From assembly GCF_003790525.1 (NCBI RefSeq), contig NZ_CP033635.1: 64,000 nt of DNA. The stretch is one strand, 5' to 3'. Made by a program: the position numbers and the translations under genes. The notes beneath the pieces were generated by a model. The model had not been told where the DNA came from and made no database searches. It saw only the letters and a program-made list of their open reading frames with translations. This document shows, one piece after another, positions 1-64,000 of the stretch. Within the stretch, counting starts at the first letter, position 1. The number at the start of each line of letters is the position of its first letter. This stretch comes from Escherichia coli. GTDB lineage: Bacteria > Pseudomonadota > Gammaproteobacteria > Enterobacterales > Enterobacteriaceae.

Positions 1-335
1 CTGTATATAGCGCCGCACAAGGGTTATTAGCCGCGCTGGCAGGGGCAAAATATGTTGCTCCGTATGTTAACCGCGTCGACGCCCAGGGCGGTGACGGCAT
101 TCGTACGGTTCAGGAGCTGCAAGCGCTGTTGGAAATGCACGCGCCAGAAAGCATGGTGCTGGCAGCCAGCTTTAAAACGCCGCGTCAGGCGCTGGACTGT
201 TTACTGGCAGGATGTGAATCCATCACCCTGCCCTTAGATGTAGCGCAACAAATGCTCAACACCCCTGCGGTAGAGTCAGCTATAGAGAAGTTCGAACACG
301 ACTGGAATGCCGCATTTGGCACTACTCATCTCTAA
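1..335 (+). CDS. fsaB: Fructose-6-phosphate aldolase 2, C-terminal part (5' end outside window; first full codon at 3)
   Basis: Frame-3 translation open from the window start and ending ...[16 protein letters not shown]; position upstream of gldA as in K-12. Confidence 0.8.
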
Positions 336-345
336 AGGAGCAATT

Positions 346-1449
346 ATGGACCGCATTATTCAATCACCGGGTAAATACATCCAGGGCGCTGATGTGATTA
401 ATCGTCTGGGCGAATACCTGAAGCCACTGGCGGAACGCTGGTTAGTGGTGGGTGACAAATTTGTTTTAGGTTTTGCTCAATCCACTGTCGAGAAAAGCTT
501 TAAAGATGCTGGACTGGTAGTAGAAATTGCGCCGTTTGGCGGTGAATGTTCGCAAAATGAGATCGACCGTCTGCGTGGCATCGCGGAGACTGCGCAGTGT
601 GGCGCAATTCTCGGTATCGGTGGCGGAAAAACCCTCGATACTGCCAAAGCACTGGCACATTTCATGGGTGTTCCGGTAGCGATCGCACCGACTATCGCCT
701 CTACCGACGCACCGTGCAGTGCGTTGTCTGTTATCTACACCGATGAGGGTGAGTTTGACCGCTATCTGATGTTGCCAAATAACCCGAATATGGTCATTGT
801 CGACACCAAAATCGTCGCTGGCGCACCTGCACGTCTGTTAGCGGCGGGTATCGGCGATGCGCTGGCAACCTGGTTTGAAGCACGCGCCTGTTCCCGTAGC
901 GGCGCTACCACCATGGCGGGCGGCAAGTGCACTCAGGCGGCGCTGGCACTGGCAGAACTGTGCTACAACACTCTGCTGGAAGAAGGCGAAAAAGCGATGC
1001 TTGCCGCCGAACAGCATGTAGTGACTCCGGCGCTGGAACGCGTGATTGAAGCGAACACCTATTTGAGCGGTGTTGGTTTTGAAAGCGGCGGGCTGGCGGC
1101 GGCACACGCGGTACATAACGGCCTGACCGCTATCCCGGACGCGCATCACTATTATCATGGTGAAAAAGTGGCATTTGGTACGCTGACGCAGCTGGTACTG
1201 GAAAATGCGCCGGTGGAGGAAATCGAAACCGTAGCTGCCCTTAGCCATGCGGTAGGTTTGCCAATAACGCTCGCTCAACTGGATATTAAAGAAGATGTCC
1301 CGGCGAAAATGCGAATTGTGGCAGAAGCGGCATGTGCAGAAGGTGAAACCATCCACAACATGCCTGGCGGCGCAACGCCAGATCAGGTTTACGCCGCACT
1401 GCTGGTAGCTGACCAGTATGGACAACGTTTCCTGCAAGAGTGGGAATAA
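346..1449 (+). CDS. gldA: Glycerol dehydrogenase
   Basis: Translation [32 protein letters not shown]... matches GldA; start trimmed from the ORF-track 307 to the ATG at 346. Confidence 0.95.
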
Positions 1450-1457
1450 CCTACTCC

Positions 1458-1595
1458 AAACTCCCGGCTTGTCCGGGAGTTTGAACGCAAAATTGCCTGA
1501 TGCGCTACGCTTATCAGGCCTACGCAATCTCTGCAATATATTGAATTTGCGTGCTTTTGTAGGCCGGATAAGGCGTTCACGCCGCATCCGGCACT
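1458..1595. repeat. gldA terminator hairpin followed by REP/BIME palindromic units
   Basis: Hairpin aaactcccggcttgtccgggagttt, then REP-like palindromes gcctgatgcgctacgcttatcaggcctac and gtaggccggataaggcgttcacgccgcatccggca. Confidence 0.6.
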
Positions 1596-1723
1596 CTGTG
1601 CCAGTAATCTGAAACTCCCACGTTGTTCAGGAATTTTTTATCCGCTTCTGGACATTTTCTCTACAGAACAATCGTTAGCCCGGAAGGTCGAATCTGTGAC
1701 TCTTATTTTCACGGACGAACCAG

Positions 1724-2341
1724 ATGAAAGCTTCACTGGTGCTGGTCAGCCTGCTAACGGCAATTACCAGCCACTCCTTAAAATCTCCCGCCGTTCCACC
1801 AACCGTGGTACAGATCCAGGCCAACACCAACCTTGCCATCGCAGACGGTGCCAGACAGCAAATCGGCAGCACGCTATTTTACGATCCGGCGTATGTGCAG
1901 CTTACCTATCCTGGCGGTGATGTCCCGCAAGAACGCGGCGTATGTTCCGATGTGGTGATCCGTGCATTGCGCAGCCAGAAGGTCGATTTGCAGAAACTGG
2001 TGCACGAAGATATGGCGAAGAATTTTGCTGCGTACCCGCAAAAATGGCAGTTAAAGCGCCCGGACAGCAACATCGATCACCGTCGGGTGCCTAATCTGGA
2101 AACCTGGTTTACCCGCCACGATAAAACACGCCCCACCAGCAAGAACCCCAGTGACTATCAAGCGGGCGATATTGTCTCCTGGCGATTAGATAACGGGCTG
2201 GCACATATTGGGGTGGTGTCAGATGGCTTTGCCCGCGACGGTACGCCGCTGGTGATACATAACATTGGCGCAGGCACGCAGGAAGAAGATGTACTGTTTA
2301 GCTGGCGGATGGTGGGGCACTATCGGTATTTTGCTAAATGA
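1724..2341 (+). CDS. yijF: DUF1287-family protein YijF
   Basis: 205-aa ORF with N-terminal signal peptide; synteny between gldA and yijE. Confidence 0.8.
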   Translation: MKASLVLVSLLTAITSHSLKSPAVPPTVVQIQANTNLAIADGARQQIGSTLFYDPAYVQLTYPGGDVPQERGVCSDVVIRALRSQKVDLQKLVHEDMAKNFAAYPQKWQLKRPDSNIDHRRVPNLETWFTRHDKTRPTSKNPSDYQAGDIVSWRLDNGLAHIGVVSDGFARDGTPLVIHNIGAGTQEEDVLFSWRMVGHYRYFAK

Positions 2342-2365
2342 GCGCTCGCCCCACATGTAAAAAAT

Positions 2366-3271
2366 TCAGATCCTTTTTACGCTGACGGCTTCTTTTTTCT
2401 TACGGCTCACCAGCGCCAGTGCCAGCACAATCAGCACAATGCCGCTACCTTCAACGGCCCCCGGATTTTCACCGAGCAGCCACCAGGAAAAGAGTACGCC
2501 GCAAACGGGAACGGCCAGTGTGCTTAAGCTGGCAATACTGGCAGGCAAGTTTTTCAATACAAACAACCATAAGCTCCACGCCAGCGCTGTCGCCAGAATC
2601 GCACTGTAGGCCAGCGCCCAGAACACGGTGGGTTGCCAGTCAATTTCACGTTGCGGCACCAGTAAAGCGACCACGCTCATCACCAGCGCCGCATACAGCA
2701 TCTGCCAGGATGTTAGCGACAATAAATCCACGCGCGGATGGCGGGCATACAGACGTTTAGCAACAATCGCGCTCGCCCCCCAACTCACACCGGAGAGGAT
2801 TGCCAGCATGGCGCTTTTCATCGAAGAGAAATCGAGTTGCCACGGCTGCAACACCAAAAATAAGCCGAAAGCGGCAATCAGAATCGCGAAATATTGTCCG
2901 CGTCGCAGGCGTTCACCGAGAAACAACGCGGCGAAAATTACCACCCAGAACGGCATGGTATAGCTCAGGATTGCCACCTTCCCCGCTCCTCCGCTGACCA
3001 GCGCCCACTGCGCCAGGCCGACCATCCCGCAGGTTTGTAACAGGGCAATGGCTAAGGTGTATTTAAACGGCGTCGGGCGCATGCCGCGACCGCGTAATAA
3101 AAGGACGATGAATAAAACGAGAGCGCCGAAAATGCAGCGTAAGGCGGTAAAGTCGAAGGCACCGATGTAGCTGGTGACTTGCTTCATGAAAATCCAGCTA
3201 TAACTCCAGATAAGTGTGAGCACAACCAGGCCACTGATTGCCAGTGGGTTGCTCTTTCCTGCGGCAGACAT
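2366..3271 (-). CDS. yijE: EamA/DMT-family inner membrane transporter YijE
   Basis: Polytopic membrane protein; start trimmed to [15 protein letters not shown]...; synteny next to katG. Confidence 0.8.
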
Positions 3272-3364
3272 GAGAGATCCAGTGTGTAGTTTTCCTGTGG
3301 ACACTATACGCCGGTAAAGAAACTTCAGCGACTGCCTGAAAGGCAGTCGCTGAAGAAGGTCAGA

Positions 3365-5660
<2,296 letters not shown>

Positions 5661-5873
5661 ATGTAGATCAAATTGATCGTAATTAAGCTTTTTTGATTAT
5701 GTCCGAATTCGGACAAATGCTTTATAAAAAAGGATTTTAGCTTCATATCCTTCAAGTAATGAGGGAGAAAACAAGGCTGACAACCTTATTTTCCCGCCCT
5801 CATTTCGAGGCAGCATTTTGTGCTCTGTTTAAAATTTGTGATCACTGTGTGATTTTCACAAAAGCCACACTAT

Positions 5874-6767
<894 letters not shown>

Positions 6768-6804
6768 TTACCTCATCAATCGCTTGTAGTTATATGTTGT
6801 GTTG

Positions 6805-6840
6805 TGAACATCTATCCATTTAGACGTCCAGATGTAAAGA
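6805..6840 (-). promoter_or_regulatory. metF operator region with MetJ met-box-like repeats
   Basis: tagacgtccagatgt contains adjacent 8-mers resembling the AGACGTCT met box, upstream of metF. Confidence 0.45.
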
Positions 6841-7145
6841 TGAAGGAAAAGCCGAGGGGCGTCAACCGAAAAATGACCAATGATGGTGAGGAAAAATCAG
6901 GGAAGTTGAAAAAAACTCATCTTAATTAGAGGCGATAAAAGATTTCTCTATAGCGCAATCCACCTCGCACGTTTTGACTGATATTCTGACAACACAGCGA
7001 CACCTGGGCTTATTCGAAAAACAACGTCCTGCCACCGGATGGTGATGCTAAGGCATCTGATTCGGCCTGCGCCCTCGCGTAGGCCGAATACTGGATCTGC
7101 AAAATCAACTGGTAACAAACAGATGAATCAACTCAATACGTACTT

Positions 7146-8705
7146 TTACTTGATATCTTTCACGCGCATACCGTTGATCTGTTCATCCGTGATGGTGTTA
7201 CCCGCTTTGAAGTAATCAACCACGGCGTGATAAACGTAATAACCGCCCGTTGTGTTACGCGCTTTCCCTTCGGTAAAGGCGGTAAAACCATCTCCACCAT
7301 CAGCAAGGAAACTCTGAGTAGCAATGTGGTAAATCGTCGCATCTTCAATGGGTTTGCCATTCAGAGTCAGCGTGATTACCCGCTGACCAACCGGCTTACT
7401 GCTGTCGTACTTCATTTCCAGGCCTTTCGATACCTGTAAAACGCCATTACTCAAACTTGCGCCGTGTTCCATCAAACTGCGTAATTGTTTACCCGTGAGA
7501 TCCATCGTCACCAGTTCGTTGGGGAACGGGAAGGTACTGATGACGCCACCCATCGTAATTGCACCCGCCGGGATCTCATTGCGAATCCCGCCAGAGTTGG
7601 TTAACGCCAACTGGGTATTTTTACCCGCCGCTGCCAGCAAAGCGTCTGCCGCCAGGTTCCCGAGAGAAGCTGATTCACCATAGGCACGTTTTAGTTCAAC
7701 CGGCGATTGCGCCACCGTTTGTTGCACGACTTCATCCAGCTTTTTGTTCCAACTATCAATCACCTGTTTCGTTTGCGGATCGGGCTTCCACTCATCGGCG
7801 TAAAGGGTTTTAAGCTCGAAGTTTTTCACCGTAAAAGTGTGCGGCTTCTCTTTGTAGTCGAGAACCAGTTTACCGACATCAATCCCGCCGCTGTCAGTGG
7901 AGAGGATTAACGTATTGCCGACTTTAATCGGTTCCGGCGTACCCACATGTGCATGCCCGGTGATCAAAATATCCAACCCTTTCACCTGACTTGCCGTCTG
8001 AATATCTTTATCCAGTGCGCGACGCACATCCGTGCCTCCCATACTGGACTGGCGGGCCGGAACACCTTCGTGGATCAGGGCGACGGTTAGATCAACCTTG
8101 CCTTTGAGTTCATCGATATAACGTTGTAGCCATTTAATTTCATCACGCGCCTCAATACCCACTCGCGTTGCCGCAGATACCGTATCATTAAAGGCAAATA
8201 CACCGTGCAAACCAATCACGCCAATTTTCACGCCGTCTTTTTCAATGATGGTATAGGGCTTATCCCAGAATGATTTACTGCTGTTCTGATAAAAAACATT
8301 ACCCTGCACAATCGGGAATTTTGCCTGACTCAACTGTAATAACGTATTGTCCCAGCCGTGATCAAATTCATGATTACCTATAGTGACCGCATCGAATGGC
8401 ATGGTATTCATAATATCGATAATCGCCTTGCCTTTAGTCAGGCTGCTGATATACGGTCCGGTAAAATAGTCACCCGCATCAAAAAACCAGGTCGCTTTGT
8501 TTTTAGCTTTTTCTTGTTTAACAAGCGTAGTGATATTTGCCCAGCCGCCAATATCCCGTTTACCGTCAGCAATCCACGGCACTTTATAAGGCTCTACATG
8601 TGCATGGAGGTCGTTGGTATAAATGATGGTGACATCTTTGGCGCAAGCCCAAAACGGCAGTGTTAATGCGATACCCGCAGCAAGCATTTTAATTTTCATA
8701 AACAA
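7146..8705 (-). CDS. Secreted bifunctional metallophosphatase/5'-nucleotidase (UshA/YfkN family) paralog A
   Basis: Signal peptide then [33 protein letters not shown] metallophosphatase motifs and a C-terminal 5'-nucleotidase substrate-binding region. Confidence 0.85.
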
Positions 8706-8831
8706 TCCCTTCCAGTGAGATAAAGGATTGCTACATTACGTTCTGAAAGGCTTTTTTATGTGAGAATACTCACATCCAGAGGCGATAACTGTAGGACAAA
8801 ATCAACGACCTTATGAAATCGTTGGTGATAT

Positions 8832-9959
8832 ATGTCAAATCTGTTTGCGATTAATGTCTGTAAAACGTTCGGTTGTCGAAATTTGGGATTGGCCTCATCG
8901 GAAGATTACAGTTGGCCAGACTATAAACTGGGTTTTCCGGCACTGCACTGCCAGGCATGCGGAAGTTACCCCCCTTTGTTTGATGAACAACAATTTCGTG
9001 ACTGGTTGTCAGTTCACATGACTGCGTGTGCCATAGAAACAGGGCATTTTTGTCCATCATGCTATTGTAAAGAAAAGATTTTTTATGGCCACAACCCGCA
9101 GGGAACACAACGCGTTCAATGCCGTTCATGCAAAAAAGTCTGGACTCCGAAACAGCAGCCAGCAAGAGAAATTACGTATCCCCAGTCCATTGAAACCGTT
9201 CAACTGTTCATGCCCTTTCAAGGAGCCAGCGCAGTACAAAAGCTCTATGTTTTAGTCAGTCTTGACGCCACTCGTGGCAACATCCTTCATCTCTCCACGA
9301 ATTATACGCAACATCAGACAGGAGACAGTCTGCGGTACAGTTACAGAGGCAATACAGAACCAACTGAGCACCATAGCGATATTGTGCAGAGGGTAGATAT
9401 GCGTGAAGCGCAATTCTTGCGCCGGAGCCAGTTCGATGAAATTCAGTATGGCAGTGCTGTGCTCAAGCGCAACGGCAAGGGAGCCATACTACGCCCGGTT
9501 ATCACGGCACACGGGCATTTCAGAATACTGAAAATCCGCTTTCCACATGTCAAAACGCATATCATTTCACACGAATGTTTTCTGAGAGGCGCAATTATTA
9601 CAGCCTGGGCAGATCAGTTCCGCCAACAACAAGGCGAACTTTGGTTCGTAGAAGAAGAAATCAGCGACCGTAACGCTGATATTCCCTGGCATTTTCAGGG
9701 AACGACATACCATGGTTGGTGGCAAAATCAGTGGCAACGCTGGGGGCAGGGGAATAACAGCAAGATGGTCTGCCTGCTCACAGGAGTCTCCTTAGAAAGG
9801 GGCGCAAATGTTTCTCTGGCAACCAGTCGTTGCTTTATCACATGGCTGACAGACCAACACGACTTTACCCAAAGCGCGTTATTATCCGCAGGTCGCGTAA
9901 CGAAAATGCTGACCTCACTGGCGTTAAAATACAATGAATCGCTCACTCCATCTTGTTAG
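8832..9959 (+). CDS. Hypothetical Cys-rich protein with putative N-terminal zinc-ribbon
   Basis: 375-aa ORF; N-terminus has paired CxxC motifs (CQAC, CPSC, CRSC); no family confidently recognised. Confidence 0.55.
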   Translation: MSNLFAINVCKTFGCRNLGLASSEDYSWPDYKLGFPALHCQACGSYPPLFDEQQFRDWLSVHMTACAIETGHFCPSCYCKEKIFYGHNPQGTQRVQCRSCKKVWTPKQQPAREITYPQSIETVQLFMPFQGASAVQKLYVLVSLDATRGNILHLSTNYTQHQTGDSLRYSYRGNTEPTEHHSDIVQRVDMREAQFLRRSQFDEIQYGSAVLKRNGKGAILRPVITAHGHFRILKIRFPHVKTHIISHECFLRGAIITAWADQFRQQQGELWFVEEEISDRNADIPWHFQGTTYHGWWQNQWQRWGQGNNSKMVCLLTGVSLERGANVSLATSRCFITWLTDQHDFTQSALLSAGRVTKMLTSLALKYNESLTPSC

Positions 9960-10188
9960 TCAATACACTCGACAAACGACCATAAATTAATGGGATCACT
10001 ATTTCTCATTTAATTAAATATATGAATATATGACTGAAAAATATAATCACAGTCAATGTTTAATTAATAACATTATTTGTTACCAAGATCACATAATACT
10101 TTCCTGACCTATGCTTACATAAAAATAAGACACGGTGTTCCTTTTATTTAAATAATTCAACCAATGTAACAACCCCTATCAAGGAGGG

Positions 10189-11741
10189 ATGATGAGAACT
10201 GTATTTACGACTTTATCAGTCATATTCAGCGTGATGTTTTCTCACAGTATACTAGCTCAGGACGTTACTATTTATTATACGAATGATATTCACGCACATG
10301 TCAATCCGGCAAAAATTCCCGCTGTTGATAAGAACAGACTTGTAGGTGGTATGGCTAATATTGCAGGCATCGTTAATGAAGCGAAGAAAAAAAACAAAGA
10401 TGTCTTTTTCTTTGATGCAGGCGACTATTTTACCGGTCCGTATATCAGTACCCTGACCAAAGGTGAAGCTATTATTGATATCATGAACACCATGCCCTTT
10501 GATGCGGTGTCCGTTGGTAATCACGAGTTCGATCACGGCGTGCCCAATATGGTATCTCAGTTATCAAAAGCAAAATTCCCCATTCTGCTGGGAAATATTT
10601 ACTACACCGATACAAATAAACCAGTTTGGGATCATCCGTGGACCATTATCGAAAAAGATGGTTTAAAGATTGGTGTGATTGGATTGCATGGTGCATTCGC
10701 TTTCTATGATACAGTCGCGGCAAAAGCACGTGAAGGCGTAGAAGCCAGAGACGAAATTAAATATTTAAATAAAGCACTTGCAGAATTAAAAGGTAAAGTC
10801 GACATTACCGTTTTGCTAATTCACGAAGGTGTTCCGGCGCGTCAATCAAGCTTTGGTAGTAAAGATGTGGAGCGGCTACTACAGGCAGATATTGAGACAG
10901 CTAAAAAAGTGAATGGTGTTGATGTCTTAATTACCGGTCACGCACATGTCGGAACACCGCAACCAATAAAAGTTAATAACACATTAATTGTATCTACCGA
11001 TGCATACGGCACCGACATCGGAAAACTTGTGCTTGATTACAATCCGAAAACAAAGAAAATTGATAGTTATAATGGTGAGTTAATCACCATCTTTGCAGAT
11101 CAATTTAAACCTGACACCATCGTTAAAATACTATCGATAAATGGAGCGTAAAGCTTAACAAAATAACACAGGAAGTTGTCGGCCATTCTCCCGTAGTTTT
11201 AACACGTGAGTATGGCAGTTCTTCTTCTACCGGTAATCTTATTCTGGATGCAATGATGGAAAAAACACCTGATGCCATTGCCGGATTTCAAAATAGCGGT
11301 GGGATGCGAGCTGATTTTCCTAAAGGTGATATCACACTGGGAGATGTTATTAGCACATTCCCCTTTAATAATGACCTCATCGAGATGGATTTGACGGGCC
11401 GCGATCTCAAATCGTTGATGACGCATGCAACCAATCTAACTAACGGTGTGTTACAGGTTTCAAAAAGCGTTGCGGTTGTCTATGACAGCAAAAAACCACT
11501 CAACCAACGGTTAATCTCTTTCACCATTAACGGCAAACCCGTGGAAGATAATCAAACATATCGTATTGCCACGCACTCCTTTTGTGCCAGTGGTGGTGAC
11601 GGTTTTGAAGCATTTTTGAATGGAAAAAATGTGAAGACGATACCGGGAACAACCTCGGCGGAATCTATCATCGATTATTTCAAAAATCATAAACCTGTCA
11701 CCCCAGACTTAACTAAACGAGTCATGGACGTCGCCAAATAA
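10189..11741 (+). pseudogene. 5'-nucleotidase paralog B, split by a frameshift
   Basis: Metallophosphatase domain ORF 10189..11151 and 5'-nucleotidase C-domain ORF 11253..11741; the C-domain frame stays open back to ~11127 and aligns with paralog A (IDKWSVKL vs IDSWNKKL), so a 1-nt indel near the A-tract at 11121-11130 is implied. Confidence 0.65.
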
Positions 11742-11775
11742 AATATCATTTATCAGTCTATATATTTAACAAGGA

Positions 11776-13401
11776 ATGCGAATGAAAACAGTGCAGCGTA
11801 CTTTACTTGCCGCAACATTGCTGACTATTTTTTCGGTCTCAGTCATGGCGCAGGATGTCACGATTATTTATACAAATGATCTTCACGCTCATGTGGATTC
11901 TTATAAAGTGCCGTATATCGCAGACGGAAAACGCGACATTGGCGGCTTTGCCAATATATCTACTTTAGTAAAACAGGAGAAAGCGAAAAATAAAGCCACC
12001 TTTTATTTTGATGCTGGAGACTATTTCACCGGCCCTTATATCAGCAGTCTGACAAAGGGCGAAGCAATAATTGACATTATGAATACCATGCCTTTTGACG
12101 CAGTATCAATCGGTAATCATGAGTTTGACCATGGCTGGGATAATGCCCTGCGACAATTAAGCAAAGCGAATTTTCCTGTTTTATTGGGCAATGTTTATCA
12201 TAAAGAGAGTGAGAACCCCTTCTGGAACAAGCCCTACACCATCCTGGAAAAAGATGGCATCAAGATTGGTATTATTGGGCTACACGGCGTATTTGCATTT
12301 AATGATACGGTCTCGGAGCTCTCTCTCCAGGGACTCGATAATGACAATAATAACCGCTTTGATAAATCTTCCGAGACCCTTAAGAATCAGGGGATTGAAG
12401 CACGTGATGAAGTGAAGTATTTGCAGCATTATATCGACGAGTTACGTGATAAGGTTGACCTCACTGTGGCGCTGGTTCATGAAGGCGTTCCGGCGCGTCA
12501 GTCCAGCATTGGCAATACAGATGTTAGACGCGCTCTTGATAAAGATATTCAAACCGCTAGCAAGGTGAAAGGATTGGATATTCTGATTACCGGGCATGCC
12601 CACGTCGGAACGCCAGAACCAATCAAAGTCGGCAACACCTTAATCCTTTCAACTGATAGTGGAGGTATCGATATTGGTAAATTAGTCCTTGATGTCAACC
12701 CTACAGCTCGTACCCATAAAATGAAGAGCTTTGAGCTGAAAACAGTTTATGCCGATGAATGGATACCCGATCCAACGACACAAAAAGTTATCAATGGCTG
12801 GAATAAAAAACTGGCGGATATTGTACGCCAACCAGTGGGTGAATCATCGATTGCATTAACTCGCGCCTATGGTGAGTCATCGCAACTAGGCAACCTGTTT
12901 ACCGATGCAATGCTTGTCGCTGCTCCGACTGCACAGATTGCATTGATAAACTCCGGCAGCTTACGTGCGGATATAAATGCAGGCACGATTACCTTTGGCG
13001 ACATTACCAGTACATTCCCCTTCAAGAATGAACTTACTGAAATGGATCTCAGCGGTAAGGATCTGCGTAACCTACTGGAACACGGGGCATCGCTTACCAA
13101 TGGCATCCTGCAAATGTCAAAAGGCGCAGAAATGCGCTATACCCCGCAGAAACCAGTAGGTCAGCGCATAGTATCTTTTAAAATTAATGGTGAAGAGATC
13201 GTTGATACGAATATTTACCATGTTGCAACAACGACTTTCCTTGCACTGGGGGGCGATGGTTTTCTGGCATTCAAAGAAGGGAAAAATGTTCAGGTCCGCG
13301 CCGGAAATAACATGTCCGATGTCGTGATCGATTATTTGAAGAAAGGCCACAAGATTACGCCTGCACAGGTAAATGAAATGCGGGTGGACGTTAGCAAATA
13401 A
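11776..13401 (+). CDS. Secreted bifunctional metallophosphatase/5'-nucleotidase (UshA/YfkN family) paralog C
   Basis: Signal peptide, same motif set as paralog A, with an extra D/N-rich insertion (DNDNNNRFDKSSETLKNQG). Confidence 0.85.
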   Translation: MRMKTVQRTLLAATLLTIFSVSVMAQDVTIIYTNDLHAHVDSYKVPYIADGKRDIGGFANISTLVKQEKAKNKATFYFDAGDYFTGPYISSLTKGEAIIDIMNTMPFDAVSIGNHEFDHGWDNALRQLSKANFPVLLGNVYHKESENPFWNKPYTILEKDGIKIGIIGLHGVFAFNDTVSELSLQGLDNDNNNRFDKSSETLKNQGIEARDEVKYLQHYIDELRDKVDLTVALVHEGVPARQSSIGNTDVRRALDKDIQTASKVKGLDILITGHAHVGTPEPIKVGNTLILSTDSGGIDIGKLVLDVNPTARTHKMKSFELKTVYADEWIPDPTTQKVINGWNKKLADIVRQPVGESSIALTRAYGESSQLGNLFTDAMLVAAPTAQIALINSGSLRADINAGTITFGDITSTFPFKNELTEMDLSGKDLRNLLEHGASLTNGILQMSKGAEMRYTPQKPVGQRIVSFKINGEEIVDTNIYHVATTTFLALGGDGFLAFKEGKNVQVRAGNNMSDVVIDYLKKGHKITPAQVNEMRVDVSK

Positions 13402-13409
13402 TAAAAAAA

Positions 13410-13442
13410 TTATAATGCCATTCATTCACTGAATGGCATTAT
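13410..13442 (+). terminator. Hairpin terminator after nucleotidase paralog C
   Basis: Inverted repeat aatgccattca ... tgaatggcatt followed by a T-rich run. Confidence 0.5.
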
Positions 13443-13478
13443 TTTCTCTAAATCAACAATAGATAATGAGATATATTT

Positions 13479-14339
13479 ATGTGTATAAAAAAGCACGGGA
13501 TAGCTTTATCGATTCTATTAATACCTTGCATTGGAAACGCTCAGGAAATTAAAAGTGAGGAAGGCTGGTTACATCAAAGCTTGAATGTCATTGGTCGCAC
13601 AGACTCTCGCTTTGGCCCAAGGCTGACTAACGACCTCTACCCTGAATATACTGTAGCAGGAAGAAAAGACTGGTTTGATTTTTATGGTTATGTTGATCTA
13701 CCAAAATTCTTTGGCGTCGGCAGTCACTATGATGTTGGGATCTGGGATGAGGGCTCACCACTATTTACGGAAATAGAACCTCGGTTTTCCATTGACAAAT
13801 TGACCGGATTAAATCTTGCGTTCGGCCCTTTTAAAGAATGGTTCATTGCAAACAACTATGTCTATGATATGGGTGACAACCAGTCATCCCGGCAAAGTAC
13901 ATGGTATATGGGGCTTGGTACAGATATCGACACGGGTCTACCAATTAAGCTTTCTGCCAATATATACGCCAAGTATCAGTGGCAAAACTATGGTGCCGCT
14001 AATGAAAATGAATGGGACGGATATCGATTCAAAATAAAATATAGCATTCCTCTTACCCATTTATTCGGAGGGCGATTGGTATACAATAGTTTTACTAACT
14101 TTGATTTTGGCTCCGATCTTGCGGACAAATCACACAATAATAAACGAACCAGTAATGCTATTGCTTCAAGCCATATCCTTTCCCTGCTATATGAACACTG
14201 GAAATTTGCATTTACACTACGTTATTTTCACAACGGTGGACAATGGAATGCTGGGGAGAAAGTTAACTTCGGAGATGGTCCATTTGAATTAAAAAACACA
14301 GGATGGGGAACCTATACTACTATTGGTTATCAATTTTAA
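13479..14339 (+). CDS. Tsx-family nucleoside-specific outer-membrane channel paralog
   Basis: Signal peptide; [64 protein letters not shown] blocks match E. coli Tsx as I recall it; C-terminal aromatic residue. Confidence 0.85.
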
Positions 14340-14519
14340 ATCAGGTGATGTTTTAGATATTTTTACTTAATGCCATTTTGTAATTGTCATAAATAACTTC
14401 ACCATTCACACTGTGAATTCATCGCTCAACACAAAAGCCCCCTTATTACCGGGGCACTGACCAAAGGCAAAATGACAATCAATCACCACCTCCGCAGGAG
14501 GTGGTTTAGAGGTGACAAC

Positions 14520-14543
14520 AAAAGCTGGCAACTGCCAGCTTTT
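14520..14543. terminator. Bidirectional hairpin at the metL 3' end
   Basis: aaaagctggcaactgccagctttt palindrome directly downstream of the metL stop. Confidence 0.55.
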
Positions 14544-27901: not shown

Positions 27902-28588
27902 ATGGACGTATTCATGCAAAATATTATTCTTTTATTTATATATTTATTACTTATAGTCGTTAACCATTTCCGCTACAAATTCCTTTTGTCTGGCAACACG
28001 GGTGAAATGATTTTATATTTTGCTAACGTATTTTTTAACCCACTTGCCTTATCATTTATTATCGCCACAATCATCTGTATAACGATAAAAAAAAGAAGCA
28101 GCCACAGCTTTATTCGCGGCACTTGTTGGTTAATGGGATTATTTCTTATCTATAGCAGCTATACAGTGTGGGAACGACACAGCACATGGGATTATACTTT
28201 CCCGGGGCCAGGTATCACCGTCACAGTTCCGAGCAAACAGTGGGTTGCCAATATAGTAAAACAAGGACCAATCCTGGTGACTCGGGATGCCCATGCTATT
28301 TTAGTTATTGTTGCCTTCTCACAAAATGAACTCGGTGTGCATTCAATCGAGGAACTTACCGCGACTCAAAACGGAACTGCAGAAATGCATGTTTGTGATG
28401 TTAAGGGATTTGCCTGCGCTTATCAGGAAGGAATTCAAACAATGAGTGATGGCAAAATAAGACATGCTATTTTCATGACTCTACTGGATAACACTAATTT
28501 GATACGACTGGTCGCAGCTATCGACCCAGATTATTTGGACGAATATCAAGAAGAAGTAATGAAAATGATACTTTCTGCCCATCAATAA
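27902..28588 (+). CDS. Hypothetical membrane-anchored protein, tandem paralog 1 (AT-rich islet)
   Basis: 228 aa; N-terminal hydrophobic helices then a soluble domain; shares LLSGxxG, IKKxxxxSFxRGxCW, WxYTF..ITVTxP, HVCxxKxFxCxYQ blocks with the next ORF. Confidence 0.6.
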   Translation: MDVFMQNIILLFIYLLLIVVNHFRYKFLLSGNTGEMILYFANVFFNPLALSFIIATIICITIKKRSSHSFIRGTCWLMGLFLIYSSYTVWERHSTWDYTFPGPGITVTVPSKQWVANIVKQGPILVTRDAHAILVIVAFSQNELGVHSIEELTATQNGTAEMHVCDVKGFACAYQEGIQTMSDGKIRHAIFMTLLDNTNLIRLVAAIDPDYLDEYQEEVMKMILSAHQ

Positions 28589-28620
28589 TCTGATGTGCAT
28601 GTTAATAATAAGGGATTGAT

Positions 28621-29337
28621 ATGAGATACGTTATCTTATTAATACTATGGATAATAACTACTTTTCTTAGTCATCTTCAGCACAGCAACCTACTGTCTGG
28701 AGATCCTGGCATGGTTGGCGAGTATATCGGTTCAGTATTTCTGGGGCCGTTGTTACTTCCCGTGCTTGTGTCAGGTATTCTGTGCGCATTTATTAAAAAA
28801 ACACGTAACTTCGCCAGTTTTACTCGCGGGTGCTGTTGGGTATTGGGAATCCTGCTTTTATCCAAAGTCGGCAATACGTTTCGTATGTTTACCCCGTGGC
28901 AATATACCTTTGAGAATGCTGCGATAACCGTGACTATCCCGAACCGACACTGGAATACGGTTTCCATTAGTACTAATGAAACCATTGATATAAGAAGTGA
29001 GGATAATAGCGTCTTCATTTCTGCTTTCCGCCTGCCCGCAGGACGTAGCGCCGATGACCCGCTGGAAGCGTTAAAGAAGAAGCAGCGAGACAATCTCAAG
29101 GATCAATACAATGAGGAAGCCTTCCAGTTTCATGTTTGTAATGCCAAACATTTCACCTGTAAGTATCAGGATGTGTTGATAAATTTTGATGGTCAGCAGA
29201 AAAGAACCATCAGTGTTTATCTTGAAGACACCCCCAGGGCTGTGGGGATCATTGCATTAATGGCGCCAGATACGGCAGATAAATATCGCCAACAGGCGAT
29301 GGAGATTATGCTTTCCGCTAAAAATGCAGTGAAGTAA
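28621..29337 (+). CDS. Hypothetical membrane-anchored protein, tandem paralog 2 (AT-rich islet)
   Basis: 238 aa; same architecture and motif blocks as paralog 1. Confidence 0.6.
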   Translation: MRYVILLILWIITTFLSHLQHSNLLSGDPGMVGEYIGSVFLGPLLLPVLVSGILCAFIKKTRNFASFTRGCCWVLGILLLSKVGNTFRMFTPWQYTFENAAITVTIPNRHWNTVSISTNETIDIRSEDNSVFISAFRLPAGRSADDPLEALKKKQRDNLKDQYNEEAFQFHVCNAKHFTCKYQDVLINFDGQQKRTISVYLEDTPRAVGIIALMAPDTADKYRQQAMEIMLSAKNAVK

Positions 29338-29366
29338 AAAATAAGGCGCCTTGCGGCGCCTCTGCA
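29338..29366. terminator. Bidirectional terminator shared by paralog 2 and zapB
   Basis: aaaaaataaggcgccttgcggcgcct: GC palindrome flanked by an A/T run. Confidence 0.6.
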
Positions 29367-29375
29367 TGGAAGAGA

Positions 29376-29669
<294 letters not shown>

Positions 29670-29924
29670 TTACCGGTGACGCCTTAATAAATACGAGCGC
29701 ACTTTAGTTAGCTCCGATTGTATGAAGCCGCGCCATCGCTGTCCAGCGGCACGCCTTGCAGATTACGGTTTGCCACACTTTTCATCCTTCTCCTGGTGAC
29801 ATAATCCACATCAATCGAAAATGTTAATAAATTTGTTGCGCGAATGATCTAACAAACATGCATCATGTACAATCAGATGGAATAAATGGCGCGATAACGC
29901 TCATTTTATGACGAAGCACACACA

Positions 29925-29970
29925 TTTTAAGTTCGATATTTCTCGTTTTTGCTCGTTAACGATAAGTTTA
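29925..29970 (+). promoter_or_regulatory. glpFKX promoter region with GlpR operator-like dyads
   Basis: aagttcgatatttctcg and tgctcgttaacgataag partial palindromes upstream of glpF. Confidence 0.4.
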
Positions 29971-30045
29971 CAGCATGCCTACAAGCATCGTGGAGGTCCG
30001 TGACTTTCACGCATACAACAAACATTAACTCTTCAGGATCCGATT

Positions 30046-32422
<2,377 letters not shown>

Positions 32423-32430
32423 TGTAAATG

Positions 32431-32495
32431 CCGGATGAAGCGTTTATGCCGCATCCGGTAGTCCTGAATCGTGCGGGGGCAACCCCGCACACATC
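32431..32495. repeat. REP-like palindromic element between glpK and glpX
   Basis: gccggatgaagcgtttatgccgcatccggta plus gcgggggcaaccccgcac palindromes. Confidence 0.5.
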
Positions 32496-32556
32496 AATAA
32501 TCCCGCCCTTCCCCTGTGCTACACTTCGCGCCATTCCTTACTGCTTAGAGTTTGCT

Positions 32557-33567
32557 ATGAGACGAGAACTTGCCATCGAATTTTCCCGCGTCACCGAATC
32601 TGCGGCGCTGGCTGGCTACAAATGGCTAGGACGCGGCGATAAAAACACCGCGGACGGCGCAGCGGTAAACGCCATGCGTATTATGCTCAACCAGGTCAAC
32701 ATTGACGGCACCATCGTTATTGGTGAAGGTGAAATCGACGAAGCACCGATGCTCTACATTGGTGAAAAAGTCGGTACTGGTCGCGGCGACGCGGTAGATA
32801 TTGCTGTTGATCCGATTGAAGGCACGCGCATGACGGCGATGGGCCAGGCTAACGCGCTGGCGGTGCTGGCTGTTGGCGATAAAGGCTGCTTCCTCAATGC
32901 GCCAGATATGTATATGGAGAAGCTGATCGTCGGACCGGGAGCCAAAGGCACCATTGATCTGAACCTGCCGCTGGCGGATAACCTGCGCAATGTTGCGGCG
33001 GCGCTCGGTAAACCGTTGAGCGAACTGACGGTAACAATTCTGGCTAAACCACGCCACGATGCCGTTATCGCTGAAATGCAGCAACTCGGCGTACGCGTAT
33101 TTGCTATTCCGGACGGCGACGTTGCGGCCTCAATTCTCACCTGTATGCCAGACAGCGAAGTTGACGTGCTGTACGGTATTGGTGGCGCGCCGGAAGGCGT
33201 GGTTTCTGCAGCGGTGATCCGCGCATTAGATGGTGACATGAACGGTCGTCTGCTGGCGCGTCATGACGTCAAAGGCGACAACGAAGAGAATCGTCGCATT
33301 GGCGAGCAGGAGCTGGCACGCTGCAAAGCAATGGGCATCGAAGCCGGTAAAGTATTGCGTCTGGGCGATATGGCGCGCAGCGATAACGTCATCTTCTCTG
33401 CCACCGGTATTACCAAAGGCGATCTGCTGGAAGGCATTAGCCGCAAAGGCAATATCGCGACTACCGAAACGCTGCTGATCCGCGGCAAGTCACGCACTAT
33501 TCGCCGCATTCAGTCCATCCACTATCTGGATCGCAAAGACCCGGAAATGCAGGTGCACATTCTCTGA
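32557..33567 (+). CDS. glpX: Fructose-1,6-bisphosphatase class II
   Basis: Start trimmed to MRRELAIEFSRVTESAALAGYKWLGRGDKN. Confidence 0.95.
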   Translation: MRRELAIEFSRVTESAALAGYKWLGRGDKNTADGAAVNAMRIMLNQVNIDGTIVIGEGEIDEAPMLYIGEKVGTGRGDAVDIAVDPIEGTRMTAMGQANALAVLAVGDKGCFLNAPDMYMEKLIVGPGAKGTIDLNLPLADNLRNVAAALGKPLSELTVTILAKPRHDAVIAEMQQLGVRVFAIPDGDVAASILTCMPDSEVDVLYGIGGAPEGVVSAAVIRALDGDMNGRLLARHDVKGDNEENRRIGEQELARCKAMGIEAGKVLRLGDMARSDNVIFSATGITKGDLLEGISRKGNIATTETLLIRGKSRTIRRIQSIHYLDRKDPEMQVHIL

Positions 33568-33588
33568 GTGATTTGATCGATTGAGCCT

Positions 33589-33617
33589 TCCAGTCCTTCG
33601 GGACTGGAATTTTTTTG
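33589..33617 (+). terminator. glpFKX operon terminator
   Basis: tccagtccttcgggactgga hairpin followed by attttttt. Confidence 0.7.
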
Positions 33618-33663
33618 TTCGGAGAACGAAGATAAGGCAAGTCAATCAAAACAGGAGAAAAAC

Positions 33664-34410
33664 ATGGCTGATTGGGTAACAGGCAAAGTCACTAAAGTGC
33701 AGAACTGGACCGACGCCCTGTTTAGTCTCACCGTTCACGCCCCCGTGCTTCCGTTTACCGCCGGGCAATTTACCAAGCTTGGCCTTGAAATCGACGGTGA
33801 ACGCGTCCAGCGCGCCTACTCCTATGTTAACTCGCCCGATAATCCCGATCTGGAGTTTTACCTGGTCACCGTCCCCGATGGCAAATTAAGCCCACGATTG
33901 GCGGCACTGAAACCGGGCGATGAAGTGCAGGTGGTTAGCGAAGCAGCTGGCTTCTTTGTTCTGGATGAAGTACCAGATTGCGAAACGCTATGGATGCTGG
34001 CAACCGGTACAGCGATTGGCCCTTATCTATCGATTCTGCAACTGGGTAAAGATTTAGATCGCTTCAAAAATCTGGTCCTGGTTCACGCCGCACGTTATGC
34101 CGCCGACTTAAGCTATTTGCCACTGATGCAAGAACTGGAAAAACGCTACGAAGGCAAACTGCGCATTCAGACGGTGGTCAGTCGGGAAACGGCTGCGGGT
34201 TCGCTCACTGGGCGGATACCGGCGTTAATTGAAAGTGGTGAACTGGAAAGCGCGGTTGGCCTGCCGATGAATAAAGAAACCAGCCATGTGATGCTGTGCG
34301 GCAATCCACAGATGGTGCGCGATACGCAACAGTTGCTGAAAGAGACCCGGCAGATGACGAAACATTTACGTCGCCGACCGGGCCATATGACAGCGGAGCA
34401 TTACTGGTAA
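33664..34410 (+). CDS. fpr: Ferredoxin/flavodoxin-NADP+ reductase
   Basis: 248 aa; RAYSYVNSP FAD-binding motif. Confidence 0.95.
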   Translation: MADWVTGKVTKVQNWTDALFSLTVHAPVLPFTAGQFTKLGLEIDGERVQRAYSYVNSPDNPDLEFYLVTVPDGKLSPRLAALKPGDEVQVVSEAAGFFVLDEVPDCETLWMLATGTAIGPYLSILQLGKDLDRFKNLVLVHAARYAADLSYLPLMQELEKRYEGKLRIQTVVSRETAAGSLTGRIPALIESGELESAVGLPMNKETSHVMLCGNPQMVRDTQQLLKETRQMTKHLRRRPGHMTAEHYW

Positions 34411-34414
34411 GCGG

Positions 34415-34843
34415 TTACTTATCGATAAACGGCACGATGAGCAAATCCGCACTCAACTTATTGATCATCCCGCGATATGCCGGCATCAAACGGTTGATAA
34501 ATGAGTGGTGATGACCACAGACAAGGAGGTCGCACTGCTCTTTTTGCATAATTTCCAGCAGTGTTTCCGGCATTTCTCCGCGTTCAATACGCAGTTTTGT
34601 CTTCGGCCATTGAATATTTTTCGTCAGTTTATACAGCTTGTTATCCGACTTATTCTTCAACAATTGAAGAATATCTTCTGTTGCAGGGAAGTAGATACCC
34701 GGATACAACTCGCTTAAGCCATCATCAATATGAATTAACGTCAGGTGAGCGTCATTATGTCTGGCGAGCTCCAGGGCTTTATTCACCAGTAAGGCATCTT
34801 CTTCATTCCCGGAAATTGCCACGCCAATGTGTTTATAAGCCAT
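34415..34843 (-). CDS. uspD: Universal stress protein D
   Basis: 142-aa Usp-fold translation [40 protein letters not shown]... Confidence 0.9.
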
Positions 34844-34869
34844 GTTTAACTCCTTCTAAAGCAACTCCA

Positions 34870-35169
34870 TCAAGCTAACGAACGCAGTGATAACTCAAAA
34901 ATAATCATCTCGGCCTGGCATGAGAAGGTGAAGGCCGCATCAAGCTCAACTTGCCCTTCCAGATCCTTAATCTTATAGGCTACGCTGGCCCCTTCATCTG
35001 CAGAGGATGCAGCGGCGGCAAGCTCTTTCAGTTTGGTCATAAAGGACTCTGCTTCTTCGCGGGTGGCAAAAAAGCGCGAAAACTTACTGGTACAGTTGTC
35101 GTTATCAATCACCGTACCGATATCAATCGCACATCCTTTAGTACTGCATTTATCTACGACATCTTTCAT
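34870..35169 (-). CDS. yiiS: DUF406-type protein YiiS
   Basis: 99-aa ORF; synteny uspD-yiiS-yiiR. Confidence 0.8.
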
Positions 35170-35380
35170 AGGGCACCTCTGTATATTCGCCTCTCTGTCG
35201 ATTACGACTTAAGAATAATGCGCCGTTAAAGGAAGAACAAACAAGTAATGATCTTATGGATTACCATTTTTTTTGATATTGCTTAAGGTGAAGAGTTCAG
35301 AAGGATTTTCCGGGCATTGTCACTTGCATCGTGGAAATAACAATCCCGGAAAAAAATAGCAGTAAGAGATATATTAAAGG

Positions 35381-35821
35381 TTAATTACTTGATTTATTGT
35401 CGGCTTTATACTTCACATCCTGGGTATCTTTACCATATTTATTTTCGCCTTGTGTGCCAACAAACGCACCAAGATCGATAAGCATCATCACCAGAATCAA
35501 TGTCGGGACAAAACGCCCCACCGCCCATTGCCAGACACCCGGTAAAATCGCCCAGTTACCCGCCAGCAGCATCCACGCCACAATCATCAGAAATGCCCAT
35601 GCGCCGGAACGCCCGCGATCATGCAAGCGCTTAACGGTTACTGCCGCTGTTGGCCAAAGCAAGCACACAAGGCAAAACGCCGCGGTCTGAATATCGAGTA
35701 AATTTTTACCCGCCAGTGAGAAAAGCACCAGCATGCCTGCGAACCACAGGCCTATCCAAATCCAGAAATCACGGCGTCCAATACGCCCTTTAAATGAGAA
35801 TAACCATTGCTGTATGGTCAT
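35381..35821 (-). CDS. yiiR: DUF805 inner membrane protein YiiR
   Basis: 146-aa hydrophobic protein; synteny. Confidence 0.8.
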   Translation of the reverse strand: MTIQQWLFSFKGRIGRRDFWIWIGLWFAGMLVLFSLAGKNLLDIQTAAFCLVCLLWPTAAVTVKRLHDRGRSGAWAFLMIVAWMLLAGNWAILPGVWQWAVGRFVPTLILVMMLIDLGAFVGTQGENKYGKDTQDVKYKADNKSSN

Positions 35822-35921
35822 GTAAGTTCCTTGATGGTTGTCTTTTCCAGGATTCTACCCTTTTGACAAGGGCGACAGATATCGTTTTAATCGGAGCCAG
35901 TCATAACAAAAGGTACTGTCA

Positions 35922-36521
35922 ATGAAGCCAGGGTGTACGCTGTTTTTTCTCTTATATTCTGCATTAACCGTTACAACAACGGCGCATGCACAAACACCAG
36001 ATACGGCAACGACCGCGCCTTATCTGCTGGCTGGAGCCCCTACTTTCGATCTCTCCATCAGCCAGTTTCGAGAAGACTTTAACAGCCAGAATCCCAGCCT
36101 GCCACTGAACGAATTTCGTGCCATCGACAGCAGTCCCGACAAAGCCAATCTCACTCGTGCTGCCAGTAAAATTAACGAGAACTTGTATGCTTCTACAGCG
36201 CTGGAGCGCGGTACCTTAAAAATCAAAAGCATTCAAATGACCTGGCTACCCATCCAGGGGCCAGAGCAAAAAGCCGCGAAAGCGAAAGCTCAGGAATACA
36301 TGGCAGCGGTGATCCGCACACTCACCCCATTAATGACCAAAACACAAAGCCAGAAAAAACTGCAGTCGCTACTAACGGCGGGGAAAAACAAACGTTATTA
36401 CACCGAGACAGAAGGTGCACTGCGTTATGTTGTCGCGGACAACGGCGAAAAGGGGCTGACCTTCGCTGTTGAACCGATTAAGCTGGCACTATCTGAATCG
36501 CTTGAAGGTTTGAATAAATGA
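35922..36521 (+). CDS. yiiQ: Periplasmic protein YiiQ (DUF1454-type)
   Basis: 199 aa with signal peptide; synteny upstream of tpiA. Confidence 0.8.
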   Translation: MKPGCTLFFLLYSALTVTTTAHAQTPDTATTAPYLLAGAPTFDLSISQFREDFNSQNPSLPLNEFRAIDSSPDKANLTRAASKINENLYASTALERGTLKIKSIQMTWLPIQGPEQKAAKAKAQEYMAAVIRTLTPLMTKTQSQKKLQSLLTAGKNKRYYTETEGALRYVVADNGEKGLTFAVEPIKLALSESLEGLNK

Positions 36522-36628
36522 CAAAAAGCAAAGCCTTTGTGCCGATGAATCTCTATACTGTTTCACAGACCTGCTGCCCTGCGGGGCGGCCATCTTCCTT
36601 TATTCGCTTATAAGCGTGGAGAATTAAA

Positions 36629-37396
36629 ATGCGACATCCTTTAGTGATGGGTAACTGGAAACTGAACGGCAGCCGCCACATGGTTCACGAGCTGGTTTCT
36701 AACCTGCGTAAAGAGCTGGCAGGTGTTGCTGGCTGTGCGGTTGCAATCGCACCACCGGAAATGTACATCGATATGGCGAAGCGCGAAGCTGAAGGCAGCC
36801 ACATCATGCTGGGTGCGCAAAACGTGGACCTGAACCTGTCCGGCGCATTCACCGGTGAAACCTCTGCTGCTATGCTGAAAGACATCGGCGCACAGTACAT
36901 CATCATCGGCCACTCTGAACGTCGTACTTACCACAAAGAGTCTGACGAACTGATCGCGAAAAAATTCGCGGTGCTGAAAGAGCAGGGACTGACTCCGGTT
37001 CTGTGCATCGGTGAAACCGAAGCGGAAAACGAAGCGGGCAAAACTGAAGAAGTTTGTGCACGTCAGATCGACGCGGTACTGAAAACTCAGGGGGCTGCGG
37101 CATTCGAAGGTGCGGTTATCGCTTACGAACCTGTATGGGCAATCGGTACTGGCAAATCTGCAACTCCGGCTCAGGCACAGGCTGTTCACAAATTCATCCG
37201 TGACCACATCGCTAAAGTTGACGCTAACATCGCTGAACAAGTGATCATCCAGTACGGCGGCTCTGTAAACGCGTCTAACGCTGCAGAACTGTTTGCTCAG
37301 CCAGACATCGACGGCGCGCTGGTTGGCGGTGCTTCTCTGAAAGCTGACGCTTTCGCAGTGATCGTTAAAGCTGCAGAAGCGGCTAAACAGGCTTAA
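36629..37396 (+). CDS. tpiA: Triosephosphate isomerase
   Basis: 255-aa translation [33 protein letters not shown]...; [11 protein letters not shown] active-site motif. Confidence 0.95.
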
Positions 37397-37405
37397 GTCT
37401 GACAG

Positions 37406-37428
37406 GTGCCGGATTTCATATCCGGCAC
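37406..37428. terminator. Bidirectional hairpin between tpiA and cdh
   Basis: gtgccggatttcatatccggcac palindrome. Confidence 0.55.
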
Positions 37429-37450
37429 TTACTTTCCTTAACTCCTCGCC

Positions 37451-38206
37451 TTAACGCAAAATCTCACACTGATGATCCTGGATTTCCTCGGCTGAAGCAC
37501 GGTTCAGCGTCAGTAGATTTCGTTGTGTCGCCAGCAATACAAATGAGTTATCACTCTGCCGTACCATTGCCAGCCCGTAGCTTCCCATATGTTCCCGCGC
37601 CTCAGGCACTTCTTCTGCAAGCATCATAAATGGGCTGCGTTGTACCAGTTCGCTTTCCGTTACCCGACGCGCCAGGTACTCATGCCCACGCAAACCACCT
37701 GGCAGTGGCAACCAGCGGCTACTGATGTTCGCCAGATTGTTATCCAGCTGTTCGCGCACATCAGGACGAATACAAGAAATATGAATATGAAAATGGTTTT
37801 GCGTACGCCCGGTGCGAGAGTTGATCGCCAAAGAAACCGCGCGATCGGGAACCGGCTGGCCGTATTTTTTGCTCATAAAATCACGCGCCTGCCAGGCCAA
37901 CCAAAAGAAGTTCGGCGTTGAAGGATCGGTCAACAAAGGACTTTCAGTACCGTTAATACGATACGTTGGCATCAACAGATATTGCAGTGGGCCATTAAGA
38001 TCTTTTAAAACCACGTATCCGGCGTTGGGTTTGACTTCCGCACATGGCGAAGGATTTTGATTTTGCTGCTGATTGGGCAAACATTCCTCAAGGACAATCT
38101 TACGTAATGTATCCGACTCTTCACCGGTTAATTTCCAGTAACCAATACCGGCAGCCACAACGGCGATAACTATCATCACCAAAAAAAGAAGACCCGCTTT
38201 TTTCAT
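37451..38206 (-). CDS. cdh: CDP-diacylglycerol pyrophosphatase
   Basis: Start trimmed to [26 protein letters not shown] (CAT at 38204-38206). Confidence 0.9.
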
Positions 38207-38312
38207 CTTTTTTTCCCTGTACCTCAAAGAGATGCAAGGGTAACGCAAAATCGTGACAAATAAAAAACCCGGTCGCGAGAAACCACCGGGTTTGATAATT
38301 ATCCTGGAGAAA

Positions 38313-39302
38313 TCAGCGTTTGCTGATCTGATCGAACGTACCGCCGTTAGCAAAATGCTCTTTTTGCGCTTTCGTCCAGCCGCCGAACTCTTCATCAATG
38401 GTGAATAACTTCAGCTTTGGAAACGCATTTTCGTACTTTTTCGCCACCTCAGCATCGCGCGGACGGTAGTAGTTTTTCGCGGCAATTTCCTGACCTTCTG
38501 GCGAGTAGAGATATTTCAGGTAGGCTTCCGCCACCTCTTTGGTGCCTTTTTTCTCGACCACTTTATCGACCACCGACACGGTTGGCTCTGCGAGGATAGA
38601 CTCACTCGGCGTGACGATTTCGAATTTATCTTTCCCCAGTTCATTCGCTGCCAGCAGAGCTTCGTTTTCCCAGGCGATCAGTACATCGCCAATTCCGCGC
38701 TCGACAAAAGTGTTAGTGGAGCCGCGCGCGCCAGAATCCAGAACTTCGACGTTTTTATACAGTGCCCGAACAAAATCCTGTGCTTTTGCCTGATCGTTGT
38801 TGTTGTGATGCAGCGCGTAGCCCCAGGCAGCCAGGTAGTTCCAGCGCGCGCCACCAGAGCTTTTCGGATTAGGCGTGATCACCGAAACACCCGGTTTAAT
38901 CAGATCGTTCCAGTCATGGATCTGCTTCGGATTGCCCTTACGTACCAGGAAAACAATGGTGGAAGTGTACGGTGCGGAGTTATCCGGCAGACGTTTGATC
39001 CACTCTTTATCAATCCGCCCGCGTTCCGCAATTGCGTCCACGTCATAGGCCAGAGCCAGAGTGACAACATCAGCTTCAATACCATTGATTACCGACGTCG
39101 CTTGTTTGCCTGAACCACCGTGGGACTGACGGATCACCACGTTATCGCCAGTTTGCTGTTTCCAGTGGGCGCTGAATGCCTTGTTGTACTGTTCGTACAA
39201 TTCGCGCGTTGGATCATATGAAACGTTAAGAAGCTGAATATCCTTTGCCATAACGCTGGTTGCCGCCAGCAAAAATGTTAACCCTACGCCCCACTTGTTC
39301 AT
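38313..39302 (-). CDS. sbp: Periplasmic sulfate-binding protein
   Basis: 329-aa translation [43 protein letters not shown]... Confidence 0.95.
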
Positions 39303-39454
39303 CGCCCGACTCTCTTATGTTGTGTTGTGATGAGCAAAGCGTGCCAGAAGGTTAACCAAACATTAAAGAATAAAAAAAGATTGGCTATAACTTGCGGGTA
39401 TATGTTGAGGGATTAAAAAGGCGGAAGAAATCCGCCTCATATTGCTGACAAAGT

Positions 39455-39570
39455 GCGCTTTGTCCATGCCGGATGCGGCGCGAACGCCTTATCCGGCCTA
39501 CAAAAGTTTGCAAATTCAATAAATTGCAGAATTCATGTAGGCCTGATAAGCGAAGCGCATCAGGCATTTT
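39455..39570. repeat. REP/BIME palindromic units between sbp and pfkA
   Basis: gccggatgcggcgcgaacgccttatccggcctac and gtaggcctgataagcgaagcgcatcaggc. Confidence 0.6.
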
Positions 39571-39621
39571 TGCTTCTGTCATCGGTTTCAGGCTAAAGGA
39601 ATCTGCCTTTTTCCGAAATCA

Positions 39622-40584
39622 TTAATACAGTTTTTTCGCGCAGTCCAGCCAGTCGCCTTTGAACGGACGCTTCATGTTTTCGATAGCGTCGATGATGTCG
39701 TGGTGAACCAGCTGTTCGTTCTGGATACCTACGCAACGACCGCCGTAGCCTGCCAGCAGCAGATCGATAGCGTAAGCGCCCATACGGGAAGCCAGAATAC
39801 GGTCGTAAGGCACCGGAGAACCACCGCGCTGGATGTGGCCCAGCACAGTTGCGCGGGTTTCACGACCGGTTTCTTTCTCGATGAAATGCGCCAGTTCGTC
39901 AACATCACACATATGTTCGGTAATCGCCACGATCGCGTGTTTTTTACCTTTCGCGATACCCGCTTTGATTTCGTTTACCAGGTCTTCACGGCTGAATTCA
40001 ACTTCCGGAACTACAACGAATTCACAGCCACCAGCAATAGCCGCAGCCAACGTCAGATCGCCACAATAACGACCCATCACTTCCACCACGGAAATACGCT
40101 GGTGAGAAGAAGAGGTGTCACGCAGACGGTCGATCGCTTCTACAACGGTGCTCAGCGCAGTGAAGAAACCGATAGTGTAGTCAGTGCCTTTGATGTCGTT
40201 GTCGATAGTGCCCGGCAGGCCGATGCACGGGAAGCCCATTTCGGTCAGACGCATTGCACCCATGTAGGAACCGTCACCGCCGATAACCACCAGCGCATCG
40301 ATCCCACGTTTTTTCAGGTTTTCGATAGCCACGGCGCGGATGTTCTCGTCGCGGAATTCCGGGAAACGCGCAGAACCGAGGAACGTACCGCCACGGTTGA
40401 TCATGTCAGAAACGCTGTAACGGTCTAGCTGTACCATACGGTCTTCATACAGACCCAGATAGCCGTCATAAATGCCCATTACTTCCAGACCTTCTGTCAG
40501 CGCAGAACGAACAACCCCGCGAATTGCGGCGTTCATGCCTGGCGCATCACCGCCGCTTGTCAACACACCGATTTTCTTAATCAT
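39622..40584 (-). CDS. pfkA: 6-phosphofructokinase I
   Basis: Start trimmed to [25 protein letters not shown] (CAT at 40582-40584). Confidence 0.95.
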
Positions 40585-40764
40585 GACTACCTCTGAACTT
40601 TGGAATGCAAAATGAAATCTGTTGCCGGAAGTCTTCTTGCACATCGAAGTGATCCAACGAATGTGCAAATAGTATAACAATCACTTCCTGCTGAATTGAT
40701 TCAGGTCAGGCCAAATGGCGGTATTTTATACACAAAATGCGGGTCTGGCTCTCTTTTATACTGA

Positions 40765-41667
40765 TTATGAAAGCATAGACCGTTTACCCTCCCTGGGTAC
40801 GACGGAACAGGGGTCCTGATGGATAATCACATCCGATCCCGGAAAACGCCGTAAAATAGCCTGCTCTACCTGATCCGCCACCATATGTGCCTGAACCAAA
40901 GGCAGAGAGTCTTCCATTTCCAAATGAATCTGAATAAAGCGGGTCGGCCCTGACTGCCGCGTGCGAAGATCGTGAGCGCCGCTAACACCCGGCCAGGAAG
41001 TCACGATATCAATAATTTCTTGCCGTTCTTCATCAGGCAATGCGCGATCCAGTAATGACTGTACCGCCTCATATCCCATGCGTAACGCGCTATATAAAAT
41101 ATAGATGCCGATTCCCAATGCAAACAGAGCATCGGCGCGATGCCAGCCGTACCAGGACAACCCCAGCGCCAGCAGAATTGCGCCGTTCATCATAACATCA
41201 GACTGGTAATGTAGCATATCAGCCCGCACCGCCTGGCTTTGCGTCCGGCGCACCACCCACCGCTGAAACGAGACAAGGATAATCGTACAAATTAGCGCCA
41301 CAATTGTCACGATAACCCCGACGCCTGGATCTGTCATCGGTGTTGGAGATACCAGATGTTGAATACCCGTCAAAAACAGGAATAGTGCCGAACCGGAGAT
41401 AAACATACTTTGCGCCAGCGCCGCGAGGGACTCAGCTTTACCGTGACCAAACGAGTGATTATCGTCGGCAGGTTGCAGGGAATATCGCACCACCAGTAAA
41501 TTCGTCAACGACGCGCCGATATCCACCAGCGAATCCACCAGCGCGGCGAGAATACTCACCGACCCGGTATACCACCATGCAAAAATTTTAATCAGCAATA
41601 GCAGCGAAGCCATCGCCGTCGCAGCAATCGCCGCCCGACTGACCAGCCGTCCATAAGATTGATTCAT
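40765..41667 (-). CDS. fieF: Cation-diffusion-facilitator Fe/Zn efflux transporter
   Basis: Start trimmed to [42 protein letters not shown]; CDF-family features. Confidence 0.9.
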
Positions 41668-41748
41668 AAATACTCCCGCTATCAACTGACGGTAGTATAA
41701 CGGAAGCAAATCATCTGCAATGCATTAAGCAGCAAGCAAATTGAGGAT

Positions 41749-41776
41749 AAAAAAAACCCCCACATCATGTGGGGGA
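41749..41776 (-). terminator. Strong rho-independent terminator upstream of fieF (minus-strand sense)
   Basis: Minus strand reads cccccacatgatgtggggg followed by tttttttt; it sits where a cpxP-type 3' end would be expected, but no cpxP coding sequence follows. Confidence 0.55.
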
Positions 41777-41878
41777 AGACAGGGATGGTGTCACAAAAAA
41801 TCACCTAACCTACTGATATAAATGGATTTATATAAACCACTGTCCACATAGCGTCCACATCGACCATAAATAAAGCCC

Positions 41879-41891
41879 CTCAACTGAGGGG
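41879..41891. repeat. IS4 target-site duplication, left copy (CTCAACTGAGGGG)
   Basis: 13 bp identical to 43318..43330, directly abutting the IS4 end. Confidence 0.8.
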
Positions 41892-43317
41892 TAATGCCGA
41901 TCAGTTAAGGATCAGTTGACCGATCCAGTGGCTGTGTAAGAATCCGGAAACGCTCACTTGTTTCCGGATTTTTTTATGCACATTGGACAGGCTCTTGATC
42001 TGGTATCCCGTTACGATTCTCTGCGTAACCCACTGACTTCTCTGGGGGATTACCTCGACCCCGAACTCATCTCTCGTTGCCTTGCCGAATCAGGTACTGT
42101 AACGCTACGCAAGCGCCGTCTTCCCCTCGAAATGATGGTCTGGTGTATTGTTGGCATGGCGCTTGAGCGTAAAGAACCTCTTCACCAGATTGTGAATCGC
42201 CTGGACATCATGCTGCCGGGCAATCGCCCCTTCGTTGCCCCCAGTGCCGTTATTCAGGCCCGCCAGCGCCTGGGAAGTGAGGCTGTCCGCCGCGTGTTCA
42301 CGAAAACAGCGCAGCTCTGGCATAACGCCACGCCGCATCCGCACTGGTGCGGCCTGACCCTGCTGGCCATCGATGGTGTGTTCTGGCGCACACCGGATAC
42401 ACCAGAGAACGATGCAGCCTTCCCCCGCCAGACACATGCCGGGAACCCGGCGCTCTACCCGCAGGTCAAAATGGTCTGCCAGATGGAACTGACCAGCCAT
42501 CTGCTGACGGCTGCAGCCTTCGGCACGATGAAGAACAGCGAAAATGAGCTTGCTGAGCAACTTATAGAACAAACCGGCGATAACACTCTGACGTTAATGG
42601 ATAAAGGTTATTACTCACTGGGACTGTTAAATGCCTGGAGCCTGGCGGGAGAACACCGCCACTGGATGATACCTCTCAGAAAGGGAGCGCAATATGAAGA
42701 GATCAGAAAACTGGGTAAAGGCGATCATCTGGTGAAGCTGAAAACCAGCCCGCAGGCACGAAAAAAGTGGCCGGGACTGGGAAATGAAGTGACAGCCCGC
42801 CTGCTGACCGTGACGCGCAAAGGAAAAGTCTGCCATCTGCTGACGTCGATGACGGACGCCATGCGCTTCCCCGGAGGAGAAATGGCGGATCTGTACAGTC
42901 ATCGCTGGGAAATCGAACTGGGATACAGGGAGATAAAACAGACGATGCAACTGAGCAGGCTGACGCTGAGAAGTAAAAAACCGGAGCTTGTGGAGCAAGA
43001 GCTGTGGGGTGTCTTACTGGCTTATAATCTGGTGAGATATCAGATGATTAAAATGGCGGAATATCTGAAAGGTTACTGGCCGAATCAACTGAGTTTCTCA
43101 GAATCATGTGGAATGGTGATGAGAATGCTGATGACATTGCAGGGCGCTTCACCGGGACGTATACCGGAGCTGATGCGCGATCTTGCAAGTATGGGACAAC
43201 TTGTGAAATTACCGACAAGAAGGGAAAGGGCCTTCCCGAGAGTGGTAAAGGAGAGGCCCTGGAAATACCCCACAGCCCCGAAAAAGAGCCAGTCAGTTGC
43301 TTAACTGACTGGCATTA
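41892..43317 (+). mobile_element. Insertion sequence IS4 (1426 bp, apparently intact)
   Basis: Terminal inverted repeats taatgccgatcagttaagg (left) and gcttaactgactggcatta (right, reverse complement taatgccagtcagttaagc); single transposase ORF; 13-bp direct repeats on both sides. Confidence 0.9.
41976..43304 (+). CDS. insG: IS4 transposase
   Basis: 442-aa translation [40 protein letters not shown]... matches IS4 transposase as I recall it. Confidence 0.9.
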
Positions 43318-43330
43318 CTCAACTGAGGGG
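43318..43330. repeat. IS4 target-site duplication, right copy (CTCAACTGAGGGG)
   Basis: Identical to 41879..41891. Confidence 0.8.
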
Positions 43331-43342
43331 CTATTTTTGTGA

Positions 43343-43561
43343 TCACATCCACATAATTTGCTGCCCTGACGGCAACGGGTGCGGCCTCACGGCGTGGACT
43401 TCTCCCGGCTTCACGATGTATCTCTGTACCGACTCATAAGTGATGAACGTGGCGCTGCAATTCACGTTCTGGCACTGGTGATAACGCTCTTTTGTCGTGT
43501 CAGTGATATAGCGGCTTGTACGCGCATGTGCGGCATGCTGGCATAAAGGACAATGAAACAT
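43343..43561 (-). CDS. ogr: P2 late-gene transcription activator Ogr (zinc-finger)
   Basis: 72-aa translation MFHCPLCQHAAHARTSRYITDTTKERYHQCQNVNCSATFITYESVQRYIV...; Cys4 zinc finger. Confidence 0.95.
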   Translation of the reverse strand: MFHCPLCQHAAHARTSRYITDTTKERYHQCQNVNCSATFITYESVQRYIVKPGEVHAVRPHPLPSGQQIMWM

Positions 43562-43642
43562 CGCGAGCACCTCTTCCGGTTTTGTTGATAGTGCCATTTT
43601 AGTTAAATTATCATTATAAAACAAAAAGATAAACAAAAGACA

Positions 43643-44806
43643 TCACTCATAATCTTCTGTTTCGTACTCCACATCAGAAAGCCTGACCTCAAGCTCTAAG
43701 GACGTCGTGAAGCCGCTATTATTCAGAAAATGTGTCACCTTAGTGACTGTCCAGTCCTGCTCGTCTATGACGCGCTTAAAGCCTGACACTCTGACCGGTG
43801 TTTCCGTGTAAATATCTGCACGACCGGTAGCCAGGATGATGGAGAACTCCGCAACGCCCCGTTGCAGTTTATCCCACTTCGCCTGAGCAGCACGCATGGC
43901 CTGTGCTTTCGTGGCATATACCGTGGTCAGGGCAAAAACGTTGTCAGCCTCACCGGCCATGTATTCACCTTCGCGCGCTTCCGGTACTTTTGGCGCTTTC
44001 TTCTGCGTGACTGGTTTCGCTTTCGGGTGCTCCAGTGCGCGCAGGTGTTTTTCTTTCTTTTTGCGTTTCAGTTTTACCTTCTGCTTTTGCGGCTTCGGGT
44101 CTTTGGTGTGAAGCCACTTTGCCGTTACGCCGGTATAGGCTCCACGGTCAGCAATCGCAAAATGATGACGGTCGCCGTCGCTGCGGGTGATGGTAATCTG
44201 CGGGATTTTTTTACCGCTGGCCGTCACCCCCTGCCCCGCTTTGAGAAACAACAGTTTTCCCATTTTTACCGACACCTCACCGCCGTTGCGTTCAGCAAGG
44301 CGGGTCAGGAATTTTGCATCAGACTCCTGCGACTGGTCGATGTGCGGGATTTTAATTCCGGCCAGTGACGGAGCGACACTGGCTTCCAGCCTGTTACGGG
44401 AGGCTATCGCCTCAACAATCGCACCGAGCGTGGTGTCATGCCAGGAGCCTTCACGGCGGGAATTGAGCGTGCCACGAAAATCTGCACTCCGGGCCCGGAT
44501 GGCGACCACATCCGGCGTGCCCCGGTGTTCTACCTCATCAACGGTGAATTTCCCTTTGCATACCAGGGCAAAACCTTTCCAGCCGATATACACCGTCAGA
44601 ACAGCGCCACGAACCGGCAGTTCGACCTGCCCGTCGGCATCGTTCAGTTCAATATCAAGCTGATCAGCCTCAAAGCCCCGGTTATCCGTCAGGGTCATGC
44701 TCATCAGACGGTCGCTGATATTGCCGGTAATATCCCTGCTGTCGAGCATCAGCATGTAATCCGGCGTCAGCGTACTGCCTGCATCAAATGTCAGCGCATC
44801 CAGCAT
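43643..44806 (-). CDS. D: P2 gpD-like tail protein
   Basis: 387 aa; position between U and ogr. Confidence 0.85.
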   Translation of the reverse strand: MLDALTFDAGSTLTPDYMLMLDSRDITGNISDRLMSMTLTDNRGFEADQLDIELNDADGQVELPVRGAVLTVYIGWKGFALVCKGKFTVDEVEHRGTPDVVAIRARSADFRGTLNSRREGSWHDTTLGAIVEAIASRNRLEASVAPSLAGIKIPHIDQSQESDAKFLTRLAERNGGEVSVKMGKLLFLKAGQGVTASGKKIPQITITRSDGDRHHFAIADRGAYTGVTAKWLHTKDPKPQKQKVKLKRKKKEKHLRALEHPKAKPVTQKKAPKVPEAREGEYMAGEADNVFALTTVYATKAQAMRAAQAKWDKLQRGVAEFSIILATGRADIYTETPVRVSGFKRVIDEQDWTVTKVTHFLNNSGFTTSLELEVRLSDVEYETEDYE

Positions 44807-45285
44807 TATTCCGCCCCCGTCATCCCCGTGAATCTGGTCGCCAGACTACCGGCCTTACCGATGAGCGACTCCGCCTGTTTACCGATATCGCCATAAAGCG
44901 CGGCCAGTGATTCATCAACGCGGGTGAGCGACAGCGTAAAATCAATTTTTCGGGGTGTGCCGTCTGCAAAGAAAATACTCCCTGTTTCACTCACCTTGCT
45001 GATGACATACATGCCGTAAATCATGCCTGTGCCATCCAGCAACGGCCACGCCCGGCCTTCCTCTGCCATCAGCCTGAGCGTGGTCATCGTCAGCTTGCCG
45101 CCGGTCAGTTCGGGATAAAGCACGCCGGCAAGCGTAATGTTTTCCTCACCCACACCGAGAAACTGAAAGGCATCCCGTTTACCGATACGGGAATTTGACG
45201 GCCAGCGATAATCTGATTCGCGCTGCATGGTCTGGTGTGGCAGCGTCTGGCGCATAAAAACAAACATACCTAACGCGAGCATCAT
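44806..45285 (-). CDS. U: P2 gpU-like tail protein
   Basis: 159 aa; position between T and D. Confidence 0.85.
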   Translation of the reverse strand: MMLALGMFVFMRQTLPHQTMQRESDYRWPSNSRIGKRDAFQFLGVGEENITLAGVLYPELTGGKLTMTTLRLMAEEGRAWPLLDGTGMIYGMYVISKVSETGSIFFADGTPRKIDFTLSLTRVDESLAALYGDIGKQAESLIGKAGSLATRFTGMTGAE

Positions 45286-45299
45286 TTTTAGTCACCTCC

Positions 45300-47747
45300 T
45301 TAACCGTCATGCATCATGCTGGCACGGGCGCGCACACGTTTATCCCGCTCGTATTTTTCGAGCGCATCCTGTAACTGGCGGTCGAGCTGTGTCCCCGGCG
45401 CAGTACCACCCGTCAGGCTGATGTGATATTCGTTTTTACTCTGGTCCACATAAGAGCGGCCAGCCGGTGCCGTGACCGGCTGATAAGCCTGATAGCCTGC
45501 ATAAGAGCTGGTCGCCGGAATATAACCACCGCTGCCATACGTGGCGGCTTGAGTTCTGGCGGCGGTCTGGTCAAGTGTGTCTGACTCTTTGTTGATAACA
45601 CCGAGTTTTTCCAGTACCCAGTCAATACCGCTGCGCAGTTTGTTGAACGCATTAAGCGGCAGCATCAGCGCGTCAGCCAGTGCCTGCCCGAACATGACCC
45701 CCGTGTCACGGCAACTGTTCAGGGAGTCCTGAGTGGCTTTGACCGGGGCAATCAGGTTTTTAAACCACTGCCACGCGGCCTGTAACTTTTCACCCAGCCA
45801 GTCAAACACCGGCTTAAGTGGCGTGAACAGTTCCCCCACCGGCGCAAATGCCACTTTCAGCCCTTCAACCACACCGCCAAAGAATGCGCTGACAGGCTCC
45901 CAGTATTTACGGATAAGCAACGCCCCGGCGACAATTGCGGCCACCACGGCCACAACCGGCCAGCTAATAACCCCGATGGCGGTCATAACAGCACTGCCAA
46001 CCGTCGTGAAGACTGCCCCCATTGCGCCTGCTGCCGCGATGATGGCATTGATGCCGGTGATAACCGGCCAGGCTACGAGGCCAATGGCACCGATGATGCC
46101 AGTCAGCGCCAGCGCGCCACCGGCAATGATGCCGATGGTTGACGCCAGTGATTTGTTTTTCTGGATCCAGCCGTCGAGTTTTAACACATACTTTGTGGTC
46201 GTCTGCGTGAGCTTACGCAGCGCGCCTTCCTGCTGGTCAAACAGGTCAGTCCCCACTGCCTCATAAGCGGACTGAAACTCTTTAAAGTCACCGCCTAGGT
46301 TGTCCTGCATGATATTTACCAGCTCGGCGGTCTTCCCGTCTGAGGATTTAAACGCAGCGGTCAGTTTGTCCAGCTTTCCGGTTGAGGCGGCAGTCATCAG
46401 CACGGCGGCGGCTGAGCTGGCCTCCTCCCCGAAAATAGTTTTCATGTATTCAGCCTGCTGGGCAGTACCGAGCCGGTTTTTCTCAAAACTGGCCTGCATT
46501 TCTTTCAGAATGGTAAATATTGGCCGGGTGTTTCCCTTGCTGTCTGAGGTTTTCACTCCAAGCTCTTTGAGTGCATCCCATGCTTTTCCCGTCGGTGCCT
46601 GCAGGCGGCTTAACACGGCACGGCTTCCCGTCCCCGCCATTGAGCCTGTGATTTTTGCATCATGCAGCGCCCCGACCATTGCGGCGGTTTCTTCAATGCT
46701 GACACCGGCATTTTTTGCCACAGGTGCGGCATAGGTCAGCGCATCGCTCATGCCGTCAAAATCGGCGGCGGTTTTGTTCATCGTCATGGAGAGAACATCC
46801 CCGATATGAGCGACCTTATCGTTTGAAAGCTGAAAGGCGGATTTCATCCCCATCAACAGGGCGGCGTTTTCTTCCATCGTGCGGCGGTTCGCCAGCGCCA
46901 TATTCAGCGTGACCGGCGTTGCCGCCTGAATGGCATCAACATCCCCACCCGCTTTCGCGATGATTATCTGTGCACCGGCCGCATCATCCGCCGAGGCGGC
47001 GGTATTGTCGCCGAGCTGGCGCGCCTGTTTGCGTAGTGCGGTCATTTCGGCGGAGTCTTTTGCCACTCCGAGCACGGCCAGCAATTCTGAGTTTTTCTGC
47101 GCAAACTCATAACCTGGCATCAGCAACTTAACTCCGGCCATCGTTCCCGCCGCCGCAATCCCCACACCGGCAGCGCCCACTGAGGCCATATTTCCGGCCA
47201 GTTCCTTGCCTGCCTGATAACGCTGTTTTACTGCGTTAAGTTTTGCCTGTTGCGCACTGACACGCGCCAGCGCGTCACGCTGACGGTTAAGCTGTGCGGT
47301 GGTTTCACTGATACGGTTTTTCAGTCCCTGCTCATCATGTGCAAGATTGCGGGTATTAATTCCCACAACGGCCAGTTCCCGCTGCTGGCGTTTAACGGAA
47401 TCCGTCAGGCGGTTATATTTCGCCTGTAAGTCCTCCGCCGCACGCTTCGCGGATTCCAGCACTTTCGCCTGAGCACGTGTCGGACGTTCGGTGTTTTTAA
47501 ACTGTGTGGCAAGGGCTTCGGCCTCCTGCCGTGCCTTTTCAAGTGCATGACCAGTCACGGCGAGCTGTGCACTGGTCTTGCGAAATCCCTCAATACGGGA
47601 TGCCTGACCGTTCAGCTCACGCAGTGATTTTTGTGTTTCCCGGATATCCCCCGACAGCGATTTGCTCGCTGTGCGGATGGATTTAAACGGGCGGGATGCC
47701 TGGTCAACAGCCCTGAGCAATACCTGTAATTTTACATTGTTACTCAT
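45300..47747 (-). CDS. T: Tail tape measure protein (gpT)
   Basis: 815 aa, coiled-coil N-half, Gly/Ala-rich hydrophobic segments; downstream of E/E'. Confidence 0.9.
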   Translation of the reverse strand: MSNNVKLQVLLRAVDQASRPFKSIRTASKSLSGDIRETQKSLRELNGQASRIEGFRKTSAQLAVTGHALEKARQEAEALATQFKNTERPTRAQAKVLESAKRAAEDLQAKYNRLTDSVKRQQRELAVVGINTRNLAHDEQGLKNRISETTAQLNRQRDALARVSAQQAKLNAVKQRYQAGKELAGNMASVGAAGVGIAAAGTMAGVKLLMPGYEFAQKNSELLAVLGVAKDSAEMTALRKQARQLGDNTAASADDAAGAQIIIAKAGGDVDAIQAATPVTLNMALANRRTMEENAALLMGMKSAFQLSNDKVAHIGDVLSMTMNKTAADFDGMSDALTYAAPVAKNAGVSIEETAAMVGALHDAKITGSMAGTGSRAVLSRLQAPTGKAWDALKELGVKTSDSKGNTRPIFTILKEMQASFEKNRLGTAQQAEYMKTIFGEEASSAAAVLMTAASTGKLDKLTAAFKSSDGKTAELVNIMQDNLGGDFKEFQSAYEAVGTDLFDQQEGALRKLTQTTTKYVLKLDGWIQKNKSLASTIGIIAGGALALTGIIGAIGLVAWPVITGINAIIAAAGAMGAVFTTVGSAVMTAIGVISWPVVAVVAAIVAGALLIRKYWEPVSAFFGGVVEGLKVAFAPVGELFTPLKPVFDWLGEKLQAAWQWFKNLIAPVKATQDSLNSCRDTGVMFGQALADALMLPLNAFNKLRSGIDWVLEKLGVINKESDTLDQTAARTQAATYGSGGYIPATSSYAGYQAYQPVTAPAGRSYVDQSKNEYHISLTGGTAPGTQLDRQLQDALEKYERDKRVRARASMMHDG

Positions 47748-47891
47748 TCGTGTTTCCGCTTCGCCGGAGCGCCTTTTCGCGCCATGTGATGAGTTCGGTC
47801 AGGCTCATGGGATACAGTTCTGATGGCGGCCAGTGAAATATCACTGCCACATCCGCCATCAGGTCATCGACCGAGAGATTTTTCGGAAACG

Positions 47892-48167
47892 TCACTGCAC
47901 CGAGTTCGGCGACAAAAAACCGACCACCTTACCGGCCAGCGCCACAAGGTCAGGCAGTTCCAGCGCGGCGACCTCCTGTTCGGTCAGCATCGGTGCCGTC
48001 ATGCGCGGCAGCACTTTAATCAGTGCATCGACTTCGGAGTTCGCGACCGCAGCCAGACTGACACCGCGCAGCGTCCCGGCATTGGGTTTCATCAGCGTGA
48101 CCTGTTCGATAACCTGCTCACCACGCTTGACCGGATTGTCCAGGGTAATCACATTTTCTTTGTTCAT
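47892..48167 (-). CDS. E: Tail assembly chaperone gpE (E' made by -1 frameshift)
   Basis: 91-aa ORF between FII and T; slippery heptamer near its 3' end. Confidence 0.8.
   Translation of the reverse strand: MNKENVITLDNPVKRGEQVIEQVTLMKPNAGTLRGVSLAAVANSEVDALIKVLPRMTAPMLTEQEVAALELPDLVALAGKVVGFLSPNSVQ
47913..47919 (-). other. Candidate programmed -1 frameshift slippery site (T TTT TTG) for E/E'
   Basis: Minus-strand ggttttttgtc about 7 codons before the gpE stop; P2 makes E+E' by -1 frameshift at TTTTTTG. Confidence 0.5.
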
Positions 48168-48223
48168 GGTTTTCTCACTTCTGAATCAGGGTTAACCGGT
48201 CAGCCTGGCTGACCGGATGAAAA

Positions 48224-48742
48224 TCACAGGCCGATATTGCGGCGGTGTTGCTCCAGCCGGTCGACGCCGTTCACCTTCTCAATCATGTTGATGGTGTCGA
48301 TTTCGACCAGCTCCTTACCGTCCATCGTCAGCCGGAAATAGGTGCAGACCACGGAGATTTTCGACTCAGTGTCTTCTCCCTGTTTACCCTCGCCAGTGTC
48401 GATTTCTTTCTGACGTCCACGCATGACCACTTCGACGGCCACCGTTTCGCCGGTATCGTCACGCTGGTAAGAGCCTGCAAAACGAATCGGCACAGCATCC
48501 ACACCGGTTGCGGCGTAAAGCTCCCAGATAACCGAATCCGGGAAGCCACCGAGTGACCACTCCATTGACAGCGCATCGTCATCAAGGCCGAGGTCTACCG
48601 GTGCGCTGCCGTTCATCCCCGCACCGCGATAGTTTTCGAGCTTACGGGTCAGTTTTGGCAGCGTGACGGACTTTGCAACGCCCTGATAGCTGTAGCCGTT
48701 CAGAAAGACGTTCATTAACTTGAGTTTGCGCGGCATTGCCAT
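48224..48742 (-). CDS. FII: Tail tube protein (gpFII)
   Basis: 172 aa; position after FI. Confidence 0.9.
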   Translation of the reverse strand: MAMPRKLKLMNVFLNGYSYQGVAKSVTLPKLTRKLENYRGAGMNGSAPVDLGLDDDALSMEWSLGGFPDSVIWELYAATGVDAVPIRFAGSYQRDDTGETVAVEVVMRGRQKEIDTGEGKQGEDTESKISVVCTYFRLTMDGKELVEIDTINMIEKVNGVDRLEQHRRNIGL

Positions 48743-48754
48743 CGGTCAGGCTCC

Positions 48755-49945
48755 TTAATTGCTGTTAACCGAGGTGACCAGATTTGCCAGGTATTTATCG
48801 GTAATACGCTGGCGCAGGGTCAGGTTTTCAAGAGGAGGCACCGGGGTATAGTCGTAGTCGATATACAGTTTTCCGGCCTTAAGGGTTTCCGCATCGTTGG
48901 ATTCTTCGCTGAACCAGCAGGTCGCATCCACGATATAGCCGTTTGTTTTCAGCTCACGGAATTTGGCATTGATGCCGTCAACGATGTCGCGAATCAGCGT
49001 TGCGGTGATGGGCTTGTCCACCGCCCACATGTGCGCCTCAGCCATCGTGTCGGCCAGCACCTGCGCGGTGCGGGTGTAGTTTTCAAAGAGGAACAGCGGG
49101 TCATCAGAGCAGGTACGGTTACCCCAGAATCGGAAACCGTCGCGGCGAATCAGCGTAGTGACGCCTGACTCGTTAAGCAGGTCAGCATCGGTGCCGGACT
49201 CCTGCAAATCCCAGAATACAGATGCGCTGATGCCGGTAACACCGTTCACCCCGACATTGGACAGCGTTTTATGCCAGCCCTGCTCCTGGTCGATTCTGGC
49301 ACGCAGACCCAGCGCACGGGCGGTGGCATACGCGGTGGCGGTGGTGCTGGTGACCGTATCCCATGCGAGGAAATCCGGCCAGATGACCATCAGCTCACGC
49401 TGGCTGAAATTCTGGCGGTAGGCTTTCACCTCGGAAATGGTTTTACAGCCCCATGCGCTGATATACCCGAAAGCGCGCAGCTTCTGACAGACTGATGCCA
49501 GTGCAACAGCCACCTCTTTGGTATCCAGCCCCGGCACGCCGAGAATACGCGGTTTAACACCGGTTACCGACTCCGCCGCCAGCAGGGCTTTCAGTCCGGT
49601 GTACTGACCGTTTTCGTCGGTGGTGCCGATGATATTGGAAACGGTCTGCGCAAGTTTCGTTTCCTCGTCGTCGCCGGTGCCGTCTTCCACACGCACGACA
49701 ACGGTGACCGGTTTTGACTGGTCGGCGATGGCCTGCAACGATGCCGCCAGCGTGCCTTTTTTACCGGCCTTTGCAATTGCGCTCTGCACATTGGTAATCA
49801 GCACTGGTTTATTGAGGGGGAAGATTTCCGCATCCGCATCGCTGGCCGTGCAGACCATGCCAACAATGGCGGTGGATACGGTGGAAATGACGCGGGTGCC
49901 GTCGTTAATCTCCAGCACCTGCACGCCGTGATGATAGTCACTCAT
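48755..49945 (-). CDS. FI: Contractile tail sheath protein (gpFI)
   Basis: 396 aa; MSDYHHGVQVLEINDGTRVISTVSTAIVGMV...; position before FII. Confidence 0.9.
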   Translation of the reverse strand: MSDYHHGVQVLEINDGTRVISTVSTAIVGMVCTASDADAEIFPLNKPVLITNVQSAIAKAGKKGTLAASLQAIADQSKPVTVVVRVEDGTGDDEETKLAQTVSNIIGTTDENGQYTGLKALLAAESVTGVKPRILGVPGLDTKEVAVALASVCQKLRAFGYISAWGCKTISEVKAYRQNFSQRELMVIWPDFLAWDTVTSTTATAYATARALGLRARIDQEQGWHKTLSNVGVNGVTGISASVFWDLQESGTDADLLNESGVTTLIRRDGFRFWGNRTCSDDPLFLFENYTRTAQVLADTMAEAHMWAVDKPITATLIRDIVDGINAKFRELKTNGYIVDATCWFSEESNDAETLKAGKLYIDYDYTPVPPLENLTLRQRITDKYLANLVTSVNSN

Positions 49946-50041
49946 CCGTTTAACTCCGTGGTTAATGGGTGCAACTATTTTCTGTTGGGCAGTGCATGAG
50001 ACGCTATTTGACCTGGCTGGTCAGTGGATGAAACAACAGAT

Positions 50042-50072
50042 AAAGAAAAGGCAGGCAATTCGCCCGCCTGTC
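50042..50072 (-). terminator. Putative terminator downstream of the G/FI cargo gene
   Basis: Minus strand caggcgggcgaattgcctgcc followed by ttttctttatc. Confidence 0.45.
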
Positions 50073-50264
50073 CTGATTTGTACTCACTCATTTTCCGACT
50101 GACAATTTACATAGCCAAAACGCTATCAAATCTGACAGTCTGCTTTGAGCGAGGAGCAGAGGTTAGTTTTAGTTAACCAAAATGATAAAAAGCAGTAGAA
50201 AAATCCGCTCATTACGTTATGGTTATAAGCCGCACATAATCATCCGAGCCAAATCCTCTTGATT

Positions 50265-51164
50265 TCAAAGAATTAGCACTTGCTCTTCACTAGAAACTAT
50301 GGTTCTGACTTCACGCTCAAATATTGGATCCATTATCATTTTTCTATTTGTTGGAATAGTAAATTTACCGAGTACCATGACAATGCTACTCAACGGAAAT
50401 AATTTTGGAGTAACATTTCCTAATTGAATCGTAGGATATATATTAAAGCCCCCTTTTATCCTCATTGGCGAACCTTCAATGAAGTGTCGATAATTAAATT
50501 TCGCCATAGGGATTCTCGCCACATGCACTTTCATAATTACAGCAACCTGAGCTATTTTTACTTTCTGGAGGTAAGTTGACAATCGTTCTAACTGCGTTGT
50601 TTCATAGAAAAAATCAGACCACGTTACAGTACTTGTTCCAGTAACAATTTTTATGCTGTTTCTCTTGTTGGGGTGAGCTTTTCCATATTCATAGATCTCC
50701 CGTAAGCTATCCATGTTCTTCACATAAGGGGCTTTCCGACCTCTCTTGACATAAACGCGGTCTGTAGTATCAGAAGGTGGATTTGCCTGCATAGCTGCAG
50801 CTTTTCTGCTTAATTTAGAGATATCATCTTCATCGAGTATATGTATACGGAATATATTATTACCTGTGGCAAGCGCACGGCTGATATCATGACTGGAATC
50901 ACTTGCATAAATTGTATTCAATCCTGAAGTTCCATACTGGCATAATTTGTCATGCGTGAAATTTTTTTCCAGTCTAAAGAAGGCGGGGATATGCAAGGTT
51001 TTATTAAAACTCCGACGAATATGGCTTTTGACATACACCAAATGAGCAGAGCAATTTGGGTCAGGACATTTGAGTGGATAGGGATTAACACTATAATTAA
51101 AAGTATTTACATTTACTAAAATCTGATTGTTATCAATAGCCTGAGTTATACGAATACCACTCAT
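50265..51164 (-). CDS. AT-rich cargo (moron) protein at the P2 Z/fun position between G and FI; candidate phage-exclusion protein
   Basis: 299-aa ORF with markedly lower GC than flanking tail genes; occupies the slot where P2 carries the T5-exclusion gene Z/fun; no family recognised. Confidence 0.6.
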   Translation of the reverse strand: MSGIRITQAIDNNQILVNVNTFNYSVNPYPLKCPDPNCSAHLVYVKSHIRRSFNKTLHIPAFFRLEKNFTHDKLCQYGTSGLNTIYASDSSHDISRALATGNNIFRIHILDEDDISKLSRKAAAMQANPPSDTTDRVYVKRGRKAPYVKNMDSLREIYEYGKAHPNKRNSIKIVTGTSTVTWSDFFYETTQLERLSTYLQKVKIAQVAVIMKVHVARIPMAKFNYRHFIEGSPMRIKGGFNIYPTIQLGNVTPKLFPLSSIVMVLGKFTIPTNRKMIMDPIFEREVRTIVSSEEQVLIL

Positions 51165-51379
51165 TACTCCTCCATAAAGATAGGCGCAAGCATTTAGTAA
51201 TAAACCATTAACATGCCGAGATCATACCCGATCATTGAAATGTAAACACTCCCCTAAGACGGCTGCTGGCATAATATTTTATGACATCAGCAATGCCCAC
51301 CTCTGGCACAGAGTGGACTGTCAGATTAGGCTTTACTCTGTGCCATAGATATGTAAGCCCACACTAGAGCTCATACAAC

Positions 51380-51907
51380 TTATTGCGGCATTTCCGGCCA
51401 TTCAGGATTTGCAGGATCCACACGACTGACCAGAACACTATAGCGTTCCCATGCCTCCAGTCGACTACGCTCCTCATCTGTTGCCATATTCAGCCTGACC
51501 GCGCGCTCCAGCGGCAAAATCACGGATTCAGCTTCGGAAAGCAAAGCTGCCTTATGTAATTCCGCCAGTTTCTGCTGTTCGTCTGCCGTATAAATCCGCT
51601 TAATCACGGCACCATCCTTAAACATCCATTTACCTGAGTCGTCAGCACGTCGGTTGGAGGTAATATCAGGAACCTCAACAACGCTAAAACCTTCAGGATT
51701 AAGCGTTGAAGCATCTCTGGTGATAGCGACAATAATATTATTTTCATCGTAAACAATCTTTATTGTGTCTGGCTGAAAGTTCTTCACTTCCTCATACCAG
51801 TTTTTTCCGTCCTCAGAGTAAAGCCAGATAACTCCGTGTTTCTTTGTTAACTCATACTGTTCCAGTGTTTTAGCGTTACCCGCTTTTATGTTCTTTAAGT
51901 GCATCAT
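51380..51907 (-). CDS. G: Tail fiber assembly protein (gpG)
   Basis: 175 aa immediately downstream of the tail fiber gene. Confidence 0.85.
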
Positions 51908-51908
51908 A

Positions 51909-53930
51909 TTAAACGCTCGCTACATTATACCAGGTGCCATTTATATACTTTTGAACGGGTCTGTAATAAACGCCCGCTATATTATCGGCAGAGTTGGACC
52001 CTGTATCCTGAACATTAATACCAGACAATACATGACCTGACGGGCACTGGAAATTCCATGTTTGCCAGTTGTTCACTCCATAATATTGCTGTGACCCAAG
52101 TCGAACATCTTTCACATATCTGGAATCAAAATTGCCATAGTTGCCAGGAATAACTTGCGAGCCACAAAGCCAGTTACCGTTATTATCCATGTACGCCTGA
52201 CCATCGGTGCCATTGGCTGTCCTTGAGTTATTAATCATGTAGATGCCAAATTGCTTGTTCCCCAGTCCACCTATCATGAACTTGCGGTCAGCGTGATTCT
52301 GGCGAAGCAACGCCTGAGCGCTATCAGTGTTAACTATATTTTTCCCAAAGATAGCGTTGTTATCGCGCATCTGAATCCACATACCATTACTGCTGTTAAT
52401 AGCAAAACGGTCTGAAAGCGTCTCCCCTGAAACATTAAGGCCACGCCCCATCGAAACAGCGCCAGTAGCGTTATTAATCCATAATGGCCTTAATCCGTTA
52501 TAAGTCCCCATGTTGTCACCGGAGTTTGTCAACATGAAGTATGTATTTGAACCATCATTACGAATAAAGAATCCGTAATTACCATAAGCAATACGTAGGC
52601 CGTTTGCTGATTTTGATATGACTTCGCCATTTACAATGGCATTGACAAGAACATACAAAGCATCCCATTTAAGATTCATCAGGTCTTTTGTTGTAGTACT
52701 CTGGCGGCTTCTCCATTTGAAATATTCATTGCCGTTATCCCCCGTTTCAAACCACATGAATGAATCAGTGTCACCATCGGCATCATTTTTAAATCCAATC
52801 TTCGCCCAGTCAGTATTTCGAATCCAGGCAAGGATTGAGTCGTTTTCAAAAGTAAGTCCACCGGACAAGGTATCGCCATTTTTTTGCACGGCGTTCCCGG
52901 CTCGGTTTACCGTTTCCTGTAAACCGAGATATTCGATAACGGCGGCAACGGTCGATTTAGCCAGAATATCCCGCCCGACTTTTGTCAGGGTTGCCAAGCT
53001 GGCAACATCATTCCCAATAAAATACGGAAACCTGTCTGCCGCAGTAGCAAGCCCCGCCAGTGCCGTCAGGGTGGCATCTTTCGGTTGCTTACCCGCAAGC
53101 GCATTAGTCATGGTGGTAGCAAAATTCGGGTCATTGCCCAGCGCCGCCGCCAGCTCGTTCAGCGTATTCAGTGCGTCAGGCGACGAGTCTACAAGGGCGG
53201 CAATCGCGGCCATAACGAAAGCCGTGTTTGCGATCTGAGTATTATTCGTTCCCTGTCGCGCAGTTGGCGTCGTTGGCGTTCCGGTCAGTGCAGGGCTGTT
53301 TAATGGCGCTTTCTTGTTCGTTTCATCCATTACCGTCTTAACGGCTTTCGGCGTTGCAGCCAGTGTTTCAGACGTGCTGTTGGTCGCACTGCTTAACTGA
53401 GTAAAACCTTTTGCGGTCAGCGAGGCGTCAGGGTGACGTCGTGACTGTTCATGTTCTGCAATTTTGTCATCAACGTAATCCTGCGTCGCCATCACCGTTG
53501 TGGTGTCGATGGTCAGATCCACTGAGGCTACACTGCTGACGATAATGACCATGCGGCAGGTCTGCGAACGTCCTGAGCCTTCGGCAAGGGCTGGCTTATA
53601 ACTTTCGGCCATGTTCGCCACGGCAATTAACGTTCCCGCATCATCGTACAGGCCAAGCTCACGCATCCAGAAACCGCCCACCTCCGGCGGAATAACCAGC
53701 TCTGCGATAATATAATTACTGTTTCGTTTGTCCTGGCTGATTTTGTTCAGCGCATGTCGCCAGACTTCGTGGATAAGCCCGGTCTGTCCGGCATCCGGGA
53801 CAGGCAATTTACCACCGCCATCCCCGACGGCCATCGTGGTAATGTTGACCTTCCGCCCTCCCGGCGCGGTTGCCGCTGCCAGCTTTGCTGCACCGGCAGT
53901 GGTGATAACGGTTTTGAATTTTGTGCTCAT
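51909..53930 (-). CDS. H: Tail fiber protein (gpH)
   Basis: 673 aa; N-terminus [41 protein letters not shown]... Confidence 0.9.
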
Positions 53931-53940
53931 TATTCCTCAC

Positions 53941-54471
53941 TTATCCGGGGTAAACCGTAATTACATCGCCGTCATAAGCCACACCACCGGCAAACAGGTA
54001 GCCGGGAATGTCCCGGGTAATGTTCAGACCAATAAGGTGGCGGCTTGCAGGTTTGGCATCAGCAATCAGCCGTTCCATTTCCTGATACATTGCCTCTGTG
54101 ATGCCGCTTTCCAGTACACCAATATCAAGCCGGAAGGTGCCGGGCGGGTCACTGTTTTCCCACCACTCCGTCACGTTGATGAGATAGCCGAGCGGCTCCA
54201 CCACACGCCGGATTGCACCTATTGTGCCTTTATGACAGTGGATGAAATAGGCATCGCGGATAACGGCGCGTTTTGTCGCTTCCGGCCACTTTTCATCCCA
54301 CCTGTCGACCGAAAACGCCCACGCCAGCCACGGCAGCAGATTTGCCGGACAGGTATCCGGGTTCCACAGCTCACGAATACTGACCGGCGTTTTTTCAATT
54401 TCCGCACAGGCTTTTGCGGCGGCGACTTCAAGCGGTGATGAGCCGGTCGGCAGCAGTCGCGAATCACTCAT
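53941..54471 (-). CDS. I: Baseplate assembly protein (gpI)
   Basis: 176 aa; position between J and H. Confidence 0.85.
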   Translation of the reverse strand: MSDSRLLPTGSSPLEVAAAKACAEIEKTPVSIRELWNPDTCPANLLPWLAWAFSVDRWDEKWPEATKRAVIRDAYFIHCHKGTIGAIRRVVEPLGYLINVTEWWENSDPPGTFRLDIGVLESGITEAMYQEMERLIADAKPASRHLIGLNITRDIPGYLFAGGVAYDGDVITVYPG

Positions 54472-55372
54472 CCGAGCCTCCGGTCACGACGCTGTATTCG
54501 GTACAGAAAGACGCCTGCGTATTGTTGAGCACGATGTCGGCCAGCGGTGCAGCCAGTTCGACACGCTGCACGCCTTCCACATGCAAAGCGGCATAAATGG
54601 CAGACAGACGGATGTCGCGCCCCAGCCGGTGCTGTGCCGTGATGTATGCTTCCAGTTTTTTCACGGCGGCCGCGCGGATGGGTTCACTTTCGGGACCAGG
54701 GTAAAGGTAAAGCGTGGCGTTTATCTGGTATTCAACAATGGCGGCAGACTGCACGGTCACGCGGTCGGCCACCGGTCTGACGTCCTCGCCATTCAGGGCG
54801 TTACGCACCACCGCCAGCAGGTCTTTGGATGCGACACCGTTATTCTCACGTGACAGCACAGAGATGGTGACGCAGGCCGGAGACGGACTGGTGACAGAGA
54901 TATCCGCGACACGCCCGTCAGCACTGCGACCATGATACTGATAGGCACCCACCGACCCGGCGACGCTTAAACCTTCAAACGCCTGCTGAATACGCAGACG
55001 ATAATCGGTATCAGATTCCATCACTGCCGGTGTCGGCGGGATGGTCGAATCATCTGCCGGGGTGATAGTCAGACGCGTGGTGTTGTAATTGGCACCAATC
55101 ACATCAAGGTCATTACCGGCGGCACAGGCCAGCATCACCGCCCGTGCGGCCTCATTCACACGCTGACGCCAGATAAGCTCACGATAAGCATTTTCTTCCA
55201 GCAGTTTGACGAGAGGCTCAGATTCCAGTGTCAGGGTACGGGCGACCGCCTCCTGCTGGTCTTCCGGGTAAAGGGAAATCAGTGTCGCCTTGCGTTCGGC
55301 GAGAATGGTTTCAAAGTCCAGCTCCTCGACCACATCCGGTGCGGGTAGCTGGTTCAGGTCGATAATCGGCAT
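54464..55372 (-). CDS. J: Baseplate assembly protein (gpJ)
   Basis: 302 aa; position between W and I. Confidence 0.9.
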   Translation of the reverse strand: MPIIDLNQLPAPDVVEELDFETILAERKATLISLYPEDQQEAVARTLTLESEPLVKLLEENAYRELIWRQRVNEAARAVMLACAAGNDLDVIGANYNTTRLTITPADDSTIPPTPAVMESDTDYRLRIQQAFEGLSVAGSVGAYQYHGRSADGRVADISVTSPSPACVTISVLSRENNGVASKDLLAVVRNALNGEDVRPVADRVTVQSAAIVEYQINATLYLYPGPESEPIRAAAVKKLEAYITAQHRLGRDIRLSAIYAALHVEGVQRVELAAPLADIVLNNTQASFCTEYSVVTGGSDE

Positions 55373-55376
55373 GGTT

Positions 55377-55724
55377 TCAACTCACAGGGATGGTTAACGA
55401 AAGTGGCTGGCCGGTGTCGTTGTGCTGACCGGTTAACGTGACCGTCATTCGCCCGTCAAAACTGCGCGCCGTGGTGACGGATGACAGGGTGACGCGGGGT
55501 TCCCATTTCAGCACTGCCATGTAACAGGCGACCTTAATCTGCAACTCAAGCGCCGGGGTCTGCGGCTGGTCAATCATTGACGCCAGCAACGAGCCGTAAT
55601 CACGACGCATCACCCGTGAGCCGACGGGGGTACGCAGGATATCGCCGATACTCTGGCTGATATGCTCAAGGTCAGTGACAGTCAGGCCATCACTGCGATT
55701 CATTCCGAGATAACGCGCAGTCAT
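55377..55724 (-). CDS. W: Baseplate protein (gpW)
   Basis: 115 aa; position between V and J. Confidence 0.85.
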   Translation of the reverse strand: MTARYLGMNRSDGLTVTDLEHISQSIGDILRTPVGSRVMRRDYGSLLASMIDQPQTPALELQIKVACYMAVLKWEPRVTLSSVTTARSFDGRMTVTLTGQHNDTGQPLSLTIPVS

Positions 55725-56356
55725 AGAGGTCCCCCGGTTGTGCCGCCGCTGTCGCCGGGGTGTTTATGGGTATGCAGTACCTTACCGTTTGATGAGAGCT
55801 CACCGCCGGTGTGTTCAATGTTGCCGCGCATCGTCCCGCCCTTCTGCACTTCCAGCGTGCCGGTAATCAGCCTGTTGGTGCAGACCACCTCCGGTGTGTC
55901 CAGGGTGATGCGGGTTGATGCTTTCACCATGACCACCGGCACCGTGGCAGTAACAGAATCAGAAGCCGTCACGCTGGCCGTTTTAACTCCGCTTACCGTG
56001 AGCGCGCTGGTTTCAGGTTCATACTCAATCACCGCCCCGTCAGGGAAACGGATATGCAGGGCATCCGCCGACGCAGACGGCGCGGGGTTATCGCCGGAAT
56101 AAATCCCCGGCAGAACGAACGCCGTGTCGAGTTCACCACCCACGGCCAGAATCAGCACCTGTTCCCCCACGGAAGGTGCCCACCATGTGCGCGAACGCCC
56201 GGCGCGATGGGTCAGCCACTGAAGCCAGTCGGTGCACATGCCGCCGGTCTGCACACGGCAGCGACCGGCATTAAGGTCGGTTTCGACGATAATGCCGGTG
56301 CGGATCATGTTGCGCAGTGCGCGCGCGAGTTCCTGAATATTTGCGAGAGTGTTCAT
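55721..56356 (-). CDS. V: Baseplate spike/assembly protein (gpV)
   Basis: Start trimmed to MNTLANIQELARALRNMIRTGIIVETDLNAGRCRVQTGG (CAT at 56354-56356). Confidence 0.85.
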   Translation of the reverse strand: MNTLANIQELARALRNMIRTGIIVETDLNAGRCRVQTGGMCTDWLQWLTHRAGRSRTWWAPSVGEQVLILAVGGELDTAFVLPGIYSGDNPAPSASADALHIRFPDGAVIEYEPETSALTVSGVKTASVTASDSVTATVPVVMVKASTRITLDTPEVVCTNRLITGTLEVQKGGTMRGNIEHTGGELSSNGKVLHTHKHPGDSGGTTGGPL

Positions 56357-56439
56357 GCGTGTGAGATTGCACAATATATAAAAGTTATGCTATCTGGATT
56401 CATTTGTAGAACGACCATACAACATTCGAGGAGAGCGTA

Positions 56440-57225
56440 ATGTTCAGTGATAATGTGACTAATGCGTGGTGGTTTATCTCTTTGTATCTATTTTTATTAA
56501 TAGCATTAACATTTGTTACCTTTGGTAAAAGTAATCTTATGAGGTTTATTGCACATCATTTCAATCTTGAGTATTCAGACAGAAAGTTAAAAATGCTCGA
56601 CAAAAAATGGCGCGACATTCAACTATTTAAAATAATTAACGGAATCAATGTATCAGGCATCGAAGATGTGAGAATGATACAGCAGGGGCTGATTGATGGA
56701 AAACTAAAAACATCGTATTTTTTCCTTACTCGCTTCTGGGGTGACATAACAAAACCACCACACATAATTAAAACAACAATTGTAATTCTGGCCAGTATTA
56801 TTTATATTCTCTTCGCATGTTATATACACAATGAACAATCCGCTATAGTAAGGGATGCCATAGGTATACCATATAAAAATATGATGTACTATGTTTATAG
56901 TGACAAAGTTCTTTTATCCTTCAAAAATAAAACGGTTGAATTTAATAAAACTTATAGCCTTGCCGATTGCAAGAGTCTGCAAAACGTATTTATAAAAGAC
57001 ACACTTCCCGAGATCGCCTGCAATAAGCTCTTACAGCTAAACAAGGAGGACTCCGAATGGTTAAGTCAGGAGATTAAAGATAATAACAGCCACAGAAAAA
57101 CATTATTAATAATATCCCTAACCTATTTCATTTCAGGTCTGCTTATATTCCTGTCATATACAAAATTCCTTTACGCCAATAAGAAGGTTTTAGAATACAA
57201 AGCATCAAATAAAAACCACTCATAA
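56440..57225 (+). CDS. AT-rich cargo (moron) membrane protein at the P2 orf30 position between S and V, opposite strand to the late operon
   Basis: 261 aa, about three predicted TM helices, very AT-rich, divergent from V; no family recognised. Confidence 0.6.
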   Translation: MFSDNVTNAWWFISLYLFLLIALTFVTFGKSNLMRFIAHHFNLEYSDRKLKMLDKKWRDIQLFKIINGINVSGIEDVRMIQQGLIDGKLKTSYFFLTRFWGDITKPPHIIKTTIVILASIIYILFACYIHNEQSAIVRDAIGIPYKNMMYYVYSDKVLLSFKNKTVEFNKTYSLADCKSLQNVFIKDTLPEIACNKLLQLNKEDSEWLSQEIKDNNSHRKTLLIISLTYFISGLLIFLSYTKFLYANKKVLEYKASNKNHS

Positions 57226-57236
57226 ACCTCTAAATA

Positions 57237-57261
57237 TTGAGCGACCAGCACGGCCGCTCAA
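57237..57261. terminator. Hairpin between the S/V cargo gene and S
   Basis: ttgagcg accagcacggc cgctcaa inverted repeat; weak flanking T-run. Confidence 0.35.
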
Positions 57262-57296
57262 TGCTTAATTGCGCATCAGCCTCTGCCTTGATAAAA

Positions 57297-57749
57297 CTAA
57301 CGCTCAAGGTGAGCCAGGATAATCTCTTCAATCATCTGCACATCCTCACCGGTAAAGCCGAGCAGAGGACGCGCCGGATAATCAATTTTCTTACCGTCTT
57401 TCCGGTTTTCTTCCGACAGACCGAACTGATGCACACTGGCGATTTTCGGTGACTTCCCGCCGTAAAACTCCATTGATGCCTGTTCCGGGCTGGCGCGGAT
57501 ATGCAAAAAACGACTGGTGATAAGTTTCGCAAACATTTTTCGCTTAACACGACCGGTCTTTTTTCTGGCGCTCTGCTGCTGGCGTGGCGCGTAGGGTGTG
57601 CCGTCCGGAGCTTTCTGTGCCATCACCCGACGCTGCTGACTCTGCCGCAGGCGTTTCGCCAGTTCGGCACTCAGTCGCCGACGCCCTGACGGTGACAGCG
57701 ATTCAATCAGTCCGGTCAGCCGGTCTTCAAAACGCTTAAACTCATTCAT
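57297..57749 (-). CDS. S: Tail completion protein (gpS)
   Basis: 150 aa; position after R. Confidence 0.85.
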   Translation of the reverse strand: MNEFKRFEDRLTGLIESLSPSGRRRLSAELAKRLRQSQQRRVMAQKAPDGTPYAPRQQQSARKKTGRVKRKMFAKLITSRFLHIRASPEQASMEFYGGKSPKIASVHQFGLSEENRKDGKKIDYPARPLLGFTGEDVQMIEEIILAHLER

Positions 57750-58209
57750 CCCACTTGCTCACCAGTTCGCCATTGATATACAGCTCCATCGGGCGGGTGA
57801 CCGGCTCCGGCGGCGGAGGTTCCGGGATATTCTTCACATGCAGCGCGCCGTCCACCTCACTGACCAGCGTGCGCTCGGTCAGCATCAGGCTGATACTGAT
57901 ATCAAAGCTGCTGTCATTGTTGATGTCCGCATAAAACGTGAAGCCCTTTTTCTGGCCTGCGTCGGTGGTCATGATGTCGGGCTGATTTTCCCGCAGCCAC
58001 GCCAGCACCGGCACGATGAGCAGGTCAAAATCACCGGTAAAGTCGGTCACAATGACATTGAGCGTGTAACGCTTTTCAAATGACAGCGACCTCGCCAGTG
58101 TGGAGGCAATACTCCCGTTATCCACGAATATCCGCAGCATCTCGGGACTGGTTTTCAGCACCGTGACAGCATCAGTCAGCGCCCTGCGCAGGCTGTCGGG
58201 TTTGAGCAT
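57742..58209 (-). CDS. R: Tail completion protein (gpR)
   Basis: 155 aa; position after the lysis genes. Confidence 0.85.
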   Translation of the reverse strand: MLKPDSLRRALTDAVTVLKTSPEMLRIFVDNGSIASTLARSLSFEKRYTLNVIVTDFTGDFDLLIVPVLAWLRENQPDIMTTDAGQKKGFTFYADINNDSSFDISISLMLTERTLVSEVDGALHVKNIPEPPPPEPVTRPMELYINGELVSKWDE

Positions 58210-58462
58210 CGTTTTCGTCCTGACAGTGTTTAATCATTTTTACCTGGCTGGCACAGCGTGCCAGCGCGTTCTCAAGCTGCCGGATATCAGCACTTAAATC
58301 GCCGTTCGTCTCCGGGTCACTGCCCGGCATCGGGCAAAGGCTCACTTTCGGGCAGGCGTTGTGGACAATCACTGGCGTCGGCGCAGGCCGGGCGCTGGTG
58401 CAACCGGCGCACAGCATCAGGCAGGTCAGCGCCGTACCAGCGGCGAAAATCTTCGTTTTCAT
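58172..58462 (-). CDS. lysC: LysC, Rz1-like outer-membrane lipoprotein spanin embedded in the lysB region
   Basis: MKTKIFAAGTALTCLMLCAGCTSARP lipobox-like signal followed by a Pro-rich region; alternative frame overlapping lysB and the start of R. Confidence 0.6.
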   Translation of the reverse strand: MKTKIFAAGTALTCLMLCAGCTSARPAPTPVIVHNACPKVSLCPMPGSDPETNGDLSADIRQLENALARCASQVKMIKHCQDENDAQTRQPAQGAD

Positions 58463-58742
58463 TAAGTAACCTCGTGATGGTTTTCTCGCGCTGTGCTTCA
58501 CGCTTCGCGGCGTTCTCCAGCTCCTGACGCAGTGCCACCTGCGCCAGCTCGTTTTTGTCTGCCCTGGTAAGGGCAACATGAAGCTGATTTTTCAGCATGG
58601 TGATGGTCGTCTGCTGTTCACTGGCGACGTTGTTCGCCCTGTCCAGCGAGGCGCGCAGGCTGGCATTTTTGTGTTTCACCAGAAACAGACCGGCCACCGC
58701 CAGTGATAACAACACGACCAGCACAATCATCAGCTTTGACAT
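58317..58742 (-). CDS. lysB: LysB, Rz-like inner-membrane spanin
   Basis: 141 aa; N-terminal TM then coiled-coil region. Confidence 0.8.
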   Translation of the reverse strand: MSKLMIVLVVLLSLAVAGLFLVKHKNASLRASLDRANNVASEQQTTITMLKNQLHVALTRADKNELAQVALRQELENAAKREAQREKTITRLLNENEDFRRWYGADLPDAVRRLHQRPACADASDCPQRLPESEPLPDAGQ

Positions 58743-59155
58743 GGTTCCCGCCCCTCAAAACGCTGACAGCAGGCCGTACGTATCAGCCGGAAGAACACCG
58801 ATGCCACGAGATAAATCAGCGCGGTAAAAATCCACCCGGCAGCGACCAGCGAGATAAACGTCGCCACCATCACTACCAGAGCCACTGACCGCCTGCGCCA
58901 CGGCACCGGCTGCAAAAACAGCGCCGTGACAATCTTCACGGCCAGCGATTCCGGCGGCAGCTCCCGCCCGTAGCGTTCCAGTACATACTCAGTGGCATAC
59001 ACGCCGACACCACCGGCAACCACACAGATAACCGTCGCCAGAATCGCCCAGGCGGCGACAAAACTGACGGCCACGCTCTGCGGGTAAATCAGGGACAGTG
59101 CCAGCATCAGCGCCAGCGACACGTTCAGCATCAGTGAAAGGGATAATTTCTTCAT
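58730..59155 (-). CDS. lysA: LysA lysis-timing membrane protein
   Basis: 141-aa multi-TM protein between K and lysB. Confidence 0.8.
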   Translation of the reverse strand: MKKLSLSLMLNVSLALMLALSLIYPQSVAVSFVAAWAILATVICVVAGGVGVYATEYVLERYGRELPPESLAVKIVTALFLQPVPWRRRSVALVVMVATFISLVAAGWIFTALIYLVASVFFRLIRTACCQRFEGREPCQS

Positions 59156-59169
59156 GGTGTTTACTCCGT

Positions 59170-59667
59170 TTAAGCCAGTACGCCGCCAGCGGTACGCCAG
59201 ACGGTGAACAGTTTTTCCAGTGAATGCTCACGCTGACCGTAACCGGCACCCGGCAGGGACGCCCAGATATTGCGACAGCGTGAAATGGCGCGCTCAATGC
59301 GTCCCGCCCGGATGTCATCCAGTGCACCGCGTTCGCGGATCAACTGAATGGCGAGTCTGTCCTGTGACAACGGACTGAAATCAGGCAGGGCAAGCTGTTT
59401 GCGGTAGTGCGGCCAGAACAGGTAAAGCTGCTGATAGCGACCGGAGGCCGTGGATTTTTCACCGCGACGGTTAAACACCTTCGCCGGTCGGCCATGCGCG
59501 AACGGGTGGTCACTGTAGTCGGTGAAAATTTCCGGCTTCCCGTCCAGTCCGGTGACTATCACGTCATAGCCCCGGTTTTTCGTCAGCGGATGATTCGCCG
59601 TCCCTTCGGACACGGCCAGCATGTCGAGAAAGGCGGCGATATTCTGGTGCGTGTTAATTACCGGCAT
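59170..59667 (-). CDS. K: Endolysin (gpK)
   Basis: 165-aa translation MPVINTHQNIAAFLDMLAVSEGTANHPLTKNRGYDVIVTG... (lysozyme-like). Confidence 0.9.
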   Translation of the reverse strand: MPVINTHQNIAAFLDMLAVSEGTANHPLTKNRGYDVIVTGLDGKPEIFTDYSDHPFAHGRPAKVFNRRGEKSTASGRYQQLYLFWPHYRKQLALPDFSPLSQDRLAIQLIRERGALDDIRAGRIERAISRCRNIWASLPGAGYGQREHSLEKLFTVWRTAGGVLA

Positions 59668-59948
59668 TACGGTTTCCCCCTGCCCTTAAAGCGGCGCTGA
59701 ATGGCAATCTCAATCACCTGATAACCGGCGATACCCAGCATGGAGCCGATGCCGCAAACCGCAGGCAGTGACAGGTCAGGAAACTGCACCAGAACAACAC
59801 CGGCAACCATCGAGACAAAACCACCGAGCAACATGCGCCCGATAAACAGACGCGGGGTGATGGGTTCACCACCGGTAAGCACCTTGCCGACAACAATCAG
59901 CACCCCAATCATGAAAAGCGACAGGACGCTTTTTTCTTCTGCTGTCAT
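59667..59948 (-). CDS. Y: Holin (gpY)
   Basis: 93-aa small TM protein directly upstream of the endolysin. Confidence 0.85.
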   Translation of the reverse strand: MTAEEKSVLSLFMIGVLIVVGKVLTGGEPITPRLFIGRMLLGGFVSMVAGVVLVQFPDLSLPAVCGIGSMLGIAGYQVIEIAIQRRFKGRGKP

Positions 59949-59951
59949 GCG

Positions 59952-60155
59952 TTACTCCCACAGATTGACAGTTTCAGCCACGGGCGCGGTCTGAACGTCG
60001 GGCAGTTCGACGGCGGTGCCATGTGGCAGCACCGCACCCAGTTCAGCCAGTCCCGGATTTGCGACGAGCACGGTCTCAACCACGCCCTCAGTGCGCCCGT
60101 AATACCGGACACAAATGGCGTCGAGCGTGTCGCCCTGTAGCGCAAAGGTCTTCAT
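59952..60155 (-). CDS. X: Tail protein gpX (LysM-like)
   Basis: Start trimmed to MKTFALQGDTLDAICVRYYGRTEGVVETVLVANPGL. Confidence 0.85.
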   Translation of the reverse strand: MKTFALQGDTLDAICVRYYGRTEGVVETVLVANPGLAELGAVLPHGTAVELPDVQTAPVAETVNLWE

Positions 60156-60664
60156 CAGATTTGACTCACGATGCAGCGCGGCTTGTCCTGGATACGCGCC
60201 ACCGCCCAGCGCATATCCCGCCACAGTTCATCAATGGTGCTGTCAATGCTGTCAGCCTTCTTGTCACCTTTCGCACTGGCATCCACGCCGCGATAACGCT
60301 CATAAAGCGACGCGGTCGCCATCGCACACACGGCGCGCTCGTAGTAAAAAACTTTGATGCTTTCACCGTCGATGTCGTCCGCCGGGACGTCCGCCAGACG
60401 CGTAAAACCGGCGGCAATTTTCTGTTCGCGGTACTCGTACAGCTCCGCATTCGTCTCCGCCATGCCTGACTTGATGGCCTCACGCAGACGGGCGGGGGCG
60501 ACGGTCTGCTCAAGGCGCATACGTTCCCGGACGCGCTTCGGGTCGATATCGGGAAAAAAGAACGTGTTTTTAATCACCGGCTCGTCGCCTGCCGGTTGCG
60601 GGATGACCACCGTACCCTCACCGGACACGGGAGCCTCCTTTCGCGGAATAATCAGCGTCATCAT
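60155..60664 (-). CDS. L: Head completion/stabilisation protein (gpL)
   Basis: Start trimmed to MMTLIIPRKEAPVSGEG...; position between M and X. Confidence 0.85.
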   Translation of the reverse strand: MMTLIIPRKEAPVSGEGTVVIPQPAGDEPVIKNTFFFPDIDPKRVRERMRLEQTVAPARLREAIKSGMAETNAELYEYREQKIAAGFTRLADVPADDIDGESIKVFYYERAVCAMATASLYERYRGVDASAKGDKKADSIDSTIDELWRDMRWAVARIQDKPRCIVSQI

Positions 60665-60763
60665 GACTACCTCTGAAAAGTCGGGCGGTGGACGCCGGTG
60701 CAATGTCAGGTAATTCACCCTCACTGACCGGCGTGCCGCCCTGGCGCGGGGCGCATTCGGTTG

Positions 60764-61507
60764 TTAACTGGCTTTCTTTTTCGGGCGTCCACGTTTTGCC
60801 GGTGTCACGCTCCGGGTCTTACGCGGGGTACGGGTGGCCGCTTTTGGCTGCGGCTCCGGCTTCGGTTTCAGCTCCCGCTCCAGTCGTTCAATCTCTTTTT
60901 TGACGCCTGCCTGACAGTCGAGCTGTGTCGCACGTTGCAGGTGAGCCAGCGCACCGGCGGCATCACCAGCGTCACGCAGAAACAGACCGGTGATTTTGTG
61001 CAGCTTTGCGCGCACTTCATCAGGCATGTCAGCCGTGGCGGTCAGTTCAATGGTCTCCGTCAGCAGGCGGGTATCCACAGACTCACCGGCAGCGTGAGCA
61101 CGCATGGCCGCGAGCGCCACCTCCTCGGTGAACATGTACGGCGGGGGGCGGCGGTGTTTACCCGGCATGGTCAGACCGTACTTCAGGGCATAACGGGCAA
61201 TCTCCAGCGCACCGGCAATATCGCCGGTATCCAGACGCCACAGCATGACCGTCATCAGAATGTCATCCTGTGCACCTTTGCCCTGCTCCAGCACGCCGTT
61301 CACCCACGGCAACCAGAACGGCAGCAGTTCGCGTTTTTTCGCGGCCTTCAGCTCTTTTGAATAAATCGCTTTCAGTGTGCGCTGGTCTGCGGCCAGCTTG
61401 ACCAGCATCTGCTCATAGACAGTTGCATGTCGCAGCGGGGCGGCTTCCCGCTGCGCGGTCATCGCTGCCGAGACCCGCATCATGTGGCGCTGTGCGGGAC
61501 TCGTCAT
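60764..61507 (-). CDS. M: Terminase endonuclease (small) subunit (gpM)
   Basis: 247 aa with basic C-terminus; position after N. Confidence 0.85.
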   Translation of the reverse strand: MTSPAQRHMMRVSAAMTAQREAAPLRHATVYEQMLVKLAADQRTLKAIYSKELKAAKKRELLPFWLPWVNGVLEQGKGAQDDILMTVMLWRLDTGDIAGALEIARYALKYGLTMPGKHRRPPPYMFTEEVALAAMRAHAAGESVDTRLLTETIELTATADMPDEVRAKLHKITGLFLRDAGDAAGALAHLQRATQLDCQAGVKKEIERLERELKPKPEPQPKAATRTPRKTRSVTPAKRGRPKKKAS

Positions 61508-61510
61508 CGG

Positions 61511-62584
61511 TCACGCTCCCGGCTCTGCGGTCGCCCTGGCCGGTGTGGAGAAATCACCGACCTTAATTTTTTCCACCAGACAACCGGCGGCGTAGTCTTC
61601 CACCACGTAATCAATGTTCATTGACTCGTAGTTCTCCACGCGGTCGAGTTTCGGGTTTTCCACAATCACGCGGCGATGGCTGTCATCCATGTAGTAGATG
61701 GACAGGTTTTCCAGCTTCGTGATGAGCATCGCATCCGCCGGGAAGTACGGGACGCGTACCGCTGGCAGGTTGCCGATGCGTTTCTGGCTGATGATGACGT
61801 CAGCGGCCAGCATTTCGCTGTTGTCCTGCTCCTTGTTGACGATGGGAAAATACTTGTCCGCCAGTAGCTGACGTCCCACAATCACCACAAGGTCAGGGTC
61901 TTCCTGATACCACGGCTCAATCAGGTTGTTGGTCGCATCCATCACCAGTGCATCAAGGCTGGCATAATCACCGCCCTTACCCACGCGGATGACCTCAGAG
62001 GTGGTGTGCCCTTCCTCGTCAGTGACCTTGCTCATCACGCGCGCCGGGGCTTCATTGCGGTATTTCTGCAGCCAGCCGACCGCCACATCCTGCAGCATCG
62101 GATTGCTGCTGCGGTCAGAGGTTTCGGCACGCTTCACGCCGTTAAAACCGGCCATGATGAAATCAAGGGACTGGCGTTTGATAATGGCGTTACGGACACG
62201 GAGCTGGAAATCCTGATAACGCGCCCACAGGTCCAGCGTTTTGTAGCGGATATAAAAATCGAAGTTAATCTGGTCGCATTCGTACTTGTTTGACGCCAGC
62301 TTCGAGAAGTCCTTCGGCTGACGCTCGGTGCCACCGGCGGTGTCGGTGGTGCTGGCGATGGAGCCGGTGACACCAATACCAATTTTTTCCCCTTTCATTT
62401 CGCTGACCGGCACAATGTTGATGCGGGTCAGAAAGTCAGAGGACTCCTGCATGGTGTTCATCAGGGTCTGGGTGACCGACGGTTCAACGGTGAATTTTTT
62501 CGACACATCACCGGCGTCGATGCCGTTCAGTTCGGCAACACGGGACAGGTAGGCATTAAATTTAAAGCGGGTTTCCTGGCGCAT
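61511..62584 (-). CDS. N: Major capsid protein (gpN)
   Basis: 357 aa; position O-N-M. Confidence 0.9.
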   Translation of the reverse strand: MRQETRFKFNAYLSRVAELNGIDAGDVSKKFTVEPSVTQTLMNTMQESSDFLTRINIVPVSEMKGEKIGIGVTGSIASTTDTAGGTERQPKDFSKLASNKYECDQINFDFYIRYKTLDLWARYQDFQLRVRNAIIKRQSLDFIMAGFNGVKRAETSDRSSNPMLQDVAVGWLQKYRNEAPARVMSKVTDEEGHTTSEVIRVGKGGDYASLDALVMDATNNLIEPWYQEDPDLVVIVGRQLLADKYFPIVNKEQDNSEMLAADVIISQKRIGNLPAVRVPYFPADAMLITKLENLSIYYMDDSHRRVIVENPKLDRVENYESMNIDYVVEDYAAGCLVEKIKVGDFSTPARATAEPGA

Positions 62585-62642
62585 AGTTTTTCCTGAAATT
62601 AAGGGTTAATCGTGAAGGTTTTCCCGGACTGACTGACGCCGG

Positions 62643-63497
62643 TCAGCAGTTCGTCATCAGGGCGTCACCGCCACCGCCGGTGGCTTTGCTGCGGCGCTGC
62701 TGGGTCAGACTTTCGGTGTGGTCGAGACTGTTTTTCAGGCGGGTGAATGCCTGACTGGTTTCATCCGCCCTGTCAGTCACATCCTGCTTAAGTGCGGAAA
62801 AGGCGGTTTCCATCTCAGCAAGGCGCTGCTCAGTGGCGCTCAGTTTTTCCTGCACATGCTCAGCGACAGCGGTCACCGCTTCATGCACGTCATTCAGACG
62901 GGCGTCATCGCTGGCCTGTTTGCGGCCAAAAATGGATTTCACCTTTTCGGTCAGGGCGGTGAACACGGTTTCAGGCAGGTCTTCAAATTCCAGCTCAACG
63001 GGCGTTGCCACTGAAATCAGGTTTTCAGGGCTTAATTTGAAGCGGTTCAGGGGGTTGTGTTTTGCCGTGCGGCAGAATTCCAGATATTCCGTGCCGAGGC
63101 TTGCCGGGTCATCGGTGACGGCCAGACCCACCAGATAACATTTGCCGGTGTTGGCAAAGTTCGGCTGAATTTCCATTGAGGTGTAGACCTTCTGTGCGGC
63201 CTTGTTCATCGCGATAAGGTCATCGGTCGGGGTGATTTTCGCAAACAGCGCCCATTTGCCTTTCAGCGCCGAATCATCGTCAATCTTTTCGGCCTTCAGT
63301 TCGACCACATCGCCATAACGTTTAAAAATGCCGTCAGGCAGGATGCCTCGCAGATGTTCCAGGTTAATACGGCAACCATAGACACGCGGGTCAAAGGTTT
63401 CCGCCATTTCCTGAATATCCTGCGCACTGATGACACGCCCGTCACAGGTGTCACCCTCAACGCCGATACGAAAGAATTTTGAGACTTTTTTTGCCAT
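62643..63497 (-). CDS. O: Capsid scaffolding protein (gpO)
   Basis: Start trimmed to MAKKVSKFFRIGVEGDTCDGRVISAQDIQEMAETFDPR. Confidence 0.9.
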   Translation of the reverse strand: MAKKVSKFFRIGVEGDTCDGRVISAQDIQEMAETFDPRVYGCRINLEHLRGILPDGIFKRYGDVVELKAEKIDDDSALKGKWALFAKITPTDDLIAMNKAAQKVYTSMEIQPNFANTGKCYLVGLAVTDDPASLGTEYLEFCRTAKHNPLNRFKLSPENLISVATPVELEFEDLPETVFTALTEKVKSIFGRKQASDDARLNDVHEAVTAVAEHVQEKLSATEQRLAEMETAFSALKQDVTDRADETSQAFTRLKNSLDHTESLTQQRRSKATGGGGDALMTNC

Positions 63498-63670
63498 TGT
63501 CAGGAGTCCTGAATAGTGATTAGAGGAGTCACATGTCGGCATCAGTTTCCCGACGATGCGCATCCTCCGCCATCAGTCCCGGATGGCTTATCACTGACAC
63601 AACAGCACCTTAGCGAATCGCGGGGCGCGACTCAGTAGCCTTGCCGTGTATTCATCACGGCGAGGTATTC

Positions 63671-64000
63671 ATGACCATCACCACAGACACCACTCTTTTA
63701 CACGACCCGCGTCGTCAGGCGGCGCTGCTGTACTGGCAGGGGTTTTCCGTGCCGCAGATTGCCGCCATGTTGCAGATGAAACGCCCGACGGTGCAGAGCT
63801 GGAAACAGCGCGACGGCTGGGACAGCGTTGCCCCCATCAGCCGTGTCGAAATGAGTCTGGAAGCGCGGCTGACCCAGCTCATCATCAAACCGCAGAAAAC
63901 CGGCGGTGACTTCAAGGAAATTGACCTGCTGGGACGCCAGATTGAACGACTGGCACGGGTCAACCGCTACAGTCAGACCGGCAACGAGGCAGACCTTAAT
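63671..64000 (+). CDS. P: Terminase ATPase (large) subunit gpP, N-terminal part (3' end outside window)
   Basis: Frame-2 ORF from the ATG at 63671, open to the window end (MTITTDTTLLHDPRRQAALLYWQGFSVPQIAAMLQM...); divergent from O as in P2; absent from the ORF track because no stop lies in the window. Confidence 0.75.
   Translation, partial: MTITTDTTLLHDPRRQAALLYWQGFSVPQIAAMLQMKRPTVQSWKQRDGWDSVAPISRVEMSLEARLTQLIIKPQKTGGDFKEIDLLGRQIERLARVNRYSQTGNEADLN

Follow-up and report, generated by a model that had tools for sequence, protein, structure and literature searches.

Protein X (WP_000067197.1) is encoded by a single-copy chromosomal gene that evolves under purifying selection and travels with genes for nucleoside and nucleotide scavenging. 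The gene was best explained as an anciently domesticated IS1-like transposase whose product probably acts as a CRP-assisted regulator of adjacent genes, a combined reading that we consider evenly poised between right and wrong. Domestication, i.e., recruitment of the transposase by its host, was well supported because synteny was conserved across genera, dN/dS was about 0.1, the catalytic triad appeared to be missing and only one copy was present per genome; the regulatory role is inferred. The gene lies in the following position in the window, which is the whole 64-kb stretch of Escherichia coli DNA that was analysed:

8832–9959, plus strand: coding sequence of X, 375 aa, WP_000067197.1, a domesticated IS1-like transposase homologue (identified from the ORF, RefSeq, homologues, dN/dS and the AlphaFold2 model)

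An ORF of 375 aa ran from ATG to stop at exactly these coordinates. A reading of the sequence alone had described a cysteine-rich ORF of this length and position, and this was borne out by a RefSeq CDS with identical ends, labelled 'hypothetical protein' (E. coli SMS-3-5). X is a real gene and not a chance ORF, because more than 250 homologues were found, dN/dS was 0.08–0.13 (between alleles and between genera) and the AlphaFold2 model was returned with a pLDDT of 94 (pTM 0.93). The remainder of that earlier interpretation was supported in part, as described below. A role in anti-phage defence was rejected, PADLOC having produced no matches for X, for the adjacent nucleotidase A or for three relatives.

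The neighbours of X in the window were as follows:

7146–8699, minus strand: 5'-nucleotidase paralog A, a periplasmic metallophosphatase/5'-nucleotidase and the conserved divergent partner of X (RefSeq, NCBIfam, adjacency)
10189–11741, plus strand: 5'-nucleotidase paralog B, split in the window by a 1-bp deletion near 11125
11776–13401, plus strand: 5'-nucleotidase paralog C
13479–14339, plus strand: Tsx-family nucleoside channel gene (NCBIfam NF011686; 491.8 bits against a cut-off of 311, residues 2–286 of 286)

The divergent orientation of X and paralog A, pointed out in the sequence-only reading, was confirmed, with a spacer of 132 bp between the two genes. Co-occurrence with nucleotidase genes, which that reading had proposed as a check, was also found in other genomes; a 5'-nucleotidase was the immediate neighbour of the X family in 35 of 39 scanned loci, either divergently oriented or as the upstream operon partner. 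Other subfamilies of X occurred beside nupC-PNP, beside nupC-deoCABD with TatD and a Bmp transporter, or beside tsx-sulfatase-maturase. The 4.6-kb metagenomic contig encoding the relative P0224 (645 aa) was devoid of nucleoside genes, and the most distant members may therefore lack the linkage.

Of 5426 complete E. coli genomes, 1841 contained X, in one place per genome (1839 chromosomal), and its metF-metL location was shared by Escherichia, Citrobacter, Klebsiella and Pseudocitrobacter. Relatives are spread across Enterobacterales and Vibrionaceae; family members were identified in Klebsiella pneumoniae, Salmonella, Citrobacter, Enterobacter and many vibrios, and in one third of complete E. 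coli, including LF82. Databases label these relatives either 'cytoplasmic protein' or 'IS1 family transposase', of which the second is wrong and should be corrected. That label, together with the zinc-ribbon and transposase fold, the low G+C of the island (0.39–0.46) and a 16-nt imperfect inverted repeat (I10) that brackets the X ORF, might suggest that X is an insertion-sequence transposase, either still active or decayed only recently, and a remnant of whichever mobile element brought the island in. We consider this very improbable, and the relic reading, which had been raised from the sequence alone, was largely refuted. X was in single copy in all 1841 E. coli genomes that bear it, with synteny and purifying selection maintained across genera; the triad appears to be lost, the score against the IS1 model fell far under its cut-off, and the nucleotidase A/X pair of most E. 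coli is not accompanied by the additional island genes. No transposon-like terminal repeats were found around X. When flanking inverted repeats were sought, only I10 was found to bracket the ORF, and it was rejected as a pair of transposon ends; it was explained as a duplicated promoter segment, its arms being related segments of the promoters of nucleotidase paralogs A and B, which point in opposite directions.

The part of X that follows the zinc ribbons was divided thus:

9180–9623, plus strand: RNase-H-like core (DDE-transposase fold), residues 117–264
9624–9956, plus strand: four-stranded beta insertion with a Trp-rich GWWxNxW motif (W296, W297, W301), from the model and conservation, followed within the same segment by a C-terminal helical bundle with conserved Y367-N368

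The first of these segments was predicted with high confidence to be an RNase-H-like DDE-transposase core, with the modelled order b1-b2-b3-a1-b4-a2-b5-a3 (b1 119–128, b2 137–145, b3 151–156, a1 184–197, b4 218–220, a2 222–236, b5 242–246, a3 249–264). Its conserved residues were T122, R198, D202, P222, H229, H247 and E248, and its closest structural matches were the IS1, IS6-like and Mutator transposases. The D-D-E triad appears to be absent, since the first two catalytic positions lack a conserved Asp or Glu. With the positions mapped by secondary-structure order and not by 3-D superposition, only position 248 was acidic in all 50 members compared; b1 was acidic in at most 18% of the 50, while T122 was present in 78%, and no conserved acidic residue followed b4, which ends at R221/P222. 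The sequence-only reading had likened the N-terminus to the zinc ribbons of transposases but held that a DDE domain could not be supported; the likeness stood, the ribbon being of the InsA type, whereas the second statement needs to be divided, the fold being present in the model and the triad seemingly lost.

DDE families in Pfam, DDE_Tnp_IS1 among them, did not match X or other family members even at E <= 10, and the IS1 transposase model NCBIfam NF033558 scored 20.4 bits against a cut-off of 100, over model positions 1–62 only. When the C-terminal domain was compared by hhalign with a single IS1 InsAB' sequence, nothing aligned beyond the InsA part, and the case for specific homology between this core and the DDE domain of IS1 therefore comes from the fold only. 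A sequence profile search of the PDB, misled by cysteine bias, yielded C2H2 zinc fingers only and was uninformative for the C-terminal domain.

The N-terminal region comprised two zinc ribbons:

8853–8969, plus strand: zinc ribbon 1, residues 8–46 (N8, C10, C15 ... C40, C43), from family-wide conservation and short beta strands in the model
9045–9146, plus strand: zinc ribbon 2, of the IS1 InsA type, residues 72–105 (C74, C77, C97, C100), from Pfam, NCBIfam and hhalign

All three CxxC pairs that had earlier been compared to a zinc ribbon were present (CQAC at 40–43, CPSC at 74–77 and CRSC at 97–100), and C10 and C15 complete ribbon 1, giving eight conserved cysteines. Among 50 diverse members, conservation was 92% for C10 and C15, 94% for C40 and C43, 82% for C74, 98% for C77 and 100% for C97 and C100. 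Membership of the InsA type was weak for X taken alone (Pfam Zn_ribbon_InsA, E = 0.043; NCBIfam domain, E = 0.026), but profile comparisons made it clear at the level of the family. Zn_ribbon_InsA matched 7 of 50 members at E <= 1e-3 (best 1.4e-7), three relatives reached or exceeded the cut-off of NCBIfam IS1_IS1595_Zn, and hhalign of the family against InsAB' covered both the ribbon and the helix-turn-helix (HTH), i.e., InsA residues 5–87, with a probability of 96.5% (E = 1e-9).

The columns of the InsA HTH were gaps in X, both in the family alignment and in hhalign. The model of X showed coil at 105–118, where that of the relative P0161 had three helices at 108–161; the InsA-like HTH, kept in longer relatives, is deleted in X and the enterobacterial clade. 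The segment around zinc ribbon 2 was strongly basic, with a charge of about +7 across residues 74–112 as read from the sequence. In IS1, InsA is a DNA-binding repressor module, and DNA binding needs the HTH together with the zinc finger (PMC12428005); X lacks the former, and direct DNA binding by X is therefore uncertain.

Two sites were identified between the divergent genes:

8759–8774, no strand assigned: perfect CRP core site TGTGAGAATACTCACA, a single match in the window, conserved in other genera
8803–8826, minus strand: conserved CAAC element, palindrome CAACGA-N10-TCGTTG, a candidate operator, from conservation and spacing

The CRP core, a perfect TGTGA-N6-TCACA, was the sole match in the window (0.08 expected). 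Promoter -10 positions were read by eye from the sequence; from TAATGT (8738–8733, minus strand) the CRP site was placed approximately 40.5–41.5 bp upstream of the predicted start of nucleotidase A, and it lay about 42 bp from the CAAAAT -10 of X (8797–8802). The nucleotidase A promoter would therefore fit a class II CRP-dependent layout, with the site near -41.5 of the predicted -10. The CAAC element, which reads ACCAACGA...TCGTTG on the minus strand, lies immediately next to the ribosome-binding site and start codon of X; counted in the reading direction of nucleotidase A, its CCAAC begins upstream of the CRP site, at a distance of exactly 51 nt. The palindrome occurred once in the window (0.04 expected), and its arms were invariant in 18 enterobacterial loci. 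In 20 of 31 nucleotidase promoters CAAC preceded a CRP-like site by exactly 51 nt, and in two more by 50 nt; shuffled sequences gave at most 2 promoters at any distance, and the intervening sequence could not be aligned between groups. The same spacing was observed at two nupC loci (L006 and L053) and was absent from the nupC, deoC and tsx promoters of K-12, which is without the X gene. A CCAAC core was also present at nt 11–15 of both IS1 ends. The suggestion that the CAAC element is a distal second CRP site or an IHF site was unsupported on inspection of the promoter sequences by eye.

According to the preferred reading, an IS1-type ancestor would have kept its InsA-type ribbon and RNase-H-like core, with an extra N-terminal ribbon also present, while the acidic residues at the first two triad positions, together with the terminal inverted repeats and mobility, would have disappeared from its lineage; the enterobacterial clade would have lost the HTH as well. 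X would bind the CAAC element, which lies upstream of a class II CRP site at a distance of five helical turns, and together with cAMP-CRP would tune transcription of the adjacent periplasmic 5'-nucleotidase. Since the palindrome overlaps the promoter and ribosome-binding site of X, such binding would also autoregulate X. Relatives would target nupC, deo or tsx operons. The disabled pocket (R198, D202, H229, H247, E248) and the Trp-rich hairpin are, speculatively, a candidate nucleoside/nucleotide sensor or oligomerisation site. A broader proposal, which is possible but decidedly tentative, is that factor and operator were co-opted as a pair, the transcription factor from an IS1-type DDE transposase and the operator from part of that element's terminal repeat, with the IS1 CCAAC ancestral to the CAAC element; this pair, with CRP at the five-turn spacing, would control periplasmic nucleotidase, nupC and deo genes in Enterobacterales and Vibrionales, the dead pocket serving as a nucleoside/nucleotide sensor.

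The missing HTH leaves room for another view, in which X is domesticated but CytR or another host regulator binds the CAAC element. X would then be a cofactor or anti-regulator in contact with CRP or CytR, or a sensor or adaptor in the cytoplasm that does not itself bind DNA, consistent with the joint need of IS1 for zinc finger and HTH (PMC12428005). Optimal CytR sites have the form GCAAC-N10-13-GTTGCA (PMC3454398); given the likeness of the CAAC element to CytR half-sites, it could be bound by a different host factor, and the spacers of CAAC-N14-GTTG in the window and CAAC-N11-GTTG in L006 are like those of long-spacer CytR operators. Many Vibrio loci already have a PurR-box-like palindrome and a CRP-like site at the promoter, and an extra regulator is therefore not strictly needed. 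However, the CytR/CRP promoters of K-12 (nupC, deoP, tsx) do not have CAAC 51 nt from their CRP sites, the 51-nt spacing tracks the X gene across target genes and taxa, and CytR normally sits directly beside or between CRP sites and not about 25–35 bp away (PMC3454398). Recognition of the element by a host factor in place of X was accordingly judged rather unlikely.

A further possibility is that X is a cytoplasmic enzyme that processes nucleic acids or nucleotides, or an RNA-binding protein, in which the RNase-H-like fold has gained a new active site (H229, H247, E248, D202, R198); its targets would be nucleosides or nucleotides taken up by the cell, or an RNA, for instance the hairpin-capable leader of its own mRNA. 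Invariant His, Glu and Arg residues do cluster around the former active site, and many vibrios carry X and the nucleotidase in one operon. However, no similarity of X to any characterised enzyme was found in Pfam, NCBIfam and PDB profile searches, the N-terminal module binds DNA in relatives, and the partners are several kinds of periplasmic and membrane proteins, which are a better fit for a regulator. Concerning RNA, the leader of X could form a stem of 8 conserved base pairs, in which changes on the sense strand were one-sided and G-U-compatible only. With no change on both sides of the stem, an RNA hairpin is indistinguishable from a DNA palindrome, and neither covariation nor compensatory changes were seen that could reveal which of the two the palindrome is. 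The leader had no match in Rfam, and given the predicted -10 at 8797–8802, the left arm of the stem would fall upstream of the X transcript. On this evidence, an enzymatic or RNA-binding role is quite unlikely.

The proposal that X is a domesticated regulator can be compared with several known systems. X resembles IS1 InsAB'/InsA in having an InsA-type C4 zinc ribbon, followed by an HTH in the long relatives, and IS1 transposases were among the best structural matches of its core; InsA itself is a DNA-binding transcriptional repressor (PMC12428005). In contrast to IS1, X is one uninterrupted ORF without a -1 frameshift, has an extra N-terminal zinc ribbon as well as a large beta insertion and helical bundle beyond the core, and lacks the HTH, a conserved D-D-E and terminal repeats, with one copy per genome in a fixed chromosomal context. 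The CytR/CRP system (deoP2, nupC, tsx, udp, cdd) is similar in that a strong CRP site drives genes for nucleoside uptake and catabolism with a second factor at a fixed distance, and the CytR half-sites GCAAC/GTTGCA are similar to CAAC/GTTG at the X locus. However, CytR is a LacI-family protein that binds beside or between CRP dimers, whereas the element at the X locus is 51 nt upstream of a single CRP site, and the CAAC-CRP arrangement was seen only where the X gene is present, K-12 CytR promoters being without it.

Among bacterial cases of domestication, TnpA-REP/RAYT proteins are single-copy and chromosomally fixed, and have been described as the first prokaryotic domesticated transposase (PMC8266576). 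RAYTs are HUH/Y1 enzymes (IS200/IS605-type), still catalytically active on REP sequences, whereas X is linked to a single promoter and has a fold of the DDE type that lacks the catalytic residues. The TldR proteins, reportedly described by Wiegand et al. in 2024, are said to be nuclease-dead, TnpB-derived repressors of enterobacteria. Like X under our proposal, they are transposon-encoded proteins that lost catalysis and were recruited to regulate specific host genes in Enterobacteriaceae; unlike X, they derive from the RNA-guided nuclease TnpB and are targeted by a guide RNA, while X derives from a DDE transposase with no RNA partner evident in Rfam. FHY3/FAR1, which arose from Mutator-like elements, retain the transposase DNA-binding domain, use the catalytic core as a scaffold and were recruited as transcription factors; these are eukaryotic and X is bacterial, and we know of no bacterial DDE counterpart. 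A literature search (Salmonella locus tags, domesticated IS1, transposase-derived regulators) found no study of the X family and no such counterpart.

At the least, the 'IS1 family transposase' annotation of X-family genes is to be corrected. If X does regulate periplasmic nucleotidases and nucleoside transporters with CRP, it would represent an unrecognised layer of control over the scavenging of nucleosides and extracellular DNA in gut and marine pathogens, and would offer a tractable model for studying the conversion of a transposase and its target site into a regulatory system. Eukaryotes have commonly recruited DDE transposases for host functions, but bacterial examples are almost undocumented, and the known cases, RAYT and TldR, belong to other enzyme classes; under the broader proposal of co-opted factor and operator, no DDE transposase of bacteria would have been shown before X to have become a metabolic regulator.

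The cysteine-rich, 375-residue product of the open reading frame at 8832–9959 (hereafter X) is encoded on an island between metF and metL, with a G+C content of 0.39–0.46 against approximately 0.52–0.54 in the flanks. The region 8600–10200 was 100% identical to Escherichia coli SMS-3-5 (NC_010498.1). The island comprised the following genes:

7146–8699, - strand, nucleotidase A, a 5'-nucleotidase paralogue
8832–9959, + strand, X coding sequence, an ATG-to-stop ORF of 375 aa; RefSeq WP_000067197.1, ends identical, product name 'hypothetical protein'
3' of X, + strand, nucleotidases B and C
13479–14339, Tsx-family channel gene

X is a real gene, because more than 250 homologues were detected, dN/dS was 0.08–0.13 both among E. 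coli alleles and across genera (dS being saturated), and the AlphaFold2 model was confident (pLDDT 94, pTM 0.93). The sequence-only reading had described a Cys-rich ORF, which was confirmed, and the CxxC pairs that it named were all present; with C10 and C15 these make eight cysteines, kept in 82–100% of 50 diverse family members.

Elsewhere in the island, the window had one C fewer than NC_010498.1 at 11120–11130 (CGTTCAAAATAC becoming CGTTAAAATAC), splitting nucleotidase B (10189–11741) into ORFs at 10189–11151 and 11253–11741; RefSeq has an intact 516-aa protein, and the discrepancy reflects a difference between strains or sequence versions, or else an error in sequencing. Over residues 2–286 the Tsx-family ORF covered the entire NCBIfam Tsx model, scoring 491.8 bits (cut-off 311), and it ended in Phe, as is usual for outer-membrane proteins; RefSeq labels the same gene a partial pseudogene with its C-terminus missing. 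The interval from this gene to the metL 3' end contained, at 14517–14546, a 14-nt inverted repeat, perfect in both arms, around a 2-nt loop (AACAAAAGCTGGCA / TGCCAGCTTTTGTT); it is probably a bidirectional terminator.

Single-protein searches with X gave weak matches, all to residues 74–136: an IS1 family transposase model (E = 4e-4, 20 bits, cut-off 100), a PHROG transposase family (E = 0.0027), the IS1/IS1595 zinc-binding domain (E = 0.026) and Pfam Zn_ribbon_InsA (E = 0.043). The last was found at E ≤ 1e-3 in 7 of 50 family members (best 1.4e-7), and three relatives reached the NCBIfam domain cut-off. Relatives are variously named 'cytoplasmic protein', 'InsA N-terminal domain-containing protein' and 'IS1 family transposase' in databases. 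The family profile matched the IS1 transposase InsAB' of IS1A, built from the K-12 record, with a probability of 96.5% (E = 1e-9) over InsA residues 5–87, that is, the zinc ribbon and helix-turn-helix (HTH). The HTH columns were gapped in X and its close enterobacterial relatives (375–391 aa), and approximately 70 residues were retained there by long relatives (450–520 aa). The model of one long relative, P0161 (pLDDT 93.5), had three helices at 108–161; the X model was coil at 105–118.

No Pfam or NCBIfam match was obtained for residues 117–375. Structure prediction, which had been proposed as a check, identified a confident RNase-H-like core (pLDDT 94; order b1-b2-b3-a1-b4-a2-b5-a3), followed by a four-stranded insertion and then a helical bundle. 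N-terminal homology and fold together show that X descends from an IS1-like transposase, and the earlier suspicion of a transposase was right as to origin. To our knowledge, the first Asp of every DDE enzyme lies on strand b1; the second sits at the end of b4. With D-D-E positions mapped by secondary-structure order rather than coordinate superposition, acidic residues reached at most 18% at any b1 position among 50 members (T122 occurring in 78%), and the end of b4 was R221/P222. Only position 248 was always acidic. The catalytic triad is absent from the family; further conserved residues were R198, D202, P222, H229, H247, E248, W296, W297, W301 and N368.

When the X ORF was compared with 5426 complete E. 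coli genomes by blastn, it was present in 1841 (34%), at exactly one place in each, and chromosomal in 1839. Alleles were at least 99% identical (n = 97), approximately 92% (n = 561, including LF82) or approximately 75–77% (n = 1175), with eight further genomes at 80–90%. The metF–metL site was common to Escherichia, Citrobacter, Klebsiella oxytoca, K. pneumoniae and Pseudocitrobacter; elsewhere the nucleotidase/X pair occupied other sites. No transposon-like terminal repeats were found flanking X; the only inverted repeat around the ORF, a 16-nt imperfect one, corresponded to related promoter segments of the opposed nucleotidases A and B. The possibility that X is a decaying insertion sequence is essentially excluded by the lack of terminal repeats, the single place per genome and purifying selection. 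Most E. coli carry nucleotidase A and X alone, without paralogues B, C or Tsx, and therefore X did not stay behind from the event that introduced those extra genes; the earlier suggestion that it could be a relic of the element that delivered the island is wrong. Among 1.84 billion proteins the family amounted to just 123 representatives at 50% identity, and organism-named searches placed it only in Enterobacterales, Vibrionales and a few further gammaproteobacteria. Some genomes contained two diverged X paralogues, each with its own nucleotidase (loci L018+L020, L013+L030, L032+L042 and L033+L045); at L020, in E. coli, four nucleotidase genes and tsx lay beside the paralogue.

X is tightly linked to nucleoside-scavenging genes. 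Co-occurrence had been proposed as a check by the sequence-only reading. With each species represented by one genome, a scan recovered 39 loci, and a 5'-nucleotidase was the immediate neighbour in 35; the other four were cut by contig ends or were fragments. The two genes were divergent, with a spacer of approximately 130 bp, throughout the Enterobacteriaceae and in some Enterovibrio and Vibrio; in most Vibrionaceae they shared a strand, nucleotidase first. Other subfamilies were divergent from nupC and purine/uridine phosphorylase, were divergent from nupC-deoC-deoA-deoB-deoD beside TatD and a Bmp-type nucleoside ABC transporter, or formed the last gene of a tsx-sulfatase-maturase operon. The partners act in the periplasm (an enzyme), at the inner membrane (a transporter), at the outer membrane (a channel) and in the cytoplasm (catabolic enzymes); because they span varied parts of one pathway, X is more likely to be a regulator than a pathway enzyme. 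A very distant member, P0224 (645 aa, high-G+C metagenome contig), shared the arrangement of ribbon, HTH and core, and its 4.6-kb contig (L055) contained no nucleoside genes; the linkage may be limited to gammaproteobacteria.

The 132-bp spacer between X and nucleotidase A diverged less between genera than the coding sequences did, and contained the following elements, both -10 hexamers being candidates read from sequence:

8738–8733, - strand, candidate -10 TAATGT of nucleotidase A
8759–8774, CRP core TGTGAGAATACTCACA, perfect; sole match in 64 kb, 0.08 expected
8797–8802, candidate -10 CAAAAT of X, approximately 42 bp from the CRP centre
8803–8824, palindrome CAACGA-N10-TCGTTG, abutting the X ribosome-binding site and start codon

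The CRP centre lay approximately 40.5–41.5 bp upstream of the nucleotidase A start predicted from TAATGT, a classical class II arrangement for this predicted promoter. The palindrome occurred once in the window (0.04 expected), with arms nearly invariant across 18 enterobacterial loci. An 8-bp stem is possible in the X leader; no double changes, affecting both sides, were seen in the stem alignment, and so RNA structure and DNA operator are indistinguishable here. Rfam gave no match for the leader, and PADLOC gave none for X. A rival reading makes X an enzyme or an RNA-binding protein whose active site is new.

In the nucleotidase A direction, the distance from the start of CCAAC in the palindrome to the CRP site was exactly 51 nt. 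CAAC stood 51 nt before a CRP-like site in 20 of 31 nucleotidase promoters, including vibrio operons with the X family gene downstream, and at 50 nt in two more; one-base variants of the core added five loci at the same distance. The intervening 46 nt were not alignable between groups, and shuffled sequences gave at most two loci at any one distance. Both nupC-linked loci obeyed the rule, TCAAC being followed at 51 nt by CGTGATTGCGATCACA (L006) or CGTGACTTGAGTCACG (L053). E. coli K-12 lacks X, and in its promoters of nupC, deoC and tsx no CRP-like site had CAAC at 51 nt. Since the spacing holds at linked loci and is absent from K-12 promoters, this candidate operator follows the X gene family, by its distribution, rather than nucleoside promoters in general. 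Its form seems to follow protein form: ACCAAC-N7-GAAACT at Vibrio loci encoding long proteins with the HTH, and two CAACGA half-sites at enterobacterial loci encoding HTH-less proteins. Speculatively, monomeric ribbon-plus-HTH recognition gave way to dimeric ribbon-only recognition. CCAAC also occurs at nt 11–15 of both IS1 ends; it may be a relic or, being only a 5-mer, a coincidence.

The very AT-rich, 229-bp spacer between X and nucleotidase B (9960–10188) contained a degenerate nucleotidase A promoter segment (TTACATAAAAA vs TCACATAAAAA), and its 51-nt position lacked the CAAC element. The X locus is mosaic. Nucleotidase A of SMS-3-5 shared 97–99% identity with that of other E. coli, and the adjacent X protein just 72–73%. 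Against L003 and L016, the sequence of 8700–8835 began to diverge around the CRP site within the spacer; the leader at L016 was that of the window, yet the X protein there was 72% identical. This points to putative recombination breakpoints in or near the spacer.

We infer that regulation is the best-supported function. X would bind the CAAC element and act with cAMP-CRP on the neighbouring promoter; at divergent loci it would also regulate its own gene, since the element overlaps the X promoter and start. More speculatively, X could sense a nucleoside or nucleotide, either in the pocket of its former active site or at the Trp-rich hairpin. X is very probably a domesticated, non-catalytic IS1-like transposase; the chances that it regulates through the CAAC element with CRP are about even. 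IS1 end binding needs the HTH along with the zinc finger (PMC12428005), and the regulator reading is weakened because X lacks it. The same lack favours a rival in which another factor binds the element and X is a cofactor or sensor, as does the resemblance of CAAC half-sites to CytR octamers with long spacers (PMC3454398). In five Vibrionaceae loci (L037, L039, L042, L043 and L045), a PurR-box-like palindrome, GCAAACG(T/A)TTGC, lay beside the CRP-like site 5' of the nucleotidase, directly upstream of it in all but L037, which suggests putative purine-repressor control of these operons. That Vibrio promoters already have PurR-box-like and CRP-like sites counts against an extra regulator.

X is not an IS1 transposase: of the defining features of that family it has just the zinc ribbon and general fold, and it differs in HTH, triad, model score, terminal repeats and copy number. 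It would at most resemble InsA, the IS1 repressor, as a DNA-binding regulator. In principle it is like TldR, a domesticated bacterial transposon protein, and eukaryotic transposase-derived transcription factors. The same likeness in principle extends to RAYT, a bacterial transposase domestication (PMC8266576). Few bacterial domestications are known, and searches of the literature gave no study of the X family; X would be new as a domesticated transposase of the DDE/IS1 type, tied to a CRP-phased promoter element.

Follow-up and report, generated by a model that had tools for sequence, protein, structure and literature searches.

Genes and AT-rich tract between metF and metL

The window analysed here is a 64-kb stretch of E. 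coli DNA, in which five genes lie between metF and metL. Their assignments are backed by Pfam, and the genes with their accompanying elements are as follows (positions in the window).

7146-8705, minus strand: nucA (c4898), nucleotidase, from the ORF and Pfam
8832-9959, plus strand: hyp (c4897), hypothetical protein of 375 aa, upstream of the tract
9960-10188, no strand assigned: AT-rich intergenic tract, GC 28.4%, the gap between hyp and nucB
10181-10187, plus strand: Shine-Dalgarno sequence AAGGAGG for nucB, serving the ATG codons at 10189 and 10192
10189-11741, plus strand: nucB, nucleotidase B (c4896 in CFT073), split into 10189-11151 and 11253-11741
11776-13401, plus strand: nucC, nucleotidase C (c4895), from the ORF and Pfam
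13412-13442, plus strand: terminator-like hairpin in the gap from nucC to the tsx-like gene, with a 13-bp stem and a T-run after it
13479-14339, plus strand: tsx-like nucleoside channel gene (c4894), from the ORF and Pfam

The tract is the exact non-coding gap between the stop of hyp at 9959 and the ORF start of nucleotidase B at 10189, while RefSeq starts nucB at the ATG at 10192. From 8700 to 13500 the sequence is that of SMS-3-5 bar one base. As the first-pass annotation had described, nucB is split: one C has been lost in GTTCAAAATA at 11124/5, a frameshifting 1-nt deletion relative to SMS-3-5, and the gene is intact both there and in CFT073. Clusters of nucB fragments of ~320 aa and 306 aa in the protein database hold hundreds of members; therefore, truncated forms may be common in some lineages rather than the result of sequencing error. 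The tsx-like ORF of the window is intact, with 286 aa and 97.9% identity to the CFT073 protein. The corresponding gene of SMS-3-5 (13781-14626 in L001; ~13479-14324 of the window) is flagged by RefSeq as a pseudogene with its C-terminus missing, and since the window ORF is intact, this flag looks like an annotation artefact.

The same island is found in extraintestinal pathogenic strains as GR 31 (metL to metF), defined in an ExPEC comparison with strain BEN2908. According to the accessible part of that paper, GR 31 comprises a Tsx-like gene and three UshA/YfkN-like nucleotidases, is common to BEN2908, UTI89, RS218, CFT073 and others, and is suggested to be a system for nucleoside processing and uptake (PMC12928451). 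That part deals with gene content only, and discusses neither the intergenic tract nor regulation nor a two-step build of the island.

The composition of the tract is extreme for its surroundings. Its GC content is 28.4% over 229 bp, compared with 51.4% for the 64-kb window, which bears out the earlier description of about 230 bp of strongly AT-rich DNA before the split paralog, with exact coordinates (the string quoted there maps to 10010-10047). Only 0.14% of all 229-bp windows in the 64 kb have a GC content this low, and the global minimum for this length (27.1%, at 9924) overlaps the tract, which is thus the deepest AT trough of the 64 kb. TpA steps are about three-fold denser than in the window (12.2 vs 4.3 per 100 bp), and hexamers of the -10-like form TANNNT are 3.5-fold denser (7.0 vs 2.0 per 100 bp). 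The DNA had also been called curved-looking, a description that does not survive calculation: the A-tracts are spaced by 28, 25, 25, 59, 21 and 12 bp, out of helical phase, and both the wedge-model bend (16.0 degrees against a window mean of 14.1, with approximate model parameters) and the end-to-end distance are average. A single local bend near 9968 is the only one to reach the 99th percentile in this model.

Other AT troughs of like depth (GC 28-31%) occur in the window only at ~27807-28156 and ~56360-57027. The former spans strain-specific hypothetical genes adjoining rraA; the latter takes in an opposite-strand hypothetical gene within P2-like phage tail and baseplate genes, and looks moron-like.

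Origin and distribution of the low-GC module

The tract forms the left end of a larger low-GC segment, which is bounded by two copies of the pentamer TACAA.

9930-9934, plus strand: left TACAA, in conserved Tyr-Asn codons of hyp; homology to loci with two genes ends here or shortly before
9935-14556, plus strand: low-GC segment, 4.6 kb, GC 40.8%, specific to SMS-3-5-like and CFT073-like E. coli lineages
14557-14561, plus strand: right TACAA, at the stop codon of metL; from 14557, homology to loci with two genes restarts

The segment holds the last eight codons of hyp, the tract, nucB, nucC, the tsx-like gene and a 216-bp spacer. In 37 metF-metL loci of other species with both flanks captured, including Citrobacter, Klebsiella, Kluyvera, Phytobacter, Salmonella arizonae and other Escherichia, only nucA and hyp are present, and tract-like DNA was found neither at this locus in more than 30 other Enterobacteriaceae species nor at any other locus compared. 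DNA homology to these two-gene loci runs through hyp to 9772-9922 and is resumed from 14557, at the metL stop. The TACAA copies at 9930 and 14557 thus constitute a 5-bp microhomology across the junctions. Both copies are native, one to the Tyr-Asn codons of hyp and the other to the end of metL, so that the junction fits either an insertion or a microhomology-mediated deletion in the two-gene Escherichia lineages, and the junctions alone do not tell one from the other.

Composition and divergence, on the other hand, favour a separately acquired module. GC3 is ~35% for nucB and the tsx-like gene vs 59-64% for metF and metL. At 4-fold sites, nucB and the tsx-like gene differ by 7-8% between the SMS-3-5 and CFT073 alleles, nucC by 16%, and nucA and metF by 23%. 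The horizontal acquisition proposed in the first-pass annotation is in keeping with this 40.8%-GC segment, with its limited distribution among E. coli genomes and with its absence from the locus in the other Enterobacteriaceae species. Over its whole length, metF differs by 5.6% between the SMS-3-5 and CFT073 alleles. In our judgement this value seems unusually high for a core gene within E. coli, which suggests old recombination at the metF-metL locus.

Of 5,426 complete E. coli genomes, 658 contain the tract and the module and 1,841 contain hyp; the remaining 1,183 carriers of hyp have a ~77-89% identical allele of this gene, and lack the tract. With a 551-bp query around the tract (9800-10350), two alleles are distinguished among the 658 genomes: an SMS-3-5-like allele (97 genomes, at least 99% identity to the window) and a second one (561 genomes, 90-95% identity) that includes CFT073, UTI89, NU14 and Nissle 1917. 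We take the two tract-bearing lineages to be phylogroups F and B2. The tract of CFT073 is 90% identical to that of the window. The closest relatives of nucB outside E. coli reach 76% identity only, and sit between roxA and mmuP, where the gene order is nucB-tsx-nucC and a hyp paralog points the opposite way. No third allele of the tract was found, the region upstream of a 94%-identical nucB variant being identical to the CFT073 allele, and because the relatives of nucB drop from 94% to 76% identity, there is no intermediate promoter for comparison.

Predicted regulatory elements

Pattern searches and a promoter scan of the tract, together with inspection of the divergent intergenic region between nucA and hyp, yielded the following elements.

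8759-8774, no strand assigned: perfect CRP site TGTGAGAATACTCACA, between the divergent genes nucA and hyp
10042-10047, plus strand: TATAAT, a perfect -10 hexamer whose -35 is poor; shared by both alleles and one among several promoter candidates
10055-10074, no strand assigned: palindrome AATGTT-TAATTAAT-AACATT, 20 bp, candidate operator, 3 bp upstream of the CRP-like site
10078-10093, no strand assigned: predicted CRP-like site TGTTACCAAGATCACA, one core mismatch to TGTGA-N6-TCACA
10127-10156, plus strand: best sigma-70-like pair, AAGACA, 18 nt, AATAAT, 9/12 in the scan; implied start near 10163
10154-10170, plus strand: predicted CytR-type direct octamer repeat AATTCAAC-c-AATGTAAC, 1-bp spacer

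A CRP-like site of this quality arises in 1% of tract shuffles, and over the whole window such sites are no more numerous than expected by chance. The two alleles agree in the half-sites of the CRP-like site of the tract and differ in its spacer (C/T); a pattern search with up to two mismatches found no other CRP-like site in the tract, and none was seen by eye beside the CytR-type boxes. A weak half-site further upstream (10036-10051) was considered and dropped, as it is unconserved between the alleles and wrongly spaced. In Kluyvera-like genomes, nucB orthologues have non-homologous promoters, and these contain a CRP-like site of their own, TGTGAACGGACGCACA. The candidate -10 hexamers would place the CRP-like site of the tract at -36.5, -47.5, -77.5 or downstream of the start, none of them at the canonical -41.5, -61.5 or -71.5. 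At the perfect site in the nucA/hyp intergenic region, the half-sites are essentially invariant over ~35 loci of many genera while the 6-bp spacer drifts freely, and this contrast between half-sites and spacer makes strong comparative evidence for the predicted control of nucA and hyp by CRP. Directly before the start codon of hyp, a palindrome CAACGACC..TCGTTG at 8803-8824 was scored as a terminator-like hairpin on the minus strand, and a similar element lies ahead of the hyp paralog in Kluyvera-like loci.

The CytR-type repeat consists of two octamers that are related to GTTGCATT/AATGCAAC and separated by a permitted spacer, as in a CytR operator; each matches AATGCAAC at 7 of 8 positions. 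It is the only such pair in the 64 kb and arises in 0.08% of simulated tracts; the alleles share its octamers and differ in the spacer base. A class of CytR sites made of direct octamers 1 bp apart is known from SELEX and from the cytR and cdd promoters (PMC3454398). The tract thus shares with the CRP-CytR promoters (tsx-p2, cdd, deoP2 and cytR; PMC3454398) its association with nucleoside-scavenging genes, a CRP-like site and a pair of direct CytR-type octamers spaced as in cytR, cdd and SELEX. In the known cassettes, however, the CytR site lies next to or between CRP sites (PMC3454398), whereas the predicted boxes of the tract lie downstream of its sole CRP-like site, which ends 60 bp away, and overlap the candidate -10 and start. 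No match to a DeoR operator was found in the tract.

Promoter-like matches in the tract number 3, compared with 4.2 expected in shuffles. The 20-bp palindrome is identical in both alleles. Between the alleles the tract diverges by 10.4%, vs 8.4% at the 4-fold sites of nucB, i.e. at about the neutral rate, and therefore the conservation of a site between the two alleles carries little weight. As no terminator was detected between hyp and nucB, transcription from the hyp promoter could also reach nucB.

Other kinds of element are scarcely represented. Rfam returned nothing relevant in 8600-10500 at E values up to 10. Among four folds (two overlapping stretches of the tract, each on both strands), none is clearly better than shuffles; the best, for a 141-nt stretch, is slightly better (z = -1.84), and the other three are no better. 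Three small ORFs of 24-27 aa are present, none of them credible, and the only repeats are short AT-rich inverted matches. A resemblance by eye of the tract to the 5' UTR of hyp and to the promoters of nucB orthologues was rejected, with Smith-Waterman scores against shuffles at z below 2.

H-NS/StpA occupancy and the proposed regulation

H-NS, StpA and RNAP have been mapped in CFT073 by ChIP-seq (Hustmyer et al. 2022, PMC9765446). In the list of H-NS-bound genes (Data set S1, sheet 1E; top-20 scale from 0 to 1, cut-off 0.07), all five island genes are scored as bound by both H-NS and StpA, with the following wild-type occupancies (PMC9765446).

c4894, tsx-like gene: H-NS 0.504, StpA 0.448
c4895, nucC: H-NS 0.260, StpA 0.228
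c4896, nucB: H-NS 0.425, StpA 0.380
c4897, hyp: H-NS 0.114, StpA 0.094
c4898, nucA: H-NS 0.117, StpA 0.101

The gene lengths in the sheet agree with those of the island genes. The binding to be looked for in H-NS ChIP-seq data of a close relative, as proposed in the first-pass annotation, is accordingly present at c4894-c4898, in values that are given per gene and for CFT073, whose tract is 90% identical, rather than for the tract itself. The occupancy is informative because only 33% of the lineage-specific genes and 10% of the shared genes are bound genome-wide in CFT073 (PMC9765446). Furthermore, c4894-c4896 remain scored as bound in the hns single mutant, and their signal drops to 0.02-0.04 in the hns stpA double mutant (PMC9765446). 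Across the island, occupancy tracks AT content gene by gene. Strong H-NS binding is confined to the three-gene module of nucB, nucC and the tsx-like gene and does not extend over the island as a whole, hyp and nucA being barely over the cut-off. We infer that the tract itself is occupied, because both of its neighbour genes are bound and its composition is AT-rich.

In several respects the locus resembles the H-NS/StpA-silenced DNA described for CFT073 (Hustmyer et al. 2022): it is low in GC and lineage-restricted, and bears signs of horizontal acquisition; its AT content rises from the window (GC 51.4%) through the module (40.8%) to the tract (28.4%); the genes flanking the tract are occupied, with occupancy following AT content; and the tract has an excess of TpA steps and promoter-like hexamers. 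It differs from such DNA in two features that are often cited, and not obligatory, for H-NS targets, the high-affinity motif and intrinsic curvature. The 10-bp motif TCGATAAATT has one 8/10 match in the tract, as in shuffles, with no enrichment, and phased curvature is absent. The locus is not among the eight RfaH-activated operons in the accessible part of the same study (PMC9765446).

A literature search for a mapped transcription start or for expression of c4894-c4898 matched only a study of TosR, in which over-production of this protein raised c4894 by log2 3.3 and which predicted that TosR binds AT-rich DNA and antagonises H-NS (PMC5956150). Because of the hairpin with a T-run at 13412-13442, the tsx-like gene may be partly uncoupled from nucB-nucC. 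Such partial uncoupling fits the observation that c4894 is the sole island gene in the TosR top-25 list.

With a probability of roughly 0.65, we conclude that the tract is an AT-rich regulatory region at the head of the lineage-specific nucB-nucC(-tsx) module, covered by H-NS/StpA and with inputs from CRP and perhaps CytR. The position and composition of the tract, the lineage-restricted distribution of the module and the H-NS/StpA occupancy of the flanking genes in CFT073 are established, while nucleation of H-NS at the tract, silencing itself and the roles of CRP and CytR are inferred. The tract would control nucB-nucC from their 5' side, and transcription would in part read through into the tsx-like gene. 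The tract is probably a preferred loading site for H-NS/StpA, because no other stretch of the module is as rich in AT and TpA. A filament extending from it would cover the low-GC module and keep the promoter quiet in rich medium, and expression would then need relief of silencing together with signals of nucleoside and carbon state. These signals may be read through the predicted CRP site at 10078-10093 and possibly the predicted CytR operator at 10154-10170. Such regulation would match the predicted job of the genes, namely periplasmic nucleotide breakdown and nucleoside uptake. The silencing and condition-specific expression that the first-pass annotation ascribed to the island would, on this evidence, be a plausible consequence of the observed binding.

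It is also possible, though rather unlikely, that the tract is an ordinary promoter of the nucleoside regulon under CRP (perhaps CytR), to which H-NS binds from AT-richness with little effect on expression. Both a CRP-like site and a CytR-type repeat are indeed present, CRP sites are a constant of the promoters of this gene family, and many H-NS-bound genes of CFT073 still have a weak RNAP signal (PMC9765446). However, nucB and the tsx-like gene are strongly occupied, at 0.43-0.50 of the top-20 scale, and H-NS paralogs maintain this occupancy in the hns mutant. As a rule, moreover, H-NS and RNAP are inversely related in the CFT073 data (PMC9765446), and the CRP and CytR sites are not arranged in a canonical way. 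Distinctly less probable is a neutral spacer in a hyp-nucB-nucC transcript made from the conserved CRP-dependent promoter of hyp, with AT-richness as compositional baggage and no promoter of its own. The gap without a terminator-like site, the near-neutral divergence and the 3 promoter-like matches vs 4.2 in shuffles, with no clear consensus promoter, would be explained thereby. This is set against the length of 229 bp, the density of -10-like hexamers, 3.5 times that of the window and with a perfect TATAAT among them, the leap in H-NS occupancy from 0.11 on hyp to 0.43 on nucB, and the presence of two transcription-factor-like sites that are improbable by chance; moreover, nucB orthologues elsewhere have their own promoter region, divergent from the hyp paralog. 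It is very improbable, in our view, that the tract codes for a small protein or a small RNA, or acts as a cis-regulatory RNA leader. The three ORFs of 24-27 aa and the slightly favourable fold of the 141-nt stretch (z = -1.84) point that way, but the ORFs are short, none of the remaining three folds improves on shuffles, and there is no Rfam match even at E = 10.

A further and unlikely reading concerns the details of an H-NS/StpA-covered regulatory region. Here a stand-alone, near-consensus CytR operator would wire the ExPEC-lineage nucleotidase operon to cytidine/cAMP sensing beneath H-NS/StpA, and the 20-bp palindrome would be the operator of a further factor. An operator that overlaps the promoter and is not next to CRP would be an arrangement undescribed for the CytR regulon. 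One candidate for the palindrome-binding factor is the adjacent protein hyp, which has a transposase fold and a zinc ribbon.

Under the preferred reading, that of a silenced regulatory region heading the module, the tract is an ordinary further example of the well-known xenogeneic silencing of acquired AT-rich DNA; current understanding is unchallenged, and the value of the finding lies in annotation. The island appears to be built in two layers, an old nucA/hyp pair found across Enterobacteriaceae and a younger low-GC nucB-nucC-tsx module that starts at the tract. For a set of nucleoside-scavenging genes, a marker of the E. coli lineages with most extraintestinal pathogens, the analysis provides a regulatory picture that can be tested: the genes lie under H-NS/StpA and would probably be switched on through the predicted inputs, CRP and perhaps CytR.

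Follow-up and report, generated by a model that had tools for sequence, protein, structure and literature searches.

Does the middle one of three paralogous 5'-nucleotidase genes in an Escherichia coli accessory island encode two small proteins, one protein expressed by unusual means, or no working protein at all? In the window, the 64,000-nt stretch of DNA that was analysed, three-frame translation resolves positions 10189–11741 into two open reading frames (ORFs) that lie in different frames and together make up this paralog. The split could stem from a mutation in the organism, from an error in its assembly, or from a mechanism that switches or recodes the gene. We suggest that it is very probably a genuine, very recent, lineage-private loss-of-function frameshift that has left a pseudogene of an UshA-like periplasmic 5'-nucleotidase.

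The two frames divide the gene between its two domains. Frame 1 opens with an ATG at 10189 (or 10192), ends with a TAA at 11149–11151, and encodes a signal peptide followed by metallophosphatase-like sequence. Frame 3 is open from 11127 to a stop codon at 11739–11741 and encodes the 5'-nucleotidase C-terminal domain; the ORF listed at 11253–11741 is contained in it. The frames overlap by 25 nt (11127–11151), the downstream one being −1 relative to the upstream one. The N-terminal fragment ORF (10192–11151, plus strand; from translation and the CDS starts of orthologues) has a product of 319 aa, in which 311 native residues (signal peptide and metallophosphatase domain) are followed by eight out-of-frame residues, KILSINGA. 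Its start codon is likely the ATG at 10192, because the RefSeq orthologues are annotated from there and an AGGAGG is present at 10182–10187, 4 nt upstream. The 320-aa product that would begin at the first ATG (10189) has no record in the protein index of public assemblies. The rest of the gene (11127–11741, plus strand, −1 frame; from translation and Pfam) encodes the linker and the 5_nucleotid_C substrate-binding domain. The only in-frame start codons available to this part are two ATGs (11253 and 11256) that lack a clear Shine-Dalgarno sequence, and gene callers split off a C-terminal product of 161 aa (PF02872).

Alignment with the other paralogs locates the break and bears out the description in the earlier note, which had the N and C domains in different frames, the N frame aligned up to FKPD, and the C frame open up to ∼11127 with IDKWSVKL against IDSWNKKL of paralog A. 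In the N frame, the match to the paralogs extends slightly further, as far as FKPDTIV, and in the C frame it starts at NTIDKWSVKL. The same note had confined a 1-nt indel to 11115–11130. Alignment with the orthologues of strains XH992 and SF-088 and base-by-base comparison with SMS-3-5 place a 1-nt deletion at 11124–11125 (plus strand), inside that interval: one C is missing between the two positions, GTT[C]AAAAT. Strains XH992, SF-088, and SMS-3-5 read GTTCAAAAT at the site and the window reads GTT-AAAAT. What did not hold is the link to a homopolymer. The A tract is at 11125–11128, not 11124–11128, and has four A in intact and broken alleles alike; the lost base is a C adjoining the tract, and no A within it was lost.

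The missing C is the first position of the Q312 codon in a 516-aa protein with Metallophos and 5_nucleotid_C domains, and the TAA at 11124–11126 that closes frame 3 upstream is created by the deletion itself. The comparison with related strains that the earlier note had in view finds one intact ORF in XH992, SF-088, and SMS-3-5, whose orthologues RefSeq annotates as a single 1551-nt CDS of 516 aa. When the missing C is put back, Pfam places Metallophos (PF00149) at residues 26–253 (E = 3e-12) and 5_nucleotid_C (PF02872) at residues 329–475, the latter being found only in this restored protein, and the break at residue 312 falls between the two domains. The metal-binding motifs of metallophosphatases (DxH, GD, GNHE, H, and GHxH) are present and lie intact in the 10192–11151 ORF. 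TGHAHVG and other metallophosphatase motif segments are invariant in the three paralogs when aligned to 3IVD, and the C-domain motifs NSGG.R, FPF, and GGDGF are kept in all three. In the window, however, the C-terminal domain is not on the same polypeptide as the N-terminal domain, but in the other frame and behind a stop codon. From its domains and motifs, we identify the locus as a disrupted member (pseudogene) of the UshA-like 5'-nucleotidase family.

The restored protein has a close relative of solved structure. Its best match is an E. coli protein named "Nucleotidase" (PDB 3IVD/3IVE; E = 2.6e-190, residues 21–507), which we take to be the product of gene c4898 of uropathogenic strain CFT073, solved by structural genomics; 5'-nucleotidases of the Thermus, CD73, and UshA types follow among the structure matches. 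A literature search on "c4898," the solved paralog, found no relevant paper. The 3IVD/3IVE protein shares its island and family with the paralogs in the window, both domains and the metallophosphatase motifs being conserved, and its orthologue in the window is paralog A, an intact 517-aa 5'-nucleotidase (7146–8699, minus strand; 1114.5 bits over 499 residues against the 3IVD/3IVE chain). The three paralogs are 56–57% identical, with the restored middle paralog 57% identical to A and 56% identical to C. Unlike the 3IVD/3IVE protein, the middle copy in the window is frameshifted, and the two-domain protein cannot be made.

Similarity to UshA itself is more distant. UshA (PDB 1USH, 1HP1, and others) likewise combines Metallophos and 5_nucleotid_C domains behind an N-terminal signal peptide, but the middle paralog sits in an accessory island and scores 165.5 bits, when restored, against a cutoff of 600 in the UshA equivalog model NF007109. 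No equivalog cutoff is reached by the restored protein in the NCBIfam profile search. A score so far below the UshA cutoff marks the middle paralog, at the level of profile comparison, as a distant UshA-like paralog in an accessory island and distinct from ushA. In structures of the UshA/CD73 family, the dimetal center lies in the N domain and the C domain supplies the nucleotide-binding pocket, rotating onto the N domain during catalysis.

The deletion is one of very few changes that separate the window from its closest relatives. Compared base by base with SMS-3-5 (NC_010498.1), the whole 64,000 nt show exactly two differences: the 1-nt gap at 11124/11125 and a T-for-G substitution at 57289. 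The first 25 kb are 100.0% identical to SMS-3-5, XDL, TUM1586, MINF_1A, EC17CM2, and others, and in SMS-3-5, XDL, TUM1586, and MINF_1A the match to the 25,000-base query spans 25,001 bases, consistent with the C being kept. Among complete E. coli genomes, 646 match an 80-nt probe that spans the site, none of them exactly (0 of 646); the best matches are 98.8% identical (80 vs. 81 nt, one gap), and the C is kept in 646 of 646. The exact deletion junction is also absent from GTDB species-representative genomes. At the protein level, 4,658 indexed blocks of public assemblies contain the exact intact 516-aa product, against three contigs for the exact truncated 319-aa product, all three from Logan read-based assemblies, and a search for the truncated sequence among NCBI-annotated proteins found none. 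Two of the three contigs were compared with the window. Those of SRR25608274 (a 37.9-kb contig) and SRR25608277 both have the deletion and show 100% identity with the window across 6,960 and 2,686 nt, respectively; these runs may be the source of this assembly or replicates of a single isolate.

These comparisons bear on whether the C is missing from the organism or only from its assembly. An error in the source assembly, with the gene intact in the real organism, could account for a single-base indel that adjoins a short A run, that accounts for one of the two differences between the 64 kb and SMS-3-5, and that yields a truncated sequence matching no NCBI-annotated protein. Yet the base lost is a lone C outside the homopolymer, the A4 run keeps its length, and neither a GATC nor a CCWGG methylation motif can be read at the site. 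At least two separate SRA runs, in their k-mer-based Logan assemblies, moreover show the identical deletion, on contigs of up to 37.9 kb, so it is not an artefact of a single assembly. The SRA runs exclude an assembler artefact, and an error systematic to the sequencing platform, formally possible, is unlikely for a base that is not in a homopolymer. We therefore regard a source-assembly error as improbable, and the sequencing or assembly error at a homopolymer that the earlier note had raised is not supported. The deletion can be reproduced from reads and is rare, occurring only in a tiny lineage. Recent pseudogenisation, also among the readings proposed earlier, is supported by an allele otherwise identical to that of SMS-3-5, by retention of the C in the 646 genomes, and by recurrence of the deletion in assemblies from reads.

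A real deletion could still be a reversible one. As a phase-variable (contingency) locus, the gene would be switched on and off by slipped-strand mispairing at the A tract, and phase variation does affect some surface and periplasmic enzymes of other bacteria. The indel does adjoin an A run, and a frame switched by a 1-nt indel near such a run is the sole likeness of this locus to the contingency genes of Neisseria, Haemophilus, and Campylobacter. Unlike those genes, it has no repeat tract of functional length, no change in tract length, and no polymorphism at the site in the 646 genomes. The run is only four A long, with equal length in what would be the on and off alleles, and the loss of a unique C is a change that slippage neither produces nor reverts. 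Tandem Repeats Finder detects no tandem repeat in 10100–11800, a region that includes the whole gene, and an indel at the site is absent from all 646 genomes. The longest homopolymer in the gene, an A8 at 10387–10394 (encoding KKK), is unchanged relative to intact alleles. Phase-variable expression, the remaining reading of the earlier note, thus finds no support in either repeat content or length polymorphism, and we give it almost no credence. If slippage or homopolymer errors were to arise anywhere in the gene, the A8 at 10387–10394 would be the expected place.

The split could also be bridged during expression, by programmed −1 ribosomal frameshifting or by transcriptional slippage, to give a full-length protein. 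The geometry of the frames is compatible with this idea, in that the downstream frame is −1 and overlaps the upstream frame by 25 nt. However, a −1 shift could rescue the protein only within 11127–11148, and this interval has no slippery heptamer of the form X XXY YYZ. Nor is there at the site any run of eight or more A/T on which transcription could slip. The split is not conserved, homologues being single ORFs, but arose by fresh mutation. Recoding of either type is rejected, its probability being negligible.

The mutation hit a gene that is normally maintained. Between the restored allele and that of SF-088, whose coding sequences are ∼2.4% divergent, dN/dS is 0.10, and in the same comparison paralogs A and C have values of 0.03 and 0.08, respectively. 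A ratio of 0.10 points to purifying selection, and we infer that the middle gene is normally under such selection and normally functional. The deletion is the sole difference between the broken allele and the SMS-3-5 allele; as the window equals SMS-3-5 but for the deletion and one single-nucleotide substitution, the broken allele is without secondary decay. The locus thus has the features of a recent unitary pseudogene, namely a disrupted ORF, closest relatives that are intact, and no further degeneration. It resembles ordinary strain-specific frameshift pseudogenes in its single-base indel, intact relatives, lack of secondary decay, and redundant paralogs. Set against that class, nothing about it is notable, the one extra being an independent insertion of IS1 in a sister strain.

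That insertion and other disruptions raise the question of whether loss of the middle paralog has been selected. Strain EC17CM2 has an IS1 inserted in the middle nucleotidase paralog (NZ_CP190349.1, 57662–58359; 4579–5276 of the segment compared) and is otherwise 100.0% identical to the window over 25 kb. This is an independent inactivation of the gene. Fragments of the middle paralog form clusters of 246 and 313 members, many of which are partial genes at contig ends or from noisy assemblies, and further split forms of 348 + 161 and 354 + 161 aa occur in other assemblies. In contig 196 of Logan assembly SRR32364842, the hypothetical protein (280 aa), the middle paralog (348 + 161), and paralog C (291 + 268) are split together. 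Such a pattern suggests noise in the reads, not biology, and urges caution in counting fragment clusters as pseudogenes.

Adaptive loss could take the form of inactivation of the middle paralog being selected in the clone, or of a new role for the free N-terminal phosphoesterase domain, in contrast to neutral decay. The IS1 in the same gene of EC17CM2, the two fragment clusters, and the 348 + 161 and 354 + 161 split forms are in its favor. Against these, the exact intact allele predominates (4,658 blocks vs. three contigs), a dN/dS of 0.10 reflects purifying selection, and many of the fragments come from contig ends or from noisy assemblies such as SRR32364842, in which several island genes are split. 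Overall, we consider adaptive loss very unlikely. The 1-nt deletion in the window, the IS1 in EC17CM2, and the other splits elsewhere are also what would lead one to suspect that adaptive inactivation has repeatedly targeted the middle paralog in the SMS-3-5/ST354-like clone, which we hold to be very unlikely. If it were true, a periplasmic nucleotidase would be costly in some niche, for example because a toxic or immunomodulatory nucleoside is made or because cells are exposed to a Tsx-dependent route of phage or colicin entry. Recurrent disruption fits weak constraint on a redundant paralog and is too little to claim a selected loss.

Under the preferred reading, a genuine and recent loss-of-function frameshift, the consequences for the protein can be predicted from the architecture of the family. 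A single-base deletion would have hit the middle of three paralogous genes for Sec-exported UshA-like 5'-nucleotidases in the SMS-3-5 clone, and loss of the C from the Q312 codon would shift the frame in the inter-domain region. The exported product is predicted to consist of the metallophosphatase domain and eight junk residues, without the C-terminal domain and hence without the nucleotide-binding pocket. A C-terminal fragment translated from the ATG at 11253 or 11256 would have no signal peptide and would stay in the cytoplasm, so that the two halves could not reassemble in the periplasm. By analogy with the domain organization of characterized members of the family, function is almost certainly lost. 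The loss would be tolerated because two intact paralogs remain, in addition to chromosomal ushA elsewhere.

The deletion may also have an effect on the gene downstream. Paralog C, an intact 539-aa 5'-nucleotidase (11782–13401, plus strand), begins ∼40 nt past the split gene; the two are probably co-transcribed, and no terminator-like site was found between them. The premature stop would leave ∼625 nt untranslated ahead of paralog C. Given this untranslated length and the lack of a terminator-like site, some Rho-dependent polarity is conceivable, and a mild polar effect on paralog C is possible. Paralog C also has an insertion of ∼20 residues in its N domain, at about residues 180–202 (LQGLDNDNNNRFDKSSETLK), that is absent from paralogs A and B.

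The split gene is part of an island between metF and metL. According to the RefSeq annotation of relatives, the order of genes is metF, 5'-nucleotidase A, a hypothetical protein of 375 aa, nucleotidase B (the middle paralog), nucleotidase C, a Tsx-family channel, and metL. Searches with a 1.9-kb probe find the locus on the chromosome in 658 of 5,426 complete E. coli genomes (∼12%). With three nucleotidases and a Tsx-like channel, the island has no known physiological role. No Rfam family reaches its gathering score in 6700–14700, a region searched for regulatory RNA.

The findings have modest implications. The locus is to be annotated as one frameshifted pseudogene of a bifunctional metallophosphatase/5'-nucleotidase rather than as two genes, and the deletion is a private marker for a sub-lineage of the SMS-3-5 clone. 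As a case of gene loss permitted by paralog redundancy, it contributes one example, from an accessory island of E. coli that is uncharacterised. The finding itself is ordinary, and its importance hardly goes beyond annotation.

Other members of the island have features of their own. The Cys-rich 375-aa hypothetical protein (8832–9959, plus strand; from orthologue annotation and Pfam and NCBIfam searches) is conserved, is encoded between divergent nucleotidase genes, and has an N-terminus rich in CxxC pairs. It has no match in NCBIfam, and its one Pfam match, an InsA zinc ribbon, is non-significant (E = 0.043). Either a regulatory function in the island or a transposase relic is conceivable. 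Between paralog C and the tsx-like gene, a perfect palindromic hairpin with a 13-bp stem (13412–13442) scores as terminator-like in either orientation and may act to terminate or attenuate transcription between the nucleotidase genes and tsx.

Before metL, the island ends with the gene for the Tsx-family nucleoside-specific outer-membrane channel (13479–14339, plus strand; NF011686, 491.8 bits with the cutoff at 311). In the window this ORF is complete, with 286 aa ending in GYQF. RefSeq calls the gene of SMS-3-5 (NC_010498.1, 4471240–4472085; 846 nt) a pseudogene "missing C-terminus," and annotates the same DNA in XH992 and EC17CM2 as intact (861 nt, WP_000334959.1). Judged from the ORFs, the SMS-3-5 call looks like an annotation inconsistency with no real lesion behind it.

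The substitution at 57289, where the window has T and SMS-3-5 has G, is in a P2-like prophage at ∼41950–64000 (tail, baseplate, lysis, and capsid genes, and ogrK), in the short intergenic gap between the convergent ORFs 56440–57225 (plus strand) and 57297–57749 (minus strand). Bit scores equal to that of SMS-3-5 suggest that TUM1586 and EC332 share the G at this position. This part of the window also has an IS4 copy adjoining fieF. The prophage is ∼100% identical in only a few clone mates, these being SMS-3-5, TUM1586, EC332, MINF_1A, KFu014, and 2D.

Follow-up and report, generated by a model that had tools for sequence, protein, structure and literature searches.

The spacer between metF and metL, which measures 348 bp in K-12, is filled in the window (the whole 64-kb stretch of DNA that was analysed) by an accessory island with a GC content of ~39-46%, compared to 50-56% in the flanks. 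The genes of the island follow in the order nuc1, hyp375, nuc2, nuc3 and tsx2, of which nuc1 is transcribed from the minus strand and the others from the plus strand, with tsx2 as the last gene (Table 1). Over positions 8000 to 14600 of the window, i.e. 6.6 kb around tsx2, identity to E. coli SMS-3-5 (NC_010498.1) is 100%, and over its initial ~22.6 kb the window matches that genome base for base, save for one missing base at 11125. The position that the original prediction had given for the tsx2 open reading frame was reproduced exactly by the ORF list, on the plus strand, with an ATG start and a product of 286 aa.

Table 1. Features of the metF-metL island and of the tsx2 gene, with positions in the window
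Feature	Position	Strand	Description
Whole accessory island	6765..14555	.	7.8 kb (7791 bp); fills the metF-metL spacer
nuc1	7146..8699	-	Periplasmic 5'-nucleotidase paralog, divergently transcribed
CRP-like site TGTGAGAATACTCACA	8759..8774	.	Perfect consensus; centre of the divergent nuc1/hyp375 region (132 bp)
hyp375	8832..9959	+	Conserved "cytoplasmic protein" with InsA-like Zn ribbon; always in the module
CRP-like site TGTTACCAAGATCACA	10078..10093	.	One mismatch; upstream of nuc2
nuc2	10189..11741	+	5'-nucleotidase paralog; two ORFs in the window (C missing after 11124); intact in RefSeq NC_010498.1
nuc3	11776..13401	+	Periplasmic metallophosphatase/5'-nucleotidase paralog, 541 aa; RefSeq start 2 codons later
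Hairpin	13412..13442	+	13-bp stem, then U-rich tract; between nuc3 and tsx2, 36 nt upstream of the tsx2 start codon
tsx2	13479..14339 (stop codon included)	+	Intact Tsx-family outer-membrane channel paralog; ATG start, 286 aa
Predicted Sec signal peptide of Tsx2	13479..13541	+	21 aa; cleavage after GNA inferred; mature protein begins QE
Predicted surface loop L5 (aa 211-226)	14109..14156	+	Corresponds to Tsx ~192-212; 5-residue deletion inside the 198-207 receptor segment
Predicted surface loop L6 (aa 252-274)	14232..14300	+	N249 kept (N263); N252 replaced by D266; N254 replaced by P268

The linkage of the channel gene to nucleotidases, which formed part of the original prediction, is borne out by three metallophosphatase/5'-nucleotidase genes directly upstream of tsx2. 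The products of nuc1, nuc2 and nuc3 share 57-68% mutual identity and all have Sec signal peptides; their metallophosphatase motifs DxH, GD, GNHE and GHxH are intact, and both the Metallophos and the 5_nucleotid_C domains are present. In terms of named NCBIfam equivalogs, every match of the nucleotidases fell far under the cutoff, as in the case of UshA (155 bits compared to the 600 required). For hyp375, searches of Pfam, NCBIfam and PHROGs returned only the marginal InsA-type Zn ribbon and PDB returned no match; the protein may be a regulator. A search of Rfam with positions 7000-15000 of the window gave no structured RNA at E<=1.

The tsx2 gene clearly belongs to the Tsx family, far beyond chance. 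The product scored 491.8 bits against NCBIfam PRK15106 (curated cutoff 311), covering profile positions 6-289 of 289, and 236 bits (5.6e-70) against Pfam Channel_Tsx (PF03502; model positions 4-244 of 244), the same two families to which K-12 Tsx (b0411; PDB 1TLY/1TLW/1TLZ) belongs. Among solved structures in PDB, these three entries of E. coli Tsx were the sole match (E=1.4e-114). RefSeq already names the protein Tsx, and both of its main alleles carry this name at NCBI and in UniRef. The AF2 model, which was built with 49 homologs, has 12 strands, a mean pLDDT of 87.3 and a pTM of 0.82. When this model was compared to known structures by Foldseek, the best matches were 1TLW_A and 1TLW_B, with a target-normalised TM of 0.92, an rmsd of 1.9-2.1 A and 61% identity, and the next match had a TM of <0.5. 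The monomeric 12-stranded beta-barrel of PDB 1TLY is therefore also the architecture of Tsx2 as far as the predicted structure goes.

The signals for export to and assembly in the outer membrane, a Sec signal peptide and a beta-signal, are both present in the Tsx2 sequence. The signal peptide, judged by eye, has a basic n-region, a 13-residue hydrophobic core and small residues at -3/-1; residues 1-23 have pLDDT values of <50 in the AF2 model. The C-terminus, read from the sequence as ...TTIGYQF, is an aromatic beta-signal with a C-terminal Phe, and all conserved Tsx-family residues are found in the protein. Comparison of tsx2 to its ortholog in Citrobacter enshiensis gave a dN/dS of 0.05 at a dS of ~1.6, values that point to strong purifying selection and speak against a dead gene. 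In RefSeq NC_010498.1, tsx2 is flagged as a pseudogene ("incomplete; missing C-terminus") with coordinates that end 15 nt short of the true stop codon. The pseudogene status was rejected because the reading frame reaches a normal stop and because strain DETEC-S792 has the identical protein, WP_000334959.1, annotated there as intact; the flag looks like an annotation artefact.

Tsx2 compared to canonical Tsx

The SMS-3-5 genome also has an intact canonical tsx at the yajD-tsx locus, and the product of this gene is 100% identical to K-12 Tsx. Because the canonical copy is kept, tsx2 is a genuine second Tsx of SMS-3-5, as its original description had it. Tsx2 and K-12 Tsx are 60% identical in full length and 65% identical when only the mature proteins are compared. 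The long conserved blocks that had been noticed between the two proteins are real, and the alignment contains, for example, identical runs of 17 and 26 residues. A recent duplication of tsx as the origin of tsx2 was ruled out by the 60-65% identity, the separate clade of the protein and the low GC content; tsx2 is more likely to have parted from tsx long ago.

A Sec signal peptide and a C-terminal Phe are common to the two proteins, although the signal peptides are unrelated in sequence. K-12 tsx lies in the yajD-tsx-yajI locus, whereas tsx2 lies in the metF-metL island, and neither this canonical locus nor a clustering with canonical enterobacterial Tsx proteins was found for tsx2. Unlike K-12 Tsx, Tsx2 has replacements at the near-invariant residues L37, E40, V232, A233 and V267. 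The closest characterised protein is Tsx of Salmonella Typhimurium (P0A261) with ~67% identity to Tsx2; it is a canonical ortholog located at the tsx locus and, in contrast to Tsx2, has no linkage to nucleotidases.

The topology of Tsx2 was derived from the strands of the AF2 model together with the rule that both termini of outer-membrane proteins are periplasmic. This results in predicted surface loops L1 (residues 44-49), L2 (74-95), L3 (131-138) and L4 (171-177), in addition to L5 and L6 (Table 1). The loop orientation is supported by two papers: one describes the F27/G28/R32 segment of Tsx as a surface-exposed loop, and the other assigns the binding sites for T6, Ox1 and H3 to the last two loops.

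When the two proteins were compared region by region, identity was 11% over the N-terminal aa 1-28, which include the signal peptide, 55% in the loops, 68% in the strands and 72% in the turns. The differences that had been described in the signal peptide and the surface loops are therefore present, and their enrichment in the predicted loops is modest (Fisher p=0.04). Loop L4 is 100% conserved between Tsx2 and K-12 Tsx, and strands b1, b2 and b11 are divergent, so that the original description of the differences is correct, if a little idealised.

Transport residues, receptor surface and susceptibility

Residues of Tsx that affect transport or receptor function have been compiled in PMC6499177. 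According to this compilation, which cites Fsihi 1993 and Ye & van den Berg 2004, the substitutions F27L, G28R/E, S217R, G239D and G240D harm or abolish the transport of nucleosides or albicidin by Tsx. All of these positions are identical in Tsx2, where they correspond to F45, G46, S231, G253 and G254. The T6 receptor area is given there as residues 198-207 together with the substitutions N249K and N254K/Y, and R32P has been published as conferring resistance to T6, U115 and albicidin.

The receptor area is not preserved in the Tsx2 sequence. The segment DSGNAINGIK at Tsx residues 198-207 corresponds to KSHN-----N in Tsx2, i.e. 5 residues are deleted and D198K, G200H and K207N are changed. 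Further changes in the T6 area are R32T, N252D and N254P, and N249 is the only one kept among the mapped determinants. From its sequence, the channel core of Tsx2 looks Tsx-like and its T6 docking surface does not. Tsx2 is probably not a T6 receptor, since it differs in the surface loops to which E. coli Tsx owes this role.

In terms of susceptibility, the canonical gene has to be considered together with the paralog. Among 5426 complete E. coli genomes, a Tsx-like match was found in 5423 and the paralog in 658, with 6084 places in total, and these counts are consistent with nearly all of the 658 carriers also keeping canonical tsx. Because canonical tsx persists, tsx2 alone cannot confer resistance to T6 or colicin K. 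The original prediction that the paralog changes the susceptibility to Tsx-dependent phages and bacteriocins is thus not supported as stated, since SMS-3-5 keeps a tsx identical to that of K-12 and the place counts suggest that practically all other carriers do likewise. Of the remainder of that interpretation, the extra paralog, its linkage to nucleotidases and its differences in the signal peptide and surface loops are supported, and a role in nucleoside uptake is plausible; the uptake role gains its plausibility from the conservation of the transport positions and from the recurrence of the Tsx-nucleotidase linkage in other genera. At most, Tsx2 would add a new receptor or allow the loss of tsx without the loss of a channel.

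The loops were also compared among alleles of the paralog. The E. coli Tsx2 variants sampled show no variation in L5 or L6, and the L6 sequence of the C. enshiensis ortholog is almost the same. An arms-race signature in the Tsx2 loops was rejected because the loops are not diversified among these E. coli alleles.

Distribution and regulation of the module

The full island, with tsx2 intact and full-length, is present in the 658 E. coli genomes that carry the paralog, including ATCC 25922 and A0 34/86. A short form of the island, which contains only nuc1 and hyp375 and has lost nuc2-nuc3-tsx2, is present in ~1186 further genomes, for example those of ST131. Two main alleles of the Tsx2 protein were found, each on at least 1000 contigs, and the SMS-3-5 island allele diverges from the B2 version with ~95% DNA identity.

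The same island was published in 2026 as GR31 (metL..metF, 7791 bp) of the APEC strain BEN2908, in a comparison of ExPEC and AIEC model strains that found GR31 complete in all strains compared, including UTI89/RS218 and LF82/NRG857c (PMC12928451). GR31 has an 861-bp Tsx gene and three UshA-domain genes in a 7791-bp spacer, as in SMS-3-5, and coordinated nucleoside processing and transport were proposed for it, so that this independent paper arrives at the same functional guess as the one made here. A literature search for functional studies of tsx2 returned only this paper, which is descriptive and does not deal with the receptor loops, the regulation or the module in other genera. The gene and its island are therefore already annotated and described, and the idea of nucleoside processing is not new. 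What is new here is the module at another site in C. freundii and E. hormaechei, the conserved CRP-like sites and the residue losses of the paralog clade.

In C. enshiensis, the same island occupies the same site and its Tsx2 is 85% identical to that of E. coli. In C. freundii and Enterobacter hormaechei, 293-aa Tsx paralogs (P0087 and P0077) with 58-60% identity to Tsx2 are located at another chromosomal site, where they adjoin 2-3 nucleotidase genes and a divergently transcribed hyp375 homolog (67% identical). Because the same set of components is found at a different site in these two species, the combination of a Tsx paralog, nucleotidases and a Zn-ribbon protein is a recurrent module and not a chance neighbourhood.

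The CRP-like sites of the island are listed in Table 1. The site between nuc1 and hyp375 is the sole match without mismatches to TGTGA-N6-TCACA in the 64-kb window, for which ~0.06 would be expected per 64 kb. Its half-sites are invariant and its spacer is variable in the B2, ST131 and C. enshiensis versions of the island, and in both C. freundii and E. hormaechei the corresponding promoter region holds a CRP-like site with one mismatch at the homologous place. The site upstream of nuc2 lies inside a ~45-bp block that is conserved in the B2 allele and in C. enshiensis. At <=2 mismatches, the CRP pattern was not significantly enriched in the 64-kb window (32 observed compared to 28 expected), and only the perfect site and the conservation across genera carry weight. 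No CytR-like motif was seen by inspection of the intergenic sequences of the island. Control by cAMP-CRP is known for tsx and other nucleoside-catabolism genes, and it is reasonable to infer that the island would also be under such control because the CRP-like sites are conserved across alleles and genera.

The hairpin between nuc3 and tsx2 is a probable intrinsic terminator or attenuator. Its fold energy is -16.4 kcal/mol in SMS-3-5 (z -6.8) and -16 in C. enshiensis, where the stem is changed on both arms (GCC/GGC compared to GTC/GAC), and only -5.3 in the common B2 allele. No promoter of its own could be convincingly assigned to tsx2, and its Shine-Dalgarno sequence is weak (GAG). Expression of the gene probably relies on transcripts that start at the nuc2 promoter and in part read through the hairpin, and because of the stable hairpin with its U-tract, the lack of a convincing promoter and the weak Shine-Dalgarno sequence, the expression in SMS-3-5 may be low.

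Proposed function and alternatives

The reading that we favour, to which we assign as a whole a probability of roughly 0.68, is that the island is a catabolite-controlled module for nucleoside and nucleotide scavenging, in which tsx2 would encode a functional 12-stranded nucleoside channel of the outer membrane, with function and location predicted from the sequence and the structural model. The module would have spread horizontally. In addition to Tsx2 as the outer-membrane component, it would comprise 2-3 Sec-exported 5'-nucleotidase paralogs of the UshA/YfkN type and a cytoplasmic Zn-ribbon protein, which may act as a regulator. The labour could be divided as follows: the module would be switched on via cAMP-CRP when preferred carbon sources are absent, the nucleotidases of the island would dephosphorylate nucleotides in the periplasm, Tsx2 would add high-affinity entry of nucleosides across the outer membrane, and the core permeases NupC/NupG would then import the nucleosides into the cell.

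If this plain reading is true, the island adds to the accessory loci with which E. coli of the B2 and F lineages scavenge nutrients, and it would matter for gut or extraintestinal fitness on the breakdown products of nucleic acids. In this sense the finding is real but ordinary, i.e. an accessory paralog of a well-known family.

The recurrent coupling of a Tsx paralog to periplasmic nucleotidases is not explained by current knowledge of Tsx, nor by the plain scavenging model, as nucleotidases in the periplasm could logically do without a nucleoside channel ahead of them. For this reason an altered substrate is kept under consideration. The pore of Tsx2-type proteins may have been re-tuned so that NMPs, dinucleotides or nucleotide derivatives enter for the co-encoded nucleotidases, and the channel would then be the dedicated gate of their pathway instead of a redundant nucleoside channel. 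This alternative, which would explain the constant linkage of the paralog to 2-3 periplasmic nucleotidases, is rather unlikely. It draws on the paralog clade and on the residues that have been replaced there.

In an NJ tree, the module-linked Tsx proteins and one further protein, P0004, are placed apart from canonical Tsx with a bootstrap value of 70% (200 replicates), and Tsx2 groups with its C. enshiensis ortholog with a value of 100%. The clade has lost residues whose conservation among 43 canonical Tsx proteins is 88-100%, the replacements being L37P, E40T/R, V232T, A233L and V267T, and it is also changed at the similarly conserved positions H228 (K/S/N) and F170 (S/A/V). The paralogs of C. 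freundii and E. hormaechei are like Tsx2 in L37P, V232T, A233L, V267T and the loss of E40, and unlike Tsx2 in having R at the E40 position, where Tsx2 has T, and in their gene order and site. Based on strand alternation and hydrophobicity, i.e. on sequence periodicity and not on coordinates, E40, F42, F170, I184, H228, V232 and probably V267 are predicted to face the lumen in that half of the barrel which is nearer to the periplasm. At these positions Tsx2 has T, A, S, N, K, T and T, residues that are small and polar. These replacements hint at a modified pore in the paralog clade.

However, the positions known to alter transport by Tsx are all conserved in Tsx2, and the assignment of residues to lumen or lipid depends on periodicity. 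A pore adapted to anions by its overall charge is likewise unsupported: the net charge of the mature protein is -4 for E. coli Tsx2 and -8 for the C. enshiensis ortholog, compared to a family range of -7.4 +/- 3.0, so that Tsx2 is no outlier, the orthologs are inconsistent and there is no consistent anion-friendly shift. A more elaborate proposal, which is unlikely, is that Tsx2 and its Citrobacter and Enterobacter relatives form a distinct Tsx subfamily whose pore, in its periplasmic half, would have been adapted to phosphorylated or otherwise modified nucleosides by exchange of a near-invariant Glu and several Phe, Val and Ile residues for small polar ones, and that this subfamily would serve both in a dedicated, CRP-controlled scavenging of extracellular nucleotides and as a T6-insensitive spare channel.

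It is very improbable that tsx2 is a silent or decaying remnant that is merely carried along with the island in this strain. The RefSeq flag, the strong terminator-like hairpin with the weak ribosome-binding site, the frameshift of the neighbouring nuc2 in the window and the loss of nuc2-nuc3-tsx2 in ST131 and the other genomes with the short island would fit such a remnant. Against it stand the full-length reading frame with its counterpart called intact, the low dN/dS, and the presence of the beta-signal and all conserved family residues; the hairpin itself also occurs in the C. enshiensis island, and in the common B2 allele it is less stable.

Tsx is the route by which T6-like phages, colicin K, Tsx-binding CdiA toxins and albicidin exert their effects. 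If tsx is lost under such pressure, a second channel whose loops differ could still let nucleosides or antibiotics in, and Tsx2 could also be used as a receptor by phages that await description. The least probable reading places the main value of tsx2 at the cell surface. Tsx2 would be either an alternative receptor or a spare channel without receptor sensitivity, so that a cell attacked by T6-like phages, colicin K or Tsx-targeting CdiA toxins could lose tsx and still take up nucleosides. The mapped T6 determinants, which are altered except N249, and the conserved transport residues would fit this reading. Against it, SMS-3-5 and, by the counts, essentially all carriers retain tsx, the invariance of L5 and L6 in E. 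coli and the near-invariance of L6 in C. enshiensis give no sign of diversifying selection, and the linkage to nucleotidases, which is kept strictly from genus to genus, points to metabolism.

Integrity of tsx2 and nuc2

The gene for the second Tsx-family channel, tsx2, is labelled in the RefSeq/PGAP annotation of SMS-3-5 as a pseudogene with a 'missing C-terminus' (NC_010498.1 4471240-4472085, corresponding to window 13479-14324). The annotated end lies 15 nt before the true stop codon. The open reading frame itself is complete, and strain DETEC-S792 has an identical protein, WP_000334959.1, whose annotation is that of an intact gene product. The pseudogene label on the SMS-3-5 gene is probably an annotation artefact.

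The window differs from RefSeq NC_010498.1 at a single point across its first ~22.6 kb, having one C fewer at 11124-11125 (CGTTAAAATAC in the window and CGTTCAAAATAC in RefSeq). Because of this missing C, the 5'-nucleotidase gene nuc2 is split by a frameshift into two open reading frames in the window (10189-11151 and 11253-11741), while in RefSeq it encodes a single intact protein of 516 aa.

Conserved upstream block and the hyp375 protein

A comparison of E. coli with Citrobacter enshiensis showed that a block of ~45 bp upstream of nuc2 is near-invariant, while the remaining spacer has diverged. An inverted repeat, AATGTT...AACATT, lies inside this block and adjoins the CRP-like site; it could be the operator of some further factor.

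Residues 74-105 of hyp375 gave a marginal match to the InsA/IS1-type Zn ribbon, beyond which no recognisable domain was detected and no PDB relative was found. Homologs that are 62-89% identical occur in Escherichia, Citrobacter, Enterobacter, Klebsiella, Pluralibacter and Kluyvera, and hyp375 adjoins the module's nucleotidases at all of the loci examined (the full and short E. coli islands, C. enshiensis, C. freundii and E. hormaechei). The protein may be a regulator of the module or a domesticated transposase.

Coordinates of features within or upstream of island genes
Feature	Location	Description
Conserved ~45-bp block	window 10050-10095	TCAATGTTTAATTAATAACATTATTTGTTACNAAGATCACA; upstream of nuc2
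hyp375	window 8832-9959	Cys-rich 'cytoplasmic protein'
Additional 327-aa gene	L005 (C. enshiensis island) 11292-12275	between tsx2 and metL

Variants of the island

In the short island of ST131 strain MB1159, hyp375 and the convergently transcribed metL share 37 nt at the metL 3' end (locus L007, 6833-7963 and 7927-10359), and this overlap suggests that nuc2-nuc3-tsx2 and the spacer were deleted in that lineage. The short-form DNA is just ~84-85% identical to that of SMS-3-5. The C. enshiensis island contains an additional 327-aa gene that E. coli lacks and for which no Pfam match was obtained.

Other Tsx relatives and accessory segments

The next-closest Tsx relative, P0004, is 68% identical and is encoded without nucleotidase linkage (locus L006, 6364-8849). 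Its gene neighbours are sprT and a periplasmic Endonuclease-I gene, the latter being a further association with nucleic-acid breakdown. A search of E. coli genomes located three Tsx-like places in a few of them and one place that is plasmid-borne, and P0117 (285 aa, 55% identity to Tsx2) represents a third, divergent E. coli type.

Near the canonical tsx of SMS-3-5 (locus L009, 14550-19008), a ParD/ParE toxin-antitoxin pair lies between secF and yajD, and the yajI-like DUF3251 gene adjoining tsx is interrupted by an IS200/IS605 element with a TnpB gene. Elsewhere in the window, GC content falls to 43% at 28001-30000 and 41% at 50001-52000 against surroundings of ~50-58%, and these stretches may be other accessory segments.

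What the first reader, a model, noticed from the sequence alone, without database searches (positions are those of the whole stretch)
27902..29337. AT-rich two-gene islet of tandem paralogous membrane proteins between rraA and zapB
Two adjacent same-strand ORFs (228 and 238 aa) are clear paralogs with shared motif blocks (LLSGxxG, IKKxxxxSFxRGxCW, WxYTF..ITVTxP, HVCxxKxFxCxYQ, xPDxxDxYxxxxMxxMLSA) and the same architecture of N-terminal hydrophobic helices plus a soluble domain. They sit in a low-GC block bracketed by the rraA terminator and the shared zapB terminator. From memory, K-12 has no genes between rraA and zapB. Tandem divergent paralogs of small membrane proteins suggest immunity-protein arrays or exclusion factors, but no family was recognised.
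Basis: partly seen in the sequence, partly recalled or inferred. Interest (0 to 1): 0.6.

Follow-up and report, generated by a model that had tools for sequence, protein, structure and literature searches.

The report
Fast-evolving PsbP-like membrane protein pair
Two adjacent genes beside rraA in this E. coli strain encode related inner-membrane proteins with a periplasmic binding domain of a known fold; they are an old, fast-diverging, often-lost enterobacterial gene pair of untested function, not a freshly acquired island or a recognisable toxin-immunity module.

Summary
The window is E. coli SMS-3-5. Two same-strand ORFs (27914-28588 and 28621-29337) lie between rraA and zapB. They are true paralogs (29% identity, E=1e-34) and AT-rich (38.5% and 43.7% GC; neighbours 51-53%). 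K-12 and CFT073 have only 84 bp at this site. About 12% of complete E. coli genomes carry the pair.

The locus is ancestral, not mobile. Family members sit directly 3' of rraA in Escherichia species, Kluyvera, Atlantibacter and unnamed enterics, whatever lies downstream. Both paralog types predate these genera and were lost differentially. dS is of the same order as the flanks between species. dN/dS is 0.1-0.6, highest in the periplasmic domain. No toxin, T6SS, phage or plasmid link was found.

Best reading: non-catalytic, membrane-tethered periplasmic binders. Whether they are protective or DcrB-like is unresolved. Interest is moderate.

The parts
27871..27898 (+). rraA intrinsic terminator specific to the occupied allele (AAAAGGGGAATTAAATTCCCCTTTTTT). 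It ends 16 nt before the ORF1 ATG.
   Evidence: The terminator scan found it. It folds at -13.2 kcal/mol with z=-3.9. The same hairpin is conserved after rraA in every occupied locus, including other genera. The K-12 allele uses a different hairpin.
27914..28588 (+). ORF1, 224 aa (WP_001572157.1). It is an inner-membrane protein with TM region about aa 1-86 (27914-28171) and a periplasmic PsbP/Mog1-like domain about aa 87-224 (28172-28585).
   Evidence: ORF and annotation. Homologues start at MQNIILL. dN/dS is 0.2-0.5 overall, 0.16 in the TM region and 0.59 in the periplasmic domain.
28589..28620 (+). A 32-nt ORF1-ORF2 spacer with the Shine-Dalgarno-like AAGGGA 7 nt before the ORF2 ATG. No terminator was detected in it, so the two genes are probably co-transcribed.
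   Evidence: Sequence. The block ATAATAAGGGATTGAT is 100% conserved before ORF2 orthologues in the four Escherichia single-copy loci and in E. coli WL297. The scan found no terminator in the spacer.
28621..29337 (+). ORF2, 238 aa (old tag EcSMS35_4369; PGAP's WP_122991692.1 is a truncated 208-aa call). TM1 is about aa 2-26, TM2 29-57, the basic cytoplasmic loop 58-70 and TM3 64-90 (28621-28890). The periplasmic domain is aa 91-238 (28891-29334), with the conserved VTVPxxxW motif and the C173/C180 pair.
29343..29362 (-). zapB terminator hairpin, with a U6 tract on the - strand only. On the + strand it follows ORF2 without a U tract.

Best explanation
ORF1 and ORF2 are real, anciently duplicated genes for small non-catalytic inner-membrane proteins.

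Architecture (predicted from sequence and model):
- The N terminus is in the cytoplasm.
- Three TM helices follow, with a conserved basic cytoplasmic loop (KKxRxxxSFxRG) between TM2 and TM3.
- The C-terminal domain of about 145 residues has a Mog1/PsbP/DUF1795-like alpha/beta fold and faces the periplasm.
- A conserved Cys pair on adjacent hairpin strands probably forms a disulfide.

Evolution (shown by comparison):
- The pair occupies an ancestral Enterobacteriaceae slot directly 3' of the rraA terminator.
- It was inherited vertically.
- It evolves much faster than its neighbours, mostly in the periplasmic domain.
- One or both copies have been lost repeatedly, including in K-12 and CFT073.

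Mechanism (inferred):
- Characterised bacterial proteins of this fold act by binding rather than catalysis.
- I therefore propose that each protein is a membrane-tethered periplasmic binder that holds or sequesters a ligand at the outer face of the inner membrane.
- The constrained TM part would serve as anchor and docking surface. The variable periplasmic domain would contact a variable partner.
- Rapid periplasmic-domain divergence, copy-number turnover and presence/absence polymorphism lead me to favour narrowly a protective role over an endogenous housekeeping role. A protective role means neutralising or excluding an incoming envelope-acting toxin or a phage component.

Expression (inferred): probably read-through of the fairly weak rraA terminator, because no promoter-like site lies between rraA and ORF1.
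For: The genes are real:
- Intact ORFs occur in every Escherichia locus examined. dN/dS is 0.10-0.5, against 0.00-0.05 for neighbours.
- The paralogs align at E=1e-34.

Architecture:
- The AF2 model has pLDDT 85, three long helices and a beta-rich domain.
- Loop 58-70 carries a mean of 4.1 K/R, against 0.7 in loop 1, across 25 members.
- C173 is conserved in 24 of 25 members and C180 in 25 of 25, on hairpin strands 171-175 and 178-189.

Fold:
- It is 10.1 for TplEi, 9.3 for Mog1, 9.1 for SciW, 8.9 for Tsi3 and 8.7 for DcrB.
- Foldseek against AFDB finds many proteins combining TM helices with a DUF1795/PsbP_C domain.

Ancestral slot:
- rraA-X adjacency holds in E. albertii, E. whittamii, cryptic clades, Kluyvera, Atlantibacter and unnamed enterics.
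- It holds whether zapB, pfkA or an esterase operon follows.
- One organism carries both paralog types (HslU 96% identical; X proteins 51% and 40%). Two related organisms each retain a different type in the same slot (esterase 88.5% identical; X proteins 25%).
- Between species, dS in ORF2 (0.19-0.37) overlaps that of rraA, hslU and menA (0.12-0.66).

Fast periplasmic evolution: dN/dS is 0.26 (ORF2) and 0.59 (ORF1) in the periplasmic domain, against 0.13 and 0.16 in the TM region.

Binding role of relatives:
- Eag chaperones (DUF1795) bind effector TM helices (PMC7773334).
- DcrB is an inner-membrane lipoprotein linked to membrane fluidity, Lgt and phage DNA injection (PMC9487459 and the references cited in PMC7773334).
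Against: - There is no experimental datum on these genes.
- The fold is generic, so it does not specify the ligand.
- No toxin, secretion-system or phage gene lies next to any family member with informative flanks. This weakens the protective sub-hypothesis.
- Overall dN/dS is below 1, and no site-level test for positive selection was possible with 6-8 alleles.
- Fast evolution and loss could reflect weak constraint rather than conflict.
- Topology and the disulfide are predicted, not measured.
- Read-through expression is inferred only from the lack of consensus promoter matches.
Confidence: 0.4

Rival explanations
1. DcrB/LpqN-like housekeeping accessory. The periplasmic domain binds an endogenous envelope component at the inner-membrane surface, such as a lipid, a lipoprotein precursor or a transporter partner. 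It would tune membrane or lipoprotein homeostasis, perhaps in stationary phase through coupling to the rraA transcript.
For: - The gene sits at a fixed chromosomal position among housekeeping genes and was inherited vertically.
- It lies right behind the rraA terminator in several genera.
- The TM region and the cytoplasmic loop are conserved, suggesting a conserved membrane partner.
Against: - The genes are dispensable: about 88% of complete E. coli genomes lack them.
- Orthologues are only 31-51% identical where neighbours are 90-97% identical.
- No sequence match to the DcrB HMM was found, and there is no lipobox.
Confidence: 0.27
2. Small membrane modulator of a conserved inner-membrane machine, such as a sensor kinase, transporter or protease, in the manner of MzrA- or MgrB-type accessory proteins. 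The TM helices and basic loop would dock to the partner, and the periplasmic domain would sense a cue.
For: - The TM part is more constrained than the periplasmic domain (dN/dS 0.13-0.16 against 0.26-0.59).
- Polar and basic residues in and around the membrane are invariant in the close family: H18, C55, K59, K60, R62, R69 and G70.
- There is no cytoplasmic output domain of its own.
Against: - No partner gene is conserved nearby.
- This is pure inference from architecture.
- The TM motifs are not conserved in the distant members.
Confidence: 0.13
3. One reading: a horizontally acquired AT-rich islet carrying an array of orphan immunity proteins against T6SS, CDI or colicin toxins.
For: - The genes are AT-rich.
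- They are tandem divergent paralogs.
- They show presence/absence polymorphism within E. coli.
- The fold is shared with Tsi3, TplEi and Tli5.
- dS between the SMS-3-5 and O157 ORF2 alleles (0.16) is about 8-10 times that of flanking rraA and zapB (0.02), so the alleles are older than the flanks.
Against: - The same slot is occupied across genera, and between-species dS is of the same order as in the flanks.
- There are no integrase, IS, tRNA or repeat boundaries.
- There is no homologue in 50,697 phage records or in IMG/VR contigs. The only hit in the plasmid collection is a mislabelled 4.9-Mb chromosome.
- PADLOC finds nothing.
- None of the 34 family clusters whose context was readable is paired with a toxin.
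Confidence: 0.1
4. Decaying relics with no present function.
For: - The genes have been lost often, in K-12, CFT073 and single-copy lineages.
- Some strains carry IS insertions or truncations.
- dN/dS is relatively high for ORF1's periplasmic domain (0.59, from small counts).
Against: - Full-length ORFs are retained across species with saturated or high dS and dN/dS of 0.1-0.3.
- The Cys pair and the P107/W111 motif are conserved down to about 20% identity.
- In the sampled rows of the 657 genomes that hold the whole islet, two CDSs are annotated.
Confidence: 0.07

Closest known systems
DcrB (E. coli/Salmonella inner-membrane lipoprotein; Pfam PF08786 DcrB/DUF1795; PDB 6e8a)
   Different: DcrB is anchored by a lipid on a lipobox cysteine, not by three TM helices. 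It is conserved and present in K-12. The window proteins do not match the Pfam HMM. They also carry a family-specific CxxxxFxCxYQ hairpin.
Eag chaperones of the T6SS (EagT6/PA0094, PDB 1tu1; SciW, PDB 6xrb; DUF1795)
   Different: Eag proteins are soluble and cytoplasmic and are encoded next to prePAAR/Rhs effectors. The window proteins are membrane-anchored with a predicted periplasmic domain, and no effector lies nearby.
Periplasmic T6SS immunity proteins of the same fold (Tsi3, PDB 4luq; TplEi, PDB 5h7y; the PldA immunity protein PA3488, PDB 7wdk)
   Different: Those immunity genes sit beside their effector genes in T6SS-linked clusters. Here no effector was found in any examined context, and the locus is syntenic across genera.
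PsbP/CyanoP and mycobacterial LpqN/Mtc28/Apa (extracytoplasmic PsbP-like proteins)
   Different: They come from unrelated lineages and use different anchors (signal peptide or lipoprotein). There is no significant sequence similarity: the PsbP HMM reaches only E=3.4e-3 in 1 of 25 members.

Membership tests
Pfam DcrB/DUF1795 (PF08786) | Significant match to the family HMM | tested here: not met
   hmmscan of ORF1, ORF2 and all 25 members of alignment A2 gave no DUF1795 hit at E<=0.1. One UniRef entry for the E. albertii orthologue carries the name, but it could not be reproduced.
Mog1/PsbP-like fold superfamily | Antiparallel beta-sheet sandwiched by helices, superposable on PsbP, Mog1 and DUF1795 structures | tested here: met
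DcrB-type lipoproteins | Signal peptide with lipobox (L-[AS]-[GA]-C) and lipid anchor | tested here: not met
   There is no lipobox cysteine after the first helix. The sequence is LLSGD or LLSGN, and three TM helices are predicted instead.
T6SS Eag chaperones | Soluble cytoplasmic protein encoded next to a prePAAR/Rhs effector | tested here: not met
   The proteins have three TM helices and a predicted periplasmic domain. The neighbours are hslVU, menA, rraA, zapB and glpFK.
T6SS/CDI/colicin immunity proteins | Gene adjacent to, or derived from a locus with, a cognate toxin gene | tested here: not met
   The readable contexts in Escherichia, Kluyvera, Atlantibacter, unnamed enterics and a distant MAG show no toxin or secretion genes. 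No plasmid-borne homologue was found.
T6SS/CDI/colicin immunity proteins | Specific neutralisation of a toxin | not testable with these tools
   This needs competition or co-expression assays.
Known anti-phage defence systems (PADLOC) and phage protein families (PHROGs) | Match to a defence or phage family model | tested here: not met
   PADLOC gave 0 families. PHROGs gave only E=0.15 to a 49-aa family of unknown function. tblastn against phages and a scan of IMG/VR found no match.
Horizontally acquired genomic islet | Mobility genes or boundaries, patchy non-syntenic distribution, and divergence decoupled from the flanks | tested here: not met
   No integrase, IS or tRNA is present in the islet. 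The rraA-proximal slot is the same in several genera. Between-species dS is of the same order as in the flanks. Only the low GC fits.

The most novel reading that the evidence does not exclude
The rraA-proximal slot encodes a previously unrecognised class of chromosomally fixed, vertically inherited but diversifying periplasmic guard proteins. They would be membrane-tethered DcrB/Tsi3-like binders that intercept envelope-crossing invaders at the inner-membrane surface. Such invaders could be phage DNA-injection machinery that uses the DcrB/SdaC route, colicins or T6SS effectors. The two ancient paralog types would cover different ligands, and their loss or retention would shape strain-level susceptibility.
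Probability: 0.15. Interest if true: 0.7.

Novelty: new variant of a known kind. Interest (0 to 1): 0.38.

Why it matters
If these proteins have a function, it would be assigned to a gene pair carried by important pathogens. Carriers found here include O157:H7, O145:NM, ExPEC strain UMN026, Shigella and E. albertii. K-12 lacks the pair, which explains why it has never been studied.

The locus is also a clean example of an ancient, position-locked, fast-evolving slot in the core chromosome. Such slots are easily mistaken for acquired islands because of low GC and patchy presence.

A concrete by-product is an annotation correction. RefSeq's 208-aa call for ORF2 and its orthologues drops the first transmembrane helix.

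Without a phenotype this remains an uncharacterised family with a familiar fold, so its present importance is moderate.

Tried and rejected
Sequence-family searches found nothing significant:
- Pfam gave a best hit of E=0.13-0.27.
- NCBIfam gave only OB-fold hits at E=0.06-0.11, far below the cut-offs.
- PADLOC found nothing. PHROGs gave E=0.15.
- A profile search of PDB sequences gave a best E of 0.66.

Mobile-element links were rejected:
- The phage collection gave no match.
- The plasmid collection gave one hit, a 4.9-Mb chromosome filed as a plasmid.
- IMG/VR contigs gave no match. A first attempt with alignment A2 failed because it had no conserved stretch to search with.
- BFVD gave only weak matches to phage lipoproteins, with TM-scores of 0.5 or less.

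An RNA element in or around the islet was rejected. Rfam gave only sub-threshold hits (SraG 26.9 bits against a gathering score of 50; sraA 25.3 against 56), and these lie over the terminator hairpin.

Literature searches led nowhere:
- WP accessions and the old tag EcSMS35_4369 (with a guessed neighbouring tag) returned no paper.

I looked for a deletion scar in the 84-bp K-12 spacer. Only hairpin-level similarity to the zapB terminator region was found, which is not informative.

A lipoprotein anchor was considered because of the LLSG motif. It was rejected because no cysteine follows.

A further profile search of the 5.8-billion-protein set added no named relatives.
Full report
**Identity of the window and check of the observation**

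The interval is 100% identical to E. coli SMS-3-5 (NC_010498.1). The local gene order is hslV-hslU-menA-rraA-[ORF1][ORF2]-zapB(-)-glpF-glpK.

- Both ORFs are on the + strand.
PGAP and all homologues begin with MQNIILL.
- ORF2 runs from 28621 to 29337 (238 aa).
- BLASTP between the two gives 29% identity over 234 residues, E=1e-34.
- GC is 38.5% for ORF1 and 43.7% for ORF2, against 51-53% for the neighbours.
- An rraA terminator hairpin with a U6 tract lies at 27871-27898. The zapB terminator lies at 29343-29362.
- K-12 MG1655 has rraA, then 84 bp, then zapB, with no gene between. CFT073 has the same 84-bp allele with three differences.

**Distribution within E. coli**

The 1.48-kb islet is at least 80% covered in 657 of 5,426 complete E. 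coli genomes. It is partly present in about 20 more, always chromosomal. In the sampled rows it is annotated as two hypothetical proteins.

- Carriers include SMS-3-5, O157:H7, O145:NM and UMN026.
- From my own knowledge these strains belong to phylogroups F, E and D. K-12 is A and CFT073 is B2.
- Some strains keep only ORF2, for example WL297.
- Others have IS1 or other IS disruptions, including a Shigella dysenteriae transposase fusion.

**What the proteins are**

No curated sequence library recognises them. This covers Pfam, NCBIfam, PADLOC, PHROGs and a profile search of PDB sequences.

An exhaustive HMM search of 1.84 billion representative proteins found only 34 clusters. Most are 227-241 aa and the rest are fragments.

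With a 25-sequence alignment, AlphaFold2 gave a confident model (pLDDT 85, pTM 0.73).
- Three long helices cover residues 2-26, 29-57 and 64-90.
- A beta-rich domain with two helices covers residues 93-238.

Positive-inside counts were taken across the 25 family members.
- The loop between helices 2 and 3 carries on average 4.1 Lys/Arg and 0.1 Asp/Glu.
- The loop between helices 1 and 2 carries 0.7 Lys/Arg.
- The rule therefore places the N terminus and loop 2 in the cytoplasm and the C-terminal domain in the periplasm.

P107 and W111 are invariant, and C173 and C180 are conserved in 24 and 25 of the 25 members. The cysteines lie opposite each other on hairpin strands 171-175 and 178-189. This fits a periplasmic disulfide, but that is an inference.

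Foldseek against AFDB finds family members in Shigella boydii, Klebsiella oxytoca and UMN026. Beyond those it finds many uncharacterised proteins that combine TM helices with a DUF1795/PsbP_C domain, in some cases from Planctomycetes or Verrucomicrobia.

**The locus is ancestral, not an insertion**

Every enterobacterial relative with readable flanks lies in the same slot, either immediately 3' of rraA or against zapB.
- The Escherichia loci are E. whittamii, E. albertii, two unnamed Escherichia species and a divergent record labelled E. coli. In each, family genes lie between rraA and zapB, or after rraA where the contig ends. One locus has both copies and four have only the ORF2 type.
- An unnamed enteric has both types in the same order. 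Its HslU is 96% and its RraA 97.5% identical to E. coli, but its X proteins are only 51% and 40% identical.
- In Atlantibacter subterraneus the order is rraA, an nlpA-like gene, X, zapB.
- A Kluyvera-like organism has rraA-X followed by an esterase-MFS-AraC operon.
- Another organism has rraA-X followed by pfkA-fieF.
- One organism has RraA and ZapB each 91% identical to E. coli, yet the gene between them is only about 22% identical to ORF2.
- One distant member is preceded by a 28-codon fossil of the rraA 3' end plus the same terminator hairpin.

The hairpin AAAAGGGGAATTAAATTCCCCTTTTTT is conserved after rraA in all occupied loci.

Two related organisms each keep a different paralog type in the same slot. 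Their esterase, MFS and AraC proteins are 88.5%, 94.7% and 89% identical, but their X proteins (P0030 and P0034) are only 25% identical. The tandem duplication is therefore old, and lineages have lost one, the other or both copies.

Single-copy Escherichia loci have a 260-nt AT-rich spacer.
- In two of the five, the stretch from the rraA stop codon into the spacer matches window 27852-27938 at 84-85% over 87 nt. That span runs into the first 25 nt of ORF1, so these spacers still start with a remnant of its 5' end.
- The spacer also contains a promoter-like site, TTCACA-16-AATTAT.

**Selection**

Nei-Gojobori estimates were made between Escherichia alleles.
- dN/dS is 0.35-0.48 for ORF1 and 0.10-0.28 for ORF2.
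- dN/dS is 0.00-0.05 for rraA, zapB, hslU and menA.
- Between-species dS in ORF2 (0.19-0.37) overlaps that of the flanking genes (0.12-0.66), as expected for vertical co-inheritance.
- The TM region is more constrained (0.13 in ORF2, 0.16 in ORF1) than the periplasmic domain (0.26 in ORF2, 0.59 in ORF1). Counts for ORF1 are small.
- The first 30 codons of ORF2 have dN/dS 0.11, and all orthologues keep the long reading frame. The 238-aa start is therefore right, and the RefSeq 208-aa call is truncated.
- Between SMS-3-5 and O157, dS in ORF2 (0.16) is about 8-10 times that of rraA and zapB (0.02). The islet alleles appear older than their recombined flanks.

**Links that were looked for and not found**

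- No phage record, viral contig or true plasmid carries a homologue.
- BFVD gave only weak matches to phage lipoproteins.
- No Rfam family reaches threshold in the region.
- No toxin, T6SS, CDI or colicin gene is adjacent to a family member in any readable context.
- In the window, the nearest mobile DNA is an IS4 and a P2-like prophage beside fieF, more than 12 kb away.
- No paper mentions the genes.

**How it most likely works**

Shown: the genes are real, the fold assignment is secure, the slot is syntenic across genera, and divergence is fast and domain-biased.

Predicted: the topology and the disulfide.

Inferred: the function.
- Characterised bacterial members of this fold act by binding. 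Eag chaperones clasp effector TM helices (PMC7773334).
- From their PDB titles and my own knowledge, Tsi3, TplEi and Tli5 neutralise periplasmic effectors, and LpqN binds lipids and transporter partners.
- DcrB is an inner-membrane lipoprotein tied to membrane fluidity and Lgt function, and historically to phage DNA injection.
- I therefore read ORF1 and ORF2 as non-catalytic, membrane-tethered periplasmic binders.
- The variable periplasmic face, the copy-number turnover and the old presence/absence polymorphism tilt me slightly towards a protective, immunity- or exclusion-like role.
- The fixed housekeeping position and the absence of any partner toxin keep a DcrB-like endogenous role almost as likely.

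Expression is probably by read-through of the rraA terminator (-13.2 kcal/mol). That hairpin is weaker than the K-12 allele's (-17.7 kcal/mol). No promoter-like site lies between rraA's own promoter region and ORF1, and ORF1 starts 16 nt after the U tract.

**Comparison with known families, and verdict**

The proteins work like DcrB, Tsi3 or Eag-type binding modules. They fail the sequence test for DUF1795 membership, lack the lipobox of DcrB, and lack the genomic context of Eag chaperones and of immunity proteins.

They are best filed as a new, very small sequence family. It is a polytopic-anchor variant within the Mog1/PsbP-like superfamily.

The immunity-array reading remains possible but unsupported by context, and the 'islet' is better described as a retained ancestral locus.

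Interest is moderate. This is a clean, testable, pathogen-relevant unknown, but its fold is familiar and no mechanism has yet been demonstrated.

Noticed in passing
window 28621-28710 (and RefSeq WP_122991692.1, WP_000232687.1, WP_123057342.1): PGAP calls ORF2 and its orthologues as 208 aa starting at Met31, which removes the first TM helix. The upstream 30 codons are conserved between paralogs and species (dN/dS 0.11) and are preceded by AAGGGA. The older GenBank call EcSMS35_4369 has the full 238 aa.
   Followed up: yes
window 27871-27898; L003, L004-L008, L011, L015, L016, L026, L028: The rraA terminator hairpin AAAAGGGGAATTAAATTCCCCTTTTTT is conserved across genera wherever the slot is occupied. 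The empty K-12/CFT073 allele has a different, stronger hairpin (GGCACCGCAAGGTGCC). The two allele classes differ over the whole intergenic region, from the rraA stop codon (TAA against TGA) to the zapB stop codon (TAA against TGA).
   Followed up: partly
window 28621-29337 compared with L021 (O157:H7): Synonymous divergence between the SMS-3-5 and O157 ORF2 alleles (dS 0.16) is about 8-10 times that of the directly flanking rraA and zapB (about 0.02). This suggests old islet alleles embedded in recombined flanks. Counts are small.
   Followed up: partly
L028 1594-2718 and L029 (Logan contigs ERR11042056, SRR33728011): A distant family member (P0046) is preceded by a fossil of only the last 28 codons of rraA plus the conserved terminator hairpin. 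Unrelated sequence and a DUF4225 gene lie upstream. This points to a rearrangement with a breakpoint inside rraA that carried the gene along.
   Followed up: partly
L003 9761-10072: In the unnamed enterobacterium with both paralogs, a 103-aa Y1 transposase gene (PF01797) lies between the ORF2-type gene and zapB. I take it to be of the REP-associated kind.
   Followed up: no
window about 41958-64000: An IS4 element (about 41958-43304) and a P2-like prophage (from ogrK at about 43343 to the end of the window) are inserted beside fieF. An unrelated enterobacterial contig (L026) also has P2-like genes next to fieF, so this looks like a shared attachment site.
   Followed up: no
window about 7145-14324: A second non-K-12 block lies between metL and metF. 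It holds a Tsx-like channel pseudogene, three paralogous bifunctional metallophosphatase/5'-nucleotidase genes and a hypothetical gene. CFT073 has the same block with an intact Tsx paralog. That K-12 lacks this block is from memory and was not checked here.
   Followed up: no
P0017 (Shigella dysenteriae 1617); H63 (E. coli 100416): In Shigella dysenteriae the ORF2 orthologue is fused to or disrupted by an IS transposase. In one E. coli genome an IS1 sits inside the islet. These are examples of ongoing inactivation.
   Followed up: no
L022 1602-1629; L004, L006 and L008 spacers: Single-copy loci carry a conserved AT-rich block (TTCACATCTGACAATATAAATTAATTATCGA) with a promoter-like TTCACA-16-AATTAT. 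This block is absent from the two-copy allele, so the two allele types may be expressed differently.
   Followed up: partly

Follow-up and report, generated by a model that had tools for sequence, protein, structure and literature searches.

The window analysed here is a 64,000-nucleotide stretch of Escherichia coli DNA (contig NZ_CP033635.1), in which positions 41668-43642 join the host gene fieF to one end of a P2-like prophage. Reading away from the fieF start codon, 78 bp of host sequence lead to a 47-bp attachment core that contains an intrinsic terminator; the core is followed by a short phage arm, a copy of IS4, the late-gene activator gene ogr and gene D, beyond which the prophage continues to the end of the window (Table 1). 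On the minus strand the terminator consists of an 8-bp stem, six of its pairs G-C, that closes a 3-nt loop and is followed by a run of eight T residues, and the folding energy of its 58-nt context is -17 to -19 kcal/mol. A first-pass annotation, made from the letters alone, had described a strong minus-strand terminator past fieF and then, in place of a CpxP coding sequence, IS4 and a P2-like prophage entered from its ogr end, and this description was borne out on each point: the stem runs from 41775 to 41757 and ends in T8, the element is an IS4 of 1,426 bp and Ogr is identical to that of phage WΦ at 72 of 72 residues. Translation of 41777-41891 in all three minus-strand frames gives nothing like CpxP, and the best tblastn match of CpxP to the whole window has an E value of 0.17.

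Table 1. Features at the fieF-prophage junction and in the adjoining prophage, with positions in the window
Feature	Position	Strand	Basis or remark
fieF CDS (host)	40765-41667	-	ORF list and NC_010498.1 RefSeq annotation; start codon at 41667
B' arm (host fieF upstream region)	41668-41745	-	Two base substitutions relative to the BL21 empty site, otherwise the same
47-bp att core, attR copy (GACACCATCCCTGTCTTCCCCCACATGATGTGGGGGTTTTTTTTATC)	41746-41792	-	Single exact match in the window
Intrinsic terminator within the core	41749-41775 (stem 41757-41775, T8 41749-41756)	-	Terminator scan and RNA fold
Phage P arm of attR	41793-41878	-	Four substitutions relative to WΦ attP
P-arm Int arm repeats (TGTGGACA; TGTGGACG)	41841-41848; 41852-41859	-	P2-type
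ogr-distal terminator hairpin	41876-41891	-	Terminator scan; uninterrupted hairpin in WΦ
Left 13-bp target duplication (CTCAACTGAGGGG)	41879-41891		Perfect copy
IS4	41892-43317	+	Exactly 1,426 bp; transposase ORF 41958-43304
Right 13-bp target duplication (CTCAACTGAGGGG)	43318-43330		Perfect copy
ogr, late-gene activator	43343-43561	-	RefSeq; 72/72 identical to WΦ Ogr
Gene D	43643-44806	-	ORF list and RefSeq annotation
Visible remainder of the prophage, from gene D into terminase gene P (partial)	43643-64000	-	NC_010498.1 annotation

Features beyond the window (attL, cpxP and int) were taken from the RefSeq record NC_010498.1 of E. coli SMS-3-5 (locus L001 in our comparisons). A 336-bp query spanning the fieF/prophage junction is 100% identical to this record, and over its final 25,437 bases the window is the reverse complement of the record, with one mismatch; positions are converted as window position = 4485564 - NC_010498.1 position. 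At window position 57289, in the intergenic region between gene S and the phrog_2407 ORF described below, the base is A (on the strand of the record) and NC_010498.1 has C. As annotated in NC_010498.1, the host genes rhaT, sodA, kdgT, yiiM, cpxA, cpxR and cpxP precede the prophage, which begins with int, C, cox, B, A and accessory genes and continues with the P2 late genes Q, P through T, U, D and ogr; IS4, fieF and pfkA follow, and the annotation marks none of the features in this region as a pseudogene. From the end of the window the prophage runs 12.8 kb further, by way of A, B, cox, C and int, up to attL and cpxP. Its genome measures 35,001 bp with IS4, which adds 1,439 bp, and 33,562 bp without it; the related phages measure 32.7-33.8 kb, compared with 35.0 kb here. 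Further along the host side of the window, the sbp-pfkA spacer contains an Rfam match above the gathering score to the ES036 (CssrF) sRNA (39503-39544, plus strand).

The 47-bp core GACACCATCCCTGTCTTCCCCCACATGATGTGGGGGTTTTTTTTATC is identical at 47 of 47 positions in attR, in attL, in the empty attB of BL21 and in WΦ attP. It occurs twice in the SMS-3-5 locus, in copies 35,001 bp apart, once in the BL21 empty site and once between int and ogr of WΦ. A four-way alignment resolves attL into B arm, core and P' arm (BOP') and attR into P arm, core and B' arm (POB'). The boundary between host and phage lies at 41792/41793, since non-lysogenic E. coli genomes align with the window only through 41792 and, with attL as the query, only through the final base of the core; over 41560-41792 the window is 98-99.6% identical to these non-lysogens. 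The prophage lies exactly where cpxP would otherwise follow fieF, as the first-pass annotation had supposed from the gene order of K-12. In addition to the two arm repeats of the P arm, two further tandem repeats are present in the P' arm (L001 about 8899-8925), and the repeats on both sides of the core read TGTGGAC(A/G), in agreement with the P2-type Int arm-site consensus tgTGGaCa (PMC3448106). An A+T-rich stretch of the P arm may be an IHF site.

In the MG1655 RefSeq record, cpxQ (b4716) is a 58-nt gene (4106330-4106387) that begins 9 nt past the cpxP stop codon and ends at the eighth T of the terminator. The core (4106344-4106390 in MG1655) spans nucleotides 15-58 of CpxQ and the next 3 nt, and integration therefore restores the sRNA and its terminator base for base. 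At attL in NC_010498.1 the complete 58-nt CpxQ and its terminator are present with the same sequence and the same predicted fold as in BL21; the first 14 nt and cpxP itself are host-derived, and the remainder comes from the core. CpxQ of MG1655 has a one-base difference in the terminator loop. The loop is thus polymorphic, reading CATGCTG in MG1655 (L004 1370-1374) and CATGATG in BL21, in WΦ and in both copies of SMS-3-5 (window 41764-41768), so that the K-12 attB is identical to the phage core at 46 of 47 positions; the loop alleles at attL and attR among lysogens could place the crossover.

The copy of CpxQ in the window, at attR, is confined to nucleotides 15-58. Because P-arm sequence takes the place of the first 14 nt, and of cpxP, this copy is an orphan terminator fragment and not a second CpxQ gene. 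It differs from CpxQ in having neither the 14-nt 5' end with the nhaB/cfa seed nor the cpxP promoter nor the context for RNase E processing; the seed at the CpxQ 5' end acts on nhaB and cfa (PMC6755755). Rfam searches returned no match to a CpxQ family in the window at gathering thresholds or in the BL21 empty site at permissive thresholds. The sole Rfam match in the BL21 spacer (L003 1690-1762, corresponding to window 41749-41792 together with the host B arm) was to RF02628, Hrs1 ('Hfq-regulated sRNA 1'); it scored 44.5 bits, below the gathering score of 56.4. The strand matched is not that of cpxP/cpxQ but the opposite one, and the consensus of the model starts with the reverse complement of a terminator, so that Hrs1 may be a homologue of CpxQ that was modelled on the wrong strand. 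In the searchable literature we found no paper that places the WΦ core inside CpxQ or ties P2-like phages or their integrases to this overlap. The position of the WΦ core within CpxQ is a modest addition to what is known.

The presence of this module in attP and attR raises the question of whether it is transcribed, for example by read-through from ogr, as a phage-borne CpxQ-like RNA that binds or titrates Hfq. The phage carries 44 of the 58 nt in the orientation of ogr: 18 nt and, after them, the terminator module that binds Hfq, with its hairpin and U-tail. However, an RNA from this region would have neither the 5' seed for nhaB and cfa (PMC6755755) nor the cpxP promoter, and two terminator-like hairpins, one at the right end of IS4 and one being the ogr terminator, stand between ogr and the core. 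Furthermore, the requirements of an attachment core fully account for the shared sequence. We thus regard such an RNA as improbable, although if it existed it would touch the envelope stress response.

The int gene is 99.7% identical in nucleotide sequence to that of Escherichia phage WΦ (NC_005056). About 45 further phage records, fiAA91-ss, L-413C and Salmonella phage STYP1 among them, have int genes with 97-100% identity to it. In comparison with the WΦ proteins, Int is identical at 324 of 326 residues, C at 97 of 97, Cox at 90 of 90, B at 165 of 166 and Ogr at 72 of 72. Judged by these sequences, the prophage is of the WΦ class in both immunity (C and Cox) and integration specificity. Its 47-bp core is identical to that of WΦ (Peduovirus Wphi, NC_005056), its P and P' arms are near-identical and carry the same tgTGGaCa repeats, and it occupies the same host site in the same orientation, int on the cpxP side and ogr on the fieF side (PMC3448106; PMC3032704). 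It differs from WΦ in the IS4 inside its ogr terminator and in its length (33,562 bp with IS4 excluded, compared with 32,684 bp), and its accessory genes (a DNA methyltransferase, a ParB-like gene, the phrog_2407 ORF and the phrog_7195 ORF) may differ from those of WΦ.

Two of these accessory ORFs lie within the window. The ORF at 56440-57225 (plus strand, 261 aa) is located between S and V. That at 50265-51164 (minus strand, 299 aa) has the tail-fibre assembly gene on one side and FI on the other, which corresponds to the Z/fun position of P2. Their only PHROG matches are to phrog_2407 and phrog_7195, respectively, both families without an assigned function, and searches of the two ORFs with PADLOC and Pfam gave no match. 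Such positions are hotspots for cargo and defence genes in P2-like phages, which makes both ORFs candidates for uncharacterised functions. Outside the window, the region equivalent to the old/tin cargo position (L001 14733-18672) is annotated in NC_010498.1 with five genes encoding a DUF3850 protein, a short hypothetical protein (207 bp), a DNA cytosine methyltransferase, a second hypothetical protein and a protein with a ParB N-terminal domain.

Comparison with P2 itself shows a shared mode of integration at a different address. The prophage has in common with P2 (at locI/locH, in the cyaR region) and with other P2-like phages (at rybB and ssrA) a tyrosine integrase, arm-type repeats and a Cox excision factor, and with the P2 family at large a target at the 3' end of a small-RNA gene that is restored by the phage core (sites in PMC3032704 Table 2). 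Unlike P2, it uses another core sequence and another host locus, and its immunity is of the WΦ and not the P2 class. The first-pass annotation had not found the classical P2 core and concluded that the integrase probably has another specificity. The 27-bp sequence that it quoted, AAAAAATAAGCCCGTGTAAGGGAGATT, which we take to be the P2 core, is indeed unmatched in the window with up to three mismatches allowed; it is absent because the prophage is of the WΦ class in integration specificity, and the different specificity is that of WΦ, as the near-identity of Int and the WΦ core indicate. The P2-like structural genes and the absence of the P2 core could also be read as P2 proper, or a phage with a novel integrase, at a secondary or previously unknown site. 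Against this, Int, C and Cox are essentially identical to those of WΦ, the core is that of WΦ attP, and the literature already assigns this site to WΦ; about 14.5% of genomes have it occupied. The identity to WΦ attP rules this explanation out, and we give it next to no weight.

The current MG1655 record (4,641,652 bp) is longer by 1,977 bp than the old one, the length of which we take to be 4,639,675 bp. The site of WΦ and L-413C, that of WΦ having been identified earlier, is tabulated at MG1655 coordinate 4104392 (Nilsson et al., 2011; PMC3448106 Table 1). This coordinate refers to the older version of the record, and adding the length difference of 1,977 bp gives 4106369, which is in the terminator loop and within the core at 4106344-4106390. 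The insertion sites listed for the E. coli W genome include 'cpxP-fieF: Wphi1 (P2)' (PMC3032704 Table 2), and a study of O157:H7 describes a 31-kb prophage between cpxP and fieF (PMC7609406). The match to the published WΦ attB is thus made through two secondary tables and one coordinate conversion. Among 5,426 complete E. coli genomes, the identical attR junction is present in 787 and the attL junction in 790 (∼14.5%), while the core region is found in all but one (5,425). The unusual conservation of CpxQ may give the WΦ integrase a near-universal attB.

The first-pass annotation had also asked whether cpxP and the sRNA derived from its 3' end are displaced or truncated, and had proposed looking for cpxP on the far side of the prophage and for the integrase and attL at its other end. 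Both searches succeeded in NC_010498.1: the far end has a WΦ-type Int and an attL core 35,001 bp away, and a full-length cpxP (166 aa) adjoins attL, about 12.8 kb past the right end of the window. The encoded CpxP differs from that of BL21 at two residues. Damage by the prophage or by IS4 to cpxP, CpxQ or both, weakening the Cpx envelope stress response, might be suspected from the window itself, which does not include cpxP and in which only the last 44 nt of CpxQ adjoin fieF. It is contradicted by NC_010498.1, where the full-length cpxP, the complete 58-nt CpxQ and the terminator directly precede the P' arm and int, and where CpxQ at attL has the same sequence as in BL21. With both genes complete at attL, 35 kb away, truncation is ruled out, and the chance that it nevertheless occurred is negligible. 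The integration is a routine one at a P2-family site that has already been described, because an undamaged cpxP is present at the other end of the prophage and the locus matches the attB known for WΦ, a member of the P2 family (PMC3448106 Table 1; PMC3032704 Table 2), the very combination that the earlier annotation had said would reduce the case to routine.

IS4 stands 100 bp from the junction. Its 1,426-bp length, its 448-aa ORF (RefSeq product 'IS4-like element IS4 family transposase') and its 13-bp target duplication (CTCAACTGAGGGG) agree with a class characterized by terminal inverted repeats and duplications of 11-13 bp. Deletion in silico of IS4 and one copy of the duplication yields the contiguous ogr-attP sequence of WΦ, the attP of which has no IS4. 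In this restored sequence an 8-bp hairpin between runs of A and T forms a minus-strand terminator after ogr, and the target duplication keeps the hairpin whole where IS4 begins on the left; a terminator-like hairpin facing ogr is also present at its right end. Any effect of IS4 on ogr is probably small. IS4 prefers targets of the form AAA-N20-TTT, and the target in the ogr terminator (window 41874-41891 and 43318-43338) has exactly this form. IS4 entered 20 bp beyond the distal arm repeat, and the recombination sites of Int therefore look intact; the prophage would be expected to be still able to excise. IS4 is present at exactly this position in 13 of the 5,426 complete E. coli genomes, with all junctions 100% identical, which suggests a single lineage-specific event. 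The proximity of IS4 to the junction might suggest that an IS4-mediated rearrangement, and not site-specific integration, brought fieF and the prophage together, but the duplication is perfect, removal of IS4 restores contiguous WΦ ogr-attP, and the same fieF junction is present in 787 genomes but IS4 at this position in only 13, so that this origin is ruled out and has scarcely any probability left.

We conclude that positions 41668-43642 are, very probably, the attR of a full-length WΦ-type P2-like (Peduovirus) prophage at the canonical WΦ site between cpxP and fieF. The tyrosine integrase would have recombined attP with attB within the shared 47-bp core. One product, attL, consists of cpxP, the host 5' part of CpxQ, the core, the phage P' arm and int; the other, attR, consists of ogr, the phage P arm, the core and the fieF upstream region, with an orphan second terminator before fieF. 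In a later step, IS4 would have transposed into the ogr terminator hairpin in one lineage. With this arrangement fieF would keep its own upstream region and the attR terminator would be expected to shield it against read-through from the prophage, and the expression of cpxP/CpxQ and of fieF would be predicted to be unaffected.

The apparent lack of cpxP beside fieF, which SMS-3-5 shares with roughly one of every seven E. coli sequenced, is thus a normal consequence of WΦ-type lysogeny and not a lesion of the Cpx system, and annotators should read a CpxQ-like terminator upstream of fieF as an attR scar. Finally, cpxQ joins cyaR, rybB and ssrA among the small-RNA genes with 3' ends that serve the attachment of the P2 family.

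Follow-up and report, generated by a model that had tools for sequence, protein, structure and literature searches.

The window, the whole 64,000-nucleotide stretch of Escherichia coli DNA analysed here, holds what is, judging by its sequence, one end of a complete WPhi-type P2-family (Peduovirus) prophage inserted at the site between cpxP and fieF. The chromosomal flank on the attR side carries fieF (40765..41667, minus strand), which was located from the open reading frame list and from the RefSeq annotation of collinear loci through the alignment offset. The last prophage gene before attR is that of the late-gene activator, ogr (ogrK; 43343..43561, minus strand), mapped from the RefSeq annotation of collinear loci. 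Beyond it lies gene D (43643..44806, minus strand), which encodes a late control D family tail protein and marks the end of the late “F operon” using the ogr terminator.

Integration at the cpxP–fieF attB was confirmed, with a 47-bp core duplicated at the two ends of the prophage. SMS-3-5, which shows one difference from the window in 23 kb, is annotated with the P2 gene order (int-C-cox at one end and D-ogr at the other) and with all genes intact. The region from attP to ogr, comprising the core, P arm, hairpin and ogr, was 97.5% identical to that of WPhi (AY135739). The 47-bp core of the WPhi attP is identical to that of the window prophage, and the int-side arm repeats are the same; relative to WPhi, the window prophage is a mosaic relative that carries IS4. 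A 47-nt identity at 88.6 min was reportedly described for WPhi by Liu and Haggard-Ljungquist in 1999. The window prophage was also collinear with, and 99.4% identical to, the phage record OU784549.1 (33,562 bp). E. coli W has the prophage Wphi1 at cpxP–fieF (PMC3032704), and identity to the E. coli W prophage was ~95% over 94% of a 12-kb late-gene segment. Two cargo open reading frames gave no match in PADLOC or NCBIfam.

An intact, full-length IS4 of 1426 bp occupies 41892..43317 on the plus strand, with its left inverted repeat (IRL) at 41892..41909 and its right inverted repeat (IRR) at 43300..43317. The two ends, TAATGCCGATCAGTTAAG and the reverse-complemented TAATGCCAGTCAGTTAAG, match at 16 of 18 positions and form imperfect inverted repeats. 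The transposase gene (41976..43304, plus strand) is convergent with ogr and encodes 442 aa from its ATG; in the RefSeq annotation it starts upstream at a TTG at 41958, which gives 448 aa. Its product matched the NCBIfam profile NF033592 (IS4 family transposase) with 304.5 bits against a cut-off of 115, and the match spanned profile positions 3–332 of 332, in a single and intact DDE transposase open reading frame. The end comparison and the profile match bear out the first-pass annotation, made from the letters of the window, which had described an intact 1426-bp IS4 with a 442-aa transposase and imperfect inverted repeats. Compared with the known IS4 of E. coli (IS4 subgroup; transposase InsG), the window copy is alike in length, ends, open reading frame and target duplication, and no difference was found in the element; the insertion site alone is particular. 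Target duplications in the IS4 subgroup measure 10–13 bp (PMC2266710), and the 13-bp duplication of the window copy falls inside this range. Many E. coli genomes hold 100%-identical copies, labelled “IS4-like element IS4 family transposase”. The intact open reading frame and ends, together with these multiple identical copies, only suggest that the window IS4 is currently active.

The element is flanked by perfect 13-bp direct repeats, CTCAACTGAGGGG, at 41879..41891 (left copy of the target duplication) and 43318..43330 (right copy). A repeat search of the window with one mismatch allowed found just these two copies, against 0.07 expected by chance, and so confirmed the repeats called at first reading. 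Removal of IS4 and one repeat gives the reconstructed site AAATAAAGCCCCTCAACTGAGGGGCTATTTTT, which stands unbroken at the fieF–ogr junction in ~614 complete E. coli genomes (e.g. CLSC36). The hairpin that it forms is also unbroken in phage WPhi and in free WPhi-like phage genomes, and the earlier proposal that a hairpin is restored when IS4 is taken out therefore held. Folding energies for the two strands of the reconstructed site are −16.7 and −19.6 kcal/mol, values that 0 of 200 shuffles reached. On the ogr strand the fold of −16.7 kcal/mol (z = −4.5) is followed by UUUAUUU. From the end of the stem (43331) to the ogr stop codon (43343..43345) there are 11 nt, close to the 12 bp first given for this distance.

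In the P2 reference record (NC_001895), positions 24265..24288 are annotated as “rho-independent terminator for ogr transcript and F operon”. The window hairpin AGCCCCTCAGTTGAGGGGCT differs from this P2 terminator, AGCCCCTCAGTCGAGGGGCT, by one loop base, and the two occupy the same place, a few bases past the end of ogr, with the Int P-arm repeats immediately beyond. The hairpin targeted by IS4 is thus the predicted intrinsic terminator of ogr and the F operon, as the first-pass annotation had supposed when it took the hairpin for the terminator downstream of ogr; it is whole in P2, whereas in the window it is split by IS4.

Comparison of attL, attR and the K-12 attB placed the 47-bp att core of attR at 41746..41792. 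The core sequence, GATAAAAAAAACCCCCACATCATGTGGGGGAAGACAGGGATGGTGTC, is common to attL and attR and is the sole part held in common with the empty K-12 cpxP–fieF site. It consists of the 3′ 44 nt of the cpxQ sRNA gene, terminator hairpin included, plus 3 nt, and overlaps the annotated cpxQ (K-12 4106330..4106387), the sRNA gene of the cpxP 3′UTR. This overlap rests on the K-12 RefSeq annotation, and Rfam gave no CpxQ match at the core at the gathering threshold. For annotation, the true prophage boundary is therefore the core at these positions, inside the cpxQ sRNA gene.

An IHF consensus match, TATCAGTAGGTTA (WATCARNNNNTTR), separates the core from the P arm, at 41806..41818 on the minus strand; it is one of 12 such matches in the 64-kb window, and the position of this predicted IHF site agrees with the IHF footprint annotated in P2. 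The putative P-arm Int arm-type sites (41836..41863, minus strand) contain two direct ATGTGGAC repeats, at 41842..41849 and 41853..41860, both of which fit the P2-type arm consensus tgTGGaCa (PMC3448106). They are homologous to the “Int P arm” footprint of P2, which directly follows the ogr terminator. The window order agrees with the annotated P2 layout of ogr, terminator, Int P arm, IHF, core, Cox and P′ arm. The two differ in core sequence and attB, with a core of 27 bp in P2 and of 47 bp, at cpxQ, in the window, and in the spacing between P arm and core (35 bp in P2, 43 bp in the window). A third arm-site candidate, ATCCACAT at 43348..43355, was rejected: it belongs to the coding sequence of ogr (C-terminal ...IMWM), and P2 has the same codons while its footprinted P arm lies across the terminator.

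The arm repeats and the IHF consensus are uninterrupted and all stand to the left (core side) of IS4, and 28 bp of native sequence separate IS4 from the equivalent of the P-arm footprint. Cox works on the int side, at attL (PMC3936717; the P2 record agrees). With the extent of attR and the binding of Int and IHF carried over from the P2 footprints in NC_001895 to the WPhi-type site, the insertion would lie just outside attR, inside the prophage, and attR looks structurally complete.

The left junction (41866..41891, minus strand), which comprises the left duplication copy and native flank, was examined by terminator scan and folding. On the ogr strand it keeps the terminator in a 6-bp version, with a T-run after it (CCCCTCAGTTGAGGGG, then CTTTATTTAT). 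The strongest site of the terminator scan was a hairpin at the right end of IS4 (43278..43313, minus strand), with an 11-bp stem and then TCTTTTT on the ogr strand; its fold was computed for 43270..43345 on the minus strand. This terminal hairpin with its T-run lies ~30 nt beyond the broken terminator copy on the ogr strand; it is terminator-like and would be well placed to stop those ogr and F-operon transcripts that run into IS4. The scan found no plus-strand terminator between the transposase gene and ogr, so a convergent transposase transcript may read through antisense into ogr.

We assign a probability of roughly 0.85 to the reading that IS4 sits in the ogr terminator of a WPhi-type prophage whose attR is intact. 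Int would have integrated the prophage at the 47-bp WPhi attB in the cpxP(cpxQ)–fieF spacer, with the order, counted from fieF, of att core, IHF site, two Int arm-type repeats (P arm), ogr/F-operon terminator and ogr. An active IS4 would have transposed into the terminator hairpin, duplicating 13 bp of the stem-loop without disturbing core, IHF site or arm sites; attR would thus be structurally intact, and we infer that it also stays functional. The expected consequences are small. The prophage would have gained 1439 bp, to 35,001 bp core-to-core, and the split original terminator would be backed by the 6-bp version at the left junction and by the IS4 end hairpin with its T-run. The finding is an ordinary one.

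Comparison of complete genomes bears on the mobility of the IS4-carrying prophage. The prophages of AHM8C212RI and SMS-3-5 are both 35,001 bp long, carry intact phage genes and differ at 8 sites in 33.4 kb, with one additional 3-SNP cluster in IS4. Their chromosomal flanks, by contrast, show 14 differences/kb on the attL side and 13–14/kb on the attR side (~1.4%). Divergence changes over at the att cores: going outwards, the first chromosomal SNPs are met 11 bp from the attR core, which itself holds one SNP, and 93 bp from the attL core. Import of the prophage into the second background within a larger chromosomal segment was considered and rejected, since SNP density changes at both cores. 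The two IS4 copies at the ogr terminator have the same orientation and agree at 6/6 commonly polymorphic positions, among them 1171T, a variant that 0/9 other full-length copies in the comparison had. Among 5,426 complete genomes, all ten with a 12-kb prophage segment of ≥99.5% identity carry IS4, and the next-best (≤99.3%) do not. These comparisons suggest that the IS4-carrying phage stayed mobile, and we lean slightly towards the view that it could still excise, package and lysogenise. The block to excision predicted at first reading finds no support, and the near-identical IS4 prophage in a ~1.4% divergent chromosome speaks against it. P2-type repressors are not known to be SOS-inducible.

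An unlikely alternative, and the one that stands up best, is that attR was spared and the prophage was nevertheless disabled as a phage, and that the insertions in the two backgrounds are independent. The cause could be a 35.0-kb size past efficient packaging, a disturbance of ogr and the late genes by the split terminator or by antisense transcription, or an effect on the distal P-arm edge. At 35,001 bp the prophage is ~3.5% over the longest P2-like phage record listed (33,807 bp) and above every other length listed for P2-like phages, so that packaging could be impaired. P2-family capsids, however, package ~35 kb elsewhere, for instance in phiCTX, SopEphi and P4 trimers. In favour of a disabled phage, the transposase gene lacks a plus-strand terminator ahead of ogr, the site has been struck independently several times in both orientations, and FXCREC180 and JXZ9A32M, of IS4-bearing lineages, have heavily deleted prophages. 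The records of free phages point the same way: the phage collection held no P2-like record carrying IS4, and a search of IMG/VR viral contigs for the IS4/hairpin left junction in the window's orientation gave 0 exact matches. IS4 occurred in two lambdoid records only of that collection, LR595863.1 and PV340577.1; these show phage genomes with IS4, whereas carriage by a P2-like phage is drawn from the prophage comparisons. Against independent insertion into disabled prophages, the prophage variant was never found without IS4 among the complete genomes, and the copy in the second background matches in orientation and in allele at all six common sites, the rare 1171T included. The two copies differ by a single cluster of three SNPs, in keeping with the age of the prophage itself, and the intact phage genes of SMS-3-5 and AHM8C212RI also argue against a disabled phage.

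Far less probable is the suggestion of the first-pass annotation that the hairpin forms all or part of the attR core. IS4 would then have broken attR in two, Int could no longer excise the prophage, and both prophage and cargo would be fixed in the chromosome. In favour of this idea, P2-family attP sites do lie on this side of ogr, towards the chromosome, and, as with many att cores, runs of A and T border the hairpin. However, the check proposed for this idea, a search of the other prophage end for a common hairpin, gave a different result: neither attL nor the K-12 attB contains the hairpin, and the 47-mer is common instead. A core mapping elsewhere had been named beforehand as evidence against the idea, and attL and attR indeed have in common a different 47-bp sequence, with its near edge 86 bp from the target duplication and with the sole homology to the empty K-12 site. 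The hairpin is moreover the counterpart of the annotated P2 ogr terminator, outside the P-arm footprint, and the arm repeats and IHF consensus are whole on the core side of IS4. That the repeats and the IS reflect an assembly artefact or a chance resemblance has a negligible probability, as 13 complete genomes, assembled independently, show the same junctions, the 13-mer stands at two junctions only, the IS has its full length and an undamaged transposase, and no point in support was found.

With IS4 placed in the ogr terminator and attR intact, the element is a passenger within the prophage and not an attR lesion, and the prophage should therefore not be scored as “grounded” from the IS. Most likely, IS4 does not lock the prophage in the chromosome.

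The choice of site was compared with other IS4 insertions. An A-run was present in 7/7 distinct reconstructed IS4 sites, beside a 12–13-bp duplication over the dyad centre, and 6/7 of these sites fold into a strong GC-rich hairpin (z −3.4 to −7.3). From these sites, the predicted preference of IS4 is for targets made up of an A-run, a GC-rich dyad and a T-run, that is, for terminator-like hairpins, and IS4 would have landed in the ogr terminator because of this preference. Mayaux et al. are said to have given, in 1984, the IS4 target rule “AAAN20TTT”, which the reconstructed site fits. Some elements of the IS4 subgroup show “spectacular apparent insertion specificity” (PMC2266710).

At the ogr terminator itself, IS4 was found in 13 genomes in the window's orientation and in 5 in the opposite one, with the same 13 bp duplicated in all and with at least four IS4 alleles. 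On this evidence, IS4 would have struck the same 13 bp independently on three or four occasions at the least, and in both orientations. We hold in even balance the wider proposal that IS4 repeatedly finds a “safe-harbour” hot spot in the ogr terminator of WPhi/P2-type phages, and that the 35.0-kb phage is viable and carried IS4 between E. coli lineages ~1.4% divergent. Two things would make insertion there tolerable: the position of the site, with the late operon on one side and attP on the other, and the terminator hairpin that IS4 carries at its own end. If this proposal is true, a temperate phage would serve as the vehicle for an insertion sequence, and viability of the IS4-bearing phage would make it a small, clean case of phage-mediated insertion-sequence spread. 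Through the preference of IS4 for terminator-like hairpins, its insertions concentrate at the ends of genes, and unrelated lineages can acquire one at the very same base pair; because of this recurrence shared IS4 sites are unreliable markers of common descent.

The element at 41892..43317 (1426 bp) is IS4 itself and not a new kind of system. Its ends, TAATGCCGATCAGTTAAG compared with the reverse complement TAATGCCAGTCAGTTAAG, are identical at 16 of 18 positions, and its single long ORF (41976..43304, 442 aa from the ATG; the RefSeq start is a TTG 18 nt upstream) matched the IS4 transposase model of NCBIfam over its full length with 304 bits (cut-off 115). Many complete E. coli genomes hold 100% identical copies annotated as IS4, and a match to the window IS4 was present in 2,686 of 5,426 complete genomes. 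The direct repeats CTCAACTGAGGGG bracket the element at 41879..41891 and 43318..43330 and occur nowhere else in the window (chance expectation 0.07). Deletion of IS4 and one repeat restored ...CATAAATAAAGCCCCTCAACTGAGGGGCTATTTTTGTG..., the natural pre-insertion sequence, which is uninterrupted at the fieF–ogr junction in approximately 614 complete E. coli genomes (read directly in CLSC36) and continuous in the genomes of free phages, WPhi among them. The intact IS4 with a 13-bp duplication in a hairpin, reported in the first-pass annotation, was thus confirmed in every detail by its ends, ORF, repeats and uninterrupted site. The window differed from E. coli SMS-3-5 at one position in 23 kb, and the insertion at ogr is already present in the RefSeq annotation of that strain.

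The restored hairpin lies downstream of the ogr stop codon (43343..43345, minus strand), gives a strong fold on either strand and is flanked by U-runs, so the earlier reading of it as a bidirectional terminator was correct. P2 (NC_001895) has an annotated counterpart, the “rho-independent terminator for ogr transcript and F operon” (24265..24288), whose sequence AGCCCCTCAGTCGAGGGGCT differs from the window hairpin by one loop base. The IS4 target is the terminator already known for ogr and the F operon in P2-type phages. The P2 record places ogr at 24036..24254, the Int P arm at 24293..24320, with arm repeats TCGATGTGG... directly after the terminator, IHF at 24324..24357, the attP core at 24356..24383, Cox at 24399..24472 and the Int P' arm at 24470..24496. 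The order of ogr stop, hairpin, arm repeats, IHF consensus and core is conserved on the window minus strand, which carries two ATGTGGAC repeats (41842..41849 and 41853..41860), putative Int arm sites fitting the P2-type arm consensus tgTGGaCa (PMC3448106), and a predicted IHF site, TATCAGTAGGTTA (41806..41818); the IHF consensus is matched only 12 times in the 64 kb.

The prophage remainder beyond the window was read in SMS-3-5 and in the IS4-free relative CLSC36. The gene order in both is pfkA, fieF, (ogr, D, U, T ... Q, P ... A, B, cox, C, int), cpxP, cpxR, and a complete P2-family prophage sits between fieF and cpxP. It is a WPhi-type Peduovirus at an already known site, where the E. coli W genome carries the Wphi1 prophage (PMC3032704). 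The sole sequence common to the int-side and ogr-side junctions was the 47-mer GATAAAAAAAACCCCCACATCATGTGGGGGAAGACAGGGATGGTGTC. When both junctions were aligned with the unoccupied K-12 cpxP–fieF spacer, K-12 matched the window from fieF to the right edge of this 47-mer and matched attL from cpxP to its left edge, so that the att core is 41746..41792 in the window (attR) and 3772..3818 in the SMS-3-5 locus (attL). The window from 41793 rightwards is phage DNA, and the target duplication begins 86 bp inside the phage. The hairpin was not found at attL; the earlier proposal that it formed the attR core was therefore wrong, the core lying elsewhere in an intact attR, and the prophage boundary is corrected here. 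WPhi has an identical 47-mer in the same surroundings, with 97.5% identity across core, arm, hairpin and ogr. The core-to-core length is 35,001 bp, or 33,562 bp without IS4 and one repeat; a virion-form phage record (OU784549.1) has exactly the latter length and is collinear with the IS4-less prophage, to which it is 99.4% identical.

The att core is the terminator end of cpxQ, the sRNA gene from the cpxP 3'UTR (region 731..791 of the K-12 locus). It covers nt 15–58 (the 3' 44 nt) of the annotated 58-nt cpxQ plus 3 nt, and the K-12 core differs by one loop base. The full cpxQ is rebuilt at attL, and attR holds a partial second cpxQ lacking the first 14 nt, with the terminator kept and phage P-arm DNA upstream. 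An Rfam search at gathering threshold gave no match at the core.

IS4 was found at the ogr terminator in the window orientation in 13 complete genomes and in the opposite orientation in five, with the identical 13 bp duplicated in both, making this terminator a true IS4 hot spot. Besides the window allele, the site held one with a single difference, in both orientations within a degraded prophage common to FXCREC180 and JXZ9A32M, one with six differences in 23CRST038, and one with eight in the clearly divergent prophage of R8. The differing alleles and orientations indicate that IS4 entered this terminator independently no fewer than three or four times in ~630 prophages at the locus, documenting recurrent IS4 insertion in a phage terminator. 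JXZ9A32M and FXCREC180 share a heavily deleted prophage in which ogr abuts a truncated tail-sheath gene; their flanks are 99.8–99.9% identical and the IS4 allele and 13 bp are the same, with IS4 in opposite orientations; IS4 either hit this site twice independently or re-inserted there.

Seven distinct IS4 target sites were reconstructed from complete genomes: the ogr terminator, a site beside another prophage integrase, rnk–rna, yhcO–yhcN, hcxB–ybiE, an AraC-family fragment–melR, and ibsA–ibs. All seven had a 12–13-bp duplication across a dyad centre with an A-run before it, and six folded into a strong hairpin (z −3.4 to −7.3). The AAAN20TTT rule for IS4 targets, from the older literature, is fitted exactly by the ogr site, and the seven sites agree with it. 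They also agree with the 10–13-bp duplications and marked arm specificity of the IS4 subgroup (PMC2266710). Elsewhere in E. coli (loci L004 and L010–L014), IS4 occupied sites with an A-run and a GC-hairpin, chiefly at the 3' ends of genes or in the gaps separating convergent genes, as at rnk–rna, yhcO–yhcN, hcxB–ybiE, the ibsA region and beside the other prophage integrase. IS4 thus looks like a terminator-seeking element, in which case a shared insertion site need not imply common descent.

The first-pass annotation expected the insertion to block excision and fix the prophage; comparison of SMS-3-5 with AHM8C212RI argues against this. The AHM8C212RI prophage is also 35,001 bp, with IS4 at the same place in the same orientation. 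The two prophages showed eight differences in 33.4 kb (0.24/kb) and their IS4 copies one cluster of three SNPs within 45 bp, versus 14/kb in the chromosomal flank on the cpxP side and 13–14/kb on the fieF side. Divergence switches at the att cores: around attR, the closest chromosomal differences are one within the core and one 11 bp beyond it, and at attL the closest lies 93 bp from the core, on its outer side. Such a switch is the mark of Int-mediated acquisition and not of import on a larger chromosomal block. Both IS4 copies are the same at all six positions variable among other copies, among them 1171T, seen in none of nine other full-length copies compared. Among the 5,426 genomes, ten had ≥99.5% identity over 12 kb of the prophage, all with IS4, and the next-best matches (≤99.3%) were without it. 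On the simplest reading, IS4 was already inside the phage when at least one of the two lineages was lysogenised, so that excision, packaging and integration would still have worked. We give a probability of roughly 55–60% that the IS4-bearing prophage stayed mobile, a plausible example of IS transport by a temperate phage. The less likely alternative is that the two IS4-bearing prophages arose by independent insertion into the proven hot spot, in keeping with three points: no P2-like phage record carried IS4 and no IMG/VR contig gave an exact match to its left junction, 35.0 kb exceeds the longest P2-like record listed (33,807 bp) by ~3.5%, and two IS4-bearing lineages have decayed prophages. 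A prophage crippled with attR intact is likewise less likely. Disruption of attR itself is highly improbable, because the core lies elsewhere and IS4 sits distal to every element that P2 needs on its P-arm side, as seen from the core; 28 bp of native sequence separate the P-arm footprint equivalent (41863) from the start of IS4. Cox sites and the P' arm lie on the int side, i.e. at attL (P2 record; PMC3936717).

On the ogr strand, the right-hand repeat copy retains a stem of only 3 bp, which destroys the original terminator at this end. The IS4 terminal hairpin, an 11-bp stem (43313..43288) followed by TCTTTTT, lies some 30 nt beyond and is the best terminator-like site of the region. The left copy of the duplicated 13 bp, together with native flank, forms a 6-bp terminator version with a T-run (41891..41866), predicted to stop transcripts leaving IS4 towards attR and fieF, with the core's cpxQ terminator behind. 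No plus-strand terminator was found between the transposase gene and ogr, so some antisense read-through into ogr may be possible.

Two ORFs, at 50265..51164 (minus strand) and 56440..57225 (plus strand), occupy classic P2 “moron” positions, in the gap separating the tail-sheath and tail-fibre-assembly genes and in that separating V and S. They are full-length phrog_7195 and phrog_2407, without assigned function, and gave no match to PADLOC or NCBIfam. Near cos, beyond the window, the SMS-3-5 prophage encodes a ParB-N-domain protein, a hypothetical protein and a DNA cytosine methyltransferase. Within the 12-kb late-gene segment compared (D to the baseplate genes), related prophages are interrupted by an IS3-family element (GN03551, GN03139, TW10590) or ISEc12 (IS21-like; several poultry isolates), so IS accumulation is common in these P2-like prophages. 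Between rraA and zapB, a ~1.5-kb segment (27853..29379) is absent from three other aligned E. coli chromosomes (R8, FXCREC180, AHM8C212RI), and its ORFs (27902..28588 and 28621..29337) had no NCBIfam match. Three Rfam matches at gathering score are ordinary chromosomal features: the L31 ribosomal protein leader (19693..19745, minus strand), the ClpQY (hslVU) promoter element (24357..24414, plus strand) and the ES036/CssrF sRNA between sbp and pfkA (39503..39544, plus strand).

Follow-up and report, generated by a model that had tools for sequence, protein, structure and literature searches.

Three described phages stand closest to the prophage considered here. Phage P2 (NC_001895) has the same late gene order, four late promoters, an E/E' frameshift, the Y-K-lysA-lysB-lysC genes, a lysC attenuator, the orf30 locus and an identical Ogr; it differs in having fun(Z) in the slot of orf44, old/tin in the slot of the methyltransferase locus, and its own integrase, repressor, Cox, att site and H tip. 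W-phi (NC_005056, Peduovirus Wphi) shares the 47-nt att core exactly, as well as Int (99.4%), C, Cox and Ogr (100% each; Int, C and Cox read in the copy of strain SMS-3-5, outside the window), orf44 (99.7%), mth/orf96/orf98 (100%) and the pF promoter (110/110), but lacks the orf30 cassette (56357-57294) and has another H tip (H 67%, G 87%) and a tape measure protein T of 91% identity. SIAC10 (OU784549/NC_070904) is a P2-like phage that Rousset et al. 2022 (PMC9122126) recovered from an uninduced culture by plaque formation on E. coli C. Its whole length of 33,562 bp aligns with the present prophage at 99.4% identity and with zero indels, the lengths being equal once IS4 is removed, and it has in common with the prophage the att core, orf44, orf30, a P1/Mu-like H tip and the methyltransferase locus. 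SIAC10 differs in being without IS4, in being a free plaque-forming phage rather than an integrated copy, and by about 200 substitutions (50 plus 149 outside the att stretch), those in the late region being concentrated in U-T-E-FII and O. At NCBI it is filed as 'Peduovirus P2'.

The window is a 64,000-nt stretch of E. coli DNA. Positions 41746-64000 very probably represent one half, from ogr to P and with the late structural and lysis genes, of a full-length temperate P2-family prophage (genus Peduovirus) of the WΦ/SIAC10 type, at the WΦ att site (cpxQ 3' end, cpxP/fieF), with a secondary IS4 in the ogr/F-operon terminator. The late region is intact and genuine, but ordinary, and the prophage has already been sequenced as part of a published annotated genome. 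By megablast against phage records, 43318-64000 is covered 100% by SIAC10 at 99.3% identity with no indels, 92% by W-phi at 96.1% and 91% by P2 at 96.4%.

Late genes, control sites and lysis cassette

The original prediction of a P2-like late region at 43318-64000 was borne out by the SIAC10, W-phi and P2 records, and all P2 late genes were found. Searches with P2 proteins (tblastn) placed them in P2 order, which is the Peduovirus late order: ogr, D, U, T, E, FII, FI, G, H, I, J, W, V, orf30, S, R, lysC, lysB, lysA, K, Y, X, L, M, N, O and P(1-110). The predicted match of gene order and translations to P2 held as well (K 98.8%, X 98.5%, L 99.4%, O 99.3%), as did the identity of Ogr to that of P2. 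As also predicted, only the ogr-to-P half lies inside the window, P being cut off at the window edge; Q and the remainder of P are seen in SMS-3-5. All 28 of the 28 ORFs have a start codon and none has an internal stop.

43343-43561, minus strand: ogr, zinc-finger late-promoter activator (PF04606 Ogr_Delta; 72/72 to P2 and W-phi Ogr)
43595-43601: ogr -10 element CATTTTA (P2 -10)
43643-49945, minus strand: F operon tail genes (97-100% to P2 proteins; Phage_TAC_7, Phage_GPD)
43643-44806, minus strand: D
44806-45285, minus strand: U
45300-47747, minus strand: T
47740-48167, minus strand: predicted E+E'
47892-48167, minus strand: E
48224-48742, minus strand: FII
48755-49945, minus strand: FI
49946-50069, minus strand: pF late promoter and activator site TGT-N12-CCA (identical to W-phi pF over 110 positions; half-site layout as in P2 pF)
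50049-50069, minus strand: terminator-like hairpin before pF
51380-56356, minus strand: V operon baseplate and tail-fibre genes (P2 protein matches, tblastn)
51380-51907, minus strand: G (89.7% to P2)
51909-53930, minus strand: H (67% to P2)
53941-54471, minus strand: I (100% to P2)
54464-55372, minus strand: J (98.7% to P2)
55377-55724, minus strand: W (100% to P2)
55721-56356, minus strand: V (97.2% to P2)
56357-56439, minus strand: pV late promoter and activator site, in a divergent intergenic region common to orf30 (26/28 to the annotated P2 activator site, at 56398-56425)
57231-57267, minus strand: O-operon terminator (34/37 to the annotated P2 terminator)
57297-57749, minus strand: S, tail completion (99.3% to P2)
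57742-58209, minus strand: R, tail completion (96.8% to P2)
58172-59948, minus strand: lysis cassette (92-99% to P2, tblastn)
58172-58462, minus strand: lysC, o-spanin (NF038368/PF23793 LysC)
58247-58265, minus strand: attenuator hairpin (19/19 against the P2 lysC attenuator)
58317-58742, minus strand: lysB, i-spanin (TIGR03495 LysB)
58730-59155, minus strand: lysA
59170-59667, minus strand: K, endolysin (PDB sequence match to lambda lysozyme 1AM7, E 7e-44)
59667-59948, minus strand: Y, holin (Phage_holin_3_2)
59952-63497, minus strand: tail and head genes X-O (98-99.4% to P2)
59952-60155, minus strand: X
60155-60664, minus strand: L
60764-61507, minus strand: M
61511-62584, minus strand: N
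62643-63497, minus strand: O
63498-63670, no strand assigned: divergent pO/pP region (shared activator site 63577-63607, 31/31 to P2; the 172 bp compared are identical to P2)
63671-64000, plus strand: P, terminase large subunit, first 110 of 590 codons (110/110 to P2 P; full gene and Q in SMS-3-5)

The tip of H (51954-52625) is 96-97% identical to the S fibre of P1/D6 and Mu/D108. The E/E' arrangement had been predicted too: the slippery site GGTTTTTTG at 47913-47921 is conserved, the -1 frame is open, and the fusion rebuilt from the sequence would be a 142-aa E+E' product differing from that of P2 by one residue. The PF04606 domain, the identity of Ogr and the conserved sites point to an Ogr/Delta-type activator with its target promoters. 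An exact search for TGT-N12-ACA returned 14 matches against 16 expected by chance, none of them at the promoters; the Ogr sites are imperfect and were located by alignment to the annotated P2 sites.

The lysis cassette is complete, as predicted, with Y, K, lysA, lysB and lysC all present and intact. The claim that lysC is nested within lysB was incorrect: the two genes share 146 nt, and lysC extends 145 nt beyond the lysB stop and 38 nt into R. A Pfam search with endolysin K gave no match at E <= 0.001. Hydrophobic segments in the proteins of the cassette are part of the evidence for it.

By analogy with P2, the late genes would be silent in lysogeny; derepression and replication would lead to Ogr synthesis, which would switch on pP, pO, pV and pF via dyad sites upstream. 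The P/M/Q/O/N/L products would then build and fill the capsid, and the F and V operons would supply the contractile tail, with the -1 frameshift product E+E' as probable tail chaperone. Lysis would be carried out by holin Y, the lambda-R-type endolysin K, LysA and the spanins LysB/LysC.

The IS4 insertion and the ogr-side end

The base directly after IS4 is position 43318, at which the right copy of its target duplication begins. To the left of IS4 lie another 146 bp of phage DNA (41746-41891) with the att core, the Int arm sites and the distal terminator copy; they are 100% identical to SIAC10 10082-10227, and the true prophage end is 41746, not 43318.

41746-41792, minus strand: 47-nt att core, ogr-side prophage/host junction (POB', attR in P2 usage)
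41793-41891, minus strand: phage P-arm region (identical to SIAC10)
41842-41848 and 41853-41859, minus strand: tandem Int arm sites TGTGGAC
41876-41891, minus strand: intact ogr/F-operon terminator hairpin and T-run copy (terminator scan)
41879-41891 and 43318-43330: 13-bp target duplication CTCAACTGAGGGG
41892-43317, plus strand: IS4, 1426 bp, 18-bp terminal inverted repeats (1420/1426, 99.6%, to annotated K-12 IS4)
41958-43304, plus strand: IS4 transposase ORF (Nterm_IS4 and DDE_Tnp_1; NCBIfam IS4 transposase)

The element has the characters of IS4 (1426 bp, 18-bp repeats, an 11-13-bp duplication and an IS4-type DDE transposase). K-12 IS4 (insG, b4278) is alike in length, terminal repeats and target duplication (12-13 bp) and differs in its insertion site, which here is the ogr/F-operon terminator hairpin of the prophage. 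Both targets, the two sites that were checked, fit AAA-N20-TTT, which we take to be the IS4 target rule; the literature search returned nothing relevant on an IS4 target consensus. The original prediction of an IS4-disrupted end stood as to IS4 being at the ogr end, but overstated the disruption: this is a simple insertion, with 13-bp duplication, that interrupts only the terminator hairpin, and the end is not truncated. No ORF, arm site or part of the att core is touched by IS4.

The att core 47-mer is identical at both SMS-3-5 junctions, in W-phi attP (22550-22596) and in SIAC10. It also partly duplicates the 3' end of the cpxQ sRNA with its terminator (46/47 to K-12 cpxQ nt 15-58 plus 3 nt), and integration at cpxP/fieF is as in W-phi. 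The arm sites fit the P2-type consensus tgTGGaCa (PMC3448106). An Rfam scan of 41000-64000 gave no match to the CpxQ model; its sole match, Hrs1 on the att-core terminator, was sub-threshold (31 bits against a gathering score of 56) and was set aside as an artefact.

Since IS4 spares every ORF and att element, excision would yield a genome of 35,001 bp, against 33,562 bp for one free of the insertion. The insertion destroys the ogr-proximal copy of the native terminator but brings in the 11-bp hairpin and U-run that the IS4 end carries. The extra 1.44 kb (104% of P2 length) and the changed terminator may carry a fitness cost, and it is conceivable, though on balance doubtful, that the full-length prophage has ceased to be productive, grounded by IS4 (the extra length, and loss of the native terminator beside the Int arm sites) or by silent point changes, and is now only passed on vertically with its orf44, orf30 and methyltransferase locus. 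Among 5,426 complete E. coli genomes, 896 (about 16%) carry 80% or more of a late region of this kind, and 13, from human, chicken and river sources, have the same IS4 junction. Because these sources are varied, the shared junction indicates vertical inheritance of this copy over some time, and its identity in all 13 favours clonal inheritance over recent infection. Four of these relatives show decay: in FXCREC180 deletions have taken D-U-T-E-FII-part of FI and W-J-I-part of H but spared ogr, orf44 and orf30, FXCREC123 gives a truncated match, and the late region of GN03551 and GN03139 has gained an IS3-family element; the loss of tail genes with retention of the inserts, and the IS3-family insertions, fit a prophage out of production. 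Against this, no late ORF is broken, the codon differences from SIAC10 in these ORFs comprise 106 synonymous and 29 non-synonymous changes with no indels, the insertion avoids all coding and att sequences, and its end would supply a substitute for the lost hairpin and U-run.

Extent and affinity of the prophage

The window is identical to E. coli SMS-3-5 except at 1 base in 25,436. The SMS-3-5 prophage lies between cpxP and fieF and continues in P2 order through Q, the cos side, A, B, cox, C and int to a second att core beside cpxP. Absence or rearrangement of the early region, named in advance by the original prediction as grounds for regarding the element as a remnant, was thus not seen; the early region and cos lie outside the window and are known from near-identical public genomes, and the presence of cos is to be expected from the unbroken alignment with the whole SIAC10 genome. 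Minus IS4 and the duplication, the SMS-3-5 prophage has exactly the length of SIAC10, 33,562 bp, and 99.4% identity to it. With its early region present and its match to SIAC10 gapless but for IS4, the prophage is not a remnant. That the element is a remnant with only the late region, or a tail-only (tailocin-like) element that has been domesticated, as suggested by the window stopping inside P so that the early half is not directly visible, is highly improbable given intact capsid, scaffold, terminase and head-completion genes, and both readings were rejected as already contradicted by the SMS-3-5 context.

That the phage is P2 itself, with the species, immunity and integration site of P2, is likewise highly improbable and was rejected on the att core and the immunity and integrase comparison: the majority of late proteins are 97-100% identical to P2, Ogr is the same and the closest relative bears the P2 label at NCBI, but Int (51%), C (46%) and Cox (43%) are far from those of P2, fun(Z), old and tin are missing, the 146 bp of att DNA match W-phi and SIAC10 and have no P2 match, and Ogr identity is not diagnostic because W-phi carries the same Ogr. 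Whole-genome identity times coverage is 75.4% to P2 and 92.4% to W-phi; against the usual species line of 95% genome-wide similarity, the prophage falls outside the P2 species and just below the line for W-phi, the latter shortfall being due to the orf30 cassette, the H tip and T divergence. By att core, Int, C, Cox, orf44 and methyltransferase locus, the sequence comparisons place the prophage in the W-phi type, predicted to be heteroimmune to P2.

The orf44 and orf30 inserts

Both low-GC genes, orf44 and orf30, sit at variable loci as non-essential inserts.

50265-51164, minus strand: orf44, 299 aa, GC 0.39, in place of P2 fun(Z) at the Z/fun hotspot (99.7% to W-phi gp44)
56440-57225, plus strand: orf30 homologue, 261 aa, hydrophobic, GC 0.43 (84% to P2 Orf30; PHROG 2407, to which PHROG assigns no function)

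Two cargo genes had been described; two inserts are indeed present, but orf30 is not foreign cargo, being P2's own non-essential gene at 84% identity. It is present in P2 and SIAC10 and absent, with its cassette, from W-phi, and the literature search found nothing relevant on the function of P2 orf30. The orf44 cassette (50165-51303) has no P2 homology. Neither gene matched Pfam, PADLOC or NCBIfam, and sequence profiles from orf44 and orf30 family searches found no match in PDB. Among the 84 members of the orf44 family scanned, there were only scattered single-member matches, and no PADLOC model or defence-associated Pfam domain matched consistently. Across the family the CCHC zinc site is invariant and aromatic residues are near-invariant. 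AlphaFold modelling of orf44 from a shallow 12-sequence alignment was unusable (pLDDT 51) and was replaced by a model from an 84-sequence alignment (pLDDT 93), which gave OB-fold matches; orf44 is predicted to combine a CCHC zinc finger with an OB-fold.

Vassallo et al. 2022 name the Z/fun slot as the second P2 defence hotspot. This position, the length of about 300 aa, the zinc site, the aromatics, the confidently predicted OB-fold and the lack of a recognisable enzymatic domain suggest, tentatively, a possible role for orf44 (W-phi gp44 family) as a new one-gene factor against phages or mobile elements acting by nucleic-acid binding.

The prophage is mostly of little import in itself: its late region is a textbook case for the P2 family, in a genome already published and annotated, and its IS4 is a benign, lineage-marking insertion. 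Because the prophage belongs to the W-phi/SIAC10 type, neither the immunity nor the att sites of P2 should be taken for granted in it. Its orf44 lies in a recognised defence hotspot, and the prophage gives context for other findings.

The late gene module

A P2-like late region had been proposed for 43318-64000, and a phage megablast together with tblastn of P2 proteins now establishes a late region of this family, the resemblance being far too strong to arise by chance. In a search of 50,697 phage records, megablast gave 100% coverage and 99.3% identity to SIAC10 (OU784549/NC_070904), a plaque-forming P2-like phage, 92% coverage and 96.1% identity to W-phi (NC_005056), and 91% coverage and 96.4% identity to the P2 reference (NC_001895). 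tblastn with every P2 protein recovered ogr, D, U, T, E, FII, FI, G, H, I, J, W, V, orf30, S, R, lysC, lysB, lysA, K, Y, X, L, M, N, O and P in the P2 order and orientation, P being represented in the window by its first 110 residues only. The translations singled out beforehand also agree with P2 (Ogr 72/72, K 98.8%, X 98.5%, L 99.4% and O 99.3%), and 28/28 late reading frames have a proper start and no internal stop. Family-level searches independently support the Ogr/Delta zinc finger, holin family 2, LysB, LysC, the E-type tail assembly chaperone and gpD. Endolysin K had no match in the Pfam search and resembles the phage lambda lysozyme 1AM7 (E 7e-44).

The predicted E/E' arrangement is present, with a slippery run, GGTTTTTTG, at 47913-47921; a -1 shift there would give a protein of 142 residues, with 1 difference from P2 E+E'. 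Nesting of lysC within lysB, on the other hand, was not found. Instead lysC (58172-58462) overlaps lysB (58317-58742), starting inside it in a different frame, passing the lysB stop by 145 nt and reaching 38 nt into R, and a RefSeq note likewise describes lysC as overlapped. Among control elements, the 172 bp compared between O and P are identical to P2, and matches to P2 were 26/28 for the pV activator site, 19/19 for the lysC attenuator and 34/37 for the O-operon terminator. The pF promoter is identical to W-phi across 110 nt and has the TGT-N12-CCA layout seen in P2. By established P2 biology, Ogr would activate pP, pO, pV and pF; the P and O operons would provide terminase, portal, scaffold, capsid and head completion proteins, and the V and F operons baseplate, fibres, sheath, tube, tape measure and the E/E+E' chaperones. 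Lysis would proceed through holin Y, endolysin K, LysA and the spanin pair LysB/LysC.

Completeness and affiliation of the prophage

Positions 38565-64000 match E. coli SMS-3-5 (NC_010498.1) in reverse complement, differing at 1 of 25,436 bases: a T at 57289, G in SMS-3-5, in the intergenic stretch that separates S from the O-operon terminator. The early region was checked in SMS-3-5 for absence or rearrangement and neither was found, consistent with a prophage rather than a remnant; the order there is att core by cpxP, int, C, cox, B, A, methyltransferase locus, Q, P and onward to the att core by fieF. The SMS-3-5 prophage aligns with SIAC10 in three gap-free blocks, IS4 being the only structural difference, and measures 35,001 bp with IS4 and its duplication and 33,562 bp without them, exactly the SIAC10 length. 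Since the early genes are present, the alignment is gap-free and the lengths are equal, the sequence comparison identifies the prophage as full-length, its late module intact. SIAC10 itself was obtained from uninduced culture supernatant and forms plaques on E. coli C (PMC9122126). Late-region codon differences from SIAC10 comprise 106 synonymous and 29 non-synonymous changes. Nearly all 146 substitutions fall within U-T-E-FII (44318-49317) and O (62318-63497), the rest of the late region being almost identical to SIAC10, and this clustering looks like recombination patches.

Genome-wide, identity multiplied by coverage was 99.4% for SIAC10, 92.4% for W-phi and 75.4% for P2. Ogr cannot discriminate among the three because it is identical in all of them. 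Outside the window, the SMS-3-5 prophage matches W-phi in Int (99.4%), C (100%), Cox (100%) and mth/orf96/orf98 (100%), whereas P2 reaches 51% in Int, 46% in C and 43% in Cox; within the window, orf44 is 99.7% identical to W-phi gp44. A search with P2 proteins found no fun(Z), old or tin in the SMS-3-5 prophage. Judged from these sequences, the affiliation is with W-phi, not P2. SIAC10 (NC_070904) is filed under Peduovirus P2 in the NCBI taxonomy, yet by identity multiplied by coverage the near-identical SMS-3-5 prophage scores 75% to P2 and 92% to W-phi. The old/tin hotspot in SMS-3-5 (13634-16804 of the retrieved locus L003, outside the window) contains three genes, for a C5 cytosine methyltransferase, a hypothetical protein and a protein with a ParB N-terminal domain, each 100% identical to its counterpart among W-phi mth/orf96/orf98. 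About one in four P2-like phages has been described as having a putative partition system here (Rousset et al. 2022, PMC9122126).

Three pieces of the late region, all of low GC, give it a mosaic character.

Mosaic pieces and orf44 in the window
50165-51303, orf44 cassette, standing in for the P2 fun(Z) cassette
50265-51164, late-gene strand, orf44 (W-phi gp44)
51954-52625, tip of H, DNA 96-97% identical to the S fibres of P1/D6 and Mu/D108
56357-57294, orf30 cassette, P2-like and missing from W-phi

The C-terminal part of tail fibre H, unlike both P2 and W-phi, is recognizable as a swapped receptor-binding tip.

IS4 and the left end

Left-end features in the window
41746-41792, att core, 47 nt
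41842-41848 and 41853-41859, Int arm sites, tandem TGTGGAC
within 41746-41891, distal terminator copy, intact
41879-41891 and 43318-43330, IS4 target duplication, 13-bp direct repeat CTCAACTGAGGGG
41892-43317, IS4, exactly 1426 bp with 18-bp terminal inverted repeats

The original prediction described this end as disrupted by IS4, but truncation was not borne out. The element matches K-12 IS4 at 1420/1426 positions, and taking it out with one duplicate regains AAAGCCCCTCAACTGAGGGGCTATTT, which the P2 annotation gives as the rho-independent terminator of the ogr and F-operon transcripts; the element has therefore simply inserted into the terminator hairpin, without truncating this end. The 146 bp to its left (41746-41891) are 100% identical to SIAC10, and the true prophage end is on the att-core side of IS4, not at 43318. 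On the side facing ogr, IS4 leaves the native hairpin incomplete. The right end of the element, as read by ogr and F-operon transcripts (43313-43288, - strand), carries an 11-bp stem followed by UCUUUUU and may serve as a transcription terminator replacing the destroyed native one. The published target rule for IS4 is AAA-N20-TTT, which was not found in the literature searched. With the duplication centred, this pattern fits both the target here (41876-41891 + 43318-43345) and that of K-12 IS4 (1091-2516 of the retrieved locus L013), with duplications of 12-13 bp at the two sites. The prophage terminator has the same shape, its hairpin being flanked by an A-run and a T-run.

The att core has exactly the sequence of the W-phi attP core and occurs at both SMS-3-5 prophage junctions. 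Its K-12 counterpart (46/47; 845-891 of the retrieved locus L004) comprises nt 15-58 of the sRNA cpxQ, the 3' end of cpxP, plus 3 nt, and takes in the cpxQ terminator; the sole difference, C in K-12 and A in the phage, lies in the loop. Integration therefore rebuilds cpxQ beside cpxP, while a second, partial copy remains at 41746-41792, on the fieF side.

Cargo genes and spread among E. coli genomes

Two cargo genes had been singled out. The first, orf30, encodes a hydrophobic protein 84% identical to P2 Orf30 and is a diverged allele of P2's own non-essential gene. The other, orf44, has close relatives in only 12 clusters in Enterobacterales and belongs to a wider, unannotated family of ~300-aa proteins (152 representatives) in which only C33, C38, H71 and C75 (a CCHC motif) are invariant; F63, Y147, W182, F185 and Q295 are near-invariant. 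No match was found in Pfam, PADLOC or PDB sequences. The structure model, built on an 84-sequence alignment (pLDDT 93), confidently predicts an OB-fold. A terminator-like site was looked for in the G-orf44 interval and none was found; a hairpin lies at 50049-50069, downstream of orf44. A 39%-identical homologue on metagenome contigs (5045-6903 of locus L008) comes immediately after an AbiTii-domain gene, with umuDC-like genes nearby. A remote homologue (L011) follows a relaxase gene. The fun locus has been reported as the second defence-enriched locus of P2 (Vassallo et al., PMC9519451). Taken together, the AbiTii and relaxase neighbours of homologues and this enrichment make a defence role for orf44 plausible but unproven.

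The remainder of the window is ordinary chromosome, from gldA to fieF. Low-GC host stretches lie at about 7100-14300 and 27700-29300 (mapped from 31.6-34.4 kb and 12.2-13.7 kb of locus L007); the SMS-3-5 counterpart of the first is a metL-metF insert with three 5'-nucleotidase genes and a Tsx pseudogene, and that of the second is two hypothetical genes between zapB and rraA. The identical IS4 junction occurs in 13/5,426 complete genomes. One of these, FXCREC180 (4709-12141 of locus L005), no longer has D-U-T-E-FII and part of FI, nor W-J-I and part of H, but keeps ogr, orf44 and orf30, so its decay spares the cargo genes; FXCREC123 gave the same shortened match. Two strains from the IS4-marked lineage, GN03551 and GN03139, have a further IS3-family transposase within the late region. 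The shared junction and the decay in relatives thus point to a prophage long passed on by vertical descent that has decayed to some extent in sister lineages.

At least 80% of the late region is present in 896/5,426 complete E. coli genomes, and the late-region finding is correct and ordinary. The exact sequence was already known from a published genome, and a 99.4% identical phage had been isolated and sequenced. What is useful lies in the corrections: the true prophage end, the affiliation with W-phi and not P2, the benign IS4 and the overlapped lysC.
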